Source: Dictyostelium discoideum (lineage: Eukaryota). Taken from it: a DNA stretch of 64,000 nucleotides. Under the pieces are notes generated by a model, which saw only the letters and a program-made list of their open reading frames with translations, did no database searches and had not been told where the DNA came from. The stretch lies in assembly GCA_000004695.1 (NCBI GenBank), contig CM000150.2, forward strand, positions 3,552,001 through 3,616,000. Reading direction: 5' to 3'. Of this stretch, positions 1 through 64,000 are shown piece after piece (the stretch's first letter is position 1; each line of letters begins with the position of its first letter). The position numbers and the translations under genes were made by a program.

Positions 1-76
1 TAATAGTAATAATAATAATTTAGCATCACCAACATCTCCAATTAAAAAACAACAAAGTAATGAATCACAATCTTCA

Positions 77-134
<58 letters not shown>

Positions 135-367
135 TCAATAATAATAATGATAATAATTTTAATAATAATAATAATAATATTGAATATCATGGAATGTTTT
201 TAGAAGAACTTTTTGAACTATTTAAAAATTGTCTTTCACTACCAATAGAGATTAATTTTGTTATTACTGGTATTTTTTCAAAACTCTGTTATTATCCTTG
301 TCCACTTTTATTCCCAAATTTAATTCATTGTGATAATAATAATATTAATAGCGAAAATAATAATAAC

Positions 368-446
<79 letters not shown>

Positions 447-1055
447 GCAATAATAAAAATAATAAAAATAAAGATCAATTAGATGAAGAAGAGTATGATG
501 AAGATGAAGAGTTATTTGAGGGACTTGACGACAATGATGGTGATGATGATGATAAACTGGAAATAAAAACAAAATTAACTAAAAATGAAAATCAAAACAA
601 CAATGATAAAAATAACACCAATGATACCAATAATAACCATGATAAAAATAATAACAATAGTCAATCTTATTATAACCCTATTTCAATTTATAATGTTTTG
701 TATAATGTAAGTGTAATGAATATTATTATCCAATTGGAAAATCATAAATAACTATTTACTTACTATTATTTTATTTTTTTATTTATTTATTATTTAAAAA
801 AAGTTATCAAAAGAAATTGAAGAAAGATCGAAATCATATCAATTTTTTAATGAAATTTTAGATAAATTAAGAATTTATATGACAGATTCAAATAGAATTG
901 CATCAAATGAAGAGAATCATTTTCCAGATGATCCAGTATTATCATCATTAAAATCTTCTGATATAAATTTCTTTAATGCTGTAATAATACTCGAAGAATT
1001 TTGTAAAGAATTGGCATCAATACTCCAAAGTAGAGTTGTTTTTGAACCAAACTAG
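1..1055 (+). CDS. 3' part of a gene for an Asn-rich hypothetical protein; exons <1..706 and 804..1055
   Basis: Open frame from base 2 continues through the listed 194..751 ORF (poly-N from AAT repeats). GTAAGT donor at 707. AG acceptor at 802-803. Second exon is in frame to TAG at 1053-1055. No recognisable domain. Confidence 0.5.
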
Positions 1056-1191
1056 AGTACCTTAAATAAAAAAAAATAAAAAAAAAAAGAAAAAAAAAAA
1101 AAAAAAAAAGAATTAAAAAGGTTTTATAATCCATTTTTTTTTTGATTTTTTTTTTTAGGTTTAAAAAAATAATAACAAATAATTAACAATA

Positions 1192-1260
<69 letters not shown>

Positions 1261-1342
1261 CAATAAAGTATTAAATAATAACTTTTTTTTCTTTTAATCT
1301 ATTTTTAGAAATTGTATTGTTTTTTTTTTTTTTTTTTAAATT

Positions 1343-2182
1343 TTATTTATTTTTAGATCTTAAATATTTTTTATATTTTCCTGATTGTTTTAATTTTTCC
1401 ATACGTTCAATGGATTTCTTTTTATGATATTCCCAATCTTCTTTAGTATAACCCATTTTTAATCTATATTCCTCTTCTTTCTCTTCGTCAGTTTTTTGAA
1501 TGAATTTAAATTTATTGATGAAAATAAAAGTGTATATCGATTTTAAGATTTTAAATGGAAAGATAAAAAATAGTTGTATAATGAATAAACTGGATATGGT
1601 GGGTTTATCAGCACCTTGAATTACTAATTGAATTTCATCTTCATCACCATCCAATTGTGCTAAACGTTTCTTATATTGATCAGTTTGTTTTGCCCTTTTA
1701 ATCATTGAATGATGTTTATTATATTGATAGACGAATTTACCAATGGTGATCACTATTATTAAGCCCAATAGCACATGACGAAGATCGTGGCTTATACCGG
1801 TATAACGATAGGCATACTTGCCATAATAATTCTCATGCCAAGGGATACCGTTGACTAAAAGCTCGTCATACTCTTTTCTAGTTTCGTCAGTGGTTAATAC
1901 TGAATGTGCTTGATTCAGCAGAATGTATAATGAATGTGACGATTTCTCAACATTTCTATCTGGATGATGTTTTAATGATAATTTTCGAAAACTTTTTTTA
2001 ATTTCTGAATAGGTTGAATCCTTTGTAACATTTAGTATTTTATAATAATCAATTCCTTTTTCATAATCATTAAGTATTGAATAATAAAGTGATGATTTAC
2101 ATTCAACAACTTGATTAATCGTTAAAATAAATAATGTTATTAATATTGAAATAATTTTAATTTTATTTTTAACTTGAATCAT
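1343..2182 (-). CDS. DnaJ (J-domain) membrane protein, DNAJC25-like
   Basis: J-domain with HPD motif (DYYKILNV...LSLKHHPDRN). N-terminal hydrophobic signal/TM, then J domain, then two further hydrophobic segments and a charged tail, which is the DNAJC25 architecture. Probable ATG at 2180-2182 (MIQVKNK); the listed ORF start at 2320 lies in a poly-T/K leader. Confidence 0.75.
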   Translation of the reverse strand: MIQVKNKIKIISILITLFILTINQVVECKSSLYYSILNDYEKGIDYYKILNVTKDSTYSEIKKSFRKLSLKHHPDRNVEKSSHSLYILLNQAHSVLTTDETRKEYDELLVNGIPWHENYYGKYAYRYTGISHDLRHVLLGLIIVITIGKFVYQYNKHHSMIKRAKQTDQYKKRLAQLDGDEDEIQLVIQGADKPTISSLFIIQLFFIFPFKILKSIYTFIFINKFKFIQKTDEEKEEEYRLKMGYTKEDWEYHKKKSIERMEKLKQSGKYKKYLRSKNK

Positions 2183-2407
2183 AATTCTTTGGTTTTTTTT
2201 TTTTTTTTTTTTTTTTATTGGTGTGGTCAAATAAATGCAAAACAAAAAAGAAAAATGAAAAAAAAAAAAATAACAAAACAAAATTGTTTTTTTTTTCATA
2301 TATAAATTGATGCAAAACACTAAATAAAAAATTTTTTAAATAAAAAATCTAGCAAATATTCATTTTAATCTTCAAAGATTCTATCTTTTATTTTTATTTG
2401 TAGTTTT

Positions 2408-2443
<36 letters not shown>

Positions 2444-3036
2444 AATAAAAATTCTATTGAATATCGATGGTATTATTTTGTAATTGTTGAAATGTAATTT
2501 GAATTTGATTTGTATTATCTTTATCCATAAAATTCTTTAATTGTACTCAAGTTAATGAATCACTATAAAAAAATATCTGTACTTCTGATATACTATTTTC
2601 ACCACCATTATTAAATTAAAATGAAATCCTATCTTTCAAGAGTTGATGTTCCTAATGATAATAATCTTTACATCCAAACAAAACTATAAATACTTACCAA
2701 ATCTATAAATTTTTGAAAAGAAAAAAAAAGGAAAAAAAATTATTAAAAATTTATTTTTTTATTTATTCATTTATTTATTTATTCATTTATTCATTCATTC
2801 ATTCATTTATTTATTTATTTATTTATACCATTAGACTATAAAAAAAAAAAATAATAACAGATTATAAATTAAACAAAAAACATGGCCTAATTATTTGTCA
2901 AAATTTTAACAACATTTGACTTTAAAAAAAAAATAGTTAATCCCTTCAAATAAAAAAATAATAATAATAAGCACTATGTGACAATTAAAAAAAAATAAAA
3001 ATAGAAAATAATAAAAATTAATAATCGCAATGAGAC

Positions 3037-3078
<42 letters not shown>

Positions 3079-3281
3079 TTTTTAAAAAATTTAAATTGCA
3101 ATTAACAAAAAAAAAAAAAAAAAAAAAATATTCAAATATTACTTTTTTTTTTTTTTCAATAAAACATAAACAATAATAAAAAGGTAACAATTAAAATTGT
3201 AAATAAGGCAACCCTTTTTAAACAAAAAAAAAAAATAAAAAAATAAAAAAAAATAAAAAAATAAAAAAAAAATAAAAAATC

Positions 3282-4079
<798 letters not shown>

Positions 4080-4447
4080 TAACTAATTAAAATAACCATT
4101 GGTAATAATTTTTTTTTTTTTTTTTTTTTTTTTTTATTTGGGGCGCTTTAATGTTTTGCTAACCAATTATTTCCTAAAAAAAATTGTTAAGAAAAATAAA
4201 AGAATTGTTTAAAAAAAACAAGAAACAAAAAATAATTATTCTTTTATATTTTTAGATTGAAATTAAAAACATACCAAAAGCAAGTGATTATCAAGAAATT
4301 AAATTCTCATTGTATTTATATATTGAAAAAGATCAGTAGAAAAAAAAAAAAGGTGGAAATTTATAATTATTAAATAAATCTCAAATTATTTTTTTTTTTT
4401 ATTTTTTGAAATTTTGTTTTTTTAAAATTTTTTTTTTTGAAATTTTT

Positions 4448-4493
<46 letters not shown>

Positions 4494-4677
4494 TACAACT
4501 AAACTATTAATAAAGCTTTTTTTTTTTTTTTCAAAACAAACTCTTTTTATGTGTTTTGTTTTATTTATTAATAAATAATAAAACTAATCTATAAATATTT
4601 TTCAAAACCACCCTAATTTGTGAAAACACAAAAATAAAAAAAAGTTAAAAAAACAAAAAAACAAAACAAAAGCAAAA

Positions 4678-5288
4678 ATGGTATTATATTTTAAGCTCAT
4701 TGGTATGTTTATTTTATTTCTTTGTATGGGAATAAATTAAAAATTATATAATACTAATATTAAATGATAAATAAATAAATAAATAAATAGATCCAGAATA
4801 TATTTGTTATATGGGTATTGATAAATTTGAGAATGAAGATTTAATTAAATATGGATGGCCAGAGGATGTTTGGTTTCATGTTAATGATTTATCATCAGCT
4901 CATGTTTATTTAAGATTAAGAAAGGGAGAAACATGGAATGATATTCCAGCAAATATTTTAGAAGAATGTTGTCAATTAGTTAAACAAAACTCTATTCAAG
5001 GTTGTAAAGAAGCATCAGTTGATATCGTCTATACACCATGGGCAAACTTAAAGAAAACAGCTGGTATGGAAGCTGGTCAAGTTTTATATCACAATGAAAG
5101 AGAGGTAAAATATGTTAGAAATGTTAGAAAAGACTCTAAAATTATCAATCGTATTGAAAAAACTAGAGAAAAGAGAGAAGTTGATTTAATGCATGAAAGA
5201 GATTCAAGAGATAAATCTGAAAGACATGAAAAAAGAAAAGAACAAGAAGAAAAGGTAAATTTATTTTATATATATAAATTATATATAT

Positions 5289-5331
<43 letters not shown>

Positions 5332-5509
5332 CTCTCAATTAACACTTTAACATTCTAATTTATTAAATTAATTTTAGAGAAGAGCAGAAAAGAAAGCATA
5401 TGAAGAAAAACAAAAAATGGAGGATATTAAAAAATATACATCAATTATGAAAACTGATAACATGAAATTTAATAAATACAATCCAACTGATGAAGATGAT
5501 TTTATGTAA
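4678..5509 (+). CDS. CCDC25 homolog (NFACT-R/DUF814 family); exons 4678..4702, 4791..5254, 5378..5509
   Basis: Exon 1 MVLYFKLI- followed by [43 protein letters not shown]...[11 protein letters not shown] matches the human CCDC25 N-terminus MVFYF...[25 protein letters not shown]. Introns have GTATGT and GTAAAT donors and AG acceptors. The C-terminus ...NPTDEDDFM* parallels human ...NDSDEFM*. Confidence 0.8.
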
Positions 5510-5554
5510 TCAAATTCATTTTAAAATTTTCTTAAATTTTCTAATTAATTTTAC

Positions 5555-5591
<37 letters not shown>

Positions 5592-6145
5592 AAAATAAAT
5601 TTTTTTTTTTTTTTTTTTTTTCAAATCGCTCATGTTTCATTTTATTTGGAATGGGAAATCCTTGGGAGGAAAAAAAAAAAAAAAAAAAATGAAAAAATAG
5701 GCGAAAAAAAAAAAAATAAAAAAAAAATAAAATAAAAAACAAACCCAATCACGAATGATTGGTGGAATTTCTTATAAAAAAGAGTCAGTTCATTTTTTTT
5801 TTTTTCTTTTTTTTTTTAAAAAAAAAAAAATAAAAAATAAAAATAAAAATAAAAAAAAAAAACATACTAAGATTTTTTTTTTCTAAAAAAAAATTTTTTT
5901 TTTTTTTTTTTTTTTTTTTAATCAGTTCCCGCTCTCGCACATAAAAAAAAAAAAAATACGTATTGATCGCGTAGTTTAGTATTTATTTATATCATTTGTA
6001 TATATTAGTATTATATTTAAATTAAATAATTTTCGAGATAAGAACCCTTATTTTCATATATTATTATTTATAAAAATAAATTAGTTTGTGGAAATCAAAA
6101 AAAAAAAAAAAAAAACAAAAAAAAAAACAAAAATAAAATAAAATA

Positions 6146-6395
6146 ATGGAATCACTTTCATTAAAATTTATTGAACCATATTGGTTCAAATTTGTAGATT
6201 ATTATGGTGAAGACTTTCTTATTACCTATGGTACATTCATTGCCCACGAAGTCTTTTACTTTGGTTCATTCATTCCATTCTTTTTATGTGATTTTATGCC
6301 ATTCCTTCAAAAATATAAAATCCAACCAGTAAGTTTTTTTTTTTAAAAAAAAAATTATATATATATATATAAATAATAATATTTCTAAAACTAAT

Positions 6396-6431
<36 letters not shown>

Positions 6432-7074
6432 TATTATTTTATAGACAAAAAAAAATGAATGGAAAACTCAATTTAATTGTATTTTCAAAGTTTTAATGAC
6501 ACATATTTTTGTTCAATTACCAATGATGTATATCTTTGATCCAGCAATTAAAGCAATTGGTTTATCAGCAAGAGCACCATTACCATCAATTCCTTATTTA
6601 ATTTTCACAATCGCATGTTGTTTCCTTATTGAAGATTTCTATTTCTATTGGGTACATAGAGCATTACATCACGGATTTTGGTATAAACATATTCATAAGG
6701 TACATCATGATCATGCTGCACCATTTGGTATGACTGCTGAATACGCTCATCCATTAGAAACCGTTATTTTAGGTGTTGGTACAGTCATTGGTCCATTCCT
6801 TTTCTCACGTGATCTTTTCACTCTTTGGGTTTGGTTAGGTACTCGTCTCTTCCAAACTGTTGAATGTCATTCAGGTTATGATTTCCCATGGAATCCAACA
6901 AAATTAATTCCATTTTGGGGTGGTTCTCATTTCCATGATTTCCATCATGAAACTTTTGTTGGTAATTACTCTTCAACCTTTACTTATTTAGATAAAATTT
7001 TTGGTACATCTGATAAATATTATTCAAGAAAACAAATTAGAGATTCTAAACTTGCTGCTGGTAAATCTGAATAA
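6146..7074 (+). CDS. Methylsterol monooxygenase (ERG25/SC4MOL-type fatty acid hydroxylase superfamily), paralog A; exons 6146..6328, 6445..7074
   Basis: Three histidine boxes HRALHH, HKVHHDH, FHDFHH. KYKIQP / TKKNEWKTQFNCIFKVL junction as in ERG25. GTAAGT donor at 6329. AG acceptor at 6443-6444. Confidence 0.85.
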
Positions 7075-7642
7075 AAAAATAAAAAAAATAATAAAATAAA
7101 ATAATAAAAAAATAAAAAAAAATAAAAAAATAAAAAAAATTAAAAAAACAATTGCACACACTAAAAAAAAAAAATTTTAAAATTTAAGATTTGATCAGAA
7201 ATTGATTTTTTGGAACATGCAACGTGTTCTATTTACAAAACGAAATATTATCAAAATAAATATAAAATAAAAAATAAAAAAAAAAAAAATGAAAAACAAA
7301 AAACAAAAATAAAAACCAAAACAGATGGAGGTGACACATTTATTAGCCGTCAACCTTAGAATTTTATTTTTTTTATTTTTTTTTTTTTTATTTTTTTTAT
7401 ACCATTTTTTTTTATTTTTTTTATACCATTTTTTTTTATTTTTTTTAATTTTTTTTTTTTTTTTTTTTTTTTTCTTTTTTGGAATCAATAATAATAAAAA
7501 TAATATTTATTTATATATTTAAAAACTATATATTAGTATTATTTAAAAAATAATTATCGAGATAAGATCATCTTATTTTCATTTATTATTTTATTTATTA
7601 ATTATTTATTTTTTTTGAAAAAAAAAAAAAAAAAAAAAAAAA

Positions 7643-7833
7643 ATGGAATCACTTTCATTAAAATTTATTGAACCATATTGGTTTAAATTTGTAGATTATT
7701 ATGGTGAAGAATTTTTACTCACCTATGGTACTTTTATTGCTCATCAAGTTTTTTATTTTGGATGTTTCATTCCATTCTTAATAGCCGATTTTATTCCTTT
7801 CTTTAGAAAATATAAAATTCAACAAGTAAAGTA

Positions 7834-7879
<46 letters not shown>

Positions 7880-8529
7880 TAATAATGATTAAAAATAAAA
7901 AAAAAAAGACTAAAGAGAATGATTGGAAATCTCAAACATATTGTGCAATTAAAGTTATATTGACACAAGTACTTATTCAATTACCAATGATGTATATATT
8001 TGATCCAGCAATTAAAGCAATTGGTTTATCAGCAAGAGCACCATTACCATCAATTCCTTATTTACTATTGACACTTGTATCAAGTTTTATTATTGAAGAT
8101 TTTTATTTCTATTGGGCACATAGAGCATTACATCATGGTATTTGGTATAAATATATTCATAAGGTACATCACGATTATGCATCACCATTTGGTATTACAG
8201 CTGAATACGCTCACCCATTGGAAACCATTATTTTGGGTGTTGGCACTGTTATTGGTCCATTCCTTTTCTCACGTGATCTTTTCACTCTTTGGGTTTGGTT
8301 AGGTGTTAGATTATATCAAACTGTTGAATGTCATTCAGGTTATGATTTCCCATGGAGTTTTACAAATTTAATTCCATTTTGGGGTGGTGCTCCTTTCCAT
8401 GATTATCATCATGAAGTATTTATTGGAAATTATGCTTCAACTTTTACTTATTTAGATAAAATTTTTGGAACTTCTGGAAAATCTTATTACTCTAGAATTG
8501 AAAAAAAATCAATTAATAAATCTGAATAA
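7643..8529 (+). CDS. Methylsterol monooxygenase (ERG25/SC4MOL-type), paralog B (tandem duplicate); exons 7643..7825, 7909..8529
   Basis: Same histidine boxes (HRALHH, HKVHHDY, FHDYHH). About 80% aa identity to paralog A. Intron position conserved, with GTAAAG donor at 7826 and AG acceptor at 7907-7908. Confidence 0.85.
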
Positions 8530-9058
8530 TTTAATATGATTTATTATTTTAAATTATTTCATTTTATTTATTTAATATTAAATTAAATAGATCACTTTAT
8601 AAATTTATTAAAAAAAACTTATCCTTTTTTTTTTATTTTTTTTTTATTTATCCACCCATCCTTATTTTTTTACAAATTTCCGAACTTATATTATATTTGG
8701 TTGTGAATATTTTAAACATAAATTATAATTTGTTTTATTTTTTTTATGTTTAAAATATTTTGTTTTTTTTTTTTTTAAGATTTATGATTTTTTTTGATCA
8801 TGATTTTTTTTTTTTTTTTTTTTGTCTTCTGCTATCCATTTTTTTTTTTTTTTTTTTTTTTTCATAAAATATCAAATAATTTTTTTTCTTAATGAGGTAA
8901 AAAACACTACAAATTACCTTTTTTTTTATTTATTTTTTTTTTTTCACTTTTTTTTAATTTTTTGTTTTTGCATTTTTTTTAATTTTTTTTATTTATTTTT
9001 TATTTTTTTTTTTTTTTCTTTACTTAATTTAAAATCAAAAAATTAAATTTCAACACAA

Positions 9059-9960
9059 ATGAGCTCAATAGAAGAGATTGACACTGATGAAACATTCACA
9101 TCAGATTATGTGAGTGCTAGAAAAGATGAAGTTGATGATATTATAACAGCAACTACAATTGCACAAAAAAAAATGGAGAATTCAATTTTGGAAAAATTAA
9201 ATTCAACTGAAAATGGGTATGTATATTATAATATAATAATAATTATTAAATATTAAATATTAATAGATTTAATTTTTTTTTTTTTTAAAAAAAAAAGTAA
9301 TATAATTGAAAAAAAAAAGATATTAAATTTTTTAATGAATGGTATTGAAAAAATACCAATGTCACATCAAGGTTTAGATTCAAGTAAAGTTTGGATATCA
9401 TTTTGGATATTGAATGGTATGGATATGTTGGATAGTTTAGATAGTTATCCAAATATATCAAGTAGGGCAAGTAAATATTTATCAATATTACAAAATGATG
9501 ATAATAATGGTAATAATAATAATAGGGAGAATAATCAAAATGGTGGTGGATTTGGTGGTGGTAATTCACATACAAGTCATGTGGTCAGTACATTTGCAGC
9601 GGTTTCAGCACTTTATGTAATTGGTACAGAGGAATCTTATAAAACTATTGACCGTGAAGCAATGTATAAATTTTTAATGAGGATGAAAACAAAAGAGGGT
9701 GCATTCACAAGTGAGGATGGTGGTGAGTATGATTCTAGAACAACCTACTGTGCAATTGCAGTTGCCTCAATGTTAAATATTTTAACAGCAGAGCTTGAAA
9801 GAGGTGTTGTCGATTTCTTATTATCTTGTCAAACTTATGAGGGTGGTTTTGGTGCTTATCCATTCAACGAAGCTCATGGCGGTTATACATTTTGTTCAGT
9901 TGCTGCATTATCAATTTTAAATAGTTTACATAAAATCGATATGAATTCTTTACATGTAAG

Positions 9961-10019
<59 letters not shown>

Positions 10020-10716
10020 TTAATATTAAATATAAATATATATATATTAATTATTTTATTATATTTTATAGAGATGGATTACATATAGACAATCAAATGA
10101 TGGTGGATTTGAGGGTAGAACTAATAAATTAGTTGATACTTGTTATTCATATTGGCAAGGTGCTGTTTATATTATAATTCAATCTTATTTTAATTATTAT
10201 AAAAAACAACAACAAGATGATGGTGATGGTAAGGAAGGTGATCAACAAGAAGAGGGTTTATTATTTAATCAAGCTAAATTACAAGAATATGTAATTAGAT
10301 TTTGCCAACAAAGTGATAAGAAGTATAGTGGTTTTTCTGATCACCCTCATAGAGGCAAAGATTATTATCATACTTGTTATGGTTTATCAGGTATCTCTTT
10401 ATCACAATATAATGAAATTGGAAAAGCTATTCAATCACTTAATACCTTTACAAATACTTTTGAACAGCCATCACCACCAATAAATAAAAAATCTACAAAT
10501 GTTTTTACAATTTCAAATAATAATAATAATAATAATAATAAAAATAATAATAGTGATGATAATAATAATAATAGTAATAATAATAATAATAATAGTGAGA
10601 ATCAATTAGTTGAACCAGTTCACCCGATTTATAATATTAAATTATCAAAATGTGAAAAAGGGTTAAAATATTTTTATTCATTAAATTCTATAAATAGCAA
10701 TAATGGAACTAAATAA
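9059..10716 (+). CDS. fntB: Protein farnesyltransferase beta subunit; exons 9059..9216, 9298..9955, 10072..10716
   Basis: Prenyltransferase alpha-alpha toroid repeats: GGFGGG, EGAF...GGEYDSRTTYCAIAVASML, EGGFGAYPFNEAHGGYTFCSVAALSIL, DGGFEGRTNKLVDTCYSYWQG, DHPHRGKDYYHTCYGLSGISLSQY (Zn ligands D/C/H). Introns are GTATGT...AG (81 bp) and GTAAGT-(AT)n-...TATAG. The gene symbol is my recollection of the Dictyostelium name. Confidence 0.85.
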
Positions 10717-11351
10717 AAAAAAAAAAGCTTGTGTTAAATATTTTTTTTTTTTTTTAAGTTTTGAAATAGATTTATTCCTTTTCCAAAAGGAATTTAAAGA
10801 TGCTTCTGTATCTTTGGGTACTTTATTTTTTTATGCTAAATTCATATTAAAATAAAAAAATAAAATAATTGATTGCTAAAAAAAAAAAAAAAAAAAAATA
10901 AAATAATTTTGAGATTTTTTTTTTTTTTTTTGTTTATATAAATTAAATTATTATTATATTTTTTTTTTTTTTATTTTTTTGTTAATATAAATTAAATTTT
11001 ATAAATTTAGGTTAAAATGAAAAAGAAAAAAACTAATTTTAAAAGAAACCATTAATTTCGGAATTGAATGAATTATTGTAAAATTTATTTAGTTTTCCGA
11101 TGTGATGGGATTGTCATTTTAATTATTTTTTTTTTTTTCATAATTTTTTTTTTTTTGGGTTTAAAAAAAAAAAGGCCAGGTTCGGGGAAAATTTTTATTT
11201 AAATTTAAAATTTTTTTTTATTTTTTTATTGGTATCTTTACCCTGGGAACTTATTTTAGTGACGGGAAAGTTTGGTTTCCACAAACGATTTTTTTAAAAA
11301 TTTTTTTACTGCAGATATTTTTTCATTTTTTTTTTTGTAGTTTTTATTCAT

Positions 11352-11401
<50 letters not shown>

Positions 11402-11595
11402 GAAAAATTAAAAAAATTAATCATTTTAAAATTTAATCACACACAAAAAAGAAAAATAAATAAAAAAAAAAAAGTAATATCAAAAACTTATTTTGTTTGG
11501 ATAAAATTTTTTTTTATTTTTTTTTTATTTTTTTATTTTTTTTTTTTTTTTTATTTGGTAGTGTGTTAAAAATATAAACTAAAACTAAAAAAAAA

Positions 11596-12188
11596 ATGAA
11601 ACTTTTGTCTTCATTAATTATTTTTTTTGTTATTGTATTATTTTGTGTTGTTGGATCATTATCAGCATCATTATGTAAATATCCAGGTTATTCAACTCAA
11701 GGTGTTACAAAAACAAATAATGGTTATGAGGCAACACTTAACCTTATTTCAGCAGGTCCATATGGTAACGATATAGAACAATTAAATTTTCAATTAACTT
11801 TTGAAACTAGTCAAATTTTTAGAGTTAGAATTACTGACCCAAATAATCAAAGATGGGAAGGTAAGATTTTAAATTTAAATTAAAATAATAATATATTAAT
11901 GAATAATTATTTTTAAATAATAAATAATAAATAATAAATAATAAATAATAAATAATAAATAATAATTTTTTTTTTTTTAATAGTCCCACCAACTGTTAAT
12001 CAATTAGTTGGAGAAAATCCAGATTCAACTGATTATATAATTGAATTTACAAATAATCCATTTGGTTTTGCAGCAACTCGTATTTCAACTGGTGAAGTTT
12101 TATTTAATACAACTCAACCAAGTGATTGTTCATTTAATGGTTTAATTGTTTGTTATTATTTATTTATTTATTAATATTAAAAATTTTA

Positions 12189-12223
<35 letters not shown>

Positions 12224-14431
12224 CTTCTTTTATTAATCTTTTTTTTTTTTTATTAGTATTCAAATTATTATTTAGAATTAAGTACATCATTCACAGAGAG
12301 TAATCCAAATATTTATGGTTTAGGAGAACGTACAAGTCAATTAAGATTATTTAATAATTTTACATATACTTTATTTGCAAAAGATCAAGGTACAGCAAGT
12401 ATACCAAATATTAATTTATATGGTTCACATCCATTTTATTTACAACTTTCATCAAGTTCAGGTAATGCAAATGGTGTATTTCTATTGAACTCCAATGCAA
12501 TGGATGTTCAATTACAACCAAATTCATTAACATATAAAGTTGTTGGTGGTATTTTCGATTTATTCTTTTTCACAGGACCAACACCATTATCAGTGATTCA
12601 ACAATATTCCCAAGTCATTGGTACAACTCATATGCCATCCTATTGGTCACTCGGATATCATAATTGTAGATGGGGTTATCATTCAATTGCAGAGACTGCT
12701 CAAGTGGTTGCAAACTATTCAAAATATAATATTCCATTAGAGACCATGTGGAATGATATCGATTATATGGATAGCTTTAGAGATTTCACAACTGATCCAG
12801 TTAATTTCGCCGCTTCAGATTATAAGACATTCATCGATGGTCTTCATGCAAATAATCAACATTATATTATGATTGTTGATCCTGGTATTTCAAATATTGA
12901 ACCAATCTATCAAAGTCACATTGATTTAATGGAATCTGGTGCCTACATTAAAGCTGGTGGTACAGATGGTGAACCATTGGTTGGTTCAGTTTGGCCAGGT
13001 TATGTTAATTTCCCAGATTTCCTTCATCCAAATGGTACCGAATTTTGGACTCAACAATTTCAACGTTTCTATGAAACCGTTCAATTCGATGGTGTTTGGA
13101 TCGATATGAATGAGATTTCAAACTTTTGTGATGGTAATTGTTTCAACAATACTGATACTCCAATGCCACCACCACAATTTGATCCAAACTATCCACCATA
13201 CATTCCAGGTGGTGTACCATTATATTCAAAAACCATCAATATGACCTCTCTTCAATATAATAATACCTTGGTTTATAATTCACACAGTCTCTATGGTTAC
13301 ACTGAAGGTTTAGCAACTCAATTAGCAGTTCAATCCATTTTAGGTACCCGTTCAACCATTATTTCAAGAAGTACTTTCCCAGGTACTGGTGCTCATTTTG
13401 CCCATTGGTTAGGTGATAATAAAAGTACTTTTACCGATATGTATTACTCGATTCCAGGTATGTTAGCAATGAATATGTTTGGTATTCCAATGGTTGGTGC
13501 TGATATTTGTGGTTTCAATGGTGATTCAAATGCTGAACTCTGTGGTAGATGGCTTCAATTGGGTTGTTTCTATCCATTCACTCGTAATCATAATACATTT
13601 TTAGGTGCACCACAAGAGCCTTGGGTATTTGGTCAAGAGGTTGTCGATATTTCAATCAAAGCAATCAATGGTAAATTAACTTTGTTACCATTCTATTACA
13701 CATTGTTCCATATTTCTCATGTTTCTGGTGATCCAGTTGTTAGACCATTATTCTTTGAATATCCATCAGATCCAAATACTTTTGCAATTGATCAACAATT
13801 TTTAGTTGGTACAGGTTTAATGGTATCACCAGTTCTCACTCAAGGTGCTACCACAGTGAATGCTTACTTCCCAAATGATATCTGGTATGAATATGGTAAT
13901 GGTTCATTGGTTCAATCAGTTGGTACCCATCAAACTTTAAATGCTCCATTCGATGTAATCAACGTTCATATGCGTGGTGGTAATATCATTCCAACTCAAC
14001 CAACCTCCTCATATGTTACACCAGTTGATGGTATTCCAATTACCACTAAAATCTCTAGAACTTTACCATTTGAATTGATTATTGCCTTGGATTCTTCATT
14101 ACAAGCAACTGGTCAATTATTCTTGGATGATGGTGAATCAATTCAAACCTATGTTGATAATAAATACTCTTTCATTCAATTCGATGTTGTCTCCTCACCA
14201 TCTTCATCTGCCTACAAATTACAATCAACCATTCTCAATAACAATTATAATGGTACCGCTTCTTTAATCATTAATTCTATCCAAATCTACGGTTCGCCAT
14301 CAGTTCAACAAGTCATTGTTAATGGTAGCCCAATCAATTCATTTAATGCTGTTTCTGATTCAACTCTCTCTGTTTCAAATTTACAACTTGCTTTAGATGA
14401 ATCCTTTGAAGTTGATTTTGTATTATATTAA
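11596..14431 (+). CDS. GH31 alpha-glucosidase with signal peptide (lysosomal acid alpha-glucosidase-like); exons 11596..11860, 11984..12147, 12257..14431
   Basis: GH31 signatures WIDMNE(ISNF) (nucleophile region) and GADICGF. N-terminal hydrophobic signal peptide. Introns are GTAAGA...TAG and GTTTGT...TTAG, with reading frame restored across each. Confidence 0.9.
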
Positions 14432-14589
14432 AAATTATCAACAAATAAAATTAAAATTAGTTATATTTTTTTTAAATTAAAAAAAAAAAAAATAAAAAAA
14501 ATAAATTATTTATTAAATTTTTAATTATATTAAATAATATTGGATTATTTTCATTTAATAATCGATTTACTACTTGTTTTACTTTTATT

Positions 14590-14601
14590 ATTGTTATTAT
14601 A

Positions 14602-14655
<54 letters not shown>

Positions 14656-14700
14656 GCTATTGTTATTATTATTATAATCATTATTATAATCATTATTAGA
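14590..14700. repeat. (ATT/TAA)n microsatellite
   Basis: About 110 bp of perfect and imperfect ATT repeats. The overlapping poly-Ile ORF 14472..14711(-) is an artefact. Confidence 0.9.
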
Positions 14701-15418
14701 AAAGTGAACAAATTAATTTTTTTAAATTCTATTAAAAAATGTAACAGAAGTGGTATACTCTAGAAAGACTAATAATTATTTATATTTTATTTGTATTTAA
14801 TTAATATTTATATTTTATTTATTTATTTAATACTATATTTAATTTTTTTATCTTTAATTTAATTTATTTTAATTTAATTTAATATTTATTTTATTTATTT
14901 TAATAATATATTTATTTTTTTAATTTAATTATAACATATTTTCTTTAAGAGTGATAAGATAATCAAACTCAAATAAATTTTCTTTTTCATTTTATACTAA
15001 ATAAAATGAGTTGACATAATATACTAAAAGAGAATAATTAAAATAATATATCAAATTTGTAAATAATTAATTTATATTAATTATTGAAAACACTAAAAAA
15101 ATAATATATATAGAAACAATTGATTATAATAATAAAATGAATAATACTAAATAATAATTATAGTAAAAAATAACAACTGGTTTAAGTGCAAAAAAAGAAA
15201 ATTCCAAAAGATTAACAAAAACCTTTTTTTTTTTTAATAACATCACTCAATTTGAGTGTGTTCTAGGAGAGTTTATTTGGTTTTTTTTTTTTTTTTTTTT
15301 TTTTTTTTCTTTTTTTCTTGTTATTCTTATTTTTTTTTATTATTATTATTATTATATTATTATTATTATTATTATATTATTATTATTATTATATTATTAT
15401 TATTATTATTATTGTTAT

Positions 15419-15456
<38 letters not shown>

Positions 15457-15461
<5 letters not shown>

Positions 15462-18400
15462 AGTAGTTGGTGTTATATGAGCAGTATGGTATGAAGTGTT
15501 CCGGGATGTTTATGGTCATGAGTTTCGAGTTCCAGTTGTGGCTGAATTTTTCGAGTCTTCTTTTTATTGATGCGGTCCGATTGATTGACTCTCGGTTATC
15601 AGTGCATCTTAGTTCTTGACGTAGTTGTTTTTCTACTATCTTTCTTGTTCTATCCCATTCGGCATCTCTCGCTTTTTTGATTTTATGAATTATTTGGTTC
15701 TCTGTTATTATTGTAGTGTTATCGTTGAATTTTATTTGATTTCTTCTGTACCATATCGATTCCATAATGGCTCCTATCAGATTTGATGAGAATGGTGTGA
15801 GTAGTTTTCCGAGAACTTTTTCGCTCCATGGACCGTGGTAAGTGTTGTTGGAGTCTTTACAGACCTTTTGATAGATTGAGTCGATATTCTGTTTTATTGA
15901 TTTGCATTCGAAGAAGATGTGCATAGACGATTCTTCTTCTTTACATGAGTGGCAATTCTCCCCATGGTGTTTTGGAAGTGCCTTGAGTAGATATCTCCAT
16001 GCTAAGTCTCTTCCTTTGATAGTTGTGATTGATCTGGCTTCTCTGAATGGTAGAATTGGGTGATTAATGTTCTTTTGAATCAGTTTTTGACCTGTTGTTG
16101 GCTGGTGTTTGTTCCATCCCTTGTATTTGATATCCATCATGTTTCTATAGATTACTTTTAATTTTTGTTTGTTTTCGTATTTGGGTTTGACTTGGTTTAG
16201 TTTGAGAGTTATTCGCTCTCTTGGGTGGTGCAACAACTTCCAGGCTTTCCAGCATTTGATGTGAATCCTTGATAGTGAGTTTTCTTTTTCCGACTTCCAG
16301 ACTTCCATATGTGGAGGGCAGTTCTGGTCGTCTTTTTCTCTGAGGTATTGTTCGTATATCCATGCTTTCTGGGCATTGGATCTGGTTGCCATATTCCAGA
16401 GTTCCAGGCCTCCAATTTCATAGTCTCTTCTGCTCCTTTCTTTTGAGATAGCCCACCTGTCCCCTTTGAATAACATGTTGGCATTAACGTTCTCCAGTTT
16501 CTTTATGTCATTTATTTCGTTGATGTATAGTTGGAATGTTAGTTGGGACAGCAGGTATGATTTGAGGATTGTGATTCTACCTTTTAGCGTTGATGACACG
16601 CTCGAATAACATTTTGTGAGGTTTTCCAGTTTGTTCACCGTATCATCTACTTTGCTTATTACACCTTTGCGGTTGAAGAAAAAGCCAAGATATCTTTCTT
16701 CTTCTTTCGCCCCAATTGTCTTATATTTGGTCTTTATCTTTGGGTTTTTAGTGATGCACACACATTTATTATCGTTTATTTTTGCTGCTGTGGCTTGGCA
16801 AAATTTTATAACTTTCATATCCATTTTATCTGCGTCATCTATGTTACTGGCTAGTGTGACTGTGTCGTCTGCATATTGTCCAATCTTCATCGAATTGTTC
16901 TGATTGAGTTTTATGCCTATTATGGTATTGTCTTTTCTTATTGATGTTGATAAGCATTCACATACTATAGCGAAGAGAGTTGGTGAAATTGGGTCGCCCT
17001 GTTTTGTACCTCTTCCTGCTCTGAAGGATTCAGAGAGTTGTCCATTTACCATGACCCTTATGTTGGTGTTCGTTAACATGCTTAGTATTGTGTTTGTTAT
17101 TTTCCGAGGGAACTTTAGATGGTTTAGAGTCCTTATTAACGCTTTATGAGATATTGAATCGAAGGCTTTTTCGAAGTCATAAAAGGTGATTATCGTGTTT
17201 CTATCACTTTTTTCCATTGCTAAATCCAAAGCTATAATGTTGTTGTGGAGTAGCCTTCCTGGTATAAAACCGTTCTGGTACTTTGAGATTATGTTTGGCA
17301 GGATTTTTAGTATTCTATTGTTGATTATTTTTGAGTAGATTTTGTAGTCTACGTTGAGTAACGTTATTGGTCTTCTGTTTGAGATTTCCAAGACATCCCC
17401 TTTACCTTTGTATATTGATGTAAGGATACCGTTCTTGAATTCTGTTGGAATTTCATTGTTTAAAAAGAAGTTGAATAGTTCTGTGAGGATTGGAATTAGT
17501 TTGTGTTGGTGGATTTTATAGAATGAAGATGTTATTCCATCTTCTCCTGGTGATTTACCTTCTGCTATCTTTTCTATTGCTAGCTTAACCTCATATTCTT
17601 CGATTCTGTCTTCCATCTCTGTTAATTTTTTTTTATCTATTGGTGGGTTCCAGGTGCTTAGAAGTTCTGTATGTGTTTCTTGGTCGCATTCTTTCTCTTT
17701 GAAGAGTGTCTCGTAATATTTTCTGAAGCAATCTGTTATTTCTTTTTGTTCTGTTTCGATTTCTCCATTGGATGGGTTCTTTATTCTGTGAATCTGGGAG
17801 CTCGAGTCTCTTTTTTTAAGAATAGATGTAAGGAGATTTGATGCTATTTCTTTATTGTTGATGTAGTTGATTGAGCTTTTGATCATTCTGTCTATTCTTT
17901 CTTCTTCTTGAAGTATTGTTATTTCGTTCGATATTGTTTCTTTTTCATATTTGTTTTTTGTTTTTGTGTGTTCATTTGCTAGATTTGATAGCGTTTTTTT
18001 TCTCTCTAGTATTCTTTTCTTTTCTGTTGTAATGCATTGTTTTTTTATTTTTTTTTTGAACTTAATCCAGTATTCCGTTATGTTAATGTTTTTTCTTTTG
18101 GTTTCCTGGTAGTGGTCGATTATTTTTTCTATCTTTTTTATTGTTTTATCTTCTTTAATTATTATTGAGTTCATTTTCCATAGGGGTGATTTGTATATTT
18201 TTGTGAAATTTGGTATTTTGAAATCCATCACTACTATGTTATGGTCTGATTTGTTTATTTTATCTATTATCTTGTACGAGTGATTGAGTTGGTGCATCTT
18301 TGTTGATAAGAATGTTCTATCGATTAGTTTATCTTTGAAGGTTGTTTTAGTTGTTGAATTTGGTAGTATTTCGGTGAGTCCTACTTCCATCATTAGGAAT

Positions 18401-18888
18401 TCTATTGTTTCATTTTCTGTGAATTTTCTCTTATCGGATGATCCATCTTTGAACTTGATTTTTGCATATTTGTTGATGTTAAAGTCACCAGTAACTATGT
18501 CTGCCTGTTCTAGATCTTCAAGGGAAATATTGTTTGAAAACCATCCTTTTCTTCTGTCATATGAGGCTGGTGCATAGATGCAAATTATGTTGATTTCCAT
18601 ATTGTTTAGAATTGCAGTAAATTTTAAGATTCTGCCTTCTTTTTCTTCCAAGTTTTTAATTTCTATTTGTTCTAGGTGATTTATTGCCATTACTCCTTTT
18701 CCTCTTGCTTCTTTTCCTTTTCCTCCTGTTGAGTAATGGTTTTTGATTTGCGCTAGATTTTGATCCTTTTTTAGATTTGTTTCTGTTAGTATTGATATAT
18801 CAGGTTTTATTAGGTTAATTGTATTTTTTGTCTGATTCATGCTTTTGATTGTTGAGCAACCTTGGCAATTCCAGGTCATTATTTTTAT

Positions 18889-18891
<3 letters not shown>
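15457..18891 (-). CDS. Non-LTR retrotransposon ORF2: APE-type endonuclease, reverse transcriptase, C-terminal CCHC zinc finger
   Basis: 1144 aa. N-terminal MTWNCQG...endonuclease. RT motifs FIPGRLLHNNI, FYDFEKAFDSISH, YADDTV. C-terminal HHGENCHSCKEEESSMHIFFECK zinc knuckle. Confidence 0.9.
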
Positions 18892-18974
<83 letters not shown>

Positions 18975-18980
<6 letters not shown>

Positions 18981-19114
18981 AAATGAGACAGATGGAAGTA
19001 TGTCTTGGAGTACTTTGGGCAATTTGTCTCTTAGTGCTGCTTCCATTAGATCTGATTCTTCCTTTGTTATTTTAGTTGGAGTTTTGTAAGGTGTTGATAT
19101 TTCTTGGTGATTAG
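18975..19114 (-). CDS. TRE5 ORF1 C-terminal fragment (downstream of the Skipper insertion)
   Basis: Continues the ORF1 frame across the 5 bp TSD. Reads ...NHQEISTPYKTPTKITKEESDLMEAALRDKLPKVLQDILPSVSFV* with TAA at 18975-18977 (complement). An A-run and then the ORF2 ATG follow. Confidence 0.6.
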
Positions 19115-19119
19115 TTGTT

Positions 19120-19509
19120 TGTTAGAGACTCAAAACTAAATTAATTTAAAGTTAGTATGAGCTCAACAACGTAACAAATTCGCGCATCTCCATGTAAAAA
19201 TATTTCATTTAATTTTTATTTTTATTTTTTAATTTTTTATTTTTTCAGTCAAAAAATAAAAAATTAAATTAAAAAAAATTAAATTAAATTAAAATTTAAA
19301 AAAATAATAAAAATTCTGATTTTTCGGTTTAGTTGGAATAACGCCCTTACTTTTAATTATCTCTTTTATGTATGTTTACTTTTATGATATTAGTCTTTCA
19401 CTCTTTCTATCCTTCATATTAAAAAACATTACTTTAAAGATTGGACTGTTTGATAAAAGATTGAACAAATGTGACAATGGATTGAAGATTAGTGTGAGTG
19501 ACTTTTACA
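19120..19509 (+). repeat. 5' LTR (390 bp)
   Basis: Identical by eye to 25727..26116. Starts TGTTAGAG, ends TTTTACA. Confidence 0.9.
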
Positions 19510-19811
19510 CTTTTTTTTTTCTAATTTTAACATAAAACAAATACATTAAAACAAATAATTAGATACAATCCTTATATTTCGTATACAATGACACCTCATG
19601 ATGAAGAAGTCGACTCTTCAGATTAGAGGAATAACAGTAGTATTTAAAACAAAATAAAAATGCATTACAATGGCCCTTCTGTTTGCAAGATTAACGCTGT
19701 ACTGCTTAGGCGGTACAACGACACTTCCTACTCACATTGTAAACATGCATCTTTTATAAAGTAATATAAAACAAGATTGTATCAATTAATTTAATAATAA
19801 TGCTCAAATAC

Positions 19812-19980
19812 AAAGACACCACAATATAAATTATTAGTGGAATAACAGTTAAACAAAGACACCACAATATAAATTATTAGTGGAATAACAGTTAAATAAA
19901 GACACCACAATATAAATTATTAGTGGAATAACAGTTAAATAAAGACACCACAATATAAATTATTAGTGGAATAACAGTTA
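19812..19980 (+). repeat. Four tandem 42 bp repeats in the Skipper 5' leader, plus a degenerate fifth copy near 20040
   Basis: Unit CAAAGACACCACAATATAAATTATTAGTGGAATAACAGTTAAA. The GGAATAAC core also occurs in the LTR (TTGGAATAACGCCC). Confidence 0.85.
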
Positions 19981-20235
19981 TATTGATGCATTGTTATAAT
20001 TAAAATAATTTAAGATAATATTTATTATCAATTAAATAATATAAAGACACCACAATAAAAATATATTAGTGGAATAACAGTTAACATATATTAATACTTA
20101 TATTTAATTATTTAATTAAAAATTAAATTAAATTAAATTAAATAAATTAAATTAAATTATATAATTAAATTATGTAAATTAAATAAAAAAATTAAATTAT
20201 AAAATTAAATTATATTTAATAAATTTTATATATAA

Positions 20236-21399
20236 TTGTTGGTGAAAGTCATGTCATCAACTACTACTCATTCAAAGAAAGCCATCCGTAAAGCCAAAGT
20301 GTCTTCCACCGCCAAACGTGCCGCTGAAGTGACAACTGCCTCCGATGATGCTATTACTGTTCAAGTAAAATCAAAAAAGACTCTTCGTCCCACTGAAGTT
20401 GATGATGAAATTTATTCAACTGAAAGCACTGATGTATCCGACGTCGAAGTCAGAGAGAAAGTGCCAAAGAAATCAAAGACCAATTCGATTGAAGCTAAAA
20501 CCATTGACGCTTTAAAAAATGCTGCCACTGCTGTCATCTTCATGAATCTCTTTACCATCCACTGCTCCCAGAATGGTGTTGAACCAACCTTGAAGACCAT
20601 TATGGACAATGGTGCTGCATCAAATGAATTATTTCAATTGCTTCAACCTACCCACAATGAATCAGTTAAGAACAACGATAAAATTGAAGGTGAAACATTA
20701 AAGAAGCTAATCCACCGTAACTTTAGATCCAAGACTTTGGTTCCATTCAAAACTGACTACGAAGCTGCCAACACTAAAGTAGTCGAAGCTATTAACCATC
20801 GTAACTGCTACTCAGCCCAAGATGTTATAAAAAACATCGAAGCCATTATGAGTTACCACAATGTAATTAATCCGGTGTATCTCATCCATGGTACTGCTGA
20901 AGTTCAATTAGAGTATCTAAGATCAATTTTAGATAATAATATCCTTGCTTTGTTAAAGATGGTCGTACCAGACTGGTTACAAACTGATGTTGCAATCAAA
21001 CTCAACACTCAAACCGATATCACCGAGTGTCGTGAAGCCATCACCGAGTTGGTTCTTAACAATGCTGATAAGTTCTCGAGAAGAAGACCTTCCGATTCTG
21101 CATCGAATACTGATGAGAAGTTTCTATTAAAAAAGAATCATGCTACTCCAAATCATAACTCTCATAACAGGAATTCCTTTGATGCTCAAGCTGATAAGAT
21201 TAGAGCTGCAATATTACCCGAAATAAGAAAAGACTCTAAGGTAGACCTCAAAAAGATAAGAAGCAGTTTCATCGTTTACCGTCAAAACAAAGGCTACTGT
21301 CTCAATTGTGGTAAATCAAATCACTCCACATCTACATGTAGAATTGATCCGGTCGATGCCAAAGCCAATCCAGGTCCATCAGCCAAAAAGCAACAATGA
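20236..21399 (+). CDS. Skipper-like Gag (CCHC zinc knuckle CLNCGKSNHSTSTC)
   Basis: 387 aa ORF ending with TGA at 21397-21399. pol follows in the same frame. Confidence 0.85.
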   Translation: MLVKVMSSTTTHSKKAIRKAKVSSTAKRAAEVTTASDDAITVQVKSKKTLRPTEVDDEIYSTESTDVSDVEVREKVPKKSKTNSIEAKTIDALKNAATAVIFMNLFTIHCSQNGVEPTLKTIMDNGAASNELFQLLQPTHNESVKNNDKIEGETLKKLIHRNFRSKTLVPFKTDYEAANTKVVEAINHRNCYSAQDVIKNIEAIMSYHNVINPVYLIHGTAEVQLEYLRSILDNNILALLKMVVPDWLQTDVAIKLNTQTDITECREAITELVLNNADKFSRRRPSDSASNTDEKFLLKKNHATPNHNSHNRNSFDAQADKIRAAILPEIRKDSKVDLKKIRSSFIVYRQNKGYCLNCGKSNHSTSTCRIDPVDAKANPGPSAKKQQ

Positions 21400-24300
21400 C
21401 TCGATGAAGGTGATGAGTCCAAGTCAAAGATTTTAAATAAAAATTATAAAATTTCACAATATCATCACCTTGAGGATAATGATTACCCAGTGAACAAAGA
21501 TTCACTTTATACTCTTAACTCTTTTTATAATCAAAACATTGTTAAACAGTTACATCAACAAAGCCAGCAACATGATGTTCATAAAAACATCAACAAACTT
21601 AAAGAATACGTCAAAGACTCATATGGTATAAAACTAGTTCCTGATACAACCGTTCCAATTCCAAAAGCTGTTGAATCAGAGATGAAGTATAAACCACAGA
21701 AGATTGAATTTAATACTCCAACAGAGTTAACAAATGTTCAAGATAAAAACTATACTGTTAACATATTCAATCGTCCAAAGATATTAAATTCTAGTAAAGA
21801 ATTAATTAATGATGAAGAAGATGAATTGCTTTACACAATTAAATTCGATAAAGAAACAAACAAACCAATCATCTCATTATTACATAGTACTGGTACAAGT
21901 GATACTGCTCTCATTCCGACTCTAAAATGTTTAATCGTTCCAAACAGAGAAAACATGGATAAACCCAAGATTATAATTAACTCTCATTCCAAAGAAAAAC
22001 AATTCAAATTAATTCTCGATACTGGAAGTAATGTTAGTTTAATCAATAAGAGGTTGATTTCAAAAGATATGAAGAACCACGTTCACAAAACGAAAGCCAA
22101 GATTAACTTCCCGCTACTAGACGTCAAAGAAGAGTTTGTTGAACAAATCAATATACAAGTTAACAATGAAATTCATAACTTCTTTATTATAGAATTGGAT
22201 ATCATTGATGTACTTTTCGGTAATGATATCCTTAAGGACTCTATCATTAACCAAAAAGATAAAATAATCAAGTTGAATAACAGTACATACAAAATTAATT
22301 ATCAACAGTCGAATCAATTACATTGTAATGTAAAAGCTCCAAGAAAACATGTTACCGTATCCAATGATAATCAGTCACAGTCACATAATCTACTAGATGA
22401 TGATGAAGATATCAAAGAACAAGTTACAAAGTTTGTTGAAAGCATCCCATCACAACTTTGTGATATACTGGTTAAAACTAATCCAGAAGAAGAAGAGATA
22501 CAAGCAGTACGTGATTTCATTAATGATTCATTCGAAGATGTTATAGTAGATAAACTTCCTGATATTCCAGATCAGATTAACAATTCCAGAAGAGGTAATA
22601 TCATACATAATATCATAATAAAGAAAGATCAAGATGTTGAACCAACAAAGAAACAAATCTATTATTCAACAGATGATCATAAGAGACATGTCGAAGAAAT
22701 GGTTATCAAATTTATAGATTTAGGTATTATCAAAAGATCAGAATCAAATTACTCATCTCCAATCATGTTATTAAAGAAGAGAGATTCATGGTGTGTAGTC
22801 CACGACTATCGTCAACTAAATAAAGTCACTGTTAGAGACGATCATCCATTCACTCCGGTTGATAGTCTTTTAAATCAATGTAAAGATTCAAAGCTTTTCT
22901 CAAAGTTTGACATGATTATGGGTTATTTCCAAGTGTTAATTAATCCAGAACACGCAAAGTACACCGCTTTCATTACACATATTGGTAAATTTGAATATAC
23001 TAGAATGCCACAAGGTTTAGTCAACTCTCCATCCACATTCGCCAGATTGATGGTCGAAATATTTGGAAAAATCAAAAGTTTATTACAATACTTTGATGAT
23101 CTTTTGGTTCATTCAAAACTCGACTACATGGTACATTTCATTGAAATAATTAGAATGCTTCTATATTGTAGAAAGTACCTATTATTCATTTCAAGAGAAA
23201 AGAGTGAAATGTTAAAGACTGAAGTAGATTTCCTTGGTTTCCACATTCATAAAGATGGTATATCTCCAAGAGCTGCAAAGGTTAGAGCTATCTCTGAGTT
23301 ACCTGAACCAAGAAACGCCAAAGAAGCTGAAGCTGCATTAGGTCTTTTTGGATTCTTCAGGAGACACATTGAAAATTACGCTGAAAAAACCTATCACCTT
23401 TCCAAAGAATCAAAAGGAAAAAACAAGAAAACACTTTCTGATGAATCACTCAAAGAATTCAATAATCTAAAGAAAGAGTTTGAAGGTGAAAATATTGTCG
23501 CTATTCCAATTGAACAAGATAACTCCATACCAATAGATATCGAAAAGGTTAAAGCATCAACAGACATGCCAATCCATTCAGATAATAATAATCTAAACAA
23601 TGGTAGTTTTCACTTGTATTGTGATGTTAGTGATAAAGCATTATCAGGTGTATTATATCAAATTCAAGGTAATAAATTCAAAGTCATTTGGTTTCACAGT
23701 AGAAAACTTACTGATACTCAAAAGAGGTACAGCATAGGTGATAGAGAGTTCCTTTCAATCATTGATTCTCTAAAGAAGTTTCAACATTTATTAATTGGTA
23801 AAAAGGTTTCAATCTACACTGATCACCAAAATCTTACATATATTATCAATAAGTCAAACGATAAACCGTTCACAAAGAGACAAGATAATTATATGAAATA
23901 TATTAAAGAATTTGATTATGAATTAAGACATATAAGTGGTAAAAAGAATGGTATAGCTGATTTTTTATCTCGTAAATATGATAATTTCCAATGGGATGAA
24001 TCGTTTTTAAATAAAATTAAGGAAGAACAAATCAATTCTCAATGGCTATTAGAGATGAAAAAGAATCCAAATTTATGCATTGAAGAAATTAATGATATCT
24101 GTTACCTTAGTGAAGATGGGTTCAAGAAATTAATCATCATAGATAAAGAAACTATTCATACCGTCATTAGAGAATATCACGATACCAAATATAGTGGTCA
24201 TCACGCTTTAGATATCACATACAATAATATAAGACAAGATTACTATTTCAAAGAAATGTTTTCTATTATCAAGAGGTACATAAAGTCTTGTGCAACATGT

Positions 24301-25683
24301 CAATTGAACATTAACCGTAAAGATAATGGTATACTCCAAAGTTTAGAAATTCCCTTTGAAGTTTGGAGAGATATATCAATCGATTTCTTATCGCTACCAA
24401 AAACAATGTATGCAATAAACGGATTTACAGTTGAAGTCGATCAAGTTTGTGTCATTGTTTGTAGATTATCTAAAATGGTTCATATAGTTCCATGTCATAA
24501 GACAATAGATGCCCAACATACCGCTCAATTATTGTTGAATCATGTGTTCAGACTCCATGGTTATCCAAGAACAATCGTCTCCGATAGAGATCCAAGATTC
24601 CTTTCAGAAATATGGGAGAGATGGGCAAAGACGATGGATTCTAAACTCAAGATGACTGTGGCACACAGAGCACAAGCTGATGGTCAAACTGAAAGAATGA
24701 ATAGAGAAATTATTAGAATATTAACTAAAGCCTCAACAGAGTATGGGGAGAATTGGTCAGATATCATTCCACTTATTGAATTTGCAATGAACTCATCAAT
24801 GAGCAAGTCTACAAAGATGTCACCATTCCAAATCGTTTATGGATTCAATCCACCAACTCCCGTTAATCATTTCAATTCATTAACAAAGACTCGTATACCA
24901 ATGAGCAACATCAAAAAGATTGTCCGTGATAATATACTAGATGCTCAAATCAATGCTCAAAAGTATTACAACCGAGGTCGTGGTGATGTTATCTTCGTAG
25001 TCGGAGAAAAGGTGATGGTTAAAAGAAAATTCTTCCAAACTAATCTTTCAAAAGATCTAATCTCTCACAAACTTGAATCCAAGAATTGTGGACCATTCAT
25101 AATCACTGCCGTTCATGGTAATAATGTAACACTCGATTTAGTAGGTTATCCAAAGAAACACAATGTGTTCAACAAAGATCAAATCGTAAAACTATACGAG
25201 GACAGTGAGTGGTTAAGAGAAGAGATATCGATGCCGGAACCTGAGGAGATGGACGAAGCAAGTTACGAAGTTGAAAGTATTCTCAATCACGATAAAGTCA
25301 AAAAGATGTACCTAGTGAAGTTCAAAGGTTACCCAGAACCTGAATGGATCAAAGAAGTCGATACAGACTGTGAAGAGTTAGTCAGAGAGTATTGGAATAA
25401 CGTGCAGAAGAAACAATTGAACTCAAGAAGAGAAAGAGAGAATGTAACTACAGAAGCCGTTGAGCCAATTGTGTCACCTCCACTCTCCCAAGAAGTTCAA
25501 AGTTCTCAAACATTGCAACCAATTACTCCAAGACAACAAAACTCCATCTCAAATCAAAGAAACCAATCAAAGAAAAGAAAATCAAGAAATCAAAATACTT
25601 CAAGTGATGATGATGAACTTGATCTTAGTTTACAAATTAAAACAACTAGATCAGGAAGAAAAGTTACACCCAAGAGTTTATAG
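21400..25683 (+). CDS. Skipper-like Pro-Pol: aspartic protease, RT, RNase H, integrase, C-terminal chromodomain
   Basis: Protease LILDTGSNVSL. RT and integrase (HH...CC zinc motif HHALD...CATCQ; DDE core) recognisable. Chromodomain YEVESILNHDKVKKMYLVKFKGYPEPEWIKEVD. In frame with gag, with no stop between 21400 and 21490. Confidence 0.85.
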   Translation, partial: LDEGDESKSKILNKNYKISQYHHLEDNDYPVNKDSLYTLNSFYNQNIVKQLHQQSQQHDVHKNINKLKEYVKDSYGIKLVPDTTVPIPKAVESEMKYKPQKIEFNTPTELTNVQDKNYTVNIFNRPKILNSSKELINDEEDELLYTIKFDKETNKPIISLLHSTGTSDTALIPTLKCLIVPNRENMDKPKIIINSHSKEKQFKLILDTGSNVSLINKRLISKDMKNHVHKTKAKINFPLLDVKEEFVEQINIQVNNEIHNFFIIELDIIDVLFGNDILKDSIINQKDKIIKLNNSTYKINYQQSNQLHCNVKAPRKHVTVSNDNQSQSHNLLDDDEDIKEQVTKFVESIPSQLCDILVKTNPEEEEIQAVRDFINDSFEDVIVDKLPDIPDQINNSRRGNIIHNIIIKKDQDVEPTKKQIYYSTDDHKRHVEEMVIKFIDLGIIKRSESNYSSPIMLLKKRDSWCVVHDYRQLNKVTVRDDHPFTPVDSLLNQCKDSKLFSKFDMIMGYFQVLINPEHAKYTAFITHIGKFEYTRMPQGLVNSPSTFARLMVEIFGKIKSLLQYFDDLLVHSKLDYMVHFIEIIRMLLYCRKYLLFISREKSEMLKTEVDFLGFHIHKDGISPRAAKVRAISELPEPRNAKEAEAALGLFGFFRRHIENYAEKTYHLSKESKGKNKKTLSDESLKEFNNLKKEFEGENIVAIPIEQDNSIPIDIEKVKASTDMPIHSDNNNLNNGSFHLYCDVSDKALSGVLYQIQGNKFKVIWFHSRKLTDTQKRYSIGDREFLSIIDSLKKFQHLLIGKKVSIYTDHQNLTYIINKSNDKPFTKRQDNYMKYIKEFDYELRHISGKKNGIADFLSRKYDNFQWDESFLNKIKEEQINSQWLLEMKKNPNLCIEEINDICYLSEDGFKKLIIIDKETIHTVIREYHDTKYSGHHALDITYNNIRQDYYFKEMFSIIKRYIKSCATCQLNINRKDNGILQSLEIPFEVWRDISIDFLSLPKTMYAINGFTVEVDQVCVIVCRLSKMVHIVPCHKTIDAQHTAQLLLNHVFRLHGYPRTIVSDRDPRFLSEIWERWAKTMDSKLKMTVAHRAQADGQTERMNREIIRILTKASTEYGENWSDIIPLIEFAMNSSMSKSTKMSPFQIVYGFNPPTPVNHFNSLTKTRIPMSNIKKIVRDNILDAQINAQKYYNRGRGDVIFVVGEKVMVKRKFFQTNLSKDLISHKLESKNCGPFIITAVHGNNVTLDLVGYPKKHNVFNKDQIVKLYEDSEWLREEISMPEPEEMDEASYEVESILNHDKVKKMYLVKFKGYPEPEWIKEVDTDCEELVREYWNNVQKKQLNSRRERENVTTEAVEPIVSPPLSQEVQSSQTLQPITPRQQNSISNQRNQSKKRKSRNQNTSSDDDELDLSLQIKTTRSGRKVTPKSL

Positions 25684-25726
25684 TCCACCTCTGAGCCATA
25701 GCTAGCCTAAAGAAGGAAGGGGAAGG

Positions 25727-26116
25727 TGTTAGAGACTCAAAACTAAATTAATTTAAAGTTAGTATGAGCTCAACAACGTAACAAATTCGCGCATCTCCAT
25801 GTAAAAATATTTCATTTAATTTTTATTTTTATTTTTTAATTTTTTATTTTTTCAGTCAAAAAATAAAAAATTAAATTAAAAAAAATTAAATTAAATTAAA
25901 ATTTAAAAAAATAATAAAAATTCTGATTTTTCGGTTTAGTTGGAATAACGCCCTTACTTTTAATTATCTCTTTTATGTATGTTTACTTTTATGATATTAG
26001 TCTTTCACTCTTTCTATCCTTCATATTAAAAAACATTACTTTAAAGATTGGACTGTTTGATAAAAGATTGAACAAATGTGACAATGGATTGAAGATTAGT
26101 GTGAGTGACTTTTACA
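25727..26116 (+). repeat. 3' LTR (390 bp), preceded by PPT
   Basis: Same sequence as the 5' LTR. PPT at 25709-25726. Confidence 0.9.
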
Positions 26117-26121
26117 TTGTT

Positions 26122-27341
26122 GGGTTTGGAGATGAGTTGGATCTTTTTCTTTTTACTGTCTCTGGGGTTGCTGGAGATTCTGGATTTTGGATAGGTGACA
26201 TTGTTTGTCTTTTTTTGATTGAGGCTAACCTTGGGGTTTCCTTCTTTTTTTGGTTATTTATTTTTTCTTCAAAAATTCTGTTCTCTTCTTCATTTTCGAA
26301 CATCTTTCTTACCACTTCTAATGCTTCTTCATCTTCAGTTAACTCCATTTTCCTTTTCTCTTTGCTGTCAACACTATATGTTACTGTTATTGGTGGGACA
26401 CGAAGTACTTTTCTCTTTTCAATATTGTTTATTGTGTTTGTCGTTTCTGTCGTTGTGGTTGTTGTAGTTGCTCTAATTGTTGTGGGTTTTTTATTTTCAA
26501 TTTCGTTTTCCTTTACTTTTTCGTTTTTGCTCTTGTCTTTGATGTTGTCATTATTGATTTCTTTATTATTTTCTTTTCTGTTTTCTATTTTGTTTTTGTT
26601 GTTATTTTTTGATTCGCTAGTGTTTTTATGATTGGATTCTTCTTTTGATTTTATGTTTATTCTTGTGTTTTCCTTTATCTCGGGATTTGGTAGTTCCGTG
26701 ATTTTTGAATTTTCTGAGATTTCGTCTTCGATTTCCTTATTTGTTTTTCTTTGATTTTTTGTTTCTTCTGTTGTAGTGAGGAATAGTATTGTTATGTGTT
26801 TACAATGTATTAGCTGGTCTTTGTGCTCTGGACTGATAATTGAGTTGAATGAGTGTATTATCAGGTTTTCACCTAAATTATCTAATTTGATTATTTCCAG
26901 TCCTTCTTCATGCAATGTTTTTTCTACTATGTCCATTGATTTTTCCCAGTTGAATGTTTTGAAGATCTTTTTTGGTTTTATTATTGCTCTGTGAACTCCT
27001 TTTAGTACTCCGTTGAAAACGTTAGAGTACTTGATTACTTGAGTTCTGCAGTCAGTGAGGATTTTGAATTTATTCTTACTTATTATTATCTTATCATCTC
27101 CTTGTAAATGAATTTCCAATTCTGCTTTTAAGTTGTTGGAAATCTCATCTGGGATATTGATCATGAATTTATATTGTTTTAGTTCAATTTGAGTGTGGTA
27201 TATTGCTTCGCTTATTTTATCAAGTGTTCTGTACGTATTTTTTAAATATTTGAACTTTGTTCTGAGTTCATTTGATTTCTTGATTTTATCTGCCAATGTT
27301 TCTGTTGATTCTGTCATTATTGTATTTGCCAATTTATTCAT
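26122..27341 (-). CDS. TRE5 ORF1 N-terminal part (about 408 aa), truncated by Skipper insertion at 26116/26117
   Basis: Listed ORF 26112..27341. Charged, K/E/N-rich ORF1-like protein. The frame runs out into the LTR. Confidence 0.75.
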
Positions 27342-27419
27342 TTCTTTTTTTTTCTTTAAAATCTTTATTCGACTTTAAAAATTTAAAATTCTGGAAATTC
27401 CCTGAAAGAATGTTTTCGG

Positions 27420-27469
<50 letters not shown>

Positions 27470-27472
<3 letters not shown>

Positions 27473-27720
27473 TCTTTTTTTTATATGAAAAATGAAATAA
27501 TCAAATAAAAAAAGTGTTGTTGTTGATGTTTTTTCTCTTACTGATTATTTTTTCCTTTTTTTTTCAATTTTGCTTCGCAAAATTTTCAAAAAAAAGAAAA
27601 AAATAAATTACAATAAAATAAAGAAATAAAGTAGTTTACTCTAAGTGTATTTTATTTTATTTTTTTTAAGTCTTTTTTTTATATGAAAAATGAAATAATC
27701 AAATAAAAAAAGTGTTGTTG
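27470..27720. repeat. TRE5 5'-terminal direct repeats (A-module-like), 55 bp block repeated with about 197 bp period
   Basis: AAGTCTTTTTTTTATATGAAAAATGAAATAATCAAATAAAAAAAGTGTTGTTGTT at 27470-27524 and 27667-27720. A T43 run (27428-27470) lies adjacent. Confidence 0.7.
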
Positions 27721-27768
27721 TTCTCACAAAAACCGGATAAAGCAAATTTAAGTTGTATCTCATCAAAA

Positions 27769-27841
27769 GTGCCTGGATGGCTCAGTAGGCAGAGCGAGCG
27801 GCTGTTAACCGCTAGGTCCATGGTTCGATCCCATGTCTAGG
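27769..27841 (+). tRNA. tRNA-Asn (anticodon GUU)
   Basis: Cloverleaf: acceptor GCCTGGA/TCTAGGC, D-arm GCTCAGTAGGCAGAGC (A box TGGCTCAGTAGG), anticodon loop CTGTTAA, T-arm with B box GGTTCGATCCC, discriminator G. Confidence 0.9.
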
Positions 27842-27845
27842 CGAT

Positions 27846-27850
27846 TCTTT
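27846..27850 (+). terminator. Pol III terminator T-run downstream of tRNA-Asn
   Basis: TTTTT 5 nt after the tRNA 3' end. Confidence 0.6.
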
Positions 27851-28947
27851 TTAAAGAAACTTAAATAGATCAAGGGATCGATGTCGATTTCAGAAAATAA
27901 TTTGGTTAAAAAAAAAAAAGTTTTTATTTTGAAGATGGTATAAATTTTTTTCTTTGCTAAAAAATCTTTTAAAAATTATCATGTTAATTTTCAAATATGT
28001 TTTATTCCAAAAAAATTCACATTATATTATAAAAATAATTTCATTAATGAATTTTCTATAAATTAACTTTATAGTACAAATGAATAACCAGTAAAAATTA
28101 TTTTAATAAAAAGAATGTTAAATAATGGTGGTAATTTTTTATAATTTTTTTATAAAAGAAAAAAATTAAGTTTTAAACTAAAGTCAATTTTTATTAATTT
28201 ATAATTTTTTTTTATAGCATCAACTTCATTTCTATATTTTTAATGTAAATATAAAAACCAATGGAAATTTCTTTTCTAAAAATCAAAAAAAAAAAAAAAA
28301 CAATTCCCATTCTCTCTACAACATATTCAGAATTATCTTAGTATGAAGAGATTATTCAAACACATACACACCACACCACACATTGTTAAAGATTAATCAC
28401 ATAAGGTTATTATTTTGGTACAATATAGAATTTTTTTTTAATATATATATATTGTATGTGTGTTTGATTTTTATTTATAAATAATAAAAAACACAGTCTG
28501 AATATATTATTCTTTGTTTTTGAGAGTGTGTTTGATTTTTAAAAAATTATTTTTCTATTTTTAATTTTTGTTCGTTTGAAGGAATGTGTGGGTTACCTTT
28601 TTGAATGTGGTTATATCTCATATATTTTCTTGTGAGAAAAGACAACCATTTTTTAAACATTCCACCCAACAAAAACAATACAAGTAAAAAAAACAATATA
28701 TTAAATTATTTTTTTTATTTTTGTTTTTATTTTTTATTTTTTAATTTTATTATTTTATTTTTTTTATTTTTTTTTTTTACAATGTAAATATTAATTTATT
28801 TATTTATTTGATTTTTATTCATTTATTAAAAAAATTGTGTAAAATAAAAATAAAGAGTTATAATTCATTTTTATATCTTGTAAAAATTTAATACTGTATT
28901 TTAATAACAATAATAAAAAAAAAAAAAAAAAAAAAAAAATAAATAAA

Positions 28948-29715
28948 ATGTATCAACCAAGAATTAATAATAACTATATATTATATCCAACATCACCACC
29001 ATTATTAAGTGAATGTTTTAGTGTTAGTTATCCACCTCCACCATTTTTAAATTGTAATAATAATAGTAATAATAGTTCACCGATAAATTCACCAAAAAGT
29101 TTCAATAATAATAATCATAGTAGTAATAATTTTAATATTACAAATGTAAACAATTTTTATTTTAATAATAATTTAAATAATAGTGGTAGTGGTAGTACTA
29201 GTAGTGGTGGTAATAGTGGTACACCACCATCACCAATTCAAATACCAATAATTTGTACAACAACTATAATAGTTAACCAATCATCTCCACAACCATTACC
29301 AATTCAATATCCACAAATTCAATTAGAAAAATTTAATTTATCACCAAATTCCAATTTATCAAATCAATTAAGCGATCATTTTAATAACAATAATAATAAC
29401 CATCAAAAAAAGAAACATAGATTATCTTGGAAAGAAATTAAAAAAGATTTTAATATTAAACATGAAATGGAAAAAGAAAAAAAGAAATGGAAAAAATTTG
29501 AAGAGAAAATTAAAGAAGAATTAACAAAAGATAAAATTAAAATGAAAAAAAATGAAATTAAAATGAAAAAAGAGTTGGAAATTGAAAATTGGAAAAAAAT
29601 AGAAATTAAATTTAAATCATTCTACTCTGAAGCTGAATGGAAATCATTTGAAACTAAATATCGAGATCAATTAAATCCTGAATTACTGGATACAATTTTA
29701 GATTTAATATTTTAA
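28948..29715 (+). CDS. Hypothetical protein: N/S-rich N-terminal half, K/E-rich predicted coiled-coil C-terminal half
   Basis: 255 aa ORF with Dictyostelium codon usage. No recognisable domain. Confidence 0.45.
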   Translation: MYQPRINNNYILYPTSPPLLSECFSVSYPPPPFLNCNNNSNNSSPINSPKSFNNNNHSSNNFNITNVNNFYFNNNLNNSGSGSTSSGGNSGTPPSPIQIPIICTTTIIVNQSSPQPLPIQYPQIQLEKFNLSPNSNLSNQLSDHFNNNNNNHQKKKHRLSWKEIKKDFNIKHEMEKEKKKWKKFEEKIKEELTKDKIKMKKNEIKMKKELEIENWKKIEIKFKSFYSEAEWKSFETKYRDQLNPELLDTILDLIF

Positions 29716-29898
29716 AATAAAATATATTTTTTTTTTTTTTTTGTTTTTGTTTTTTTTTTTTTTTATAAATAATTAATATTATTTAATTCTTTTATTTAAT
29801 TTATTTATTTTTTTTATTTTTTATTTTTTATTTTTTTTATTTTTTTTATTATTTATTATTATTTATTATTATTATTATTTTTTTTTTTTTATAATATA

Positions 29899-32021
29899 TT
29901 ATTTTGATTGTAATAATTCTTGAATTCTTAAAGTTCTTTCATAAGAAGTTTTTAAGAAAGGATTTAAACCAGAGATGAAAGCATTACCAGATTGAAATTT
30001 ATCTAAAATTCTTAAGAGTTGACAAGTTGCATAACGTACTTCATCAGATTTATGGAAAAGACCAACAGCGACAGGGAATAAGCCACCATGTGATTTTGGA
30101 AGGTAAGAGAGGAACTCGGTTACTTGTTCTTCAGTTTTAATTGAATTTAAAAAGGAATGATAAATTTTTAAGACTTCTTTCTCTGGAATATGTTTTTTCT
30201 TACGAAGTTTACGAATTGAGGAGAGAATGGTATGATCTCTAATGGCACTAGTTCGTTTTGTATTTTCTTTATCAAAGAGATAGGTTGAGAATGTCTTTGT
30301 TTTCGTCCAAGCTTCAATACGTTGATGATTTGCATCGATTGCCAATTGACGTTGTTGATCATCCAAGAACTCTTCTTCATCCAATGCCATATCTACAATG
30401 TGTTGAGTATATTCTTGAAAGAGGGATTTAATTTTATCCTCACCATAGTGAGCAGAGATATTATAGTTTACCTCTGCCATGAAATCATTATCGTATTGTT
30501 GGAATTTATCAGGAATTTCAGTGACCAATGATGGATTCAATATAACCTTACCAGTACCAATATTACAAAGGATATCCCACCATTCTGAACGCTCTTCAAA
30601 CACTGGATTCGAAACACCCAATATAACACCAGTACTTGGTGGTAATTTATCGATTAAAATTTGATGATGTAAATTAATATTTGGGAAACATCTCTCCCTT
30701 GTTCCTTTCAATGGTGGACATACCATTGAACATGCTGCTAATACATAATTACAAATTTCATCAGCTCCACATCCATATCCTAAAAATATAATTCTCTTTT
30801 GTGATAATACACCATTAAATATTTTCATTACATCATTACCAAATTTTTGAACTAATCCAATAACTTTATACTAAAAATAAAAAAAATATAAATATTAATA
30901 ATTTTACTTTTTTTTTTTTTTATGAAAATTCTAAAGTACTTACATCACCAACTTCATCAGGGAAATATGTGATTGGTATATATAATGGCATTTTATTACC
31001 TAAATAAGTTATAGTGGTTGCATGAATATGTTTATTACGATCTGGTGATGAACGTAAAATATGTTTTTGAATATCGTTTAATTGTGGTACAGTTGTCATA
31101 TCTAAACTATTTAAAGAATTATATAATTCAACAATAACATCCAATGAAGGATTACTAAAATATTTTTGCATTGCTAATACAATAAATGGCTAAAAAAAAA
31201 AAAAAATATAAAAAAAAAAAAAAATCATTAATTATCTATATTATTATTATTACATCGATTTCTAGTAATGTAATGCTGATTCACTACTAATACTAATCCT
31301 AATATTAATTCTAATAATAATGCCAATCCTAATGCTAATGCTAATCCTAAAACTTAAACTAAAATTAAATAATGATTATCGTACTTTAAATATACTTATG
31401 AAAGGATGAGTCGTACAAATAGCCATCGATTTAACTACGGCACCTCTTTTAACTGTATCATCTTTTTGATTATTCATAAAGCTAAGACAATATAAGAAAT
31501 CTTTACATTTTTGATCCTCTGGTGTTTCTGAGATTGATGGATCTTTTGAATCTTTTGAATCTTTAGTTGTGTTATTTTCACCCTCTGTAGTTGTTGTATT
31601 GGTTGGTTGTATATTTTCAGTAGTTGTTGCTGTTGTTGTTGTTGTTGTAGTAGTAGTAGTATTGGTGTTGGTGTTGGTGTTGGTGTTGGTGTTGGTGTTG
31701 GTTGATGTATTAGTGGTTGGATCGATAGTTGTATTTTCTTCAGTAGTTGTTGATGGGTTTGTAGTAGTTGGTGAAGTTTCAGGTGATTCAGATTTATTAC
31801 TACCATTTTGTTGTTCTGCTTGAACCTCTGATATCATTCTAGTAAGATGTTCTAAAAATATCTTTTCTTCTGATAACTCTAAAAATCTAATACCTAAAGC
31901 TGTACTTGAATCTGTTAAAACACAATCAAATAATGGTTCAAGTTGTGTAAATTCTAAATCTGCATGTTTTTCACTAATTATAAATAAATAAACAAATAAA
32001 AAGGTATTAGAAATTTAATTA

Positions 32022-32102
<81 letters not shown>

Positions 32103-32968
32103 TACATTTTAGTTGAAAAAACACCACTTGTAGGAGAACCAATTAAAATATGAGATTGATAAAATTCTACTTTTAATTTTTCAGAATCTAACATTACCCA
32201 ACCTTTTTCTTCATCAGTTTCAGAGAAACTATAGATGAAAGCTTCGACAGGTGAGGAAATTTGTTTTTCCGATGATTTACTATCGATTTGTGGTGATTTA
32301 TTATTTTGATTATTTGGTGAAGAAGGTGATGAAGAAGATGAGGAATTATTATTATTATTATTGTTATTATTATTATTGTTATTATTATTATTATTATTGT
32401 TGTTGTTTTTAGATTTCTCTGGTGATTTTGAAGCGGTTAATGCACCACCCTCAGGTACGGGTCTATTTAAAAAGAAGACTGTCCAATCGTCATTTCTCTT
32501 ATGGGCACCATCTGGTAACATATACTCTGATAACATTAACTCCATCTCTCCAGTTGCAATTGGATAAGGATATTGATATTTAACTTTACTACCTTGTAGA
32601 ATATCAAACTCTGCTAATAATATAAACTCTACCAATTTCTTTGATTTACTACCACCATTTAATAATGATGATTGAGTTCCATTATTATTTGCTGCTGCTG
32701 CTGTTGCCACTGCTGCCGCTGCTGCTGCTGTTGCTGCATTAACTGTGTTAATTACTGATGTTGATAATGTACCTTGAATTGGTGTGCCATTATTTGTTGT
32801 GGTTGTAGTTGTTGATGTTGATGTTGCTGTAGTTGTGGCTGTTGAATTAATAGTTGATGATCCTCCTGAGGTTGTTGTATTAGAAGCCACTATATTTGGT
32901 TGTGATAAATTGGGTGACAATGGTGATTGTGATGTTGATGATGGTGATGATCTACCATTACTTGTCAT
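29899..32968 (-). CDS. AVL9 (late secretory pathway, uDENN-type) homolog; exons (complement) 32106..32968, 31385..31973, 30944..31189, 29899..30870
   Basis: N-terminal LVEFILLAEFDILQGSKVKYQYP...LPDGAHKRNDDWTVFFLNRP matches the AVL9 uDENN region (...LPDGAH...TVFFHLPP). Later blocks (VIVELYNSLNSL; KRIIFLGYGCGADEICNYVLAACSMV; NPVFEERSEWWDILCNIGTGKV) align with AVL9 in order. Splice sites placed by frame continuity (GTAATT, GTACGA, GTAAGT donors); internal boundaries are approximate. Confidence 0.65.
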
Positions 32969-33137
32969 TTTTTTTTTTTTCTTTTTCTTTTTTTTATTAT
33001 TTGTTATTTATTTTTTTATTTATTCCGCTTTTTAAATAAAAAAAAAAAAAATAAAAAAATTCTTTTTTAACCCTTTTTTTTTTTTTTTTTTTTTATATAT
33101 TTATAATACAAATTTAAATTACAAGATCAACAAATGT

Positions 33138-33176
<39 letters not shown>

Positions 33177-34114
33177 AATAATATAATACAAATAAATAAA
33201 ACAGATAAACAATATAAAAAACGAATAGCAAATGGTTATTTGTATTTGTTTTTATTATTATTATTATTATTATGATCAGCACAATTGTTGTTATTCTTTT
33301 TTGATTTTTTTTTTTTTAAAAAAAAAAAAAAATTTTGCTTTTTTTTTATTTTTTTTTTTTTTATTTTTTTTTTTTTTTTTTTTATTTTAAAAACAAAAAA
33401 AAAATTGCTATATTTTTTTTTTTTAAAAAAAAAAAAAAGATATTTTAGTCCCTATTTAAATTTTCTATTCATAAATAAAAAAAAAAAATTATTTGATTAA
33501 AAGTTTTATTATTTTTTTAAGGTGTTCGGAATCGGTTTACGTGAAAAGTAATTTTCATAAACAAATTCCAACTTTTTATTTTTTTTATTTTTTTTTTTAG
33601 TTTTTTTATTTTTTTTATTTTTTTTATTTCCCAAAACACTTTATTTCCACCTTTCATTTTATTTTTCATTTTTTTTTTTTTTTTCTTTTACAATGATTTA
33701 ATTTTATTTATTTTTAATGTAGATTTGGTGTAGATAAATATAGCACTCAAAAATACAAATGATATGAAATATAAAAAAAATGAATGTAACTATTCTGTTT
33801 TATTTTTTTTTTTAATCAAAAATTTTATTTTTAGAATTTAATTATTTATCATCCATTTTTTGTAATTGTTTTTTATTTTGAAGAACAACGAGTGGGGAAT
33901 AAATTTTATATAAAAAATAGATTTATATAAAAAAAAAAAAAAAAAAAGTTTGGTTGAATTTGTTTATTTTTCTAAGTTTTATTTATTTAATAAAATAAAA
34001 TATAAAAAAAAATAAAAAAATTAAATAATTTAAACCATCAACGAGCCATTCACGATTCGTTCATAGAAATGATAATAATAATAAAATGCGATAACAAGGG
34101 TGTTAATTAAAAAT

Positions 34115-34153
<39 letters not shown>

Positions 34154-34234
34154 TATTATTATTTTTTTTTTTTATTATTATTTTTTTTTATTATTATTAT
34201 TTTTTTTTTTTTTTTTTTTGTTATTTTAATTTTA

Positions 34235-34323
34235 TTATTTTTTTTTATCTTTGATGCACCATTGGCTATTATCTATATCTTTTAACTAATTTTTTTTTAT
34301 TTTTGGAATTAGTTTAAATTAAG

Positions 34324-34355
<32 letters not shown>

Positions 34356-36840
34356 AATAAATTAACATATAATAAGTGCTTACATTTTTTGTATATTCAC
34401 CCAAAGCACCTATAAGAACGTCATTGGAGTCTATTTTTCCTAGAACATTTTGTTTATTTTCGGTTAAGATAATACAATAGATGAGAAGATCTTGACAACC
34501 TGGAAGATATTTAATGATTTTTGAATCTGGATCGTTTGGATAAGCTTTACATATTTCTTTATTTTTTTCATTGTCTGAGAATTCAAATGGTTCTAATTTC
34601 ATTTGGACTTCTTTCAATTGAATGATGTTTTTATTTGTGCTTAATAACAATTTTGTATAGATTTGTTGAACTAATTTGACAGTTTTTAAATCGACATATA
34701 TCCTATCTGGGAAAGGTGAGACTATTGATGGTACGATAACTTCATTGACTATTTCAATAATTGGATGATCAAATTTATCTAATTCAACATCTGTAAATGT
34801 TGATTCAACATAGATATCTTTAAACAATTGGTAAGATTTGGATTTTTCAAAGCTACAAGTGACATCATTATCATCACATAAAATAATTTCCCCTTTGACT
34901 GATGGAAACACATTGAAATCAAAAAACTCTGATTTGTATTTATTTGTTGTAGTTTGTCCTATAAGTTTAGTTAATAATGGAATATAAACATTTTCATATC
35001 CAAAGTTATATTCATTTGCAAATAATTTATCTTCATTGTAAACGATATTAAATGGATTCAAATGATAGTAGTTTTTATCATCTCCATAACCTTTTACCTT
35101 GGTTTCAAAGTCTAGCTTTCTCTTACCTAAAATTGCTCTGAGATCACTTGGATATTTAGTTATTAATACATTTAAATTCAACTTTTGACCTGCAATGCTA
35201 TTTAATCTTAATGATTCTTTTTTAAGATATTGGTTATCCTCTGGGTGTCTAATAATACTAACTCTCCTGTAAAAGTATTCAGAAAGATATTTCATTTTAT
35301 CACTACAAAAAGCACCACCTCCACGTGCCTCTTGCTTTCCTTGCCAATTTAAATCACCAAAGCATATCATTCCACCACCACCACCGCTACCTACTTTATC
35401 TACATCATTGAATTGATAGGACATTTTTGAATGGTCACTTCCTGAATCAGCCCTAATAACTTTTGACCAAGGTGTTTCGAATCTGTAAGAAATATTAATT
35501 GATTCAACTGCTTGAGTAATTGAATTTCTACCTCTTCCTTTCTTTGTTTGAGTATGGACCATTGTTTTAAAATTATTACCATTTGGTAAATCATTTTTAG
35601 AACTATCGATAAAATGCCAAACTATAAAAAATTTGATTCCATCCTTGTGGGCTTCTTTATTTTTTTCACTATACTCTTTATAAAGGTTTATATTTGTTGT
35701 TTGAATGAAGTATCTTCCTTTATCACTCTCATTAATTTTATAATAGTGAACATTTGTTTCTTTAGGTTTTAGATTTGTATCTGATGATGTAATATCTTTG
35801 TTTAGAATTAAATCTGCCTATTTTAAGAATGTTAGTTTGTAATTAATAAACACAAATTTATAATTAAAATTACTTACCAATTGTGACCATTTATTTAAAT
35901 AAATAACTCCATTCCATATATCAGGATCACCATCATTCTTTTTATTATCAAAAATATATTCACTCATTAGACCATCCAATTCTTTAAAAGTTTTGGGAAT
36001 TTTTGTTGCCAAAATTTTACTATCAATTACATCCAAATCAATGACTCCTGTTTTTTTCTTGTCAACCTCTTCTTTGAGGACTTGAGAATACAAAAACATG
36101 GCTGATGATACCCTTTTTGCTCCAGAACCTGGAGAAACTGTATTAATGGTTTGAATATTTAAATTACCATAAATAATATACTTTGGAATAATATGAAGTT
36201 CTTCTTTTGACAAAGTTATACAAATTGAATGCTGCGCGTGTTGACTCTTTAAAGTATTTTCCTTGAAATTAAAAAGAGGTTTATATCCTGTTTCTGGAGA
36301 ATTTGGAACACTGTGAATTACATGAATTCCCCCTTCTTCATTCCAAATGAAAAATCCTTTTGCATGTGCCTTTTTTAACACATGAAATAAATGAAAAAAA
36401 AAGAATTAACAACAACAAATTATAATAAAAAAAAAAAATAAAAATAAAAATTAAAAATTAACACATACACTATTACCACTATTACTGGGTTGATCATTAT
36501 AGGTCAAACTATTATATATAGTTTTACCAGACTTATTTGGATAACTCTGTATGTATGTTGATGTAATTGGGTTTGGCTCATCTGGATTCCTAATATTATA
36601 ATAAGCTAATTCATTAATCACTGGATTCGCCCCATTTAATTCATTATCAGTATAAATAGCACCTTGACTCTGACTCAATTGTTCTAAAACCCACCATTCA
36701 ACATTCTTTTCTCCATCTTTATCTATAAACACCTGACTTTTTGTATAAACATTTTTTGTTGTTATACATTTTGGAGGAACACAATAAATTTGTGATATTA
36801 ATAAAAATAAATATAGAACTATTATATATTTATTTTTCAT
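34235..36840 (-). CDS. Secreted DNase II-like nuclease with long C-terminal extension, paralog 1; exons (complement) 36469..36840, 35878..36368, 34384..35817, 34235..34285
   Basis: Signal peptide MKNKYIIVLYLFLLISQIYC. Both DNase II HxK motifs (KAHAKGFFIWNEEGGIHVIHSVPNSP, and SGSDHSKMSY...GGGAFC close to human DHSKW...GGGTLC). Donors GTATGT, GTAAGT, GTAAGC. A 17-codon terminal micro-exon ends ...QWCIKDKKK*. Confidence 0.75.
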
Positions 36841-37094
36841 TTCTTAGATATATTGTTTTTTTTTTTATTCTAGCATAAAAAAAAAAAAAAAAAAAAAATG
36901 AGACCGTTTTGTTTCAGAAAAAAAAAAAAAAAAATTGATTTTTTTGTGTGAAAAAAAAAAATGAATCTATTTTTGCACTAAAATCTAAATTTGGATTTTT
37001 TTAAAAAAAAAACGAACGAATTTTTTTTTTATTGTTTTCGAGCATCTCTGCAAATCTTTTTTAATTTTTTTTTTACGAAACAGTTCTAAAATGT

Positions 37095-37126
<32 letters not shown>

Positions 37127-37155
37127 CTCAAAAAAAAATTATTAAATCACAGAAT

Positions 37156-39075
37156 ATGTTTTTTTTAAATCATATTTAAATTAATAATATCATTTTTATT
37201 TTTTATTTTATATTGCAATTGTTTCACATTTGGTAGTTACACATTTGATACAAAAAATTGGTCAACAAATTGTGCACTATCATCATGTGTTTTTTATGAA
37301 TTTAATAATAATAATTATTATGATTTAAGTTCTATTGTCCACAATGATCATCAAGGTCCTTACAAAGCAAGTTTTCCTGCCGAACTTCCTGGTGGAATTC
37401 AAACACCTTATACAATGTATTTTAATCCTTGTTTTAATGATAATGTGTGTCCAGGTGGTCTTTCAGTAGGTAAATTCACAAAAAATTCTTAATTCCGTTG
37501 GTTCACTTTCAGAGCCACATTCTATAACATTAAATTCAGAAGGTATTTCTATTGAATATCAATCAGCTCTTTTACCATCAACAACATGTACCTCTAATGG
37601 TAACCGTAGAACTTTGGTTTTATTTATTACTTGTATCCCAACCGAAACATTTAAAATTATTGGTACTTATAACAGAAGAGTATTATGTGAACATACAATT
37701 TATATATCTTCAAAATTAGTTTGTAAAGATAGAGGAATATTATTTAATCAAGGTCTATTTTATGATTTAACACCAATGAAATTGTAAGTTGTTAAATTCT
37801 TTTTTATATTTTTTTTTTATTTCAATTTTTTTTTTTTTTTTGTTTTTAATAAAAAAAAAAAACACCAAACACGAAATTTCAAAATAAAAATAAAAATTAA
37901 AATATCTAACCACTTTTTTTTCAATTTTTTATTTTTTTCTTCCCACAGATTAACAAGCACTTCACACCAAATTACCAACAGTGACCAAACACAAGATATT
38001 CTCTTAATTTATTTGGAAATGTAAATAGATGTGGTACTTTCGGTACATCAACATTAAGTTGTCAATCATGTATTTTAACAGTTGCTAATAAAGCGATCGA
38101 TTATAAACTAGATTCAAGATATGCAACATCACCAAAATCAGTTATGGTAGGATCTCTCAGTCAACCAAGAATTACATTTACAAATGATGGAATAACTATA
38201 ATTTATAGCGCAATAGCAGGCTTCACTGAATGCTCATCAAATGGTAACAAATATTCATCAAAGTATATTTTAATTTGTGATCCATTCACAGAATATTATG
38301 TAGATAAATTTACATTAGAATCACAATGTATTTATCAAATTAAGGTTTATACTAAATACGCATGTCCAACATTACGTTTATTCAAACAAACACAATATTA
38401 TGACCTTTCACCATTGATGTTGTAAGTATTCAATTTATTCTTGTATTTCTTCAAACAGTTATTAATTAATAATAAAATAAATAATAGGGATTCAACAAGA
38501 AATTATACAACAAGTCATATTACAGACGGATATGAGTATAATATTGTATTCAATATTGGTAATAAAGCACAAATGTGTAGCGATGCATTTAATGATTATT
38601 ATTTTGCTTGTCAATATGATCCACGTTATAAAAGTTTTATTCCACTTGCAAAGGCAAGTTTAGGTCAAAGAGTAACATTTGATTTAAATCAAGTTAAATT
38701 CGAATATACTTCACCAATGTCAGGTTGTTTAAGAACTTTTATTATTGTTTTAACTTGTGATGAAAACCAACATTATCAATTAGTTTCAACTTTAGAATCT
38801 CCTGCATGTGTATATACAGTAACAATTAAAACTAAATATGTATGTGAATCAACAATTTATTACAATAGATTCGACTATACATATTATGATATTACTCCAA
38901 TAAAAACGTAAGTTTTAAATTAAATTTGAAATTAAATTTAAATATAAATAATAATAATAATAATATTAATAATCTTTATTGTCAACAACTAAAATATTAA
39001 TTTAATTAGAAAAAAAGATAGTCCAAATAAAATAGATATTGATGTTGGTGGATATCCATATAGAGTAAGTAAATT

Positions 39076-39120
<45 letters not shown>

Positions 39121-42100
39121 AACAAATATTTTTCTAATAGCTTTTTTATGGTATCGGTAATACTGTTGATTATTGCGGAGAACAAGTGGGATCAGTCCCT
39201 GGTGTAGATTATCAAGCTTGTCAATATCTCAGTGGTCTTGTTATTCAAGTCGGTAGTTTAAAAAATACATCAATGATTCTTAATAAGGATGGTATAAGTA
39301 TATATCAAACCTCACCATTCGATTTAACCAAAGTGTGCCAAAATACAAGATATCAAAGAGTAAACATTTTAAATATGGTATGTGATCCAACAGCAACAAA
39401 TGATGTGGTTAGCGCTACTGAGACTGCCAACGATTGGGCATGTGAATATACAATCGAAATTAAAACTAAATATGAATGTTCAATTAATTATGCACCAGTA
39501 TTACCGGTTGTTGGAAATCCATGTTCATACAGTTGTACACCACCAGGTGCTTTAAATCCAAAAGATATAGTTAGTGTACTTTTAAATTTAGGTGTTTGTT
39601 CTCAGAGATTAATAAATATGGTACAGGTGCAATCATTACTTAATATATTTAAAGATACTTGGGTTTCAAATCACAATGGGTATGATGATTGGATGGGTGG
39701 ACAACTTTATTCACTATTATTAACAGGTAAACCACAGTCAACAATTTCACCATATGTTATTTCAATTACACATGATAATTTAAGTACATATGGTACCAAT
39801 GGGTTAAGTAAAGCAAAAAATTCAATCAATGATTTTCTTACTATTACAAATGATCTTCTTGAAATTTCAAATCGTGCAGCCAGTTCAACCGTTACCAAAT
39901 ATACATATTCAGATGGAGCAATTACATAAACTTTTATCAACATCAACTGGAGGTCTTGCAATTATTAAATACAAAAATTTGCTATGCTACTATTCAATAG
40001 TCCCAAATTTACAAACTTTAATTATTGGGAGTTATTTGCTTTCTTGCCCATATTATTCACTACCAACTATACAGTGCACAGTTTAACACCATCAATAGGG
40101 AAAGTTGGAGATACTATCACAATTAATGGTCAAAATTTAGATACAGATATATATGATGTTTATTTCAACATTATTGATGACAACAGTAAAATTAAAGCAA
40201 CAATAACATCAAGAACCGTAAGTTTTGTAAAAGTAATTGTTCCAAATGGTTTTGGTTATGCATTAGTCTACACTCAAAATATACTTAATCCAACTACCTC
40301 TGATAAACTTTCATTTTCATATCCATCACCAGCGATTGTCAAAGTAATTAGTCAACCATTTAGTACAGATATCATCAATAGATTCTTTGTTATTGGTCAA
40401 AACCATCGTTCTTTAATAACCAATATTGTTATTAATCCATACATCGATAATATTGAAAAAGAAGCAATTTATTGTGAAATTGTTGTCGGTAAACAAGCGT
40501 CAAAGACTATATATCCAAGTGATTTAGATGAAAATCCAACAAATTATAATTTATATTATTATCCCCCAGCAGTTGTTGACATATCAGAAGTTTCAACTGA
40601 TGGTGGTGAAGTTATAATAAAAGGTACAAATTTTATTCCAGCCTCGCTTAAAGATCAAATTAATAATCAACCAATAATCGGTTCACCACATTCAGTAGAG
40701 TTTAATAATGTTTTATCTTCATCATGGACATGGATTGATTCAACACATGTAGAAGCCATCGTACAAAAAGGTATTGGTACAATCTCTACAATTGTAAATG
40801 TTGGTGGTCAAAGATCTGATTTAAATCCAATTCCTGTAAATTTTTACAAAAGACCTGAACTAGATAATAAAAAATATGAAAACTTTGCAAATAGTGATAT
40901 TTTAATAACTGGTTCTAATTTTGTGCCAGTTGGTTTTTCAGCAGGTTCATCAAGTTCTGTCAAAATTGGAGGTATTCCCTGTAACTCTGTAACATGGGTA
41001 GATTCAAAATCTGTTATTTGTAATGTGCCAATTGGAACTGGTGATAATTTAAATATCATCAAAAAACCGAATTAAATGATTATTTCTCATATTTAGGGCA
41101 ATGCGATTTCCTCTGTAGCGATTTATCAAATTTAGTAAGTTTTTAAACATTTTAATTACAGAAAAAAAAAAAAAAACTAAAAAATACTAATTTATTATCA
41201 TTTTTATCTCAAAGGAATTAGCAAAAGTTATTAGAGAGAATAAAAAAGATTTAAAGAGTACTCTTTTATTAACAGGTGTATGTTTAGAACAAATCGAGCA
41301 ATATAATTTCACAGATATTAATGATGAAATTGAATCAAGTTGGATTGAAAACTCAATTATTAATGATTGGACAAGTGGTAAATTCTATAATTATTTTAAA
41401 TCATCAGAATCATACTCAACAGTTAAAACACTTGCAAAATATATTACTCCAAAGAATCCATGTATTTATGATAATAAAAGAGTAAAGAATTCATTAGATT
41501 ACCATTTTGAAATCAATTCAGATATTTTCCATTTAATTGAACTTTCAATTTCATCAAAAATCAGTTATCCAGATTCACCATATGAAACTTATTTCTATGA
41601 ATCATCAAGCAACCCAGAGTATGGTCTTTCAATTATTACATTTGATTCAGCAATTTGTAGCTTTACAGAATCAACTATTCAAGACTATCAAAGTGGAAAA
41701 GAATTACAATCATGTTCAATCATTCCAATTATAAATCAAGTAATTAATCCAACAACAACACTTCAAGCACCATATCAATATTCACTTACAATTATTGGTA
41801 GATTATTTGATAGTTCAACTAGAATATTTTTATCAGGTTATGAATGTCCAATCATTGGTAATATCGCTACTAATCAAAATGATTATATTCAAACTCTTAG
41901 TTGTTCAGTACCACCAGAAATCGAATCATACTCGCCCTCTCAAATTAGTTTTTACAATGATTATAGTGAAAATAATATATAGAATATGAAGATGGATCTG
42001 ATGAAATTGTTGTTAAATTTAATAATGAACCAACAGCTATCATTGAAAACACAGAAACATACATTAAAATTAAAACCCTTAGTGGTGATGAATTTAATGT

Positions 42101-43487
42101 ACCAATTGCTGTAGAATTAAACGGTCAAATAAGTAATACAGATACTTCATTCGTTTACTCAAATCCAATAATTGAAAGTGTAACACCATCATCAAGTAGC
42201 TCAAAATCAAATACTAATATCATCATTAAAGGACAAAATCTTGGATATTTAACAAACACTCCCAAAATTACAATTGGAAGTAGTAATTGTTTAAATATCA
42301 AAACTATATCTCCAAATGAAATTCATCGTTATGAAATCAAGCGCAGGCACTAAACAATTAACATTAACCTATGAAAGTTATCAACCAACCTATTCACAAT
42401 TCACTCACAAAAACGATGATGACAGTGATAGCCACGATGATGATGATGATGACCATAAAAACAATAATGGACCAAAAAACACCATATTAAGTATTCTTGG
42501 AGGTATAATTGGAGCAGCAGCATCAGCGGCCGTAAGTGGATTTATAACAAGCATTTTCGGTGGTGCGACATCAGTAGCTACAGCAGCAGCAACAGCAACA
42601 GCTATTGCCGGTGCAATTACCGAAGGTGTTGCAGTGGCCTTTACAGGGGTATCAGTAATAGCAGCAACAGCAGGTGGTATTGTTATTACTTCAATTGTAA
42701 CAGCAACAGCCATCCTTATTTCAGGTGGAAGTACACAATCACCAAACCCAACGCCAACCGATAACTATTGGGTAAGATGTATGGTCGATTATTCAAGATT
42801 AACTTTACAAGTCGATAATCTTTACGGTCAAGATATAGTATGGATTGATGGTAATGGAATTTCATCAATTTTCAAAGAATCATTCTCTTGTAAACCTGAC
42901 CTTATTAACGATGGTATGATATGCACTCAACAACATCAAAATGGAACAAATTCAACAACCACATTTGGTAATTCAACATTAATTTGTCATATTGACCCAA
43001 CAAAATCATGTGAAATTTCACCACCATTCATCATACCATCCGATCCAATTGAAGATGATGAATATTCAAATATTTTAGAATGTCAATATAATCTCATTGA
43101 AAATTCATTATCAACACACTCTAATAATAGTCCATTAAGATGTTATAATAATGAAACTGAAAATTACTTCACTATGAATACTACACTTTCATGCTCAAAA
43201 GATGAATCATTAAGTCAAGATAAATATACGATTTCTTGTTTATCAGATACAGATGATACCCAAATCTTTTTCTATAAGAACTCAATTACATGCATTACAG
43301 ATTATCCATACTATAAATGTACAATAAAAATTAGTTAACGACTGGAACTAATGCTGAATGTCCAAAAAATGAAAAAGAACTTCATTATGATCTTTCAACT
43401 TCTCTAACATGCACAGATTATATCACACTTAAAAACTCCACTTATTCAATTTCATATTCAAATTACATTTGCATTAAAACAAAATAA
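37156..43487 (+). pseudogene. Degenerate, internally deleted copy of the giant MRH/IPT-repeat gene (paralog of 47415..57732)
   Basis: Colinear with 47.4-57.7 kb at roughly 85-95% nt identity. Defects: corrupted start and signal peptide (ATGTTTTTTTTAAATCAT...TAA); 17 nt deletion in exon 1; 1 nt deletion in exon 2; 11 nt deletion after ...SDGAIT; missing roughly 480 nt IPT unit; loss of roughly 3.9 kb of IPT repeats (joins at 41990); 22 nt and roughly 100 nt deletions near the 3' end. Only fragment ORFs remain. Confidence 0.75.
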
Positions 43488-43512
43488 AAACAATTAAAAA
43501 ATTTTAAAAAAC

Positions 43513-43592
43513 AAAATGATATAATAATTTAATGAAATAATTTAATTACTATTTTTACTATTTTTATTTTCGAAAAACTGTAATTAAATTAT
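43513..43592. repeat. Perfect 23 bp inverted repeat (ATTTAATGAAATAATTTAATTAC / GTAATTAAATTATTTCATTAAAT) with 31 bp spacer
   Basis: Read directly. Lies between the convergent 3' ends of the IPT pseudogene (+) and DNase paralog 2 (-). Confidence 0.8.
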
Positions 43593-43721
43593 TTCATTAA
43601 ATCATTATGTCACACCACCCAAAATTCAATTCTGAAAACTTTTTTTTTTATTTAATTACCCTTAATAAAAAATTAAATGTGAAAATAAATGTTATATTTA
43701 TTTTAGTATTGTTTTTTTTTT

Positions 43722-45990
43722 TTATTTCTTAGTGCACCATTTGGTTTTATCTAATTTTGAAAACTAAAAAAAAAAAAAAAATTTATTTTTGGAATTAGTT
43801 AAATTTAAAAAAAAATAAATTTTTGGGATAGTTAAATTTAAAAAAAAATTTAAATTAAAATATAATTAATACTTACATCTTTGGTATATTCACCCAAAAC
43901 TTTTGTAAATTCCTCAATGGAATTGATGTTTTGTAGATCACCATGTTTATTTTCAGTTAAGAGAATACAATAGATAAGATGATCTTGGCAATCTGGATGA
44001 TAATTAATGATTTTTGAGTCTGTATCACTTGGATAAGCTTTACATATTTTTTTATTAATTTCATTGTAATCCTTATCATCATGACCTTCTTCGCTATCAC
44101 TTTGATCGCCTTCGATTTTATTTGGGAATTTAAATGGTTCTAAATCATCTTTGATTTTAACTTCTTTCAATTGAATGATGTTTTCATTTTTAATAAATTT
44201 CAATTTTTTATAAAGTTCTTTTACTAAATCAATATTTTTTAAATCGATATATATCTTATCTGGGAAAGGTGCGAGTATTGATGTTGGTTCGATAACGGTA
44301 TTTTGTGTTATAGCAGTTATCGTTTCTTTACCATCTTTATTTTTTGATGAGGTAACTGTTAATGTTGATTCAACATAGATATCTTTAAACAATTGGTAAG
44401 ATTTGGATTTTTCAAAGCTACAAGTGACATCATCATTATCATCACATAAAATAATTTCCCCATTGATTGATGGAAACACATTGAAATCGAATAACTCTGA
44501 TTTGTATTCATTTGTAGTTTGATCCTTAAGTTGAGTTAATAATGGAATGTAAACATTGTCATAACCATAGTTATATTCATTTGAAAATAATTTATCTTCA
44601 TCTTTTTCATTATTGTAAACGATAATAAATGGATTCAAATGATAGTATTTTTCATCATCTCCATAACCTTTAACCTTGGTTTCAAAGTCTAACTTTCTGT
44701 TACCTAAAATTTTATTTAGATCCTTTGGATATTTAGCTATTAATCCGTTTAAATTCAACTTTTGACCTGCAATGCTATTTAATCTTAATGATTCTTTTTT
44801 AAGATATTGATTATTCTCTGGGTGTCTAATTATACCAACTCTTCTATAAAAGTATTCAGAAAGATATTTCATTTTATCACTGCAAAAAGCACCACCTCCA
44901 CGTGACTCTTGCTTTCCTTGCCAATTTAAATCACCAAAGCAAATAGTCCCACCACCGCCACCGCTATCTACTTTATCTATATTATTGAATTGATAAGAAA
45001 TTTTTGAATGGTCACTTCCTGAATCAGCACTAATAACTTTTGACCAAGGTGTTTCGAATCTGTAAGAAAGATAAATTGATTCAACTGCTTGAGAAATTGC
45101 ATTTTCACCTTTTGTAATCTTTGTTTGAGTATGGACCATTGTTTTAAAATTATTACCATTTTTAAAATTATCTATATAATGCCAAATTATAAAAAATTTA
45201 ATTTTTTCCTTGTGAGTTTCTTCAATTTTTTCATTATACTTTTTATAAAGGTTTTTATTTGTTGTTTGAATGAAGTAATCCCCTTTATTTTTACTCTCAT
45301 AAATTTTATTATAGTGAACATTTGTTTCTTTAGGTTTTAGAGTTAAATCTGATGATGTAATATCTTCGTTTAGAATTAATTTTGCCTATTTTAAGAATGT
45401 AAGTATGATGATTTATTAACACAAATTTATAATTAAAATTACTTACCAATTGTGACCATTTATTTAAATAAATAATTCCATTCCATATATCAGGATCACC
45501 ATCATTCTTTTTTTTAACCAAAATATAATCACTCATTAGACCATCCAATTTTTTAAAAGTTTTGGGAATTTCTTTTGCTAAATTTTCAATTACATCCAAA
45601 TTAATGACTCCTGGGCTTATCTTTTCAACCTCTGTATGGAGATTTTCGGAATAAAGATTGGCTGATGATACCTTTTTAGCCTTTTTACCAAGTCCTGTTG
45701 AAACTGTATTAATGGTTTGAATATTTAAATTACTATAAATAATATACTTTGGAATAATATGAAGTTCTTCTTTTGACAAAGTTATACAAATTGAATGTTG
45801 AGCATGTTGATTATTTAAAGTATCTTTGTCGTAATTAAAAAGAGGTTCATATCCTGTTTCTGGAGATTTTGGAACACTGTGAATTACATGAATTCCCCCT
45901 TCTTCATTCCAAATGAAAAATCCTTTTGCATGTGCCTTTTTTAAATAAATAAATTAAAAAAAAAAAATATGTTAACAAATAATGATAACC

Positions 45991-46021
<31 letters not shown>

Positions 46022-46413
46022 AAATAATAAACACAAACACTATCGGAACCACCACTGATCTGATCATTATAAGTCAAACTATTATATATAATTTTTTTAG
46101 ATTCATTTGGTAAACTCTGTTTGTATGTTGATGTAATAGGGTTTGGTTCTTTTGGATCTCTAATATTATAATTTGCAATTTCATTTATCTCTGAACTTCC
46201 TCCTTTTAATGTGTTATCAGTATAAATAGAACCTTTACTGTGACCTAATTGTTCTAAAAACCACCATTCGACATTCTTTTCTATTGTAACCCCATCCCCA
46301 AATACTTGACCATCCTTGTAAATATTTTTTGTTGTTATACATTTTGGAGGAACACAATAAATATGTGATATTAATACAAATAAATATAGAAAAATAATAT
46401 ATTTATTTCTCAT
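43722..46413 (-). CDS. Secreted DNase II-like nuclease with long C-terminal extension, paralog 2; exons (complement) 46039..46413, 45447..45935, 43877..45385, 43722..43763
   Basis: Same architecture as paralog 1. Signal peptide MRNKYIIFLYLFVLISHIYC. AHAKGFFIWNEEGGIHVIHSVP and DSGSDHSKISY...GGGAFC motifs. GTTTGT, GTAAGT, GTAAGT donors. Terminal micro-exon FSKLDKTKWCTKK*. Confidence 0.75.
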
Positions 46414-46483
46414 TTTCTTAAGTCTAATGTTATAATGTTTCAATTTTTTAATGGTATAAAAAAAAATTGGGTGTGTTTTTGCG

Positions 46484-46514
<31 letters not shown>

Positions 46515-47560
46515 GCTTTGTTGTCAACAAAGAAAAAAACCTAAAATTGGATCATTTAAAATAAAATAAAAAAACGAACGAAAATATTTTTTTTTAATCG
46601 TTTTTAGATGATTTTCCCACTTCTTTGATTATTGAAAATCTTTTAAATATTTTAGATTTTTTTTTTTATTTTTTTCGACCCATTATTTAATAAAAAAAAA
46701 AAATTATAAAAATTACCCCCACAAACCGTTTAGTTTTTTTTTTTTTTTCACAAAGCCTGGTTTTTATTTTTTTTGACACTTTTTAGCTTTGCATCTTTAT
46801 CGCTTTAAATACGTAAAATACAACATTTTTTTTAAAAAAAAAAAAAAAGTATGGTTAAAAAAAAAAAAAAATCATACTGAAATTAAAAAAAAAATGGTAA
46901 AATTTAAAATAGTTATATCATTTTTATTATTTATTTTATATTTTAATTGTTTCACATTTGGTAGTCATGTGTTTTTTATATTAATACAAATAAATATAAA
47001 AAAATAATATATTTATTTCTCATTTAAATTTTTTAATGGTAAAAAAATTGGGTGTTTTTTGTGAAAAAAAAAAAAAAATAGCCTTTTTGTGAAAAAAAAA
47101 GAAAAAAAAAAATCTAAAATTGGATCATTGAAAAAATAAAATAAAAAACGAACGAAAATTTTTTTTTAATCGTTTTTAGATGATTTTTCCACTCCTTTTA
47201 TTATTGAATCTTTTTGAACATTTTTCTACCGCTTGGTTTTTTTTTTTTTTACAAAGCTTTGCTAGTTTTTATTTTTTTTTTACACTTTTTAGCTTTGCAT
47301 CTTTAAAACTTTAAAATACGTTTTGGAAAATACTATATTTTTTTTTTTCAATCAACCACACTCTTTTTTTTTTTTTTTTTAAAAAAAATAATCATATTGA
47401 AATTAAAAAAAAAAATGGTAAAATTTAAAATAGTTGTATCATTTTTATTATTTATTTTATATTGTAATTGTTTCACATTTGGTAGTTACACATTTGATAC
47501 AAAAAATTGGTCAACAAATGGTACACTATCATCATGTGTTTTTTATGATTTTGTAAATAA
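46395..47560. repeat. Tandem duplication (about 590 bp unit) of the bidirectional promoter region plus the 5' ends of both flanking genes
   Basis: 46850-47040 holds a second copy of the giant-gene start (ATGGTAAAATTTAAAATAGTTATATCATTTTTATTATTTATTTTATATTTTAATTGTTTCACATTTGGTAGTCA) fused head-to-head to a second copy of the DNase 5' end (reverse of ATGAGAAATAAATATATTATTTTT...). The intergenic block (AAAATTGGGTGT...CGAACGAAAAT...AATCGTTTTTAGATGATTTT) occurs twice. Junction ORF 46789..47007 is a by-product. Confidence 0.7.
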
Positions 47561-49250
47561 CGATTATTATGATTTAAGAGCTATTGTCATACCTGATCAT
47601 CAAGGTGCTTACAGAGCAAGTTTCACAGCTGAACTTTCTGGTGGAATTCAAACACCATATACAATATATTTTAATCCTTGTTTTAATGATCATATGTGTC
47701 CAGGTGGTCTTTCAGTAGGTTGTACTTTTATTGTACAAAATTCACAAAGAGTTCTTAATTCTGTTGGTTTACTTTCAGAATCTCATTTTGTTACATTTAG
47801 AACAGATGGTATTACTATTAAATATCAATCAGCTCTTTTACCATCAACAACATGTGCCTCTAATGGTAACCGTAGAACTATGATTTTAGTTATCACTTGT
47901 GATCCAAATGAACCATTTAAAGTTACAAGTACTTATAACAGAAGAGTGTTATGTGAACATACAATTTATATCGCTTCAAAATTAGTATGCAAAAATAGAG
48001 GAGTATTATTTAATCAAGGTCTATTTTATGATTTAACACCAATGAAATTGTAAGTTATTTAATTCTTTTTCATATTTATTTTTTTTTATTTTTTTTTTTT
48101 TAAAATAATTATCCAAAAATAAAAAAAAAAAAAAAAGGATCAAACACGAAATTTCAAAATAAAAAAATCTAATCTTTTTTCACTTTTTTTTATTTTTTTT
48201 TAATTTTTTTATTTTTATTTTTTTTTCCCACAGATTAACAAGCACTTCACACCAAATCACCAATGATGACCAAACAAAAGATATTCTCTTTAATTTATTC
48301 GGAAATGTAAATAGATGTGGTACTTTCGGTACATCAACATTAAGTTATCAATCATGTATTTTAACAGTTGCTAATAAAGCGATCGATTATAAACTAGATT
48401 CAAGATATGCAACATCACCAAAATCAGTTATGGTAGGATCTCTCAGTCAACCAAGAACAATTACATTTACAAATGATGGAATAACTATAATTTATAGTTC
48501 AACAACTGGTTTCACAGAATGCTCATCAAATGGTAACAAATATTCATCAAAGTATATTTTAATTTGTGATCCATTCACAGAATATTATGTAGATAAATTT
48601 ACATTAGAATCACAATGTATTTATCAAATTAAGGTTTATACTAAATACGCATGTCCAACATTACGTTTATTCAAAGAATCACAATATTATGACCTTTCAC
48701 CATTGATGTTGTAAGTATTCAATTTAATTAAAAAACCTTTTTAATGTTTTATTCTTGCACTTCTAACAATTATTAATAATAAAATAAATAATAGGGATTC
48801 AACAAGAAATTATACAACAGGTCATATTACAGGCGGATATGAATATAATATTGTATTCAATATTGGTAATAAAGCACAAATGTGTAGCGATGCATTTAAT
48901 GATTATTATTTTGCTTGTCAATATGACCCACGTTCTAAAAGTTTTATTCCACTTGCAAAGGCAAGTTTAGGTCAAAGAGTAACATTTGATTTAAATCAAG
49001 TTAAATTCGAATATACTTCACCAACAACAACTAGTTGCCCATTAAATTCCAATAAAAGAACTTTTATTATTGTTTTAAATTGTGATGAAAACCAACATTA
49101 TCAATTAGTTTCAACTTTAGAATCTCCTGTATGTGTATATACAGTAACAATTAAAACTAAATATGTATGTGAATCAACAATTTATTACAATAGAATTAAT
49201 ACTACCTTTTATGATATTACTCCAATAAAAACGTAAGTTTTAAATTAAAT

Positions 49251-49336
<86 letters not shown>

Positions 49337-52300
49337 CTTTATTAACAACCAAAACTATTAATTTTAATTAGAACGAAAGATAGTCCAAAAACTGTAGATA
49401 TTGTTGTTGGTGGATATCCATATAAAGTAAGGGATAATTTTTAAAATTTTTTTTTTTTTTGTTTTTTTTTTTTTAAACAAACATCAAACGTGTCAAACTG
49501 AAATTTAAATATTTTATGTATATATTTAAAAATATTTACTAACTTTACTTTATTAATTTTTTATAACAGCTTTATTACAGTATAGGTAATACTGTTAATT
49601 ATTGTGCAAATCAAGTGGAGTCAGTTCCAGGGGTTGATTATCAAGCTTGTCAATATCTCAGCGGTCTTGTTATTCAAGTCGGTAGTTTAAAAAATACATC
49701 AATGTATCTAAGTAATAATGGTATAAATATATATCATACTACACCATTTGATTTAACCAGAGTATGCCAAAATACAAGATATCAAAGAGTGAACTCTTTA
49801 AATATGGTATGTGATACAACAGCAATAAACGTTGTGGTTAGCGCGACTGAGACTGCCGATGATTGGGCATGTATATATACAATCGAAATTAAAACCAAAT
49901 ATGCATGTCCAATTAATTATGCACCAGTATTGCCAGCTGTTGGAAATCCATGTTTATACAGTTGTACACCACCAGGTGCTTTAAATACAAAAGATATAGT
50001 TAGTGTACTTTTAAATTTGGGCGTTTGTTTCTCAGAGATTAATAAATATGGTACAGGTGCACAATCATTACTTGGTATATTCAACAATACTTGGGTTTTA
50101 AACCACAATGGATATGATGATTGGATGGGTGGACAACTTTATTCACTATTATTAACAGGTAAACCACAAACATCGATTTCACCATATGTTATTTCAATTA
50201 CACATGATAATTTATGTACATATGGTACCAATGGGTTAAGTAAAGCAAAAAATTCAATCAATGATTTTCTTACTATTACAAATGATCTTCTTGAAATTTC
50301 AAATCGTGCAGCCAGTTCAACCGTTACCAAATATACATATTCAGATGGAGCAATAACATTATCAACACATAAACTTTTATCAACATCAACTGGAGGTCTT
50401 GCAATTATTAAATACAAAAATTTGCTATGCTACTATTCAATAGTTTCAAATTTACAAACTTTAGTTATTTCGAATTATTTGCTTTCATGTCCATATTATT
50501 CACCAACCATTACATTGTACAGTTTAACACCACCAACAGGGAAAATTGGAGATACTATCACAATTAATGGCCAAAATTTAGATACAAATAGATATGATGT
50601 TTATTTCAACATAATTGACGACAACAGTAAAGTCAAAGCAACAATAACATCAAGAACCGTAAATTCTGTAAAAGTAATTGTTCCAAATGGTTTTGGTAAT
50701 GCATTAGTCTACACTCAAAATATACTTAATCCAACTACCTCTGATAAACTTTCATTTTCATATCCATCACCAGCGATTGTCAAAGTAATTAGTCAACCAT
50801 TTAGTACAGATATCATCAATAGATTCTTTGTTATTGGTCAAAACCATCGTTCTTTAATAACCAATATCACCATTTATCCATACATCGATAATATTGAAAA
50901 AGAAGCAATTTATTGTGAAATTGAAAAGTATTGTCCAAGTTCATCAAAAATTCCATCAATTCCAGAATCAGCAGTAGGTCATCCATGTATTAATTCAACA
51001 GTTTACTCTGAGAATTCCCAGTTTTTCGATTATTCCAAGTATGATGTTTTTGTTTGTATCAAATCATCATTAGGTGTTGGAAGTGGTATCATTAAATTCC
51101 CATCACAAACATTTACATTTGCATACTCTTATAAAGCACCTCTCTTATATTATACACAACCTGGCATTCGTATTCCAACCGATGGTGGTAGTTTTCAATT
51201 GAGTGGTAAAAACTTTCCACCAACACAAGAAATCATTGATCTCGGTTTAAACACATCTGTAATCATTTGGAATAATGATAATTTTGTTACATTCAAAGGA
51301 ACAAATCTTACAAGCACCAATATCAATTGGAAGAGTTCTAAATCGATTTTATGTGTTGCACCACCAGGTTTCGGTGGACCATTCATCGTTACGGTAACTG
51401 TCGGTAAACAAGCGTCAAAAACTATATATCCAAGTGATTTAAATGAAAATCCAATAGATTATTATTTATATTATTCTCCACCAACTTTGCTCGACATATT
51501 AGCAGTTCCAACTGATGGTGGGGAAACTATAATAAAAGGTACAAATTTTATTCCAGTCTCGCTTGCAGATCAAATTAATAATCAATCATTAATTGGTTCA
51601 CCAAATTCAGTCACGTTTAATAATGTTTTATCTTCATCATGGAAATGGATTAACTCAACACATGTAAAAGCCATCGTACAAAAAGGTATTGGAGCAATCC
51701 TTACAATTGTAAATGTTGGAAGCCAAAGTACTGAAACGAGTCCATATCCCGTAATTTTTTATAAACAACCTGAATTAGATAATAAAAAATATGAAAACTT
51801 TGCAAATAGTAATATTTTAATAACTGGTTCTAATTTTGTACCAGTTGGTGTTTCAGCAGGTTCATCAAGTTCTGTCAAAATTGGAGGTATTCCTTGTAAC
51901 TCTGTAACATGGGTAGATTCAAAATCTGTTATTTGTAATGTACCAATTGGAACTGGTGATAATTTAAATATCCAAGTAACAGTTGGAGGTCAACAAACCG
52001 AATTAAATGATTATTTCTCATATTTAGGGCAATGCGATTTCCTCTGTAGCGATTTATCAAATTTAGTAAGTTTTTAAACATTTTAATTACAGAAAAAAAA
52101 AAAAAAACTAAAAAATACTAATTTTTTACATTATAATCTCAAAGGAATTAGAAAAAGTTATTAGAGAAAATAAAAAAGATTTAAAGAGTACTCTTTTATT
52201 AACAGGTGTATGTTTAGAACAAATCGAGCAATATAATCTCACATATATTAAAAATAAAATTGAATCAAGTTGGATTGGAAGTTCAATTATTAATGATTGG

Positions 52301-55300
52301 ACAAGTGGTAAATTCTATAATTATTTCAAATCATCAGAATCATACTCAACAGTTAAAACACTTGCAAAATATATTACTCCAAAGAATCCATGTATTTATG
52401 ATAATAAAAGAGTAAAGAATTCATTAGATTACCTTTTCGAAATCAATTCAGATATTTTCCATTTAATTGAACTTTCAATTTCATCAAAAATCAGTTATCC
52501 AGATTCACCATATGAAACTTATTTCTATGAATCATCAAGCAACCCAGAGTATGGTCTTTCAATTATTACATTTGATTCAGCAATTTGTAGCTTTACAGAA
52601 TCAACTATTCAAGACTACCAAAGTGGAAAAGTATTACAATCATGTTCAATCATTCCAATTATAAATCAAGTAATTAATCCAACAACAACACTTCAAGCAC
52701 CATATCAATATTCACTTACAATTATTGGTAGATTATTTGATAGTTCAACTAGAATATTTTTATCAGGTTATGAATGTCCAATCATTGGTAATATTATTAC
52801 AAATCAAAATGATTATATTCAAACTCTTAGTTGTTCAGTACCATCAGAAATCAAATCATACTCGGCCTCTCCAATTAGTTTTTACAATGGTTATAGTGAA
52901 AATAATATATATAATTTCTTGTTGGATTTTAAAAAATCATTCTTTTTTATATATCCAATTTCAACAGTAACTCAAATTCAATACCCATCAAGTGGTCCAA
53001 TTCAAATGAATTCTGAAATTAAAGTAATTGGTTTTAATTTCTTCCCATATGGTATTACAAATCCAAGCATTCAAGTTTTTATTGATGATCTTGAATTAAC
53101 AGGTACTATCTTTGGATTAACAAGCATAAATGGAGTTGATTCATTTTCATTTATTGCTTCTGGTTTAGGTTCTTTAAAGTATGTAAAAAAAAAAAAAAAA
53201 TTAAAAAAAAAATTAAATTATTAATATTTAAAATATATTTTTTTCAAAGTTACATTCAATTATTTTATAGTGATAGTTTACCAATGATTATAAACGATGA
53301 TATTAATTTAGAATTTTCATTTGAAAGACCAATTGTTAATAGTATATTACCAACAAATGGAGATTACAATACAAAGGTTACAATTAATGGTAATAATTTT
53401 AGAAAAGGTCAATCAGTAAAAATTGGAGACATATTAGTAAATGATATTGAATTCATTTCAAATCAAAAGATTATTGTTTCAGCACCATTTGGATTTATTA
53501 ATGGACTTGTAGTTGTTTATTCAGATGATCAATACAGTTTAGAAGAAATATCATTTAGTTATCCTTCACCAATTATAGACCAAGTCATTCTTTCAAATTA
53601 TGAATCAAAATTAAACACAACAGGTACAAATTATTTCACAGTAATAGGTAGAGGTTTAGGTACATACATTGCAGAACAAGTCGATATTATTATTAACCAA
53701 GAGTTTTATGCAAGTTGCGAATTCGATTTCTGTGAAAGTTTAGAAATTATTGAAGATATAGATATAAAAGATCAAGGAATTTGTCAATATTTAAAATATA
53801 AAAATTATCAATATATCGATGAAAACTTTGATATATTAAATTGTATTTTAGCTGATTCGATTGGTAAAGATAAATCAATCAGTATCAAAATTTCAGAATT
53901 CCAAAACCAAACTTTCACCTACTCTTATTATGAACCATGGATTGAAAAATTAACACAAAACTCTTCATCAGCAACAACTGATGGTGGTGAAGTTATCGTT
54001 ATAAATGGTTACAACTTTTTACCATTCGAAAATTTAAGTCCATACTATGAAAACAATGAAACTATTGCACAATGGTTAAATCAATCAGAAATATTAATTG
54101 GTGAAAGCTATCTTTGTCAATCAATTAATTGGACCAATTCCTATGAATTAAATTGTACAATCCCACCGGGAATTGGTGTTAATCATACAATCATTGTAAA
54201 AGTAGGCCTTCAATCATCAAATCATACTGATTATTTGTATTCTTACGATCCACCAAAACTTGATACAATCAATAATTCCACCAAAAATGAGACACATTAC
54301 TATTCTTCAACAGATGGTAACAATGAAATTATAATAACAGGTAATAACTTTATTCCAAAAGAGTTATCAGATCATTACAACCAGAATGAAAATAAAACTA
54401 TAAATTCAATACTATTAGGTAAACAATATTGTAATGAAACTATTTGGATTAATTCAACAATAGTTAAATGTAAACCATTAGCAGGTATTGGGTCAAATTA
54501 CAAAATAAACATTAAAGTTGGTAATCAAAATTCAAATGAAACCATTTACTTCTCATATGAGAAGCCAATTTTAGATTTAAAGAATTACACAGGTTCAACA
54601 AATGGTAATACTGAAATTACAATAACAGGTATCAACTTTATTCCAAAAGAATTAGCAGATAATAATAATTTCAATCAATCAGAGAACTATATAATGATTG
54701 GTGATAATAAATGTAATGAAACTATTTGGATCAATTCAACAACAGTTAAATGTAAACCAATATCAGGTACTGGTACCAATCATAGAGTTATCATAACAGT
54801 TGGTAATCAAAACTCAAATGAAACGGTCTACTTTTCATATGATAAACCAATTTTAGATATTAAAAACTATAGTAGTCCAACTGATGGCAATACTGAAATC
54901 ACAATTACAGGTGAAAACTTTATTGAAAATTATAATCAAGAAAAACATAATGAAAATGATAATTTCGTTAGAATCGGTGAAAATAAATGTAATGAAACAA
55001 AGTGGATAAATTCGACAACAATTAAATGTAAATTAATTCAAGGTATTGGTTTAGATTATAAAATAGTTGTAACAGTCGCCAATCAACAATCAAATGAAAA
55101 TGTTTTCTTTTCATATGAAAAACCAATGATTGATAGTAAAACACTATTAGCATCAACCAGTGGTAGTGAAACTATTAAAATTACAGGTACCAATTTCATT
55201 CCATCAACTTTAGTAGAACATTACAACAAAGAAGAAAATAAAGATAACTCAATAAATTCAGTTACTATCAATAACGAGTTTTGTAATGATATTACATGGA

Positions 55301-57732
55301 TTAACTCAACAGAACTAACATGTAAACCATTAGCAGGAGTTGGAACTAATCATACTATATTCATTTTGGTTGGAACTCAAAAATCAAATCAAGTAAAATC
55401 ATTCTCATATAAACCTCCAAAGATTGAAGAGTTTAAATACTACACAGCACCAACACATTCCAATAAAATTATTACTATAACTGGTGAAAACTTTATTCCA
55501 ATCGAATTATTATCAAAAGACAACAGCAATAGTTCAGTACTCATTGATAATATAAAATGTGAAGAAATCAAATGGATTGATTCTACAAAAGTTTCATGTC
55601 AAGTTCCAGTAGGTCAAGGTAAAGATTTATCGATTAAAGTTAAAATTGAAAATCAAGAAACTGAAGAAAATCAACAATTTTCATATGATAAACCATTTAT
55701 TCAATCAATCAATCCAAATAAAGGAAGATGTAATCAAGAAGTATTAATTACAATTCAAGGTGATAGTTTTGGAAAGAGTGATCAACTAATTAAAATTGGT
55801 AATAACGAATGTCAAGATATTCAATTCTATCCAAATCATACATTTACATGTAAAGTTCCAATCGTGGAGAATTCAATTAAATCCATTGTTTTATTAAATG
55901 TTGGAAATCAAGATTCAAACGATAACATTACATATAAATACTATGGACCACCAGAAATTAAAAGTATTGGTTTACCATCATATCTTTCATTCAAAGGTGA
56001 TGATTTAATAACAATCATTGGTAATAACTTTATAGAATATGATGATGGATCTGATGAAATTGTTGTTAAATTTAATAATGAACCAACAGCTATCATTGAA
56101 AAAACAGAAACATCTATTAAAATTAAAACTCTTAGTGGTGATGAATTTAATTTACCAATTGCTGTAGAATTAAATGGTCAAATAAGTAATATCGATACTT
56201 CATTCGTTTACTCAAATCCAATAATTGAAAGTGTAACACCATCATCAAGTAGCTCAAAATCAAATACTCATATCACCATTAAAGGACATAATCTTGGATA
56301 TTCAACAAACACTCCCAAAATTACAATTGGAAGTAGTAATTGTTTAAATATCAATACTATATCTCCAAATGAAGTTCGTTGTATAGTGTTGAAATCAAGC
56401 GCAGGCACTAAACAATTAACATTAACCTATGAAAGTTATCAACCAACCTATTCACAATTCACTCACAAAAACGATGATGACAGTGATAGCCACGATGATG
56501 ATGATGATAAAGACAATAATGGACCAAAAGATACCATAATAAGTATTATCGGAAGTGCAATTGGAGCAGCAGTATCAGCAGCCATAAGTGGACTAATAAC
56601 AAGCATTTTCATTGGTGGAACATCAGTAGCCACAGCAGCAGCAACAACAACAGCAACAGGTACCGCGATTGCAACAGCAACTACAGCGTCAACAGCAACA
56701 GCTATTGCCAGTGCAACGACCGAAGGTGTTGCAGTAGTCTTTACAAGGGTATCAGTAATAGCAGCAACAGCAGGTGGTGTTGTTATTACTGCAATTGTAA
56801 CAGCAACAGTCATCCTTATTTCAGGTGGAAGTACACCATCACCAACTCCAACTATAACTCCAACTATTTCACCAACTCCAACACCAACCGATAACTATTG
56901 GGTAAGATGTATGGTCGATTATTCAAGATTAACTTTACAAGTCGATAATCTTTACGGTCAAGATATAGTATGTATTGATGGTAATGGAATTTCATCAATT
57001 TTCAACGAATCATTCTCTTGTAAACCTGATCTTATTAACGATAGTATGATATGCACTCAACAACATCAAGATGGAACAAATTCAACAACCACATTTGGTA
57101 ATTCAACATTAATTTGTCATATTGACTCAACAAAATCATGTGAAATTTCACCACCATTCATTATACCATCCGATCCAATTGAAGATGATGAATATTCAAA
57201 TATTTTAGAATGTCAATATAATCTCATTGAAAATTCATTATCAACACACTCTAATAATAGTCCATTAAGATGTTATAATAATGAAACTGAAAATTACTTC
57301 ACTATGAATACTACACTTTCATGCTCAAAAGATGAATCATTAAGTCAAGATAACAATACGATTTCTTGTTTAGCAGATACAGATGATACTCAAATCTTTT
57401 TCTTTAAGAACTCAATTACATGCATTACAGATTATCCATACTATAAATGTACAATGAAATCTGAACCATCACAAGATGATAACATAATTCCAGAACCAAC
57501 ATTACCACCAACTCCATCAATTGATGATGATTCCACATGTATTTATGATTCAGCCAATCCATATTCAATAGATCTCCAACCAACGATTGGAACTAATGTC
57601 AAATGTCCAACAAATGAAAAAGAACTTCATTATGATCTTTCAACTTATCTAACATGCACAGATAATACCACCCATAAAAACTCCACTTATTCAGTTTCAT
57701 ATTCAACTTATGTTTGCATTAAAACAAAATAA
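47415..57732 (+). CDS. Giant secreted/transmembrane protein (about 3200 aa): signal peptide, 4 MRH-like domains, about 20 IPT/TIG repeats, long Ala/Thr/Gly hydrophobic segment, Cys-rich C-terminal domain. Exons 47415..48049, 48234..48710, 48795..49232, 49372..49426, 49570..52065, 52145..53178, 53271..57732
   Basis: Signal peptide MVKFKIVVSFLLFILYCNCFTFG. MRH-like units end ...RRTMILVITCDPNE...VLCEHTIYIASKLVC, ...KYILICDPF...QCIYQIKVYTKYACP, ...RTFIIVLNCDENQ...CVYTVTIKTKYVCES, ...VNSLNMVCDTT...WACIYTIEIKTKYACP. Many IPT/TIG units of form P.I..I...S..GGT.ITI.G.NFIP......I..G...C....W.NST.I.C..P. Introns (GTAAGT donors) keep phase. Exon 52145..53178 is open for 1034 nt but has no ATG/GTG/TTG, so it is absent from the ORF track. 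Ends TAA at 57730-57732. Confidence 0.7.
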
Positions 57733-58257
57733 AAACAATTAAAATAATTTTTAAAAAAAAATAAAAAATAAAATGAGATAATGGTTTTATCAATAATTTA
57801 ATTTGATACAAAATTCATTTTTAGTGTTTTTACATGTATAACATTTTAATTATTGTTTACTAATATTAATATTAATTATTCCTCTGAATATTTCTAATTA
57901 ATTTTAATTTTTTGAATAAAAAAACTAAATTAACCTTTTTGTAACATTCAAGAGGTCAAGTTATAGCTAACTATCCAATTAATACTTTATTAATAGTAAT
58001 AGTAAAGGTAAAAGAAAAATTAAAAATGAAATAGAAAAACTAGAAAAAGATAAACAGGATGAAATTAAAAATTAAAAAAATGATAAATTCAATGGTTTAA
58101 ATCAAAAAGAATAATTAGAAAATCTGGCTACAGTAATTCAATTATGGCAACCATCTTCATATTTTCAAGCTTCATTTTTTTATTTGATTAACCATTAAAA
58201 AATAATTAAATGTGAAAATAAATGTGATATTTATTTTAAAATAGAATTTTTTTTTTT

Positions 58258-60888
58258 TTATTTCTTAATGCACCATTTGGTTTTATCGAATTTTGAAAAC
58301 TAAAAAATTTTATTTTTGGAATTAGTTAAATTTTAAAAAATTAAATTAAAATAAAATATATTTAATACTTACATCTTTGGTATATTCACCCAAAACTTTT
58401 CTAAACTCTTCAATGGAATCGATATTTTGTAGATCACCATGTTTATTTTCTGTTAAGAGAATACAATAGATAAGATGATCTTGGCAATCCGGATGATAAT
58501 TAATGATTTTTGAATCTGTATCACTTGGATAAGCTTTACATATTTTTTTATTAATTTCATTATAATCCTTATCATCATGACCTTCTTCGCTATCACTTTG
58601 ATCGCCTTCTTTTGGGAATTTAAATTTTTCTAAATCTTCTATATTGACTTCTTTCAATTGAATGATGTTTTCATTTTTTTTAAAATTCAATTTTTCATAG
58701 AGTTCTTTAACTGAATTCACAGTTTTTAAATCGATATATATCTTGTCTGGGAAAGGTGTGACTGTTGATGTTGGTACAACAATTGTATTTTCTGTTTCAT
58801 CTTTTACACTTTTATCTTTTTTTAAAGTAACTGTTAATGTTGATTCAACATAGATATCTTTATACAATTGGTAAGATTTGGACTTTTCAAAGCTACAAGT
58901 GACATCATTATCATCACATAAAATAATTTCCCCATTGATTGATGGAAACACATTGAAATCAAAAAACTCTGATTTGTATTTATTTGTTGTAGTTTGATCC
59001 TTAAGTTGGGTTAATAGTGGAATATAAACATTGTCATAACCATAATTATATTCATTTGAAAATAATTTATCTTCATCTTTTTCATTATTGTAAACGATAA
59101 TAAATGGATTCAAATGATAGTATTTTTCATCATCTCCATAACCTTTAACCTTGGTTTCAAAGTCTAGCTTTCTGTTACCTAAAATTTCTTTGAGACTATT
59201 TGGATATTTAGTTATTAATCCGTTTAAATTCAACTTTTGACCTGCAATGCTATTTAATCTTAATGATTCTTTTTTAAGATATTGATTATTCTCTGGGTGT
59301 CTAATTATACCAACTCTTCTGTAAAAGTATTCAGAAAGATATTTCATTTTATCACTACAAAAAGCACCACCTCCACGTGCCTCTTGCTTTCCTTGCCAAT
59401 TTAAATCACCAAAGCAAATAGTCCCACCACCGCCACCACTATCTACTTTATCTATATTATTGAATTGATAAGAAATTTTTGAATGGTCACTTCCTGAATC
59501 AGCACTAATAACTTTTGACCAAGGTGTTTCGAATCTGTAAGAAAGATAAATTGATTCAACTGCTTGAGAAATTGCATTTTCACCTTTTGTAATCTTTGTT
59601 TGAGTATGGACCATTGTTTTAAAATTATTACCATTTTTAAAATTATCTATATAATGCCAAATTATAAAAAATTTAATTTTTTCCTTGTGAGTTTCTTCAA
59701 TTTTTTCATTATACTTTTTATAAAGGTTTTTATTTGTTGTTTGAATGAAGTATCTCCCTTTATCACTTTCATAAATTTTATTATAGTGAACATTTGATTC
59801 AAGAGGATTTAGAGTCGGGTTTGATGATGTAATTTCTTGGTTTAGAATTAATTCTGCCTATTTTTTAAGAATATTAGTTTGGTAATTTAAAAACACAATT
59901 TTAAAAATATAAATTTCTTACCAATTGTGACCATTTATTTAAATAAATAACTCCGTTCCATATATCAGGTTCATTTCCAACAATAATATGGTCCTTCATT
60001 AGGTTATCCAATTCAATAAAAGTTTTGGGAGGTTCAATTTTACTATTAATTGTTTCCAAATTAATGACATTTTGGTTCTTACGGTCAAGCTCAGTTTTGA
60101 GGTATTCTGAATAAGAATTGGCTGATGATACCCTTTTTACCTTTTTAAAAACTGTATTAATGGTCCGAATATTTAAATTACTATAAATAATATACTTTGG
60201 AATAATATGAAGTTCTTCTTTTGACAAAGTTATACAAATTGAATGTTGAGCATGTTGATTATTTAAAGTATGTTTGTCGTAATTAAAAAGAGGTTCATAT
60301 CCTGTTTCTGGAGATCTTGGAACACTGTGAATTACATGAATTCCCCCATTTTCATTCCAAATGAAAAATCCTTTTGCATGTGCCTTTTTTTAGATAAATA
60401 AAAAAAATAAAAAAAAAATAAAAATATTAGAAAACTATTAACAACAAATAATAATCAAAAAAAAAAAAAAAAAAAAAAAAAAAGATAAAATAATTAACAC
60501 AAACACTATCATCACCATTACTGGGTTGATCATTATAAGACAAACTATTAAATAAAATAGCACCAGATTCATTTGGTATACTCTGTTTGTATGTTGATGT
60601 AATCGGGTTTGGTTTTGTTGTATTTGGATCTCTAATATTAAAATCAACTATTTCATTAATCTCTGAATTCATTTCTTTTAATGTGCTATCAGTATAAATA
60701 GCACCTTTACTGTGACTCAATTGCTCTAAAAACCACCATTCCACATTCTTTTCTTTAGAATCTCCATCTCCAAATACCTGACTATCCTTGTAAACATTTT
60801 TTGTTGTTTTACATTTTGGAGGATCACTACAATAAATCTGTGATATTATTACAAATAAATATAAAAATATTATATATCTATTTCTCAT
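58258..60888 (-). CDS. Secreted DNase II-like nuclease with long C-terminal extension, paralog 3; exons (complement) 60505..60888, 59922..60383, 58383..59857, 58258..58299
   Basis: Same four-exon architecture. Signal peptide MRNRYIIFLYLFVIISQIYC. Both HxK motifs. Middle exon 9 codons shorter than paralog 2. Terminal micro-exon FSKFDKTKWCIKK*. Confidence 0.7.
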
Positions 60889-60950
60889 GTTATTATTTTT
60901 GTTTTATTTATTTTAATATAAAAAAAAAAAATTATTTATATATAAAAAAA

Positions 60951-61015
60951 AAAAGAGTACAGTTGAGAAAAAAAAAAGAGTACAGTTGAGAAAAAAAAAA
61001 GAGTACAGTTGAGAA
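60951..61015. repeat. Three tandem copies of a 22 bp unit GAGTACAGTTGAGAAAAAAAAA(A)
   Basis: Read directly in the intergenic region between DNase paralog 3 and the 61.4 kb gene. Confidence 0.85.
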
Positions 61016-61440
61016 AAAAAAAAAAAATTACAATCGATTTGCATCAAAATCAAAATTTTAATCTTAAAAAAAAACAAAAAATTATTTTCCTAATGTTTTT
61101 TTGATTTTAAAGAGATAATTTTTCTTTCTTTTTTTTTCAAAATGCAAACTAAAAAAATTTTCGTTTGTTTTTTTTTTTTTTATATCACAAAATATCGAAC
61201 GGGCACGAGCAAAAAAAAAGCAAGGAGGTGTCTCGAAAAAAAAAATTGTGTTGAGAAATGCAACAATTTTTTTTATTGGTACCCATTACTTCATTAGCAT
61301 CAAGTCCACTTCTCCATACGATAAAAAAAAAAAAAAAAAAAAAAAAAAGGGATCGCTAATTTTTAAAAGAGAAAAAAGTGTTGTTGCTCCACTAAAAAAA
61401 TAAATATATTTTTTTTTTAGAAAAAGATGGTACTTGTTTT

Positions 61441-63579
61441 GTGAATGAAAATTTTTTTTTTTCTTTTTTTTTTTTTATTTTTTTTTTTTTTTATTTTTTT
61501 TTTTTTGATCATTTTTTTTTAACAATGGAAATAAACTTTTGGAAATTTTATAGAAACAAATATTTGAATAAAATTATATATTCAAATTTTGAATTTTCAA
61601 ATATTTATTCATATGATAGATTATATAATGTTTCAGAAATTTTATCTAAATATACAAATGGTATTGAAATTTTAAAAGATAAAGTCAAAAATAATCAATA
61701 TTTATTTTTTGAAATTAAAATTACAGGTATTATTAGAGAAACATTCCCAAATTTGATCTTAGAGCTAATTAAAAAGGATGAACTATTTTATAATCAATTA
61801 TTTGGTAATAATGAATATTATTCAAAAAACTTTAATCTTAATGAATTATTTATTAAAATTATTCAATCATCAAATTTAGTAGCATTAAAATCATTTATCA
61901 AATTAATATATAAAAAAAACAAAAATAAAATTAATAAATTTAATGATAATTTTAAAGTTTTTAATTATAAAAGTTTAAAAATGTTGAAATATATAATAAC
62001 GATTGGTGGTGATAAACTATTAAAGAATTTAGAATATGGTGATATAGAATTGTTTAATAACTCTTTTAAATTAAAACATTTAATTGAAATTTTAAAATTT
62101 TCTTCACAAACAATGTCAAGCAATAATCAAATAAACAAAGAAATATTAGAATCTAATTTATTTACAAATCAATTAAAAAAATTGTCAATTAATGAAATTT
62201 TAGAAGAATATTCATCAATTTTAAATAATAACCAACAACCAGAAATTAAATTTAAAATATTAGAACTAATTAATTTATTTTATTTAATAATTAATAAAAA
62301 TGAAAATGAAAAACCATTAAATTATTATATTTTATTTAAAAATGAAAATGAAATTGAAAATAAAATTTATCAAGATTATCAACAACAAGAACCGCAACAA
62401 AGACAGTATGGATGTTTTTTTAATTTATTTAAATATAAATCTGAGAAATTAAATCAACTAATTTCAAATTTATTAAAAAGGATTGAACTAAATCCAAATT
62501 CAAATGAAACTACAAGTAAAAGACAAGAGATTGAATATTTAATTAATTCATTTATTTTATCAAGTAATAATATTGAATTGTTAGATAAAGTTATTAAAGA
62601 AAACAATTCAATAAATTTTTATGAAAAATATAAATCAATTACATTTTCAAGAATACTATCAATTGAAATTTTAAATTATTTTTTTGAAAATTATCAAGAT
62701 TTATTTTTTAATGATTTAAATTTGAATTGGGTTAATATTGAATCAATTAAAGTATTTAAACATTATAAATTATTAATGAAAAGTTTAAATAGAAATTTAT
62801 CAATTATCATTAATGATAGTAATCATCAAATTGAATTAATACCAAATCAATTTAAAACAGTTTCAACAAATTTTAAAAAACCAGGTGAATTATTTTTAGA
62901 TTTATTATTAAATTATAATAATAATCATCTTAAAGAAATACCTAATTTGGATTTATTTAAGGAATTAATATATAATTCATTAAATTATTATAATAAGCAA
63001 GATTCATTTATTGAAATTTTAAAAACATTTAAAATTAAATCATCTTCTTTTGATTTTTCATTAATTGAAAATGAAAATCATAATAATTATAAAATTATTA
63101 AATGGTTATTTTCAAAAACACCAACAACATTTAATGAATTTAAAAATTCAAAAAAGGAAATTATAATTAACCAAAATTTAAAAATTAATTCAATTAATAA
63201 TGAACAATTATTTATTTCATTATTTAAAATTGGTTATTATAAAAAAATATTTCAATTATTAGATAATAATCAAATTTCAAGAATGAATATAATTAATTTT
63301 CATTTTCCTGGTAATTCAATAGATACAAAATATTATATTAAATATATTACAGTTGAATATATTGATTATTTATTTAATTTTATTTTTAATAAAAAAATTG
63401 AAATTATGCAGCTTGGTTGTCATTCTAAAAAATTTAATTGGGAAACCTTTATAAATGAAATAATGAGAAATGGTGATTTATTAATTTTTAAACATTTAAT
63501 TAAAAATTATGGTGGTTCATTTATTATTAATTCTCAATTATTTAATTTGGAATTTAAAGAATTTTATAAAAATAAATAA
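61441..63579 (+). CDS. Hypothetical N/K/I/L-rich protein (about 685 aa from probable ATG at 61525)
   Basis: Long uninterrupted ORF with AT-rich Dictyostelium codon usage. The listed 5' extension (poly-F) is probably leader. No recognisable domain. Confidence 0.4.
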   Translation: MNENFFFSFFFFIFFFFYFFFFDHFFLTMEINFWKFYRNKYLNKIIYSNFEFSNIYSYDRLYNVSEILSKYTNGIEILKDKVKNNQYLFFEIKITGIIRETFPNLILELIKKDELFYNQLFGNNEYYSKNFNLNELFIKIIQSSNLVALKSFIKLIYKKNKNKINKFNDNFKVFNYKSLKMLKYIITIGGDKLLKNLEYGDIELFNNSFKLKHLIEILKFSSQTMSSNNQINKEILESNLFTNQLKKLSINEILEEYSSILNNNQQPEIKFKILELINLFYLIINKNENEKPLNYYILFKNENEIENKIYQDYQQQEPQQRQYGCFFNLFKYKSEKLNQLISNLLKRIELNPNSNETTSKRQEIEYLINSFILSSNNIELLDKVIKENNSINFYEKYKSITFSRILSIEILNYFFENYQDLFFNDLNLNWVNIESIKVFKHYKLLMKSLNRNLSIIINDSNHQIELIPNQFKTVSTNFKKPGELFLDLLLNYNNNHLKEIPNLDLFKELIYNSLNYYNKQDSFIEILKTFKIKSSSFDFSLIENENHNNYKIIKWLFSKTPTTFNEFKNSKKEIIINQNLKINSINNEQLFISLFKIGYYKKIFQLLDNNQISRMNIINFHFPGNSIDTKYYIKYITVEYIDYLFNFIFNKKIEIMQLGCHSKKFNWETFINEIMRNGDLLIFKHLIKNYGGSFIINSQLFNLEFKEFYKNK

Positions 63580-64000
63580 AAATAAAAAAAACTAATAATT
63601 TAAAAAAAAAAAAAAAAAACTTAAATCAATTGACAAATATAACCCAATTAGAATGAAGTTAAGGAAAATTTTTAAAAATGGAAATTGCTTTTTTTTTTTT
63701 TTTTTTTTTTAATTTTATTTTAATTTTTTAACATCCAACAGTCTTAAAAATTTTTTTATAGAAAATTACGAGTATGTCGTAATAAAAACTAAAAAACATC
63801 AAAATTATTTTTTTTTTTTAGATGCGATCATTTGTTGATGTTGGAAATCTTTTTTTCATTTTCGAAATGGTTTTTCTGTGAAAATAAAAAAAAAAAAAAA
63901 AAAATCCAACTCAGAAACCTTTTCTTATTGGCGAGTTTAAAAAAAAAAAACTGCCAAACGATCGCATCTAAAAAAAAAAGATAAGTTTGATGTTTTTTAG

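Follow-up and report, generated by a model that had tools for sequence, protein, structure and literature searches.

MRH lectins include the CI- and CD-mannose-6-phosphate receptors, Drosophila LERP, OS-9, XTP3-B and glucosidase II β, and the Trichomonas TvMPRs have five MRH domains. The DNase II family (Pfam PF03265) takes in lysosomal acid DNase IIα/β, plancitoxin and the enlarged Trichinella spiralis family, and the HKD motif has been reported in 1 of 125 of the Trichinella DNase II-like genes (PMC4148230). TgrB1 and TgrC1 have extracellular IPT/TIG domains and are encoded by a divergent gene pair with one promoter region, and these genes turn over fast between isolates (PMC12745789). Features of all three systems are found together in the locus described here, a tandem array in a 64-kb stretch of Dictyostelium discoideum DNA (the whole of this stretch is referred to as the window), in which a nuclease gene of the DNase II family lies head-to-head with a giant gene encoding MRH and IPT/TIG domains.

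Organization of the array

Self-BLASTN revealed a tandem segmental duplication in the window, with unit A (34345-43821) and unit B (43840-58347) sharing 81-97 % identity and a partial third unit, C (58302-60931; 84-89 % identity), that carries the nuclease alone. The preliminary description had placed three DNase II paralogues here, each divergent from a large neighbour, in a locus that was duplicated and decaying, and this was borne out: all three are on the minus strand at the positions in Table 1, and their neighbours are a dead giant (copy 1), an intact giant (copy 2) and an unrelated gene (copy 3) with neither a Pfam match nor similarity to the cassette. Copy 3 is also tail-to-tail with the intact giant. 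The region first noted starts (34235) exactly at the stop codon of copy 1 and ends exactly at the ATG of copy 3 (60888).

The giant copy in unit A is indeed a pseudogene, as had been claimed. Its start context is broken, with a 7-nt insertion right behind the ATG leading to a stop after 7 codons, and tblastn HSPs change frame within single exons of the unit B copy. There are at least six uncompensated frameshifting indels (deletions of 17, 1, 11, 16, 5 and 115 bp and an insertion of 2 bp) and larger deletions of ~474 bp and ~3.1 kb. Giant copies have died repeatedly, by frameshifts and large deletions inside the TIG region, gene-conversion tracts are present, and the copy number varies from strain to strain. 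Unequal crossing-over probably built this tandem array of a two-gene cassette, which is now partly decayed. The locus is already in the reference, where the giant and the nucleases have AX4 entries, those of the nucleases being uncharacterised.

Table 1. Positions of features of the cassette array in the window
Feature	Position	Strand	Details
DNase II copy 1 (AX4 DDB_G0270642)	34235..36840	-	4 exons, 782 aa; spliced model, Pfam DNase_II E=6.3e-41
Copy 1 catalytic motifs	AHAKG 36369-36355; DHSK 35436-35425	-	
Unit A head-to-head intergenic region	36841..37155	.	promoter block with AACGAACGAA at 37011-37020
Pseudogene giant	37156..43487	+	split by source-assembly annotation into ACTFIT_007563 (713 aa) and ACTFIT_007562 (1032 aa)
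DNase II copy 2 (ACTFIT_007548, ~AX4 DDB_G0270958)	43722..46413	-	804 aa
Copy 2 C-terminal extension, coding	~43853-44848	-	
Copy 2 motifs	AHAKG 45935-45921; DHSK 45013-45002	-	
Unit B head-to-head intergenic region	46414..47414	.	internally duplicated; AACGAACGAA at 46573-46582 and 47147-47156
Intact giant	47415..57732	+	3198 aa; 7 exons, all introns GT-AG
Giant exons 1-4	47415-48049, 48234-48710, 48795-49232, 49372-49426	+	
Giant exons 5-7	49570-52065, 52145-53178, 53271-57732	+	
Giant N-terminal part	up to ~50004	+	signal peptide, then MRH1-4
Giant TIG block 1	~50500-52044	+	followed by non-TIG middle region
Giant TIG block 2	~52721-56475	+	followed by acidic stretch
Giant, two hydrophobic segments	~56530-56841	+	hydropathy
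Giant Cys-rich, sequon-rich C-terminal domain	56842-57729	+	Cys and sequon counts
DNase II copy 3 (ACTFIT_007547, ~AX4 DDB_G0270644)	58258..60888	-	790 aa; spliced model, Pfam
Copy 3 motifs	AHAKG 60383-60369; DHSK 59488-59477	-	
Upstream of copy 3	60889..61440	.	without the promoter block of paired modules
Third neighbour ORF	61441-63579	+	unrelated to cassette

The nucleases

All three nuclease copies have open spliced frames of ~790-800 aa and match Pfam DNase_II (E = 1e-37 to 1e-41), the second-motif region scoring independently. Nucleases 1 and 3 are intact without a live head-to-head giant, which weakens the case for functional coupling of the two genes. An exact look-up with the copy 1 protein found AX4 and ACTFIT accessions, and copy 2 differs from DDB_G0270958 by one mismatch in 792 aa and is 99.6 % identical to P0001 over 795 aligned aa, with the mismatches falling at splice-site choices. 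The proteins have a signal-type sequence at the N-terminus and only 1-3 N-glycosylation sequons. Both H-x-K motifs are intact in the DNase II domain, which is of the phospholipase-D-type acid endonuclease class, and H127/K129 and H414/K416 are invariant in all 15 family members examined, at identities down to 27 %. No solved structure was matched by sequence from any single family member, and the family profile gave a marginal match to a Burkholderia DNase II (E = 0.022).

The DNase II domain is followed by a C-terminal extension of ~330 aa with conserved cysteines that has no Pfam match. Its relatives among 1.84 billion representative proteins are members of this nuclease family only, and the extension is, as far as sequence relatives indicate, restricted to the dictyostelid nuclease family.

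The giant protein

The intact giant matches AX4 XP_002649199.1 / UniRef C7FZW8 exactly from end to end (exact look-up). It had been described as combining MRH domains with about 20 IPT/TIG repeats, and the Pfam TIG match (E = 3.5e-110) and three routes to the MRH domains agree with this. Fifteen TIG repeats are clear and inspection of the inter-repeat gaps added ~3-4 more degenerate ones, ~18 in total, so the earlier count was a fair one. For the MRH domains, Pfam PRKCSH_1 scored 27.5-27.9 bits (cut-off 23), a profile of the four repeats matched CI-MPR in the PDB (E = 2e-16), best on its carbohydrate-binding domains 9 and 3, and an AF2 model of repeat 4 (pLDDT 63) had MRH structures as all of its best 45 Foldseek matches, with CD-MPR and CI-MPR structures at probability 1.0. 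The full set of sugar-binding residues (Q, R, E and Y) is present only in MRH4, where the binding Glu is replaced by Gln in one orthologue; the other three of the four domains each miss at least one. Relatives of the N-terminal MRH region were detected only in genomes of the D. discoideum complex, by a search that seems to omit very long proteins. The giant has no evident cytoplasmic tail or recognisable sorting tail, and is a predicted membrane glycoprotein.

The intergenic regions

The sequence AACGAACGAA occurs three times in the window, where 0.01 occurrences are expected by chance, always in the intergenic region of a paired module. Its distance upstream of the nuclease ATG is 159-182 bp in every paired module. 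It is absent upstream of both unpaired copies, copy 3 and a dispersed copy on another chromosome (L007), which have upstream sequence of a different kind in common. In unit B, the first ~80 bp of giant exon 1 recur as a stray copy within the intergenic region (~46893-46970).

Occurrence in other genomes

The preliminary description had made its reading depend, among other things, on whether the pairs are conserved as neighbours elsewhere, and they are. The same contig carries a second cassette array at a distance of ~1.1 Mb, the cassette is present in D. cf. discoideum ACTFIY and ACTFIZ, which are two cryptic sister species, and the wild D. discoideum isolate ACTFIW has one module alongside the same flanking genes. 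In D. dimigraforme, a giant remnant lies head-to-head with a nuclease orthologue (51 % identity) and, because this remnant of the pair is found there, the pair must be older than the D. dimigraforme split. Outside the D. discoideum species complex, this wreck in D. dimigraforme is all that is so far known of the cassette. The dispersed copy L007 has only a 3' fragment of the giant beside it and its frame is open. Relatives in D. purpureum have no giant nearby, and in D. firmibasis distant nuclease paralogues are arrayed with an unrelated small gene that lacks a signal peptide; tandem duplication therefore takes along any neighbour that happens to adjoin.

Evolutionary rates and expression

Rates were obtained by a simple Nei-Gojobori count in a genome of 75-80 % A+T, and dN/dS values are confounded by paralogy and gene conversion. 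Between AX2 and the wild isolate, dN, dS and dN/dS were 0.007, 0.059 and 0.12 for a flanking gene, 0.026, 0.093 and 0.29 for the giant, and 0.078-0.14, 0.11-0.17 and 0.69-0.84 for the nuclease. Over all comparisons dN/dS was 0.26-0.41 for the giant, with no region above 1, and 0.5-0.9 for the nuclease. Across nine nuclease copies pN/pS was 0.65, falling to 0.2-0.36 in the catalytic regions and reaching at least 1 in residues 226-330 and 616-660. On these counts, the nuclease appears to be the fast-evolving partner and the giant the slow one.

A paralogue of the giant that is 95 % identical to it, DDB_G0270480, was mutated in a study of dedifferentiation, in which a focused screen was directed at genes with strong early induction in dedifferentiation and minimal expression during development; PCNA induction in the knock-out was as in the wild type (PMC7190356). 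The only expression evidence, that for the paralogue, points to vegetative or feeding biology.

Interpretation

The reading we prefer, and hold with moderate confidence, is that of a secretory/endolysosomal, lineage-specific two-gene cassette, variable in copy number, that has a vegetative (feeding/defence) role and is not a Tgr-type pair. Both proteins would enter the secretory or endolysosomal route, both genes would be co-regulated from a bidirectional promoter, and both would act in vegetative biology, either feeding or defence. The nuclease may work at acid pH to break down DNA from bacteria or from outside the cell, and the giant may be a lectin-type receptor, at the surface or in endosomes, with glycosylated hydrolases as possible ligands, among them perhaps the neighbouring nuclease. 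The high dN/dS of the nuclease would stem from an arms race or from relaxed constraint after duplication. It is also possible, though we think it somewhat unlikely, that two unrelated genes came to lie head-to-head by accident and were co-duplicated by unequal crossing-over, the nuclease family being prone to tandem expansion. In D. firmibasis, the distant paralogues alternate in tandem with an unrelated gene, intact nuclease ORFs adjoin dead giants (copy 1, and L004 in D. dimigraforme), L007 and copy 3 have stayed open after losing the shared promoter and the partner, and hhalign found no similarity between the unique C-terminal domains of nuclease and giant. However, an accident does not readily account for a head-to-head order and a promoter block that are kept in both arrays and in D. 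discoideum as well as two cryptic species, the block standing amid otherwise very AT-rich intergenic DNA, nor for a pair older than the separation from D. dimigraforme, whose nuclease shares only 51 % identity. Furthermore, both products have secretory-pathway signals, and a lectin receptor beside a typically glycosylated lysosomal-type hydrolase would be a plausible functional match.

The rates bear on two other readings. Compared with the flanking gene, the nuclease shows an 11-20-fold dN with invariant catalytic residues, two surface-type segments locally reach a pN/pS of at least 1, and strains differ in copy number, all of which would suit a conflict module in which a putatively secreted nuclease is directed at bacteria, DNA in biofilms, DNA traps or rival amoebae, as a weapon or counter-weapon in an arms race, with the expanded secreted DNase II-like families of Trichinella and the toxin plancitoxin as precedents (PMC4148230). 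The giant might then present, deliver or guard against the nuclease. We regard this as improbable, as the nuclease dN/dS could also result from a relaxation of constraint once the gene had been duplicated, the locus lacks a small cognate immunity gene, and the giant is under ordinary purifying selection. The effector/receptor or extracellular-DNA biology that the preliminary description named as alternatives may apply. The other reading is a Tgr-like allorecognition or greenbeard locus with the giant IPT/TIG protein as its polymorphic cue. The preliminary description had likened the locus to allorecognition and called the giant polymorphic-looking, and the comparison of isolates supported neither claim: the giants of AX2 and the wild isolate share 94-98 % amino acid identity, with the acidic/hydrophobic stretch alone at 75 %, whereas tgrC1 (curated) is 65-70 % identical between isolates and species. 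Though the giant has IPT/TIG domains, the divergent pair has one intergenic region in common, as do tgrB1 and tgrC1, and duplicated loci with one truncated partner are also seen for tgrBC (PMC12745789), the partner here is a nuclease rather than another TIG receptor. The giant itself evolves slowly and its architecture is not Tgr-like, with four MRH domains in 3198 aa, two hydrophobic segments, no evident cytoplasmic tail and a glycosylated Cys-rich C-terminus, and its near-identical paralogue came from a screen aimed at genes with minimal developmental expression. An allorecognition role is hence very improbable.

Comparison with described systems

The cassette nucleases match the DNase II Pfam family far above threshold and, like its members, carry both variant HKD (H-x-K) motifs, an N-terminal signal-type sequence and the canonical C-terminal DHSK followed by CxGDxN...RGGG..C. 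They differ in being twice the usual size because of the ~330-aa extension. Tandem expansion is common to them and the Trichinella family, but the cassette family keeps both motifs in 15 of 15 members examined. The giant resembles the MRH receptors in having a signal peptide and then four tandem MRH domains, each with the conserved cysteine framework, and departs from them in the fusion to ~18 IPT/TIG domains and in an odd C-terminus of two hydrophobic segments and a Cys-rich glycosylated domain. It is also several times larger than the Tgr proteins. As in TgrB1/TgrC1, there are IPT/TIG domains, divergent genes with a promoter region in common, frequent truncation of one partner in the duplicates, and rapid gene turnover between isolates. 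However, in the cassette the TIG protein is the conserved partner, MRH domains have been added, a nuclease is the other partner, and the paralogue DDB_G0270480 is reportedly tied to dedifferentiation and feeding rather than to aggregation.

Organization of the array

The window, which has an A+T content of 75-84 %, corresponds to contig JBTAPE010000039.1 (reverse complement, locus tags ACTFIT_) of assembly GCA_054883475.1, compared here as AX2, and the encoded proteins are identical or near-identical to their counterparts in the AX4 reference. This assembly is one of ten long-read Dictyostelium genomes, a set in which the laboratory strain AX2-214 is included (PMC12745789), and in view of the protein matches the window most likely derives from that strain. 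Self-comparison using BLASTN revealed a tandem segmental duplication consisting of three units. Each unit is opened by a gene on the (-) strand, the splicing of which was modelled on conserved GT-AG junctions, and this gene encodes a DNase II-family nuclease. In units A and B the nuclease gene lies head-to-head with a very large MRH/TIG gene (the giant) across one intergenic region, and such a pair is referred to as a paired module. The limits given in the preliminary description were exact, as 34235 is the stop codon of nuclease copy 1 and 60888 is the ATG of copy 3. An assembly artefact was discarded as the origin of the duplication, as the same proteins are found in the independent AX4 reference and in the long-read assembly. 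The AX4 gene layout was inferred from protein identity and accession order.

Features in the window and at the related loci. Positions refer to the window unless another sequence is named.
Feature	Position	Strand	Remarks
Local tandem duplication	6117-7024 and 7618-8488		86 % identity
ORF of first tandem copy	6496-7074
FA_hydroxylase ORF	7885-8529		Overlapped by second tandem copy; Pfam E=2e-26
GH31 glycosidase gene	12485-14431
Reverse-transcriptase ORF	15457-18891	-	1144 aa; RVT_1, E=5e-37
LTR retrotransposon	19120-26116		Full length
Direct repeats of LTR element	19120-19509 and 25727-26116		390 bp, 100 % identical
First ORF of LTR element	20236-21399		387 aa; no Pfam match
Unit A	34345-43821		81-97 % identity to unit B
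Nuclease copy 1	34235-36840	-	Open frame; AX4 DDB_G0270642
Giant copy A	37156-43487	+	Pseudogene
Unit B	43840-58347
Nuclease copy 2	43722-46413	-	Open frame; AX4 DDB_G0270958
Internal duplication, unit B intergenic region	46858-46990		~570 bp; copies the putative promoter block
Giant copy B	47415-57732	+	Intact, 3198 aa
Giant intron 3	49233-49371		Long (AAT)n microsatellite, roughly 90 bp
Interval with no copy A/B alignment reported	38973-39125 (A), 49300-49555 (B)
Unit C	58302-60931		Partial, nuclease gene only
Nuclease copy 3	58258-60888	-	Open frame; AX4 DDB_G0270644
Similar stretches of nuclease copies 2 and 3	44100-45400 and 58600-59860		Copies 88 % identical overall
D. dimigraforme giant remnants	L004 6269-9446
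ORF within D. dimigraforme giant remnants	L004 7787-8563		258 aa
D. firmibasis nuclease paralogues	L009 (CM069767.1) 665-12454		Three, tandem array, 734-741 aa

Copy A of the giant had been described as a pseudogene standing beside an intact copy, and this was borne out. Compared with copy B, it has a 7-nt insertion directly after the ATG that leads to a stop after seven codons, switches of reading frame within single exons, at least six uncompensated frameshifting indels, and two large deletions (~474 bp and ~3.1 kb) that remove parts of the TIG region. In the source annotation, this interval is occupied by two genes, ACTFIT_007563 (713 aa) and ACTFIT_007562 (1032 aa), in which the frameshifts are bridged by artificial introns, and the two should be read as one pseudogene.

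Elsewhere in the window, the LTR retrotransposon includes a 1397-aa pol ORF (RT, RNase H, integrase) in addition to its first ORF, and the identity of its LTRs suggests that insertion was recent. The stretch of the wild isolate ACTFIW that was analysed (L010) has no annotated retroelement ORF in the interval from the 256-aa gene to the GH31 gene. The reverse-transcriptase ORF located between the LTR element and the GH31 gene is probably a non-LTR retrotransposon, because there are no LTRs nearby.

The nucleases

All three nucleases matched the Pfam profile DNase_II (PF03265) with scores of 128-141 bits (cut-off 23; E = 1e-37 to 1e-41), in agreement with their preliminary identification as DNase II-like paralogues. 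All three have two variant HKD (H-x-K) motifs, AHAKG in one half of the domain and DHSK in the other, and retain the CxGDLN...RGGG.FC signature. The variant HKD motif has been defined for DNase II, and the active site of DNase IIα has DHSK as its canonical sequence (PMC4148230). Both motifs are invariant across 15 dictyostelid family members, among which overall identity falls to 27 %. DNase II enzymes are acid, cation-independent endonucleases that an N-terminal signal peptide directs into the secretory or lysosomal pathway. In the present nucleases, the sole strongly hydrophobic stretch comprises residues 1-22, a putative signal peptide, and is followed by ...IYC/VPPKC. A nuclear role in promoting recombination, as has been speculated for the tgrBC hotspot (PMC12745789), was rejected as unsupported in view of this signal-type N-terminus and the DNase II family membership.

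The nucleases also carry a C-terminal extension of ~330 aa with conserved cysteines. When 1.84 billion representative proteins were scanned in full with HMMER, the extension had only two matches, both of them family members, and neither it nor the linker, middle region or C-terminal domain of the giant had a credible Pfam match at E values up to 1. A single-sequence query of the PDB with the nuclease produced no match and the family profile a marginal one, to a Burkholderia DNase II (E=0.022) over the second motif, and the AF2 model of the full nuclease built from the 15-sequence alignment (mean pLDDT 48) was too poor for a fold search. The possibility that the extension and the C-terminal domain of the giant represent a shared interaction module was dropped because hhalign revealed no similarity between them (probability 0.1).

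The giant

The intact giant gene is made up of seven exons separated by six GT-AG introns, and this model was validated by an exact-sequence look-up, which found the identical protein in AX4 (XP_002649199.1, UniRef C7FZW8, 'IPT/TIG domain-containing protein'). A signal-type N-terminus is followed by four repeats of ~150 aa, each beginning in its own exon with one further intron splitting repeat 4, then by a linker, TIG block 1, a 280-aa non-TIG region, TIG block 2 and an acidic stretch. Two hydrophobic segments (about aa 2799-2832 and 2864-2902) lie beyond this ectodomain, and a Pro/Thr linker leads to a C-terminal domain of 298 aa that contains 16 Cys and 10 N-glycosylation sequons. The Pfam TIG profile matched at E=3.5e-110. 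A self-trained HMM detected 15 clear TIG repeats and inspection of the gaps added 3-4 degenerate ones, so that the original estimate of about 20 is fair. Word-indexed homologue searches with fragments of the giant recovered no more than 3-4 short proteins, the giant not being among them; very long proteins are seemingly missed.

Three independent lines (Pfam, PDB profile and fold search) identify the N-terminal repeats as MRH domains, in agreement with the preliminary description. The MRH fold is a flattened beta-barrel of ~150 residues with a conserved cysteine framework, which the repeats of the giant share, and six cysteines are invariant across them. The Pfam profile PRKCSH_1 scored above its cut-off for MRH3, and a relative (P0047) has precomputed CIMR and PRKCSH_1 matches. 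The profile of the repeats matched CI-MPR (E=2e-16), ERLEC1 (4e-6) and glucosidase II β (0.03) in the PDB. The AF2 model of MRH4, though of modest quality (pLDDT 63), has nine strands, and its best 45 Foldseek matches in the PDB are all MRH structures. In MPRs, mannose is bound by a set of four residues, Gln, Arg, Glu and Tyr. On alignment to domain 9 of CI-MPR, MRH4 retains all four and MRH3 three (Glu replaced by Thr), with one of the four in each of MRH1 and MRH2. As only repeat 4 has the complete set, and its Glu is replaced by Gln in the orthologue from ACTFIY, a cryptic sister species (D. cf. discoideum), lectin activity is only plausible.

The intergenic regions

The head-to-head intergenic regions are otherwise very AT-rich but have in common a conserved block of ~200 bp. 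Three occurrences of the core of this block, AACGAACGAA, were counted in the 64-kb window (0.01 expected by chance), each of them within a paired intergenic region. Two occurrences are in unit B, because its intergenic region is internally duplicated. The duplication also carries the first ~80 bp of giant exon 1, including the signal-peptide start MVKFKIVISFLLFILYFNCFTFGS, and beyond this the exon copy diverges and soon meets a stop. At the other loci, every paired module has the core 159-182 bp upstream of the nuclease ATG, with one mismatch in the wild isolate. It is absent upstream of nuclease copy 3 and of a dispersed nuclease gene (L007) on another chromosome, and these two have in common an upstream sequence of another kind. 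The block would fit a shared bidirectional promoter.

Paired modules elsewhere

A second array is present in the same genome ~1.1 Mb away, in the order giant (3197 aa), nuclease, decayed giant (1321 aa), nuclease, giant (3382 aa), and its AX4 counterparts are DDB_G0270480 (UniProt 'MRH domain-containing protein') and DDB_G0270848. The 1321-aa gene, ACTFIT_007972, looks like an annotation artefact similar to that in the window. Behind the dispersed nuclease gene there is only a 3' fragment of a giant. Head-to-head modules of this kind also occur in the cryptic sister species ACTFIY and ACTFIZ, again together with decayed giant fragments. The pair is also adjacent in the wild isolate, where a single module is visible, flanked by the genes that adjoin copy 1 in AX2; hence, copy number varies within the species.

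In D. dimigraforme, the nuclease orthologue (51 % identity) is head-to-head with the wreck of a giant, in which an MRH2 piece, a TIG scrap, remnants of the hydrophobic segments and the C-terminal Cys domain can be recognized. These remnants are interrupted by an ORF that, by eye, resembles a fragment of an unrelated amidohydrolase of the dihydropyrimidinase/hydantoinase type. There is no giant near the nuclease in the D. purpureum relatives. The paralogues in the D. firmibasis array are distant members of the DNase II family. They alternate with an unrelated small gene (exon MNILPSSGNLLVELTLTATKYLFNKDG...) that lacks a signal peptide, forming another two-gene repeat unit of this nuclease family, distinct from the nuclease/giant module. 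With modules or their wrecks recurring in the second array, the wild isolate, the sister species and D. dimigraforme, the nuclease/giant pair is old and recurrent, and of the two genes it is always the nuclease that has been retained.

Rates of evolution

Substitution rates for the genes of the paired module and a flanking gene. Values are Nei-Gojobori counts, which are crude at such base composition and confounded by paralogy and gene conversion.
Gene	Comparison	dN	dS	dN/dS
Flanking Afi1/SPA-domain gene	AX2 vs ACTFIW	0.007	0.059	0.12
Giant	AX2 vs ACTFIW	0.026	0.093	0.29
Giant	Five other comparisons			0.26-0.41, no region above 1
Nuclease	AX2 copies vs ACTFIW	0.078-0.14	0.11-0.17	0.69-0.84
Nuclease	Three window copies vs each other			0.52-0.89

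The giant had been thought to look polymorphic. However, amino acid identity between AX2 and the wild isolate is 94-98 % in all regions except the acidic/hydrophobic stretch (75 %), and this, together with the rates for the gene, does not bear out elevated polymorphism. Across nine nuclease copies pN/pS is 0.65, falling to 0.2-0.36 around the catalytic motifs and reaching 1 or more in two segments, one within the DNase II domain (residues 226-330) and the other in the extension (616-660). All of the nuclease ORFs are intact, while at least eight disabling lesions have accumulated in the adjacent giant pseudogene, which is of similar age; from this we infer that the nuclease is under selection to stay functional, with a surface that is changing quickly. 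Nuclease copies 2 and 3 have in common identical runs of 105-197 nt, and codons ~330-450 are almost identical (dN = dS = 0); such tracts indicate gene conversion between members of the array.

Possible roles of the cassette

The genes are already in the AX4 reference under automatic domain names and are uncharacterised; what is new is the combination of known types of part. Our literature search found no paper describing the cassette, the arrays, the extended DNase II family or the MRH-TIG architecture, and a search of papers and supplements for the gene identifiers found a single study, of dedifferentiation, and no expression tables. That study included a focused screen aimed at genes whose expression rises strongly early in dedifferentiation (return to feeding) and is minimal during development, and DDB_G0270480 was among the mutants made (PMC7190356). 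PCNA induction was wild type in the AX2 knock-out of this gene (PMC7190356), and this is the sole experimental datum found on any gene of the cassette family. As DDB_G0270480 is 95 % identical to the giant in the window, these data point to vegetative biology.

Most likely, the locus represents a lineage-specific cassette of variable copy number that encodes two secretory-pathway proteins, one apparently an acid DNase, as predicted from its sequence, with a novel appendage and the other, most likely, a very large lectin/TIG membrane glycoprotein. The nuclease may degrade bacterial or extracellular DNA, either in acidic compartments or outside the cell, and the giant could be a lectin receptor of the cell surface or of endosomes, with glycosylated hydrolases, the neighbouring nuclease among them, as possible ligands. 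The main competing explanation, that the nuclease and giant are together simply through hitch-hiking in tandem duplication, appears rather unlikely to us. Even without any coupling, rapid copy-number turnover is documented here outside the tgr genes, and it is asymmetric, with the nuclease kept and diverging fast and the giant repeatedly lost through frameshifts and large deletions in the TIG region. If the two genes do cooperate, an unusual eukaryotic combination of a hydrolase and a lectin receptor would be inherited, duplicated and regulated as one cassette, with a bearing on how Dictyostelium handles bacterial and extracellular DNA and on the missing phosphomannosyl receptor.

A far more specific proposal, which we regard as very improbable, is that the giant is an M6P-receptor-like lectin for acid hydrolases, the neighbouring DNase II foremost, that would hold them at the surface or deliver them to phagosomes, making the pair an enzyme-plus-own-receptor module in a DNA arms race. 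Dictyostelium lysosomal enzymes bear phosphomannosyl markers, yet no receptor that reads them is known, and a receptor of the MPR type has long been sought in Dictyostelium without known success. Trafficking MPRs are type I receptors with a tail that carries sorting signals, and no cytoplasmic tail is evident in the giant. If the proposal were true, Dictyostelium would gain an MPR-type receptor, and the arms race would concern DNA of bacteria or DNA outside the cell (biofilm matrix, DNA traps).

Comparison with the Tgr system

The preliminary description likened the locus to Tgr-type allorecognition and stated, correctly, that the Tgr self-recognition genes are divergently transcribed; tgrB1 and tgrC1 form a divergent pair with one promoter (PMC12745789). 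The tgrBC loci also include duplicated pairs in which one partner is truncated (PMC12745789). Like the Tgr proteins, the giant is a transmembrane-type protein with an ectodomain of IPT/TIG domains and hydrophobic segments, and its gene is arranged divergently, as are tgrB1 and tgrC1. However, its partner is a DNase II-family gene rather than a second tgr, the TIG protein is the conserved member of the pair, and its domain architecture differs. Tgr receptors are expressed at aggregation or in development; expression of the giant, judged indirectly from the 95 %-identical paralogue DDB_G0270480, appears not to be developmental (PMC7190356). Hence, the proposed resemblance does not extend beyond general topology and gene arrangement, and the giant is not filed under Tgr.

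Follow-up and report, generated by a model that had tools for sequence, protein, structure and literature searches.

A probable unprocessed pseudogene of a giant MRH-TIG gene in a fast-changing gene array of Dictyostelium discoideum

Background

A 64,000-nucleotide stretch of Dictyostelium discoideum DNA (the window, to which all coordinates refer) carries at 37156-43487 a paralogous copy, A, of a giant gene, B. The locus raises the question of whether A is still a gene and, if it is not, by what kind of mutation and how recently it was lost. In the initial annotation, A had been described as a decaying paralogue of the giant gene, and this description was borne out by the paralogy, the retained introns, and the unrescued frameshifts reported below. 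The copy at 37188-43487 is very probably a pseudogene of the unprocessed (duplication-derived) class, with a giant secreted/membrane MRH-TIG gene as its parent. As a kind of object it is ordinary; its setting is a fast-changing gene array.

The gene array and the intact parent gene

Giant genes on the plus strand alternate with DNase II-like genes on the minus strand in a tandem array with the order D1 - pseudogene A - D2 - B - D3, and another giant lies beyond the window. Each giant in the array has a DNase II-like gene, not a tgr gene, as its divergent partner. The features of the array are as follows.

34235-36840, minus strand: D1, intact secreted DNase II-like gene, head-to-head with A, 790 aa as modelled here
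37174-46420: duplicated unit 1 (A + D2), paralogous to unit 2 (B + D3; 47423-60895) by self-BLAST
37188-43487, plus strand: pseudogene A, homologous to the coding region of B plus retained introns (global alignment, tblastn frame tiling, lesion table)
43722-46413, minus strand: D2, intact DNase II-like gene between A and B, 100% identical to ACTFIT_007548
47415-57732, plus strand: intact paralogue B, 3,198 aa, with 6 GT-AG introns and an intact 3,198-codon ORF
Exons of B, plus strand: 47415-48049, 48234-48710, 48795-49232, 49372-49426, 49570-52065, 52145-53178, 53271-57732
58290-60888, minus strand: D3, intact DNase II-like gene downstream of B

The public model of D1 has 782 aa, equal to AX4 DDB_G0270642. 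Self-BLAST indicated that the flanking D genes were co-duplicated with A and B. As an internal control, D1-D3 were all intact and carried indels of 3n length only. A second array on the same contig, 1.1 Mb away, carries an independently decayed copy, Ap, with 7 frameshifting deletions and 2 nonsense codons, and array content varies between strains; both observations fit the birth-and-death pattern of tgr-type families that had been proposed initially for this locus.

Gene B is annotated by NCBI as a single gene with a 3,198-aa product and an identical start. Its protein consists of a signal peptide (a hydrophobic leader at the N-terminus), four Cys repeats resembling MRH (mannose-6-phosphate receptor homology) domains, at least 13 TIG domains detectable by Pfam (E = 6e-110 and 1e-25), and a long hydrophobic stretch, rich in Ala, Thr, and Ile, that precedes the Cys-rich C-terminal tail. 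Repeat 3 matched PF13015 (PRKCSH_1) with 27.7 bits against a cut-off of 23 (E = 2.5e-6), and no significant MRH-type profile match was obtained for repeats 1, 2, and 4. The TIG repeats of B are similar to one another, as in 54306-54870 versus 54594-55147 (76%).

Structure of pseudogene A

Global alignment against the exon map of B placed A (37188-43487) collinear with B, and BLASTN returned collinear blocks between 37174-43541 and 47423-57782 at 86-97% identity, with E=0 for the main blocks. Judged by these alignments, chance is excluded by a wide margin as an explanation of the A/B paralogy. About 5.8 kb of the 9.6 kb coding sequence of B (9,597 nt) is retained in A, and ~3.8 kb (~40%) is missing; the homologue of the B stop codon is located at 43485-43487. 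The layout of A, in which all features lie on the plus strand, is given below.

37156-37187, plus strand: 5' leader remnant, with an out-of-frame ATG at 37156 and a 7-codon ORF
37188-37783, plus strand: pseudo-exon 1 (first MRH-like repeat), -17 frameshift at 37471/37472
37784-37948, plus strand: retained intron 1, GTAAGT..CAG, 15% GC
37949-38421, plus strand: pseudo-exon 2, -1 frameshift at 38003/38004 and -3 at 38169/38170
38422-38487, plus strand: retained intron 2
38488-38907, plus strand: pseudo-exon 3, in-frame -18 at 38729/38730
38908-39009, plus strand: retained intron 3
39010-39064, plus strand: micro-exon 4
39065-39140, plus strand: retained intron 4
39141-41134, plus strand: pseudo-exon 5 (fourth MRH-like repeat and TIG domains), compensated -1/-2 pair (39598, 39629), -11 at 39922/39923, +3/-1 at 40059-40070, -474 at 40482/40483, and -16 at 41057/41058
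41135-41214, plus strand: retained intron 5
41215-41977, plus strand: pseudo-exon 6, 5' part only, ending at the 3,123-nt deletion junction 41977/41978 with TATA microhomology
41978-43487, plus strand: pseudo-exon 7, 3' part only (last TIG domains, Ala/Thr-rich hydrophobic region, Cys-rich C-terminal domain), -5 at 42324/42325, +6 at 42449-42454, -48 at 42589/42590, -30 at 42744-42748, and -115 at 43329-43337

All 5 introns still spanned by A (introns 1-5) occupy positions homologous to those of B, with GTAAGT..AG and consensus splice sites. Signs of a retrocopy were absent, there being neither a poly-A tail nor intron loss; intron 6 is gone only as part of the 3.1-kb deletion.

Disabling lesions

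Copy A has lost its ATG and carries 8 internal frameshifts, every one of them exonic (-17, -1, -11, +3/-1, -16, -3123, -5, and -115, the last being 107+8), together with 7 in-frame indels, among them -474. Deletion sizes range from 1 nt up to 3.1 kb. At the start, a 27-nt deletion (B 47410-47436) at 37187/37188 removed 5 nt of leader and the first 22 coding nt (ATG, codons 1-7); the ATG present at 37156 lies in another frame, and no in-frame start for the A reading frame was found. The start codon is lost as initially described; the hydrophobic part of the signal peptide is still encoded, without a start codon.

The 17-nt, 1-nt, and 11-nt frameshifting deletions listed in the initial annotation were all recovered by global alignment (B 47721-47737, B 48289, and B 50355-50365, respectively). 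A 22-nt internal deletion listed with them was absent; what was seen may have been the 22 coding nt at the start or the 16-nt deletion (B 51973-51988). The missing TIG (IPT) unit of about 480 nt corresponds to a 474-nt in-frame deletion (B 50924-51397), which is not a clean unit, its junction not falling at equivalent positions of two TIG repeats. Both junction motifs of the large deletion were found exactly as described (left at 41968 and 52898, right at 41982 and 56035), with a size of 3,123 nt (B 52908-56030; 4-nt TATA microhomology) and not 3.9 kb. This deletion took 271 nt from exon 6 and 2,760 nt from exon 7, along with intron 6 between them; with 3,031 exonic nt gone, the frame is shifted as well. 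The 474-nt and 3,123-nt junctions both fall inside TIG domains. Lesions that had gone unmentioned were -16, -5, -115, +3/-1, the compensated -1/-2 pair, the in-frame -3, -18, -48, and -30, and +6.

That the lesions are assembly or sequencing artefacts (collapsed TIG repeats, long-read indel errors) and the real locus intact is extremely improbable. The TIG repeats are indeed internally similar (76%), and homopolymer lengths differ between the window and the public assembly GCA_054883475.1. However, all lesions of A are identical in both assemblies, with 0 mismatches over 22.7 kb, and the window departs from the public assembly at just five places, each a homopolymer of different length in non-coding DNA. 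Homopolymer errors do not account for deletions of 5, 11, 16, 17, 115, 474, and 3,123 nt, the junctions have microhomology of 0-5 nt at non-equivalent repeat positions, and B, D1, D2, and D3 of the same window are clean.

Unannotated introns that restore the frame, the check initially suggested for this locus, were searched for with the 11 real introns as a benchmark, all of which have GTAAG or GTATG donors and 6-15% GC. At none of the 8 frameshifts was there a GT-AG that combined a normal donor with GC <=15% and restored the frame; each of the frameshifts lies at a site that belongs to an exon in B and in seven further full-length copies. The lesions are thus exonic and unrescued by any intron-like GT-AG, and the five introns are homologous.

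Among 1,915 aligned A/B codons with 352 substitutions, nonsense codons in A numbered 0, where 9-10 would be expected if half of the 352 substitutions had been neutral on A. The A-B omega was 0.57 and the A-private omega ~0.6 (62 nonsynonymous, 27 synonymous). An omega near 0.6 is non-diagnostic in this array because the intact neighbours fall in the same range, 0.5-0.9 (0.52-0.91). An A-private omega of ~0.6 rather than 1 indicates that most of the divergence of A was gained under constraint, and the call of A as dead is consequently carried by the indels and the lost ATG alone. The absence of a nonsense codon and the kept consensus splice sites are points against the death of A.

It is very unlikely that A is alive as one or two shorter functional genes in which newly evolved introns skip the lesions. 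The annotation of GCA_054883475.1 does contain two protein-coding genes here, of 713 aa (36898-39929) and 1,032 aa (39984-43338), and such a reading would also draw on the lack of a nonsense codon in the ancestral frame, the omega on the A branch, and the surviving ATG-initiated ORFs of 363 and 340 aa. However, those spans and lengths require extra 'introns' of 44-67 nt with 18-28% GC and GTGATA, GTTTTT, or GTAGTA donors, carved from sequence that is coding in eight relatives, whereas the verified family introns have GTAAG/GTATG and 6-15% GC. The ATG of the 5' model lies just 58 nt from the D1 start codon, its first exon is <=51 nt, and it has no signal peptide; a signal peptide is absent from both products, whereas the parent is a secreted/membrane protein, and TIG domains are cut by the 474-nt and 3,123-nt junctions. 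On the sequence evidence, A most likely yields no functional protein, although fragments of it might still be transcribed or translated.

Polarity and age of the copies

The polarity of each difference was determined using seven full-length relatives, which came from other arrays, from other strains, and from the sister species D. cf. discoideum. Every full-length relative covering any of the 16 lesion intervals (Bp, X, Y, Z, W, C) had the state of B, and the 27 nt lost at the start of A were kept in Ap, Bp, Y, Z, W, and C. Frameshifts and stops were absent from Bp, X, Y, and W, whose splice sites were intact. Since the relatives share the state of B, each lesion except the +6 is a loss on the A lineage. 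Of the 16 indels by which A and B differ in their exons, 15 are deletions that arose on that lineage, and the remaining one, +6 within an Asp/Asn-rich tract of variable length, is ambiguous. The two other D. discoideum strains examined yielded no close allele of A, so that dating of the lesions leans on the sister species only.

Recent duplication of B followed by very fast degeneration, as initially proposed for A, is highly improbable. It would account for the 3' Cys-rich block, which had been put at about 95% identity and was measured at 97.6% over 582 nt (42748-43329), and for several A/B tracts that are 97-99% identical. Against it, A and B are 10-15% different elsewhere, and dS between the co-duplicated flanking genes D2 and D3 is 0.155. 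In unhomogenised segments A groups with X, its positional counterpart in D. cf. discoideum, at 4.3-4.6% divergence versus 6.1-9.0% between A and B. A is nearest X in exons 5c (4.6%) and 7a (4.3%) and nearest B in exons 6 (3.1%) and 7b (2.4%), and B is closer to Y; the proximity of A to X in exons 5c and 7a and of B to Y is the pattern of orthologous pairs, X and Y both being present and intact in D. cf. discoideum. Because A groups with an intact X, the duplication is older than the split from that species. By these comparisons, the A/B duplication is shown to be old and to predate the D. cf. discoideum split.

In the 3' domain, divergence was 2.4% for A-B, 5.5% for A-X, and 4.3% for B-X, by which the high 3' identity of A and B is to be read as a gene-conversion tract. 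Synonymous divergence between A and B was heterogeneous among segments (chi-square P = 6e-4), and the two copies are shown to have exchanged sequence by interlocus gene conversion, giving a mosaic of 1-15% divergence. We infer that the recent event was the death of A and not the duplication.

Proposed history and mutation spectrum

In the proposed history, selection on A would have ceased only recently, later than both the species split and the last conversion tracts. Deletions would then have eroded it nearly alone, with the ATG lost, the frame broken eight times, ~40% of the coding sequence gone, and no nonsense codon yet. The zero count of nonsense codons suggests that the unconstrained phase of A was short. 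In D. discoideum mutation accumulation, rates were 4.93e-11 for indels and 2.47e-11 for substitutions, with deletions 4.5x insertions (PMC7466956), an indel to substitution ratio of ~2:1 that applies to small indels, as only those of 1-30 bp were scored (PMC7466956). From these rates, frameshift indels are predicted to outnumber nonsense substitutions by roughly 20 to one or more, and the deletion-led decay of A is thus expected from the mutation spectrum of the species.

Significance

The first consequence is an annotation correction, as the public annotation of the matching assembly, GCA_054883475.1, calls A two protein-coding genes. Together with its independent replicate 1.1 Mb away, A illustrates gene death in D. 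discoideum by deletion, not by stop codons. The giant MRH-TIG/DNase II-like array has the dynamics of a tgr allorecognition cluster and may merit attention in the study of recognition-gene evolution in social amoebae. A more speculative and, in our estimate, unlikely extension is that the giant/DNase II-like arrays form a second tgr-like hypervariable locus in which A and Ap are kept as conversion-donor reservoirs, the DNase II-like genes being perhaps coupled functionally. The reservoir reading is prompted by the several arrays per genome, the strain-variable content, the mosaic copies, and the omega of 0.5-0.9; if it were true, dead copies would pass tracts on to the giants that are intact, and new variants of the surface protein would result.

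Comparison with known systems

Unprocessed pseudogenes are found in birth-and-death tandem arrays such as the MHC, olfactory-receptor, and immunoglobulin clusters. Like these, A keeps the introns and flanks of its parent, has frameshifts and a lost start, lies adjacent to intact paralogues, and has undergone interlocus gene conversion. Unlike these, it was disabled by deletions only (9 disabling lesions versus 0 nonsense codons), its parent is unusually large (3,198 aa), and in the repeat unit a DNase II-like gene stands head-to-head with the giant gene.

In 'DNA loss' as described by Petrov, non-functional DNA shrinks mainly via deletions. The 9 disabling lesions and 0 nonsense codons of A, and the 7 frameshifting deletions and 2 nonsense codons of Ap, resemble deletion-biased decay at the ratios of PMC7466956, although the A deletions of 115, 474, and 3,123 nt fall outside the 1-30 bp range of those data.

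The Dictyostelium tgr family (transmembrane, IPT/TIG, E-set repeat) comprises 38 genes and 26 pseudogenes in AX4 (PMC12745789; bioRxiv 10.1101/2025.10.22.684067). Assignment to it is by sequence homology to a named subfamily, tgrA-tgrT (PMC12745789). The giants differ from tgr genes in carrying four MRH-like domains at the N-terminus and a Cys-rich domain at the C-terminus, and in their DNase II-like head-to-head partner, where pairing with another tgr gene is typical for tgrB/C-type clusters, though not for all tgr genes; an allorecognition role is neither known nor implied for them. The comparison is one of architecture, as a protein search with the last exon of B returned no Dictyostelium TIG protein. 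The giants resemble tgr genes in that B, from the same organism, is a TIG-repeat surface protein that has both a signal peptide and a membrane-type hydrophobic segment; A itself retains only parts of these features, without a start. As in the tgr family, large deletions have shortened copies, paralogues recombine or undergo gene conversion, and content is variable among strains.

Array structure and the parent gene

Self-comparison of the window revealed a tandem array in which three DNase II-like genes (D1 to D3, minus strand) alternate with two giant copies (A and B, plus strand) of a gene encoding TIG (IPT repeat) domains:

D1, 34235-36840, minus strand, intact DNase II-like gene
A, 37.19-43.49 kb, plus strand, giant TIG gene copy, decayed
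D2, 43722-46413, minus strand, intact DNase II-like gene
B, 47.42-57.73 kb, plus strand, giant TIG gene copy, intact
D3, 58290-60888, minus strand, intact DNase II-like gene

The youngest duplicated unit comprises a giant and its downstream D gene (37174-46420 against 47423-60895), and a further giant of the same array, C, begins just past the window end. The D1 product is that of AX4 DDB_G0270642, a protein search with D2 returned a 100% match to ACTFIT_007548 (Dictyostelium discoideum), and positions 33692-56413 aligned to GCA_054883475.1 JBTAPE010000039.1 with 0 mismatches and five homopolymer-length differences, all non-coding. The GC content of the window is 16-36%. Its codon usage (CAA, AAA, GGT, TCA, AGA) is typical of Dictyostelium, as are its introns, which are short, AT-rich, and of the form GTAAGT..AG. 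A ciliate code with TGA as the sole stop was ruled out as an explanation for the broken frames by these Dictyostelium-like codons and GTAAGT introns, and by the open frame of B when the standard code is applied.

Removal of six GT-AG introns on the plus strand (48050-48233, 48711-48794, 49233-49371, 49427-49569, 52066-52144, and 53179-53270) joins the seven exons of B into an uninterrupted ORF of 3,198 codons, and the product has the same length in the public annotation. It begins with a signal peptide and four Cys-containing repeats of ~160 aa each. Repeat 3 matches PRKCSH_1, a profile of the MRH type (mannose-6-phosphate receptor homology). The other parts of the protein are TIG domains (13 or more by Pfam), a long hydrophobic stretch rich in Ala and Thr, and a Cys-rich C-terminal domain. 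Because a protein search with the last exon of B gave three distant matches only (21-25% identity), giant relatives were located indirectly, via homologues of the neighbouring DNase II-like gene.

Lesions of A and their polarity

Lesions were scored by global alignment of A with B and read against the exon map of B. Those described for A in the initial annotation were found where it had placed them, apart from two numerical corrections. The junction motifs of the large deletion were exact (41968/52898 and 41982/56035), with a size of 3,123 nt rather than 3.9 kb, and a reported internal deletion of 22 nt was absent from A. The alignment added further frame-related lesions (-16, -5, -115, +3/-1, and a compensated -1/-2 pair) and in-frame changes (-3, -18, -48, -30, and +6). 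Nine lesions are disabling: one takes away the first 22 coding nt, ATG included, and the other eight are internal clusters that shift the frame. Seven further indel clusters are in frame, and ~3.8 kb of the 9,597 coding nt of B is missing. Unequal crossing-over between TIG repeats was rejected as the source of the 474-nt and 3,123-nt deletions, as their junctions lie at non-equivalent repeat positions and share 0-4 nt.

Polarity was assessed with seven full-length relatives from loci around D-gene homologues, including the following:

Bp, second array, 1.1 Mb away on the same contig, giant relative
C, same array as A and B, just outside the window, giant relative
X and Y, D. cf. discoideum (sister species), giant relatives
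Z and W, two other D. discoideum strains, giant relatives

At 16 of 16 lesion intervals, every relative that covered the interval had the state of B, so that 15 of the 16 indel differences are deletions on the lineage of A; insertion in B instead was ruled out by these outgroup copies. The exception was a +6 change in an Asp/Asn-rich tract of variable length among copies (+3 in X and Y; +12 in Z and W). Bp, X, Y, and W were without frameshift or stop and had intact splice sites. The three D genes served as an internal control: all are intact, at 785-799 aa with two conserved introns and both HxK motifs, and the only indels between them are 3n in length.

A close allele of A was sought in two other D. 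discoideum strains, where the giants at the leftmost D gene (Z and W) proved to be different mosaics, 4.5-12% from A. In Z (GCA_054859385.1, D. discoideum), annotated as two genes (380 and 2,696 aa), exons 2-3 (the equivalent of B 48675-49194) are interrupted by five small clusters of frameshifting indels with a sum of +12. These could reflect the onset of decay in another copy, strong divergence of this segment, or errors in long reads.

Introns and annotated gene models

Unannotated introns, named in the initial annotation as a possible source of the apparent frameshifts, do not account for them: every frameshift in A maps to an exon of B. A keeps introns 1-5 at the positions homologous to those of B, each running from a GTAAGT donor to an AG acceptor. 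The donor is GTAAG or GTATG in each of the 11 introns verified across A and B, and their GC content is 6-15%. A search at all eight A frameshifts for a frame-restoring GT-AG intron with a normal donor and GC of at most 15% found none.

The NCBI annotation of the matching assembly places two protein-coding genes inside A, at 36898-39929 (713 aa) and 39984-43338 (1,032 aa). Their spans and lengths demand extra introns that are short (44-67 nt), non-canonical (18-28% GC, donors such as GTGATA and GTAGTA), and carved from ancestral exon sequence. In the 5' model, the first exon can be no longer than 51 nt and must start 58 nt from the ATG of D1; in an attempted exact rebuild of the 713-aa model, GT-AG combinations fitted in too many ways for one answer. 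Judged from sequence, both models are probably gene-prediction artefacts.

Age of the duplication and timing of decay

The dS value was 0.155 for D2-D3 and 0.097 overall for A-B, the latter varying from 0.035 to 0.18 by segment (heterogeneity P = 6e-4), and A-B mismatches ranged from 4 to 44 per 300 aligned columns. In exons 5c and 7a, X was nearest to A (4.6% and 4.3%) and Y was nearest to B, the orthology pattern of a duplication that predates the split of D. discoideum and D. cf. discoideum. In exons 6 and 7b, the D. discoideum copies all grouped together (A-B, 3.1% and 2.4%). Within D. cf. discoideum (GCA_054859205.1), the X-Y distance was 0.6-1.1% over exons 2-5a (the 5' half) and 4.6-7.8% in exons 5c and 7a, which indicates that the 5' halves of these two giants have recently evolved in concert. 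Such incongruence between segments is the signature of interlocus gene conversion, and the near-identical 3' domain of A and B is a conversion tract; the recent duplication initially proposed is therefore not supported.

No nonsense codon was present in A across 1,915 aligned codons carrying 352 substitutions; simulation predicted 9-10 if half of the substitutions were neutral on A, with P < 0.01 even at a quarter. Substitutions private to A comprised 62 nonsynonymous and 27 synonymous changes (omega, or dN/dS, ~0.6), and several lesions lie in, or border on, the youngest conversion tracts. Taken together, these observations argue that A spent most of its history under constraint and that its loss of function is recent, postdating the D. 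cf. discoideum split, as X is intact there. Omega was uninformative on whether A is a pseudogene, given values of 0.5-0.9 in the intact neighbours.

In D. discoideum mutation-accumulation data (PMC7466956), small indels outnumber base substitutions by about 2:1 and deletions outnumber insertions by about 4.5:1. Approximately 5.5% of random substitutions in this coding sequence create a stop, so frameshifting indels should exceed nonsense substitutions by an order of magnitude. The tally was 9 disabling lesions versus 0 nonsense codons in A, and 7 frameshifting deletions (-263, -22, -2, -130, -509, -3248, and -1) versus 2 nonsense codons in Ap, an independently decayed giant of the second array. 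The lesions of A thus bear out the initial description of a copy eroding by deletion, leaving aside the recency of the duplication, and A is best regarded as an unprocessed pseudogene within an array that evolves by birth and death.

The second array lies in GCA_054883475.1 JBTAPE010000039.1 at 2.43-2.45 Mb (reverse-complement coordinates 4255-9822 and 13078-22636), and its intact giant, Bp, is 98% identical to B. The full deletions of Ap include ones of 263, 22, 130, 509, 3340, and 645 nt. The left breakpoint of the 263-nt deletion (B 47722) is within 1 nt of that of the 17-nt deletion of A (B 47721), beside a TGTACA palindrome. Either a hotspot for deletion or a lesion inherited from a common ancestor could explain the coincidence.

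Neighbouring genes and mobile elements

D1, D2, and D3 encode secreted DNase II-like proteins with a C-terminal extension of ~350 aa without a Pfam match. They are fast-evolving (omega 0.52-0.91) and always head-to-head with a giant TIG gene, and Dictyostelium genomes contain many members of the family. Between D3 and C, a single-exon gene (61522-63579, plus strand) encodes a 684-aa Asn/Lys-rich protein without similarity to the giants. A relic of ~105-120 nt at 46861-46980 (MVKFKIVISFLLFILYFNCFTFGS) copies the promoter-proximal region, ATG, and signal-peptide codons of B; it is 96% identical to 47381-47486, precedes the true start of B by 520 bp, and ends abruptly. A local tandem duplication of ~0.9 kb (6117-7024 and 7618-8488, 86% identity) spans small ORFs at 6496-7074 and 7885-8529.

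A complete Ty3/gypsy-type LTR retrotransposon of 6,997 bp (19120-26116) has identical 390-bp LTRs (19120-19509 and 25727-26116), a gag-like ORF, and a pol ORF (reverse transcriptase, RNase H, integrase). It is adjoined by two features:

15457-18891, minus strand, non-LTR reverse-transcriptase ORF
27770-27844, tRNA-Asn(GTT) gene

The interval from the GH31 gene to the 254-aa gene is only ~1.5 kb in two other D. discoideum strains (L005 = GCA_054859385.1, and L007), and the insertions in the window are therefore strain-specific.

Comparison with known systems

The value of A lies in an annotation correction, a natural example of deletion-led decay, and a dynamic surrounding array. A literature search on neighbouring DDB_G identifiers returned nothing relevant. 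Among systems described in D. discoideum, the tgr family comes closest, and the initial annotation had likened the birth-and-death pattern to tgr-type families. In the present array, each giant is paired head-to-head with a DNase II-like gene rather than a tgr gene. As drawn from descriptions of that family, the analogy holds: both systems comprise TIG surface proteins, clusters of genes and pseudogenes, and head-to-head pairs, with large deletions, recombination between paralogues, and strain differences.

Follow-up and report, generated by a model that had tools for sequence, protein, structure and literature searches.

A doubled divergent promoter shared by DNase-II-like and giant IPT/TIG genes of Dictyostelium discoideum: sequence evidence for an old relic in a gene family with many rearrangements

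Multiplied head-to-head gene pairs are known in Dictyostelium discoideum from the tgrB/C locus. In the parts of the published account drawn on here, an IPT/TIG gene and its partner are arranged head to head with a short shared spacer, the pair has been multiplied as a module, many of the copies are truncated or pseudogenized, and recombination or gene conversion has been at work. The locus described below lies in the same organism and resembles tgrB/C in all of these respects. It is unlike tgrB/C in that the partner is a DNase-II-like gene and not a tgr gene and in that the TIG protein has ∼3200 aa; nothing ties the DNase/TIG pair to allorecognition, and the likeness is one of paired-module architecture only. 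A doubled promoter with stubs is not described in those parts of the tgrB/C account.

Partial tandem gene duplication provides a structural parallel, with a head-to-tail repeat, a microhomology junction, intact outer genes and dead inner fragments. The repeated unit found here (its two copies are termed A and B) differs in containing no complete gene: it consists of a divergent promoter flanked by two opposite 5' ends, and both relics are therefore start-codon stubs that face each other. In the duplication–degeneration–complementation model, reportedly set out by Force and coworkers in 1999, duplicated genes are said to partition their enhancers. Each copy of the present repeat likewise appears to keep the part belonging to one gene and to lose that of the other, but the genes themselves are single, only their shared promoter is doubled and, in a count by events, the complementarity has little statistical weight (p = 0.19–0.26). 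Strain AX4 carries a large tandem duplication on chromosome 2 (PMC12745789); this is also a structural duplication in the same species, but it is recent, specific to a laboratory strain and far larger, whereas the A/B repeat measures 0.6 kb, appears old and is identical in two assemblies.

The window analysed was a stretch of 64 000 nucleotides (contig CM000150.2, positions 3 552 001–3 616 000, assembly GCA_000004695.1), and positions are given relative to its first letter. The doubled promoter lies in module L2 of the gene pair, in which the two genes stand head to head, with start codons at 46413 (− strand) and 47415 (+ strand) as read in an earlier note on this DNA and in agreement with the gene models of the annotated D. 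discoideum assembly. The same arrangement is found in module L1 of the window and in modules C2a and C2b of a second cluster 1.1 Mb away. Splice reconstruction of the L2 DNase-II-like gene gave a protein of 804 aa. Its N- and C-terminal exon ORFs matched the Pfam family DNase_II (PF03265) with 25.9 and 26.2 bits (cutoff 23), weak matches on account of which the gene is regarded as a divergent member of the DNase II family; PF03265 is also recorded for the annotated DNase models of this locus and of the second cluster. The giant gene matched Pfam TIG (PF01833) with E = 3.5e-110 over ten stretches in one exon ORF and with E = 8.6e-26 in another, and the N-terminal repeats of its protein showed only a faint precomputed PRKCSH-like match. 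In GCA_054883475.1 an 804-aa gene model with PF03265 occupies the equivalent place of the DNase gene, and a 3198-aa model begins at the position corresponding to 47415. Used as a protein query, the first exon of the giant gene gave no match, the database evidently lacking the 3198-aa and 804-aa models of the locus, and exact look-ups of the exon-level ORFs and of ten ORF variants, including the junction ORFs, gave no match in the protein collection.

Table 1. Coordinates of the gene pair, the repeat units and their parts in the window.
Feature	Position	Strand	Remarks
DNase-II-like gene, module L2, intact	43722..46413	−	804-aa model, 3 introns, start codon 46413
Giant IPT/TIG gene, module L2, intact	47415..57732	+	3198-aa model
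Repeat unit A	46368..46977		610 nt; real DNase 5' end, promoter copy A and giant-gene stub
Repeat unit B	46978..47546		569 nt; DNase stub, promoter copy B and real giant 5' end
DNase-side and central part, copy A	46414..46815		Near the state of the single-copy paralogues
Giant-side core, copy A, rearranged	46834..46871		A15-GTATGGTT-A15
Giant-gene 5' stub, presumably dead	46894..47007	+	37-aa ORF MVKFKIVISFLLFILYFNCFTFGSHVFFILIQINIKK, then stop
15-mer	46965..46979	+	TCATGTGTTTTTTAT; equals giant coding nt 118–132 (47532–47546); marks the true giant-gene breakpoint
Unit junction	46976..46979		Giant ...TTTTTTAT/GATT meets DNase ...GTGAT/ATTAATAC
DNase 5' stub, presumably dead	46976..47023	−	ATG at 47023; 15 codons MRNKYIIFLYLFVLI, then TAA created by the junction
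DNase-side part, copy B, decayed	47024..47300		From four-way alignment with single-copy outgroups
Giant-side core, copy B	47308..47414	+	Holds CAATCAACCACACTC and a T17 tract (47364–47380)
Single-copy spacer, older paralogous module L1	36841..37168		Strongly diverged from units A and B
Single-copy spacer remnant, module L3	60890..61192		L3 has a DNase gene and no giant gene

The spacer between the paired genes measures 328 bp in L1, 483 bp in C2a, 548 bp in C2b and 1001 bp in L2, the length of the last being due to its doubling; in gene pairs with a bidirectional promoter the distance is commonly below 1 kb. It had been claimed that the intergenic region and the first codons of both genes are duplicated in tandem with a stub-to-stub junction, and that the paralogous L1 spacer is single-copy. 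The L1 spacer was indeed found in a single copy, as was that of L3, and self-alignment confirmed the repeat: units A and B represent one segment repeated head to tail, which contains the whole divergent spacer, 46–48 nt of DNase coding sequence and 132 nt of giant IPT/TIG coding sequence, and the repeated block is far longer than the ∼150 bp named as a minimum in the earlier note. The repeat search returned a 48-nt pair at 98% identity (46368–46415 and 46978–47025), an 86-nt pair at 95% (46880–46965 and 47401–47486) and several blocks in between. A gapped alignment of 46368–46965 with 46978–47486 contained 480 ungapped columns, 90.6% of them identical, and ∼20 indels amounting to 147 nt, the large ones being of 19, 14 and 61 nt; a central block of ∼100 nt (46541–46640 and 47114–47210) is ∼95% identical in the two units. 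The local alignment score of A against B was 508, compared with 49.3 ± 7.4 (maximum 74) for 200 dinucleotide shuffles, and BLAST of the window against itself recovered the pair with E = 8e-59 and 6e-54. Tandem Repeats Finder reported only an A29 run in the spacer region and misses the A/B repeat because its period (520–610) exceeds the limit of 500.

The units meet at 46977/46978, within the interval of 46960–46985 proposed earlier, where giant coding nt 132 is fused to DNase codon 15/16. The 'AT' at 46978–46979 can be derived from either parent sequence and is thus a microhomology of 2 nt. A giant-gene stub, put at about 25 codons in the earlier note, does precede the junction: 24 codons are in register (MVKFKIVISFLLFILYFNCFTFGS) and are followed by 15 nt out of frame that correspond to coding nt 118–132. 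Its ATG lies at 46894 and not at 46895. The stub differs from 47415–47486 at two of 72 nt, and the DNase stub from 46368–46415 at one of 48 nt. The out-of-frame 15-mer occurs exactly at 37283, 46965 and 47532 only within the 64 kb, from which it follows that the copied segment once reached 47546 and that the giant stub later lost 46 nt. Both stubs encode parts of signal peptides only and are probably silent, non-functional relics.

The two promoter copies differ in which half has been altered. Copy A carries, on its DNase side, the tracts A9 (46458–46466; T9 on the sense strand) and A29 (46484–46512), and its DNase-side and central part is probably the working promoter of the DNase gene. Its giant-side core looks like an inversion of ancestral AATCAACCATAC-T14, through which the sense-strand poly-T tract before the giant stub would have been lost. 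GTATGGTT was found once in the 64 kb, the reverse complement of the corresponding C2a piece reads A14-GTATGGTTGATT, and a search of the 64 kb for AACCATAC returned no occurrence. Copy B shows the opposite pattern. Its DNase side has private deletions of ∼24–27 nt (5'UTR beside the stub ATG), 4 nt (TATA), 15 nt and 61 nt, its A-runs are shortened from A9 to A7 and from A29 to A15, and 17 private events were counted over 140 columns of the four-way alignment. The T17 tract of its giant-side core ends ∼34 nt before the giant ATG, and this core is probably the working promoter of the giant gene. In Dictyostelium, sense-strand poly-T tracts end ∼2 bp before the transcription start (PMC3371697).

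Comparison was made with the homologous single-copy spacers of the second cluster, which measure 483–548 bp and separate the same two gene types. Pairwise identities were 97.1% for A and C2b, 96.0% for B and C2b, and 90.6% for A and B. Mismatches in the left block numbered 5/263 (A–C2b), 7/252 (A–C2a) and 11/225 (B–C2b), those in the middle block 4/136, 5/135 and 6/68, respectively, and those in the giant-proximal block 7/95 with 12 gaps (A–C2b), 16/94 (A–C2a), 2/109 (B–C2b) and 24/95 (A–B), so that the deviating unit is B towards the DNase gene and A towards the giant gene; the distance of B to A, C2a and C2b is ∼5% in the left block and 8–12% in the middle block. A Woolf test for interaction of region and unit, calculated by hand from the mismatch counts, gave p of ∼0.008 for sites that are not independent; after merging of the private changes into independent events the spatial asymmetry was not significant (Mann–Whitney p = 0.26, Fisher p = 0.19). 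An estimate from a four-way MAFFT alignment (8.4% private divergence) that made unit B 'two to four times too old' was dropped, as pairwise alignments reduced the value to ∼4% in the left block. Neutral decay beginning at about the split from the modules of the second cluster could account for such a divergence. All four spacers share several conserved blocks, such as CTAAAATTGGATCATT, AACGAACGAAA and ACACTTTTT.GCTTTGCATCTTT; these may serve as leads for common regulatory elements only.

As to the origin of the arrangement, an old local tandem duplication of ∼0.73 kb with subsequent decay of the halves facing the stubs is about as likely as not and is favoured over a deletion. The complete divergent promoter, the first 46–48 nt of DNase coding sequence and the first 132 nt of giant coding sequence would have been copied, with a single non-homologous junction of 2 nt microhomology joining giant coding nt 132 to DNase codon 15/16. 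The promoter half adjoining each intact gene would then have changed little from its single-copy form. The poly-T tract on the sense strand ahead of the giant stub would have given way to an inversion in unit A, most of the DNase 5'UTR and the upstream tracts would have been lost from unit B through four deletions, and the giant stub would have lost its 46 nt after the duplication. A shared promoter of ∼0.5 kb would in this way have become two neighbouring promoters 1 kb apart, each probably dedicated to one gene, copy A to the DNase gene and copy B to the giant gene.

The earlier note had given tandem duplication as the origin. The structure it described is right, but duplication is not the sole route to it, since a deletion within a two-module array yields the identical arrangement. 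An ancestral order DNase_x–spacer_x–giant_x–DNase_y–spacer_y–giant_y, like that of modules a and b in the second cluster, might have collapsed through a non-homologous deletion of ∼12.5 kb which fused the two neighbouring modules, removed giant_x from codon 44 onwards and DNase_y down to codon 15, and left the spacers side by side; units A and B would then be older paralogues and not copies of one another. This is a possible origin, although held with clearly less confidence. It accords with the gene pair being the module of tandem arrays, with three modules in the window and at least 2.5 in the second cluster, and with the frequency of truncations and multi-kilobase deletions in the DNase/TIG family. 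The 3' part of the L1 giant gene matches giant_0 of the second cluster at 97.3%, the L2 DNase gene and unit A align without interruption to DNase_a and the spacer following it as far as 46965, and from 47308 onwards unit B and the L2 giant gene match spacer_b and giant_b at 96.7%; the window is thus collinear with the second cluster on both sides, the difference being precisely one giant body and one DNase body missing from the window.

The relationships among the copies also speak for a deletion and against a duplication. Units A and B are not closest relatives by distance, a comparison confounded by unequal constraint and gene conversion. The giant side of A shares variants with C2a (ACAACA, CCATAC and TTT at codon 17), while that of B has the alternative variants in common with C2b. 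The trees of the flanking genes are discordant: L2 lies outside C2a + C2b in the DNase tree (5.5–5.8% versus 4.1%) and is sister to C2b in the giant-gene tree (2.3% versus 4.7–4.9%). The duplication needs at least one gene conversion between the clusters to explain the latter tree. The deletion, however, also requires a conversion event, because the L2 DNase gene is not closest to DNase_a and the a and b copies of the DNase gene are closer to each other. Further points against it are that the DNase side of unit B is not particularly close to the C2b spacer (0 supporting sites) and that two genes are postulated of which no trace is left. Informative sites among the four taxa A, B, C2a and C2b were few (1, 2 and 2 unmasked; 1, 1 and 0 masked), a single shared derived site supporting A + B against C2a + C2b and 1–2 sites each alternative grouping. 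The position of the breakpoints, at most 132 and at most 48 nt from the start codons, appears natural for a sub-kilobase duplication; for a 12.5-kb deletion in genes of 10 and 2.7 kb it would probably be a coincidence, estimated at ∼2e-4 if unselected. On balance we infer a duplication. A truncated DNase copy (L003) was considered as a reciprocal deletion product and rejected, because its ends disagree with the stubs and the TIG gene beside it is, in DNA sequence, unrelated.

Whichever way the second spacer arose, an effect of it on expression is plausible. The duplication followed by complementary loss of the inner cores may have resolved the bidirectional promoter into two dedicated unidirectional ones, a reading which we regard as tentative. 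If true, the DNase-II-like gene would be uncoupled from the regulation of its giant TIG partner in module L2 alone, and the locus would be a natural case of subfunctionalization acting on a promoter rather than on genes, as all other modules keep one shared spacer.

It is improbable that the extra copy is itself functional, a reading of present function that fits either origin. The inner promoters would fire and give long leaders with upstream ORFs of 37 and 15 aa, convergent antisense RNA over the junction, or an alternative first exon modulating both genes. Both stub ATGs and their ORFs are intact, T7 and T15 tracts on the sense strand still precede the DNase stub in unit B, and the central block remains well conserved between the units. 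Against this, unit A has inverted poly-A where, by the start-site rule (PMC3371697), poly-T would be expected ahead of the giant stub, the 46-nt deletion in the giant stub breaks its frame and most of the 5'UTR that preceded the DNase stub has been deleted. An Rfam scan of 46200–47700 at E ≤ 1 gave no match and hence no sign of a known noncoding RNA gene in the spacer.

The duplication had been called recent, with possible polymorphism among strains. The coding stubs, at 97–98% identity to the real 5' ends, would suit this view, yet the units differ at 9.4% of alignable sites and by the indels given above, an inversion and four sizeable deletions have accumulated, and each unit is closer to the spacers 1.1 Mb away than to the other. 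The A–B divergence equals or exceeds the roughly neutral divergence between L2 and the second cluster (3.7–5.5%). GCA_054883475.1 shows zero differences from the window over 39080–49929, and so no polymorphism, and the doubled spacer is fixed at least in the sequenced laboratory-type lineage. A recent origin is therefore very unlikely. An assembly artefact, a mis-joined or doubled repeat to which the extreme A/T richness and the long homopolymers of this region, hard to assemble as they are, might have given rise, can be dismissed, since the independent annotated assembly is identical over this interval and two units of 90.6% identity with distinct indels cannot be one sequence assembled twice.

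Judged from its sequence, the doubled promoter is the old trace of a rearrangement within a family of genes that has undergone many and, on its own, an ordinary small structural relic. It nevertheless constitutes a natural construct, as the same divergent promoter is present in one genome both as a single copy, in the second cluster, and in doubled and half-decayed form, in L2; comparing the expression of the gene pairs would indicate which parts of a bidirectional promoter serve which gene. With its non-homologous breakpoints, frequent pseudogenization and an apparent gene conversion linking clusters separated by 1.1 Mb, the locus documents the turnover of a family of tandem DNase-II-like/giant TIG gene pairs, similar in style to that of the tgrB/C recognition locus.

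The divergent spacer between the DNase_II-domain gene and the giant IPT/TIG gene of module L2 is present as two head-to-tail copies, termed unit A and unit B. Positions 46368-46965 aligned with 46978-47486 in exact-seed repeats, in gapped alignment and in a self-BLAST of the window; the repeated spacer that the earlier note had placed between start codons at 46413 and 47415 is thus real by all three methods, and both start codons occupy the same positions in the gene models of assembly GCA_054883475.1. The gapped alignment of A with B comprised 480 ungapped columns at 90.6% identity (45 mismatches; 20 gap events covering 147 nt, indels of up to 61 nt) and scored 508, compared with 49 ± 7 (maximum 74) in dinucleotide shuffles. 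The L2 spacer measures 1001 nt from ATG to ATG.

Coordinates of the modules, genes, spacer copies and inter-cluster high-identity segments (L002, second cluster)
Feature	Position	Strand	Remarks
Module L1	34221-43547		
Module L2	43643-57803		
Module L3	58175-61192		DNase gene and partial spacer only
DNase_II-domain gene, L2	ATG 46413	-	804-aa model in GCA_054883475.1
Giant IPT/TIG gene, L2	ATG 47415	+	3198-aa model in GCA_054883475.1
Unit A	46368-46977		610 nt
Unit B	46978-47546		569 nt
High-identity segment	40484-41985		pairs with L002:140-1657
High-identity segment	51533-52186		pairs with L002:13599-14250

The copied unit extends from codon 15/16 of the DNase gene across the entire spacer into the giant gene, and the junction reads ...TTTGGTAGT-CATGTGTTTTTTAT|ATTAATACAAATAA... 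with two bases, AT, common to both parent sequences at the joint (microhomology). Across the 64 kb the 15-mer TCATGTGTTTTTTAT has only three copies, one at the junction and one in each of the giant genes of L1 and L2, the latter at 47532-47546. From its presence at the junction and in L2 it follows that the copied segment once reached coding nucleotide 132 of the giant gene and that the giant stub, the dead 5' end left at the junction, later lost 46 nt. This stub retains a 37-aa ORF from 46894 (+) and the DNase stub a 15-codon ORF from 47023 (-), the TAA stop of which was created by the joint; the coding content of both is limited to signal-peptide-like residues.

The window is extremely A/T-rich (G+C 17-36%) and contains retrotransposons with an adjoining tRNA gene. 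Contig JBTAPE010000039.1 of GCA_054883475.1 (D. discoideum) matched 26854-49929 at 99.76%. All 13 differences lay within 27423-39080, and 39080-49929, including the doubled spacer, was identical. Ten of the 13 were length changes in A or T homopolymers, the remaining three being two substitutions and an indel of TTTTA next to a T run; they may be true strain differences or effects of sequencing technology. Pfam matches to DNase_II were weak and TIG domains were many. A protein search returned few D. discoideum paralogues, and the 804-aa and 3198-aa proteins were themselves not among the matches although present in the annotated assembly, so that negative D. discoideum protein searches are not proof of absence.

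An LTR retrotransposon at 19120-26116 carries 390-bp direct repeats (19120-19509 and 25727-26116) enclosing gag/pol ORFs with reverse transcriptase, RNase H and integrase domains; the repeats are 100% identical and the insertion therefore looks young. Its neighbours are a non-LTR reverse-transcriptase ORF (15457-18891, -) and a tRNA-Asn gene (27770-27844). Retroelements clustered at tRNA genes are typical of Dictyostelium, and we take this group to be an instance.

The DNase(-)/giant(+) pair recurs as a module, three times in the window. A second cluster on the same contig, 1.1 Mb away, contains giant_0, DNase_a-spacer-giant_a (C2a) and DNase_b-spacer-giant_b (C2b). Divergence from L2 in the DNase region was 5.8% for C2a, 5.5% for C2b, 9.0% for L3 and 14.8% for L1, and in the giant 5' region 2.3% for C2b and 4.7% for C2a; C2a and C2b are thus much nearer to L2 than L1 or L3 are. 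Each has its spacer in one copy only (483 and 548 bp, respectively); both spacers align well with A and with B and were used as outgroups. Identity between the clusters is a mosaic, with some kilobase segments at 97-98% and neighbours at 84-92%, which points to gene conversion or recombination across 1.1 Mb; judged from the 97-98% segments, gene conversion in the family appears clearly rampant.

Each cluster has a degenerate giant gene ahead of an intact one. The L1 copy (37160-43329) has ATC at the start-codon place (37169-37171) with an in-frame TAA just upstream, is ∼3 kb shorter than L2 in its TIG repeats and is split in the annotated assembly into 713-aa and 1032-aa models with a predicted start at an upstream ATG (36898); it is probably a pseudogene. 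giant_a reads ATG GTA AAA TTT TAA (L002:10399-10413), with TAA at codon 5, and has a 263-nt deletion in exon 1 (L002 ∼10700); its annotated start is a new ATG arising from an A-to-G change in the spacer. The L2 gene has internal tandem repeats at 54306-55516 (period ∼285 nt, 66-78% identity) representing repeated TIG units, and it is to this repeat-rich part that deletions in the giant genes of L1 and C2a map. Module L3 has no giant gene; an unrelated ORF begins at 61527, and in the L3 spacer a ∼24-nt motif (AAAAAAAAGAGTACAGTTGAG) is repeated three times in tandem at ∼60945-61015. A truncated DNase-II-like copy at a third site on the contig, ∼450 kb from the locus (L003:9898-11635, 463-aa model), shares 94% identity with 43621-45398 and 93% with the L3 copy; the neighbouring TIG/ComC_SSD gene resembles neither the window nor the second cluster at the nucleotide level.

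The earlier note's doubled structure stands, but its description as recent does not. Under one aligner and scoring scheme, identities were 97.1% (A-C2b), 94.8% (A-C2a), 96.0% (B-C2b), 93.6% (B-C2a) and 96.5% (C2a-C2b), making A-B the most divergent of the six pairs. With homopolymers and gap edges masked (258 columns) the ranking was unchanged, and one site grouped A with B against one for the surviving alternative grouping. At roughly neutral sites L2 differed from the second-cluster modules by 3.7% (intron-like gaps of the giant gene) and by ∼5.5% (DNase intron-like gaps and third codon positions); set against these values, the A-B divergence of 9.4% dates the event to about the time when L2 separated from those modules. 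The mutation rate of D. discoideum is very low, of the order of 1e-11 per site per generation, at which several per cent divergence would represent a very long time.

As to origin, we favour a local tandem duplication of ∼0.73 kb, with roughly an even chance of being correct. It is supported by the placement of the L2 DNase gene outside C2a plus C2b, as expected if the a/b doubling occurred within the second cluster, and by the lack of affinity of the DNase side of B to the C2b spacer. A ∼12.5-kb deletion in an array of two modules, with loss of giant_x from codon 44 onward and of DNase_y down to codon 15, predicts the same structure and is somewhat unlikely. Compared with the second cluster, to which it is collinear on either flank, the window is short of precisely one giant body and a single DNase body; C2a-type variants occur on the giant side of A and C2b-type variants on that of B, and the two flanks give discordant trees, all of which fit a deletion. 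Its near-start breakpoints would, however, be a coincidence, the ends being free to fall anywhere in 10-kb and 2.7-kb genes, whereas breakpoints no more than 132 and 48 nt from the start codons are natural for a sub-kilobase spacer event and so support local duplication. Either origin requires at least one gene-conversion event.

Mismatches to C2b in A and B, respectively, were 5/263 and 11/225 in the DNase-side block (B being ∼5% from A, C2a and C2b), 4/136 and 6/68 in the middle block (with a private 61-nt deletion in B), 7/95 with 12 gaps and 2/109 in the giant-proximal block (A-C2a 16/94, A-B 24/95) and 1/72 each in the giant stub (A-B 2/72). By these counts unit A is near-ancestral beside the intact DNase gene and scrambled beside the giant stub, and unit B is near-ancestral beside the intact giant gene and eroded beside the DNase stub. 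Unit A has A15-GTATGGTT-A15 where the ancestral form is AATCAACCATAC-T14; GTATGGTT, which the window contains only once, is the C2a variant in reverse complement, and we read the change as a probable inversion of small size. Transcription in D. discoideum starts ∼2 bp beyond the end of a poly-T tract on the sense strand (PMC3371697); on this rule the predicted rightward core promoter of A is gone. Unit B keeps a T17 tract (47364-47380) ∼34 nt before the giant ATG. Four segments are missing from B: ∼24-27 nt immediately ahead of the DNase stub ATG, the tetranucleotide TATA, and stretches of 15 and 61 nt. T7 and T15 tracts remain on the sense strand of the DNase gene, and the predicted leftward core of B is accordingly shortened, not clearly destroyed. 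Position tests with changes merged into events gave p = 0.19-0.26, and a site-level region-by-unit interaction calculated by hand gave p ∼ 0.008, several of the A differences, however, arising from one inversion; statistically, complementary decay is only suggestive. The C2b spacer has its own ∼48-bp tandem duplication in the giant-proximal promoter (L002 ∼19070-19170; CTTTAAA(A)TACGGTTTGGAAAATAC..AATCAACCA), one copy resembling A and C2a and the other B.

As a structure the doubled spacer is unexceptional, either a partial tandem duplication or a collapsed array, joined with microhomology. The nearest described arrangement is tgrB/tgrC of D. discoideum, which shares the module logic; the partner here is DNase-II-like, and the likeness is one of module architecture. 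Subfunctionalisation at the promoter level, uncoupling a bidirectional pair, is rather unlikely. Most probably each intact gene now uses the adjoining promoter copy, the inner halves and stubs are decaying relics, and a shared 0.5-kb bidirectional promoter has in effect been split into two adjacent promoters. Inner promoters that stayed active would have given transcripts with long leaders and short upstream ORFs, and antisense RNA converging across the junction; loss of these promoters would therefore be expected.

Follow-up and report, generated by a model that had tools for sequence, protein, structure and literature searches.

The gene at 47415-57732 on the plus strand of the analyzed window (64,000 nucleotides of Dictyostelium discoideum DNA) corresponds to the gene annotated for C7FZW8, an uncharacterized protein, on D. 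discoideum AX4 chromosome 1. The protein would be a lectin on a long stalk that a two-helix hairpin anchors in the membrane, and it would act at the surface as a long-reach lectin or adhesin; we give this explanation about an even chance of being correct. The 3198-residue translation matches XP_002649199.1 / EEU04149.1 / UniProt C7FZW8 (public label, "IPT/TIG domain-containing protein") with full residue identity, and therefore the gene model and the domain labels are already public. No functional studies on C7FZW8 were found in the literature. An earlier sequence-only reading had proposed the domain order signal peptide, MRH, IPT, acidic patch, A/T/G segment, linker, and Cys-rich domain, and this order was borne out by Pfam, hydropathy, and a profile search against PDB sequences.

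The gene comprises seven exons (47415-48049, 48234-48710, 48795-49232, 49372-49426, 49570-52065, 52145-53178, and 53271-57732), which join into a single open frame of 3198 codons followed by the stop codon TAA. Every intron has GT..AG ends, and the GC content is 26-32% in exons versus 6-15% in introns. One gene of about 10 kb with seven exons and a giant product of about 3200 residues had been predicted, and the RefSeq/UniProt protein is reproduced exactly, including exon 52145-53178; the 53178/53271 junction, which had been questioned, is shared by the RefSeq model and the models of other species. An alternative in-frame acceptor is present at 53277, 6 nt 3' of 53271, and would give the junction peptide of the paralogue P0001 model. 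Division of the region into at least two separate genes between 52065 and 53271 was considered as well. Exons 5 to 7 appear as individual ORFs in a bacterial-style ORF list, the disconnected pieces already described in the sequence-only reading. However, an in-frame Met first appears 287 codons into exon 6, leaving this exon with no usable start codon, and introns 5 and 6 (79 and 92 nt; GC, 8-14%) have consensus ends and contain no AATAAA. The frame is unbroken, the models of this gene in three other Dictyostelium species or strains are co-linear and uninterrupted across the 52065-53271 region, and a pseudogene copy at 37175-43484 retains the same order. The split is thus close to refuted and extremely improbable.

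The first 23 residues (MVKFKIVVSFLLFILYCNCFTFG; 47415-47483) resemble a signal peptide and form one of only three stretches of transmembrane grade in the 3198 residues according to hydropathy. The predicted cleavage site was placed by eye. Four P-type lectin (MRH / CI-MPR-type) domains follow at 47484-49917, spanning introns 1 to 4, with repeat bounds at aa 24-196, 197-357, 358-501, and 502-651 (144-173 residues each). The repeats are mutually homologous, with six Cys invariant in the eight repeats aligned, a number that would allow the three or more disulfides per domain of the MRH cysteine framework. A profile of the four repeats searched against PDB sequences matched CI-MPR (6um1) with an E value of 3e-24, and the best-matching stretches were CI-MPR residues 1258-1371 and 346-476, which we take to be the sugar-binding domains 9 and 3. 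The PDB matches listed up to E=10 (n=21) were all MRH proteins except one weak match; after CI-MPR they included erlectin (ER lectin 1), glucosidase II beta, CD-MPR, OS-9, and GNPTG. Repeat 3 alone matched Pfam PRKCSH_1 (PF13015) with 24.1 bits against a cut-off of 23. The profile search against solved structures confirms the four N-terminal MRH-like lectin domains that had been called from the sequence. All four are genuine members of the P-type lectin (MRH) family, and the MRH three-dimensional fold is predicted for them.

Repeat 3 (48670-49185, spanning intron 2) is predicted to be the domain active in sugar binding. Its Gln, Arg, Glu, and Tyr all align with the four mannose-ring-binding residues of CI-MPR domain 9 in each of the 7 family members aligned. 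In the alignment, repeat 4 retains Q, R, and Y with a shifted Glu, and repeats 1 and 2 are without most of this set. MRH domain 3 thus appears to retain the residues that hold mannose-type sugars, as domain 4 probably does; sugar binding by MRH3, and its ligand, are predicted solely from these four aligned residues. Identity to D. dimigraforme is 60-67% in MRH1 and 70-78% in MRH4, the most variable parts, versus 86% in the distal TIG array.

This variability agrees with an alternative in which C7FZW8 would function in cell-cell adhesion or self-recognition of the TgrB1/TgrC1 type, with the IPT/TIG and variable N-terminal domains contacting proteins and the MRH domains serving as scaffolds and not binding sugar. 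The loss of most sugar-binding residues in MRH1 and MRH2, a membrane segment behind an IPT/TIG array (the layout of the Tgr adhesion proteins of Dictyostelium), and the lineage-restricted, duplicated family with ongoing gene loss point in the same direction. However, MRH3 carries all four sugar-binding residues in every aligned copy, dN/dS is well below 1 in all regions tested (last exon only), and the searches showed no similarity to Tgr proteins outside the generic TIG fold. Adhesion of this type is an unlikely function.

The stalk region begins with an orphan Cys-containing domain, here called X (copy A, aa 652-850; 49918-50514), recognized by its similarity to a second copy. It is followed by IPT/TIG block 1 (aa 851-1344; 50515-51996), which contains four scoring TIG domains and one divergent unit that carries a Cys-containing insert (about aa 935-1060). 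X copy B (aa 1345-1545; 51997-52678) spans intron 5 and takes up most of exon 6, and IPT/TIG block 2 (aa 1546-2770; 52679-56445) spans intron 6 and contains 11 scoring TIG domains and two divergent repeat-sized units. Copy A and the first ~190 residues of copy B have 26-28% identity and a Cys pattern in common. The X domains revealed no match in Pfam or PDB, and the AlphaFold2 model of copy B (pLDDT 41.9) was not usable. Pfam TIG (PF01833) matched 13 stretches (E=9.2e-135; 439 bits), and a repeat HMM built in this analysis detected 15 IPT/TIG domains; three more repeat-sized segments below scoring raise the array to up to 18 units. C7FZW8 therefore belongs to the PF01833 proteins, with 13 (Pfam) to 15 (our HMM) demonstrable domains. 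The array itself had been predicted correctly, and the estimate of about 20 repeats was slightly high. Paralogue P0001 is longer than C7FZW8 by 182 residues.

Downstream of the array lies an acidic patch (KNDDDSDSHDDDDDKD; aa 2778-2793; 56467-56514), partly encoded by a (GAT)5 repeat. Between this patch and the linker, ~98 residues consist almost wholly of A/T/G/I/V/S, matching the predicted hydrophobic Ala/Thr/Gly segment of ~100 residues. Hydropathy analysis divided the segment into three parts. Helix candidate 1 (TIISIIGSAIGAAVSAAISGLITSIFIGG; aa 2800-2828; 56533-56619) reaches Kyte-Doolittle values of up to 2.0, has a Hessa-scale sum of 0.9-1.3 kcal/mol, and carries a small residue at every fourth position (G2806, G2810, S2814, S2818, and T2822). 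The Thr/Ala tract (aa 2829-2865; 56620-56730), the proposed inter-helix loop, has a sum of +5 to +8 kcal/mol and is thus too polar for insertion unaided; its coding DNA contains an imperfect (GCA/ACA)n / 36-nt repeat (56628-56708), and its length is unchanged across the six intact copies aligned. Helix candidate 2 (aa 2866-2897; 56731-56826; core, VSVIAATAGGVVITAIVTATVILISG) is the hydrophobic maximum of the protein, with a sum of -0.2 to -0.7 kcal/mol. Two stretches besides the signal peptide are of transmembrane grade (aa ~2801-2826 and ~2873-2896), each lying within 27-29 uncharged residues, and the rest of the 3198 residues contains none. Charges on either side of the helices provide scarcely any positive-inside signal; the loop contains one Arg, which is Gly in P0001, and one Glu. 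The sequence-only reading had left a choice between several transmembrane passes and a flexible stalk. Topology predicted from the two simple hydropathy scales (Kyte-Doolittle and Hessa) favors a mixture, in which both ends are of transmembrane grade and surround a polar middle of Thr/Ala simple repeat.

Comparison with D. dimigraforme revealed dN/dS values of 0.31 for the whole segment, 0.54 for helix 1, 0.30 for the Thr/Ala tract, and 0.16 for helix 2, next to 0.17-0.21 for the TIG and Cys-rich parts; all regions tested were in the last exon and all were well below 1. The hydrophobic segment is under purifying selection. The pair of bilayer-length stretches of C7FZW8 (sums of ~+1 and -0.5 kcal/mol) is not preserved in the divergent paralogues P0016 and P0017 (DDB_G0268484), in which the stretch aligned to helix 2 contains Lys, Asn, Arg, and only ~12 hydrophobic residues, and it is weakened in the D. 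dimigraforme copy P0005, which has two Arg inside this stretch. Therefore, a two-pass hairpin is not a conserved family feature.

These paralogues bear on the possibility of a secreted or extracellular-matrix glycoprotein outside the membrane, in which the A/T/G segment would separate the stalk from the Cys-rich end as a mucin-like, O-glycosylated spacer or serve there as an oligomerization element. In the divergent paralogues, the second hydrophobic stretch is neither long enough nor sufficiently uncharged to cross a membrane. The middle tract consists of simple Thr/Ala sequence with a Pro/Thr linker further along, and the Cys-rich end with its sequons would be extracellular without an unusual both-ends-out topology. 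In C7FZW8 itself, however, the only uncharged stretches of transmembrane grade besides the signal peptide lie here, helix 2 is the most constrained piece of the segment, and the Ile/Val/Ala/Gly-rich ends are free of Pro, a residue that Dictyostelium mucin-type linkers usually contain. We consider a secreted protein possible but doubtful.

The A/T/G/I/V/S segment is directly followed by STPSPTPTITPTISPTPTPT of the Pro/Thr/Ser linker (GSTPSPTPTITPTISPTPTPT; aa 2898-2918; 56827-56889) and then by a 280-residue Cys-rich part (aa 2919-3198; 56890-57729). This part consists of three modules with the Cys spacing C-20/22-C-16/17-C-11/15-C-18/21-C-8/9-C, and it contains 16 Cys and 10 N-x-S/T sequons versus 5.6 +/- 2.1 expected. 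The repeated Cys spacing together with the sequon excess favors a location of the C terminus outside the membrane. No Pfam, PDB, or fold match was obtained for the Cys-rich part, and its AlphaFold2 model (pLDDT 40.6) was not usable. A C-terminal profile gave only 9 matches among 1.84 billion representative proteins, and all matches with a known source were from Dictyostelium.

The family appears to be small and found only in Dictyostelium; its members include C7FZW8, DDB_G0270480 (~97% identical to C7FZW8), and C7FZX2. It occurs as duplicated units paired with genes for DNase II-like proteins, DNase II being a lysosomal enzyme, and the head-to-head arrangement is present both here and in D. 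dimigraforme. The pseudogene at 37175-43484 (plus strand), identified by DNA comparison with the intact gene, is a decayed tandem paralogue with the same domain order; it contains several frameshifts, is 88-97% identical to the intact gene at the DNA level, and is without equivalents of 50924-51398 and 52916-56022. DDB_G0270480 was chosen for knock-out in a screen focused on genes strongly induced early in dedifferentiation, and the mutant was wild type in the single assay used, PCNA induction (PMC7190356). Its selection in this screen supports transcription of the family.

The neighboring DNase II-like genes would also suit a function equivalent to that of CI-MPR, in which C7FZW8 would cycle between Golgi and endosomes as an intracellular receptor that sorts lysosomal enzymes. 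Such a role would agree with several CI-MPR-type domains whose best matches are on the stretches assigned to domains 9 and 3, with the complete Q/R/E/Y set in repeat 3, and with a title cited in PMC7481795, according to which mammalian CI-MPR recognizes Dictyostelium lysosomal enzymes. However, C7FZW8 is without a cytosolic tail; the sole cytosolic candidate is the ~37-residue Thr/Ala tract, in which no acidic-dileucine or tyrosine motif was detected. MPRs have no counterpart to the >2000 residues of TIG stalk, the family was detected in only a few Dictyostelium species, and a CD-MPR-like receptor has already been reported from Dictyostelium phagosomes (PMC3756923). A sorting receptor is thus quite improbable. 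Assignment to the mannose-6-phosphate receptor class, which has a single-pass type I anchor and a motif-bearing tail, was rejected: the first hydrophobic stretch of C7FZW8 is followed by the Thr/Ala tract, a second hydrophobic stretch, the Pro/Thr linker, and the Cys-rich part with sequons.

According to the stalked surface lectin explanation, the signal peptide would direct C7FZW8 into the secretory pathway, and the four CI-MPR-type P-type lectin domains would be held at the far end of a stalk built from two blocks, each an X domain followed by an IPT/TIG array. The two-helix hairpin would anchor the protein in the plasma or an endocytic membrane. With the last IPT/TIG domain and the acidic patch immediately before it, helix 1 would enter the membrane, the short Thr/Ala loop would face the cytosol, and helix 2 would bring the chain back out, placing the Pro/Thr linker and three disulfide-type Cys modules in the extracellular space. 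Targets may be mannose-rich or phosphomannosyl glycans on the cell's own secreted lysosomal enzymes, on neighboring cells, or on prey. More tentatively, and rather unlikely in its full form, C7FZW8, DDB_G0270480, and C7FZX2 could represent an unrecognized class of surface lectins, in which an intact CI-MPR-type domain is carried tens of nanometers from the membrane on an IPT/TIG stalk, captures phosphomannosyl or high-mannose glycans of lysosomal enzymes or prey, and is anchored by a both-ends-out, glycine-zipper-like hairpin. If so, the hairpin anchor may drive oligomerization, and a functional tie to the lysosomal system would account for the conserved head-to-head pairing with DNase II-like genes.

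Comparison with known systems revealed likenesses to four protein types. C7FZW8 resembles CI-MPR in its tandem MRH domains, N-terminal in a secretory-pathway protein, in the profile match (E=3e-24) with six conserved Cys per repeat, and in having the Gln/Arg/Glu/Tyr set in some repeats only, as only some CI-MPR repeats retain this set. It differs in having 4 MRH repeats instead of 15, >2000 residues of orphan and IPT/TIG domains after them, no cytosolic tail bearing sorting motifs, and a double hydrophobic segment with a Cys-rich end instead of a single pass with a tail. Tgr ("tiger") adhesion proteins such as TgrB1 and TgrC1 are dictyostelid proteins of surface type in which a signal peptide precedes an IPT/TIG array and a membrane segment comes directly behind the last repeat, and their gene families evolve fast through duplication and loss. 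C7FZW8 has the same three elements, but it is ~3 times larger, adds MRH lectin domains, the two copies of X, and the C-terminal Cys-rich part, and probably has two hydrophobic helices. Very long IPT/TIG arrays in a large secretory-pathway protein are also found in fibrocystin (PKHD1), which is marked by G8 and PbH1 domains; neither domain was detected in C7FZW8 by Pfam. The only non-dictyostelid full-protein matches, P0007 and P0008 (3700-4400 residues; ~20% identity over the TIG array), differ in that their recorded Pfam matches include neither a lectin head nor the C-terminal module. The Pfam glycine-zipper families did not match C7FZW8, and oligomerization and channel formation by its helices would be pure speculation. 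The small residues at every fourth position of helix 1 resemble glycine-zipper membrane helices such as the N-terminal hydrophobic region of H. pylori VacA, and Gly, Ala, Thr, Val, and Ile are abundant in both helices, as is typical of oligomer-packing helices.

Joining seven exons (47415-48049, 48234-48710, 48795-49232, 49372-49426, 49570-52065, 52145-53178, and 53271-57732) of the MRH-TIG gene at 47415-57732 (plus strand) generated a coding sequence of 9,597 nt with one stop codon only, at its end. Every intron of this gene has GT...AG borders, and the GC content is 26 to 32% in the exons versus 6 to 15% in the introns. With its GC content of 16 to 36% and its short, very AT-rich introns that start with GTAAGT and end with AG, the window is typical dictyostelid DNA. 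It belongs to chromosome 1 of D. discoideum. A long (AAT)n microsatellite occupies most of intron 3 (49253-49337). The 3,198-residue translation is identical at every residue to the D. discoideum AX4 protein XP_002649199.1 (EEU04149.1; UniProt C7FZW8), which is labeled "IPT/TIG domain-containing protein [D. discoideum AX4]," and the same protein is found as KAM9941035.1 in a second D. discoideum assembly. Independent gene models from D. cf. discoideum (3,206 and 3,198 aa) and D. dimigraforme (3,191 and 3,174 aa) are co-linear with it from end to end. The seven-exon model proposed in the sequence-only reading is therefore the public model. A division of the region into two separate genes is scarcely credible, being opposed by the size of the introns flanking exon 6 (79 and 92 nt, AATAAA absent from both), by base composition, and by the shared public models. 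Exon 6 cannot be the beginning of a separate gene, as no in-frame Met occurs in its first 287 codons. An alternative in-frame acceptor at 53277, 6 nt 3' of 53271, would yield "SLNLPM," the peptide also predicted for the AX4 paralogue C7FZX2 (P0001). The gene is thus already annotated and is not a discovery as a gene; the exact protein is public under its IPT/TIG label, and one paralogue is already labeled MRH.

Analysis of the central part of the protein with Pfam revealed 13 TIG stretches (E=9e-135), and a repeat HMM built from C7FZW8 itself detected 15. Three more repeat-sized segments (about aa 935-1060, 1555-1640, and 1812-1930) lie in register without scoring, and a fourth (aa 1640-1735) reached just 15.8 bits in Pfam. 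The array itself was therefore recognized correctly at the outset, but about 20 repeats is a slight overestimate for C7FZW8. At 3,380 aa, the paralogue C7FZX2 is 182 residues longer. The TIG array is broken by two orphan Cys-containing domains of about 190 residues each (X domains; copy A, aa 652-850; copy B, aa 1345-1545), which share a Cys pattern and are 26 to 28% identical. Since these homologous domains each precede a TIG array, the body of the protein represents an internal duplication of an X domain plus TIG array unit. Searching with the X domain gave noise only in Pfam (E up to 10) and no meaningful match in a profile search against PDB sequences, and the AlphaFold2 model of copy B (9 sequences) was unusable (pLDDT 41.9).

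AX4 carries at least three intact family members, namely, C7FZW8, C7FZX2, and DDB_G0270480 (Q55EA6), the last being about 97% identical to C7FZW8. In the old AX4 model of DDB_G0270480 (P0020), intron 1 was read as coding sequence (…TKHKIKKQKNLIFFHFFFFFFNFFIFIFFSHR…), a different intron 6 acceptor is used, and one TIG repeat is short of about 14 residues. The newer-assembly model (P0021; 3,197 aa) is free of these differences, and its layout agrees with that of C7FZW8. The only functional information found for the family concerns DDB_G0270480. A screen centered on genes with strong induction in early dedifferentiation included its knockout, and PCNA induction in this mutant did not differ from that in the wild type (PMC7190356).

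A decayed tandem paralogue lies at 37175-43484 (plus strand). Its domain order is that of the intact gene; several frameshifts interrupt it, and two large stretches, equivalent to 50924-51398 and 52916-56022, have been deleted. In addition, one Cys of the Cys-rich part is replaced by Trp, and the Thr/Ala tract is shortened. At the protein level, this copy is 91 to 97% identical to C7FZX2, versus 71 to 92% to its intact neighbor; in another D. discoideum assembly, it is annotated as a 1,032-aa protein (ACTFIT_007562; P0011). Three DNase II-like genes (Pfam PF03265) on the minus strand (~34312-36843, ~43853-46551, and ~58349-60903) alternate with the intact and decayed MRH-TIG copies. Two of them stand head-to-head with an MRH-TIG gene at a distance of roughly 300 to 900 bp. 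The duplicated DNase II-like/MRH-TIG unit shows 84 to 88% DNA identity, and the same arrangement is present in D. dimigraforme, with both copies intact. The pairing may reflect co-regulation or only co-duplication. The locus is an example of very large surface-protein genes that, along with adjoining DNase II-like genes, have recently undergone duplication and decay. Elsewhere in the window, a glycoside hydrolase family 31 gene encoding an alpha-glucosidase-type enzyme (12257-14428, plus strand; TIM barrel, E=6e-108), a retroelement ORF of 1,204 aa with a reverse transcriptase domain only (15460-19071, minus strand), and a Ty3/gypsy-like retroelement (20236-25680, plus strand; a gag-pol-type pair with reverse transcriptase, RNase H, and integrase domains) were observed.

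At the far end of the protein, a Pro/Thr/Ser linker precedes a 280-residue C-terminal part with 16 Cys. These form three modules with the spacing C-20/22-C-16/17-C-11/15-C-18/21-C-8/9-C, of which the third is truncated. The C-terminal part contains 10 N-x-S/T sequons compared to 5.6 +/- 2.1 expected from its composition. An exhaustive HMM search of 1.84 billion representative proteins with the module profile revealed nine matches and tied the module to no known family; wherever the source of a match is known, it is a Dictyostelium protein. No meaningful match to the Cys-rich part was obtained in Pfam (E up to 10), in a profile search of PDB sequences, or in a fold search. AlphaFold2 modeling of the C-terminal 424 residues (6-sequence alignment) gave a pLDDT of 40.6, with the first Cys module alone reaching 68 to 85, and Foldseek comparison of the model with the PDB returned nothing at E<=0.001. 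The C-terminal module also occurs in a divergent second lineage, comprising P0016 (D. dimigraforme), P0017 (DDB_G0268484), and P0018, known from short or partial gene models only. The C-terminal layout is shared: TIG domains are followed by a hydrophobic stretch and an S/T/A region, after which come the conserved basic stretch "RRVVTQVAKNGIKRVST," an S/T/P linker, and the Cys modules. The AX4 locus of this lineage may be misannotated or decaying.

Upstream of the linker, an acidic patch (KNDDDSDSHDDDDDKD) is followed by a 98-residue hydrophobic segment with one Glu and one Arg. Two simple hydropathy scales agree on only three transmembrane-grade stretches in the whole protein: the putative N-terminal signal peptide, residues ~2801 to 2826 (helix 1; Hessa-scale sum, about +1 kcal/mol), and residues ~2873 to 2896 (helix 2; -0.2 to -0.7 kcal/mol). 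For the intervening 37 residues (TSVATAAATTTATGTAIATATTASTATAIASATTEGV), the sum is +5 to +8 kcal/mol, and this tract should therefore not insert into the membrane alone. Several transmembrane passes or a stalk had been suggested for this segment; both ends are indeed of transmembrane grade, but several passes were rejected on the score of the middle tract. This tract is encoded by an imperfect (GCA/ACA)n hexanucleotide/36-nt repeat (56628-56708), i.e., simple sequence in an Ala/Thr frame, which explains spurious ORFs found on the minus strand and in a different frame. Two overlapping ORFs, at 56463-56813 (minus strand; 116 aa) and 56520-56891 (plus strand, other frame; 124 aa), were rejected as genes, since they arise from the scarcity of stop codons in the (GCA/ACA)n and (CCAACT)n simple sequence. 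The segment is constrained despite its simple-sequence middle. Its length is unchanged in six aligned intact copies. In comparison with D. dimigraforme, the segment as a whole has a dN/dS ratio of 0.31 (helix 1, 0.54; middle tract, 0.30; helix 2, 0.16); the ratio is 0.17 to 0.21 in the TIG array and in the Cys-rich end. In helix 1, small residues occupy every fourth position (G2806, G2810, S2814, S2818, and T2822), a pattern that favors tight helix packing.

Three features of the C-terminal part suggest that it is extracytosolic, like the 2,770-residue ectodomain: its Cys are even in number and regularly spaced, it contains sequons, and a Pro/Thr linker precedes it. With two transmembrane-grade stretches, a hairpin is the simplest topology. 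The N terminus would lie outside, the chain would enter the membrane through helix 1, the short Thr/Ala loop would be placed in the cytosol, and helix 2 would bring the chain back, leaving the C-terminal modules outside. The lectin head, carried at the end of a long stalk of IPT/TIG domains, would then bind mannose-type glycans. We give this combination of hairpin anchor, stalk, and mannose-binding head about an even chance. A GPI anchor was rejected because the C terminus (…YVCIKTK) is not hydrophobic, and nothing was found in support of signal peptidase cleavage after helix 2 (…ILISGG|STP) that would free the Cys-rich part. The chief reservation about the hairpin arises within the family. 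The counterpart of helix 2 in P0016 and P0017, "RRVVTQVAKNGIKRVST(L/I)…", is conserved between species but too polar and short for a bilayer, and helix 2 of the D. dimigraforme copy P0005 contains two Arg. The hairpin may therefore be specific to the C7FZW8 sublineage, or it may be wrong. A secreted or matrix protein in which the hydrophobic segment serves as a glycosylated spacer would agree with the polarity of the middle tract and with the divergent paralogues but not with the two transmembrane-grade ends, and we consider it unlikely. A true lysosomal sorting receptor is very improbable, as a cytosolic tail is absent altogether and a CD-MPR-like receptor has already been reported from Dictyostelium phagosomes (PMC3756923).

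In the searched literature, no paper was found on C7FZW8 or C7FZX2, and none that describes the architecture (CI-MPR-type lectin domains, of which one has a complete sugar-binding set, on a giant IPT/TIG stalk, with the lineage-specific C-terminal module behind a double hydrophobic segment). The huntingtin-suppressor paper deals with another MRH protein, encoded by DDB_G0283243 on chromosome 4. The architecture is uncharacterized and lineage specific, and the remaining interest is functional.

The presumed lectin head (aa 24-651) consists of four mutually homologous repeats of 144 to 173 residues with six invariant Cys and a common opening motif, "YYDL(S/T)P." Searching all PDB sequences with a profile of these repeats revealed bovine CI-MPR (E=3e-24), matched best at residues 1258 to 1371 and 346 to 476, which we take to be domains 9 and 3. 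Further matches were human CI-MPR fragments, erlectin (ER lectin 1), glucosidase II beta, CD-MPR, OS-9, and GNPTG; the sole non-MRH match was a weak one to Bam H (E=0.36). Repeat 3 by itself exceeded the Pfam PRKCSH_1 cutoff (24.1 versus 23 bits). These matches bear out the four N-terminal MRH-like lectin domains of the sequence-only reading. For comparison of the sugar sites, the repeats were aligned to the matched CI-MPR domain 9 and 3 stretches. The mannose-ring residues of these domains are a Gln after a Cys, the Arg in "YQR," a Glu four residues before a Cys, and a Tyr two residues after that Cys. In repeat 3, this set is complete in all seven aligned family members. Repeat 4 retains Gln, Arg, and Tyr, with Glu shifted by a two-residue insertion; repeat 2 retains Tyr alone, with Glu shifted, and repeat 1 retains Arg alone. 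A Tgr-like adhesion or recognition molecule would fit the variability of repeats 1 and 4 and the turnover of the family, but the full conservation of the binding set in repeat 3 speaks against it, and we regard this role as doubtful. Provided that its head works as a lectin, this family would offer a candidate receptor for Dictyostelium glycans that carry phosphomannosyl groups or are rich in mannose, as well as a convenient model for the reuse of MRH domains outside lysosomal sorting. Judging from the aligned residues, only some of the MRH repeats appear competent to bind sugar, and in this the head resembles CI-MPR itself, where, too, only part of the repeats are sugar-binding competent.
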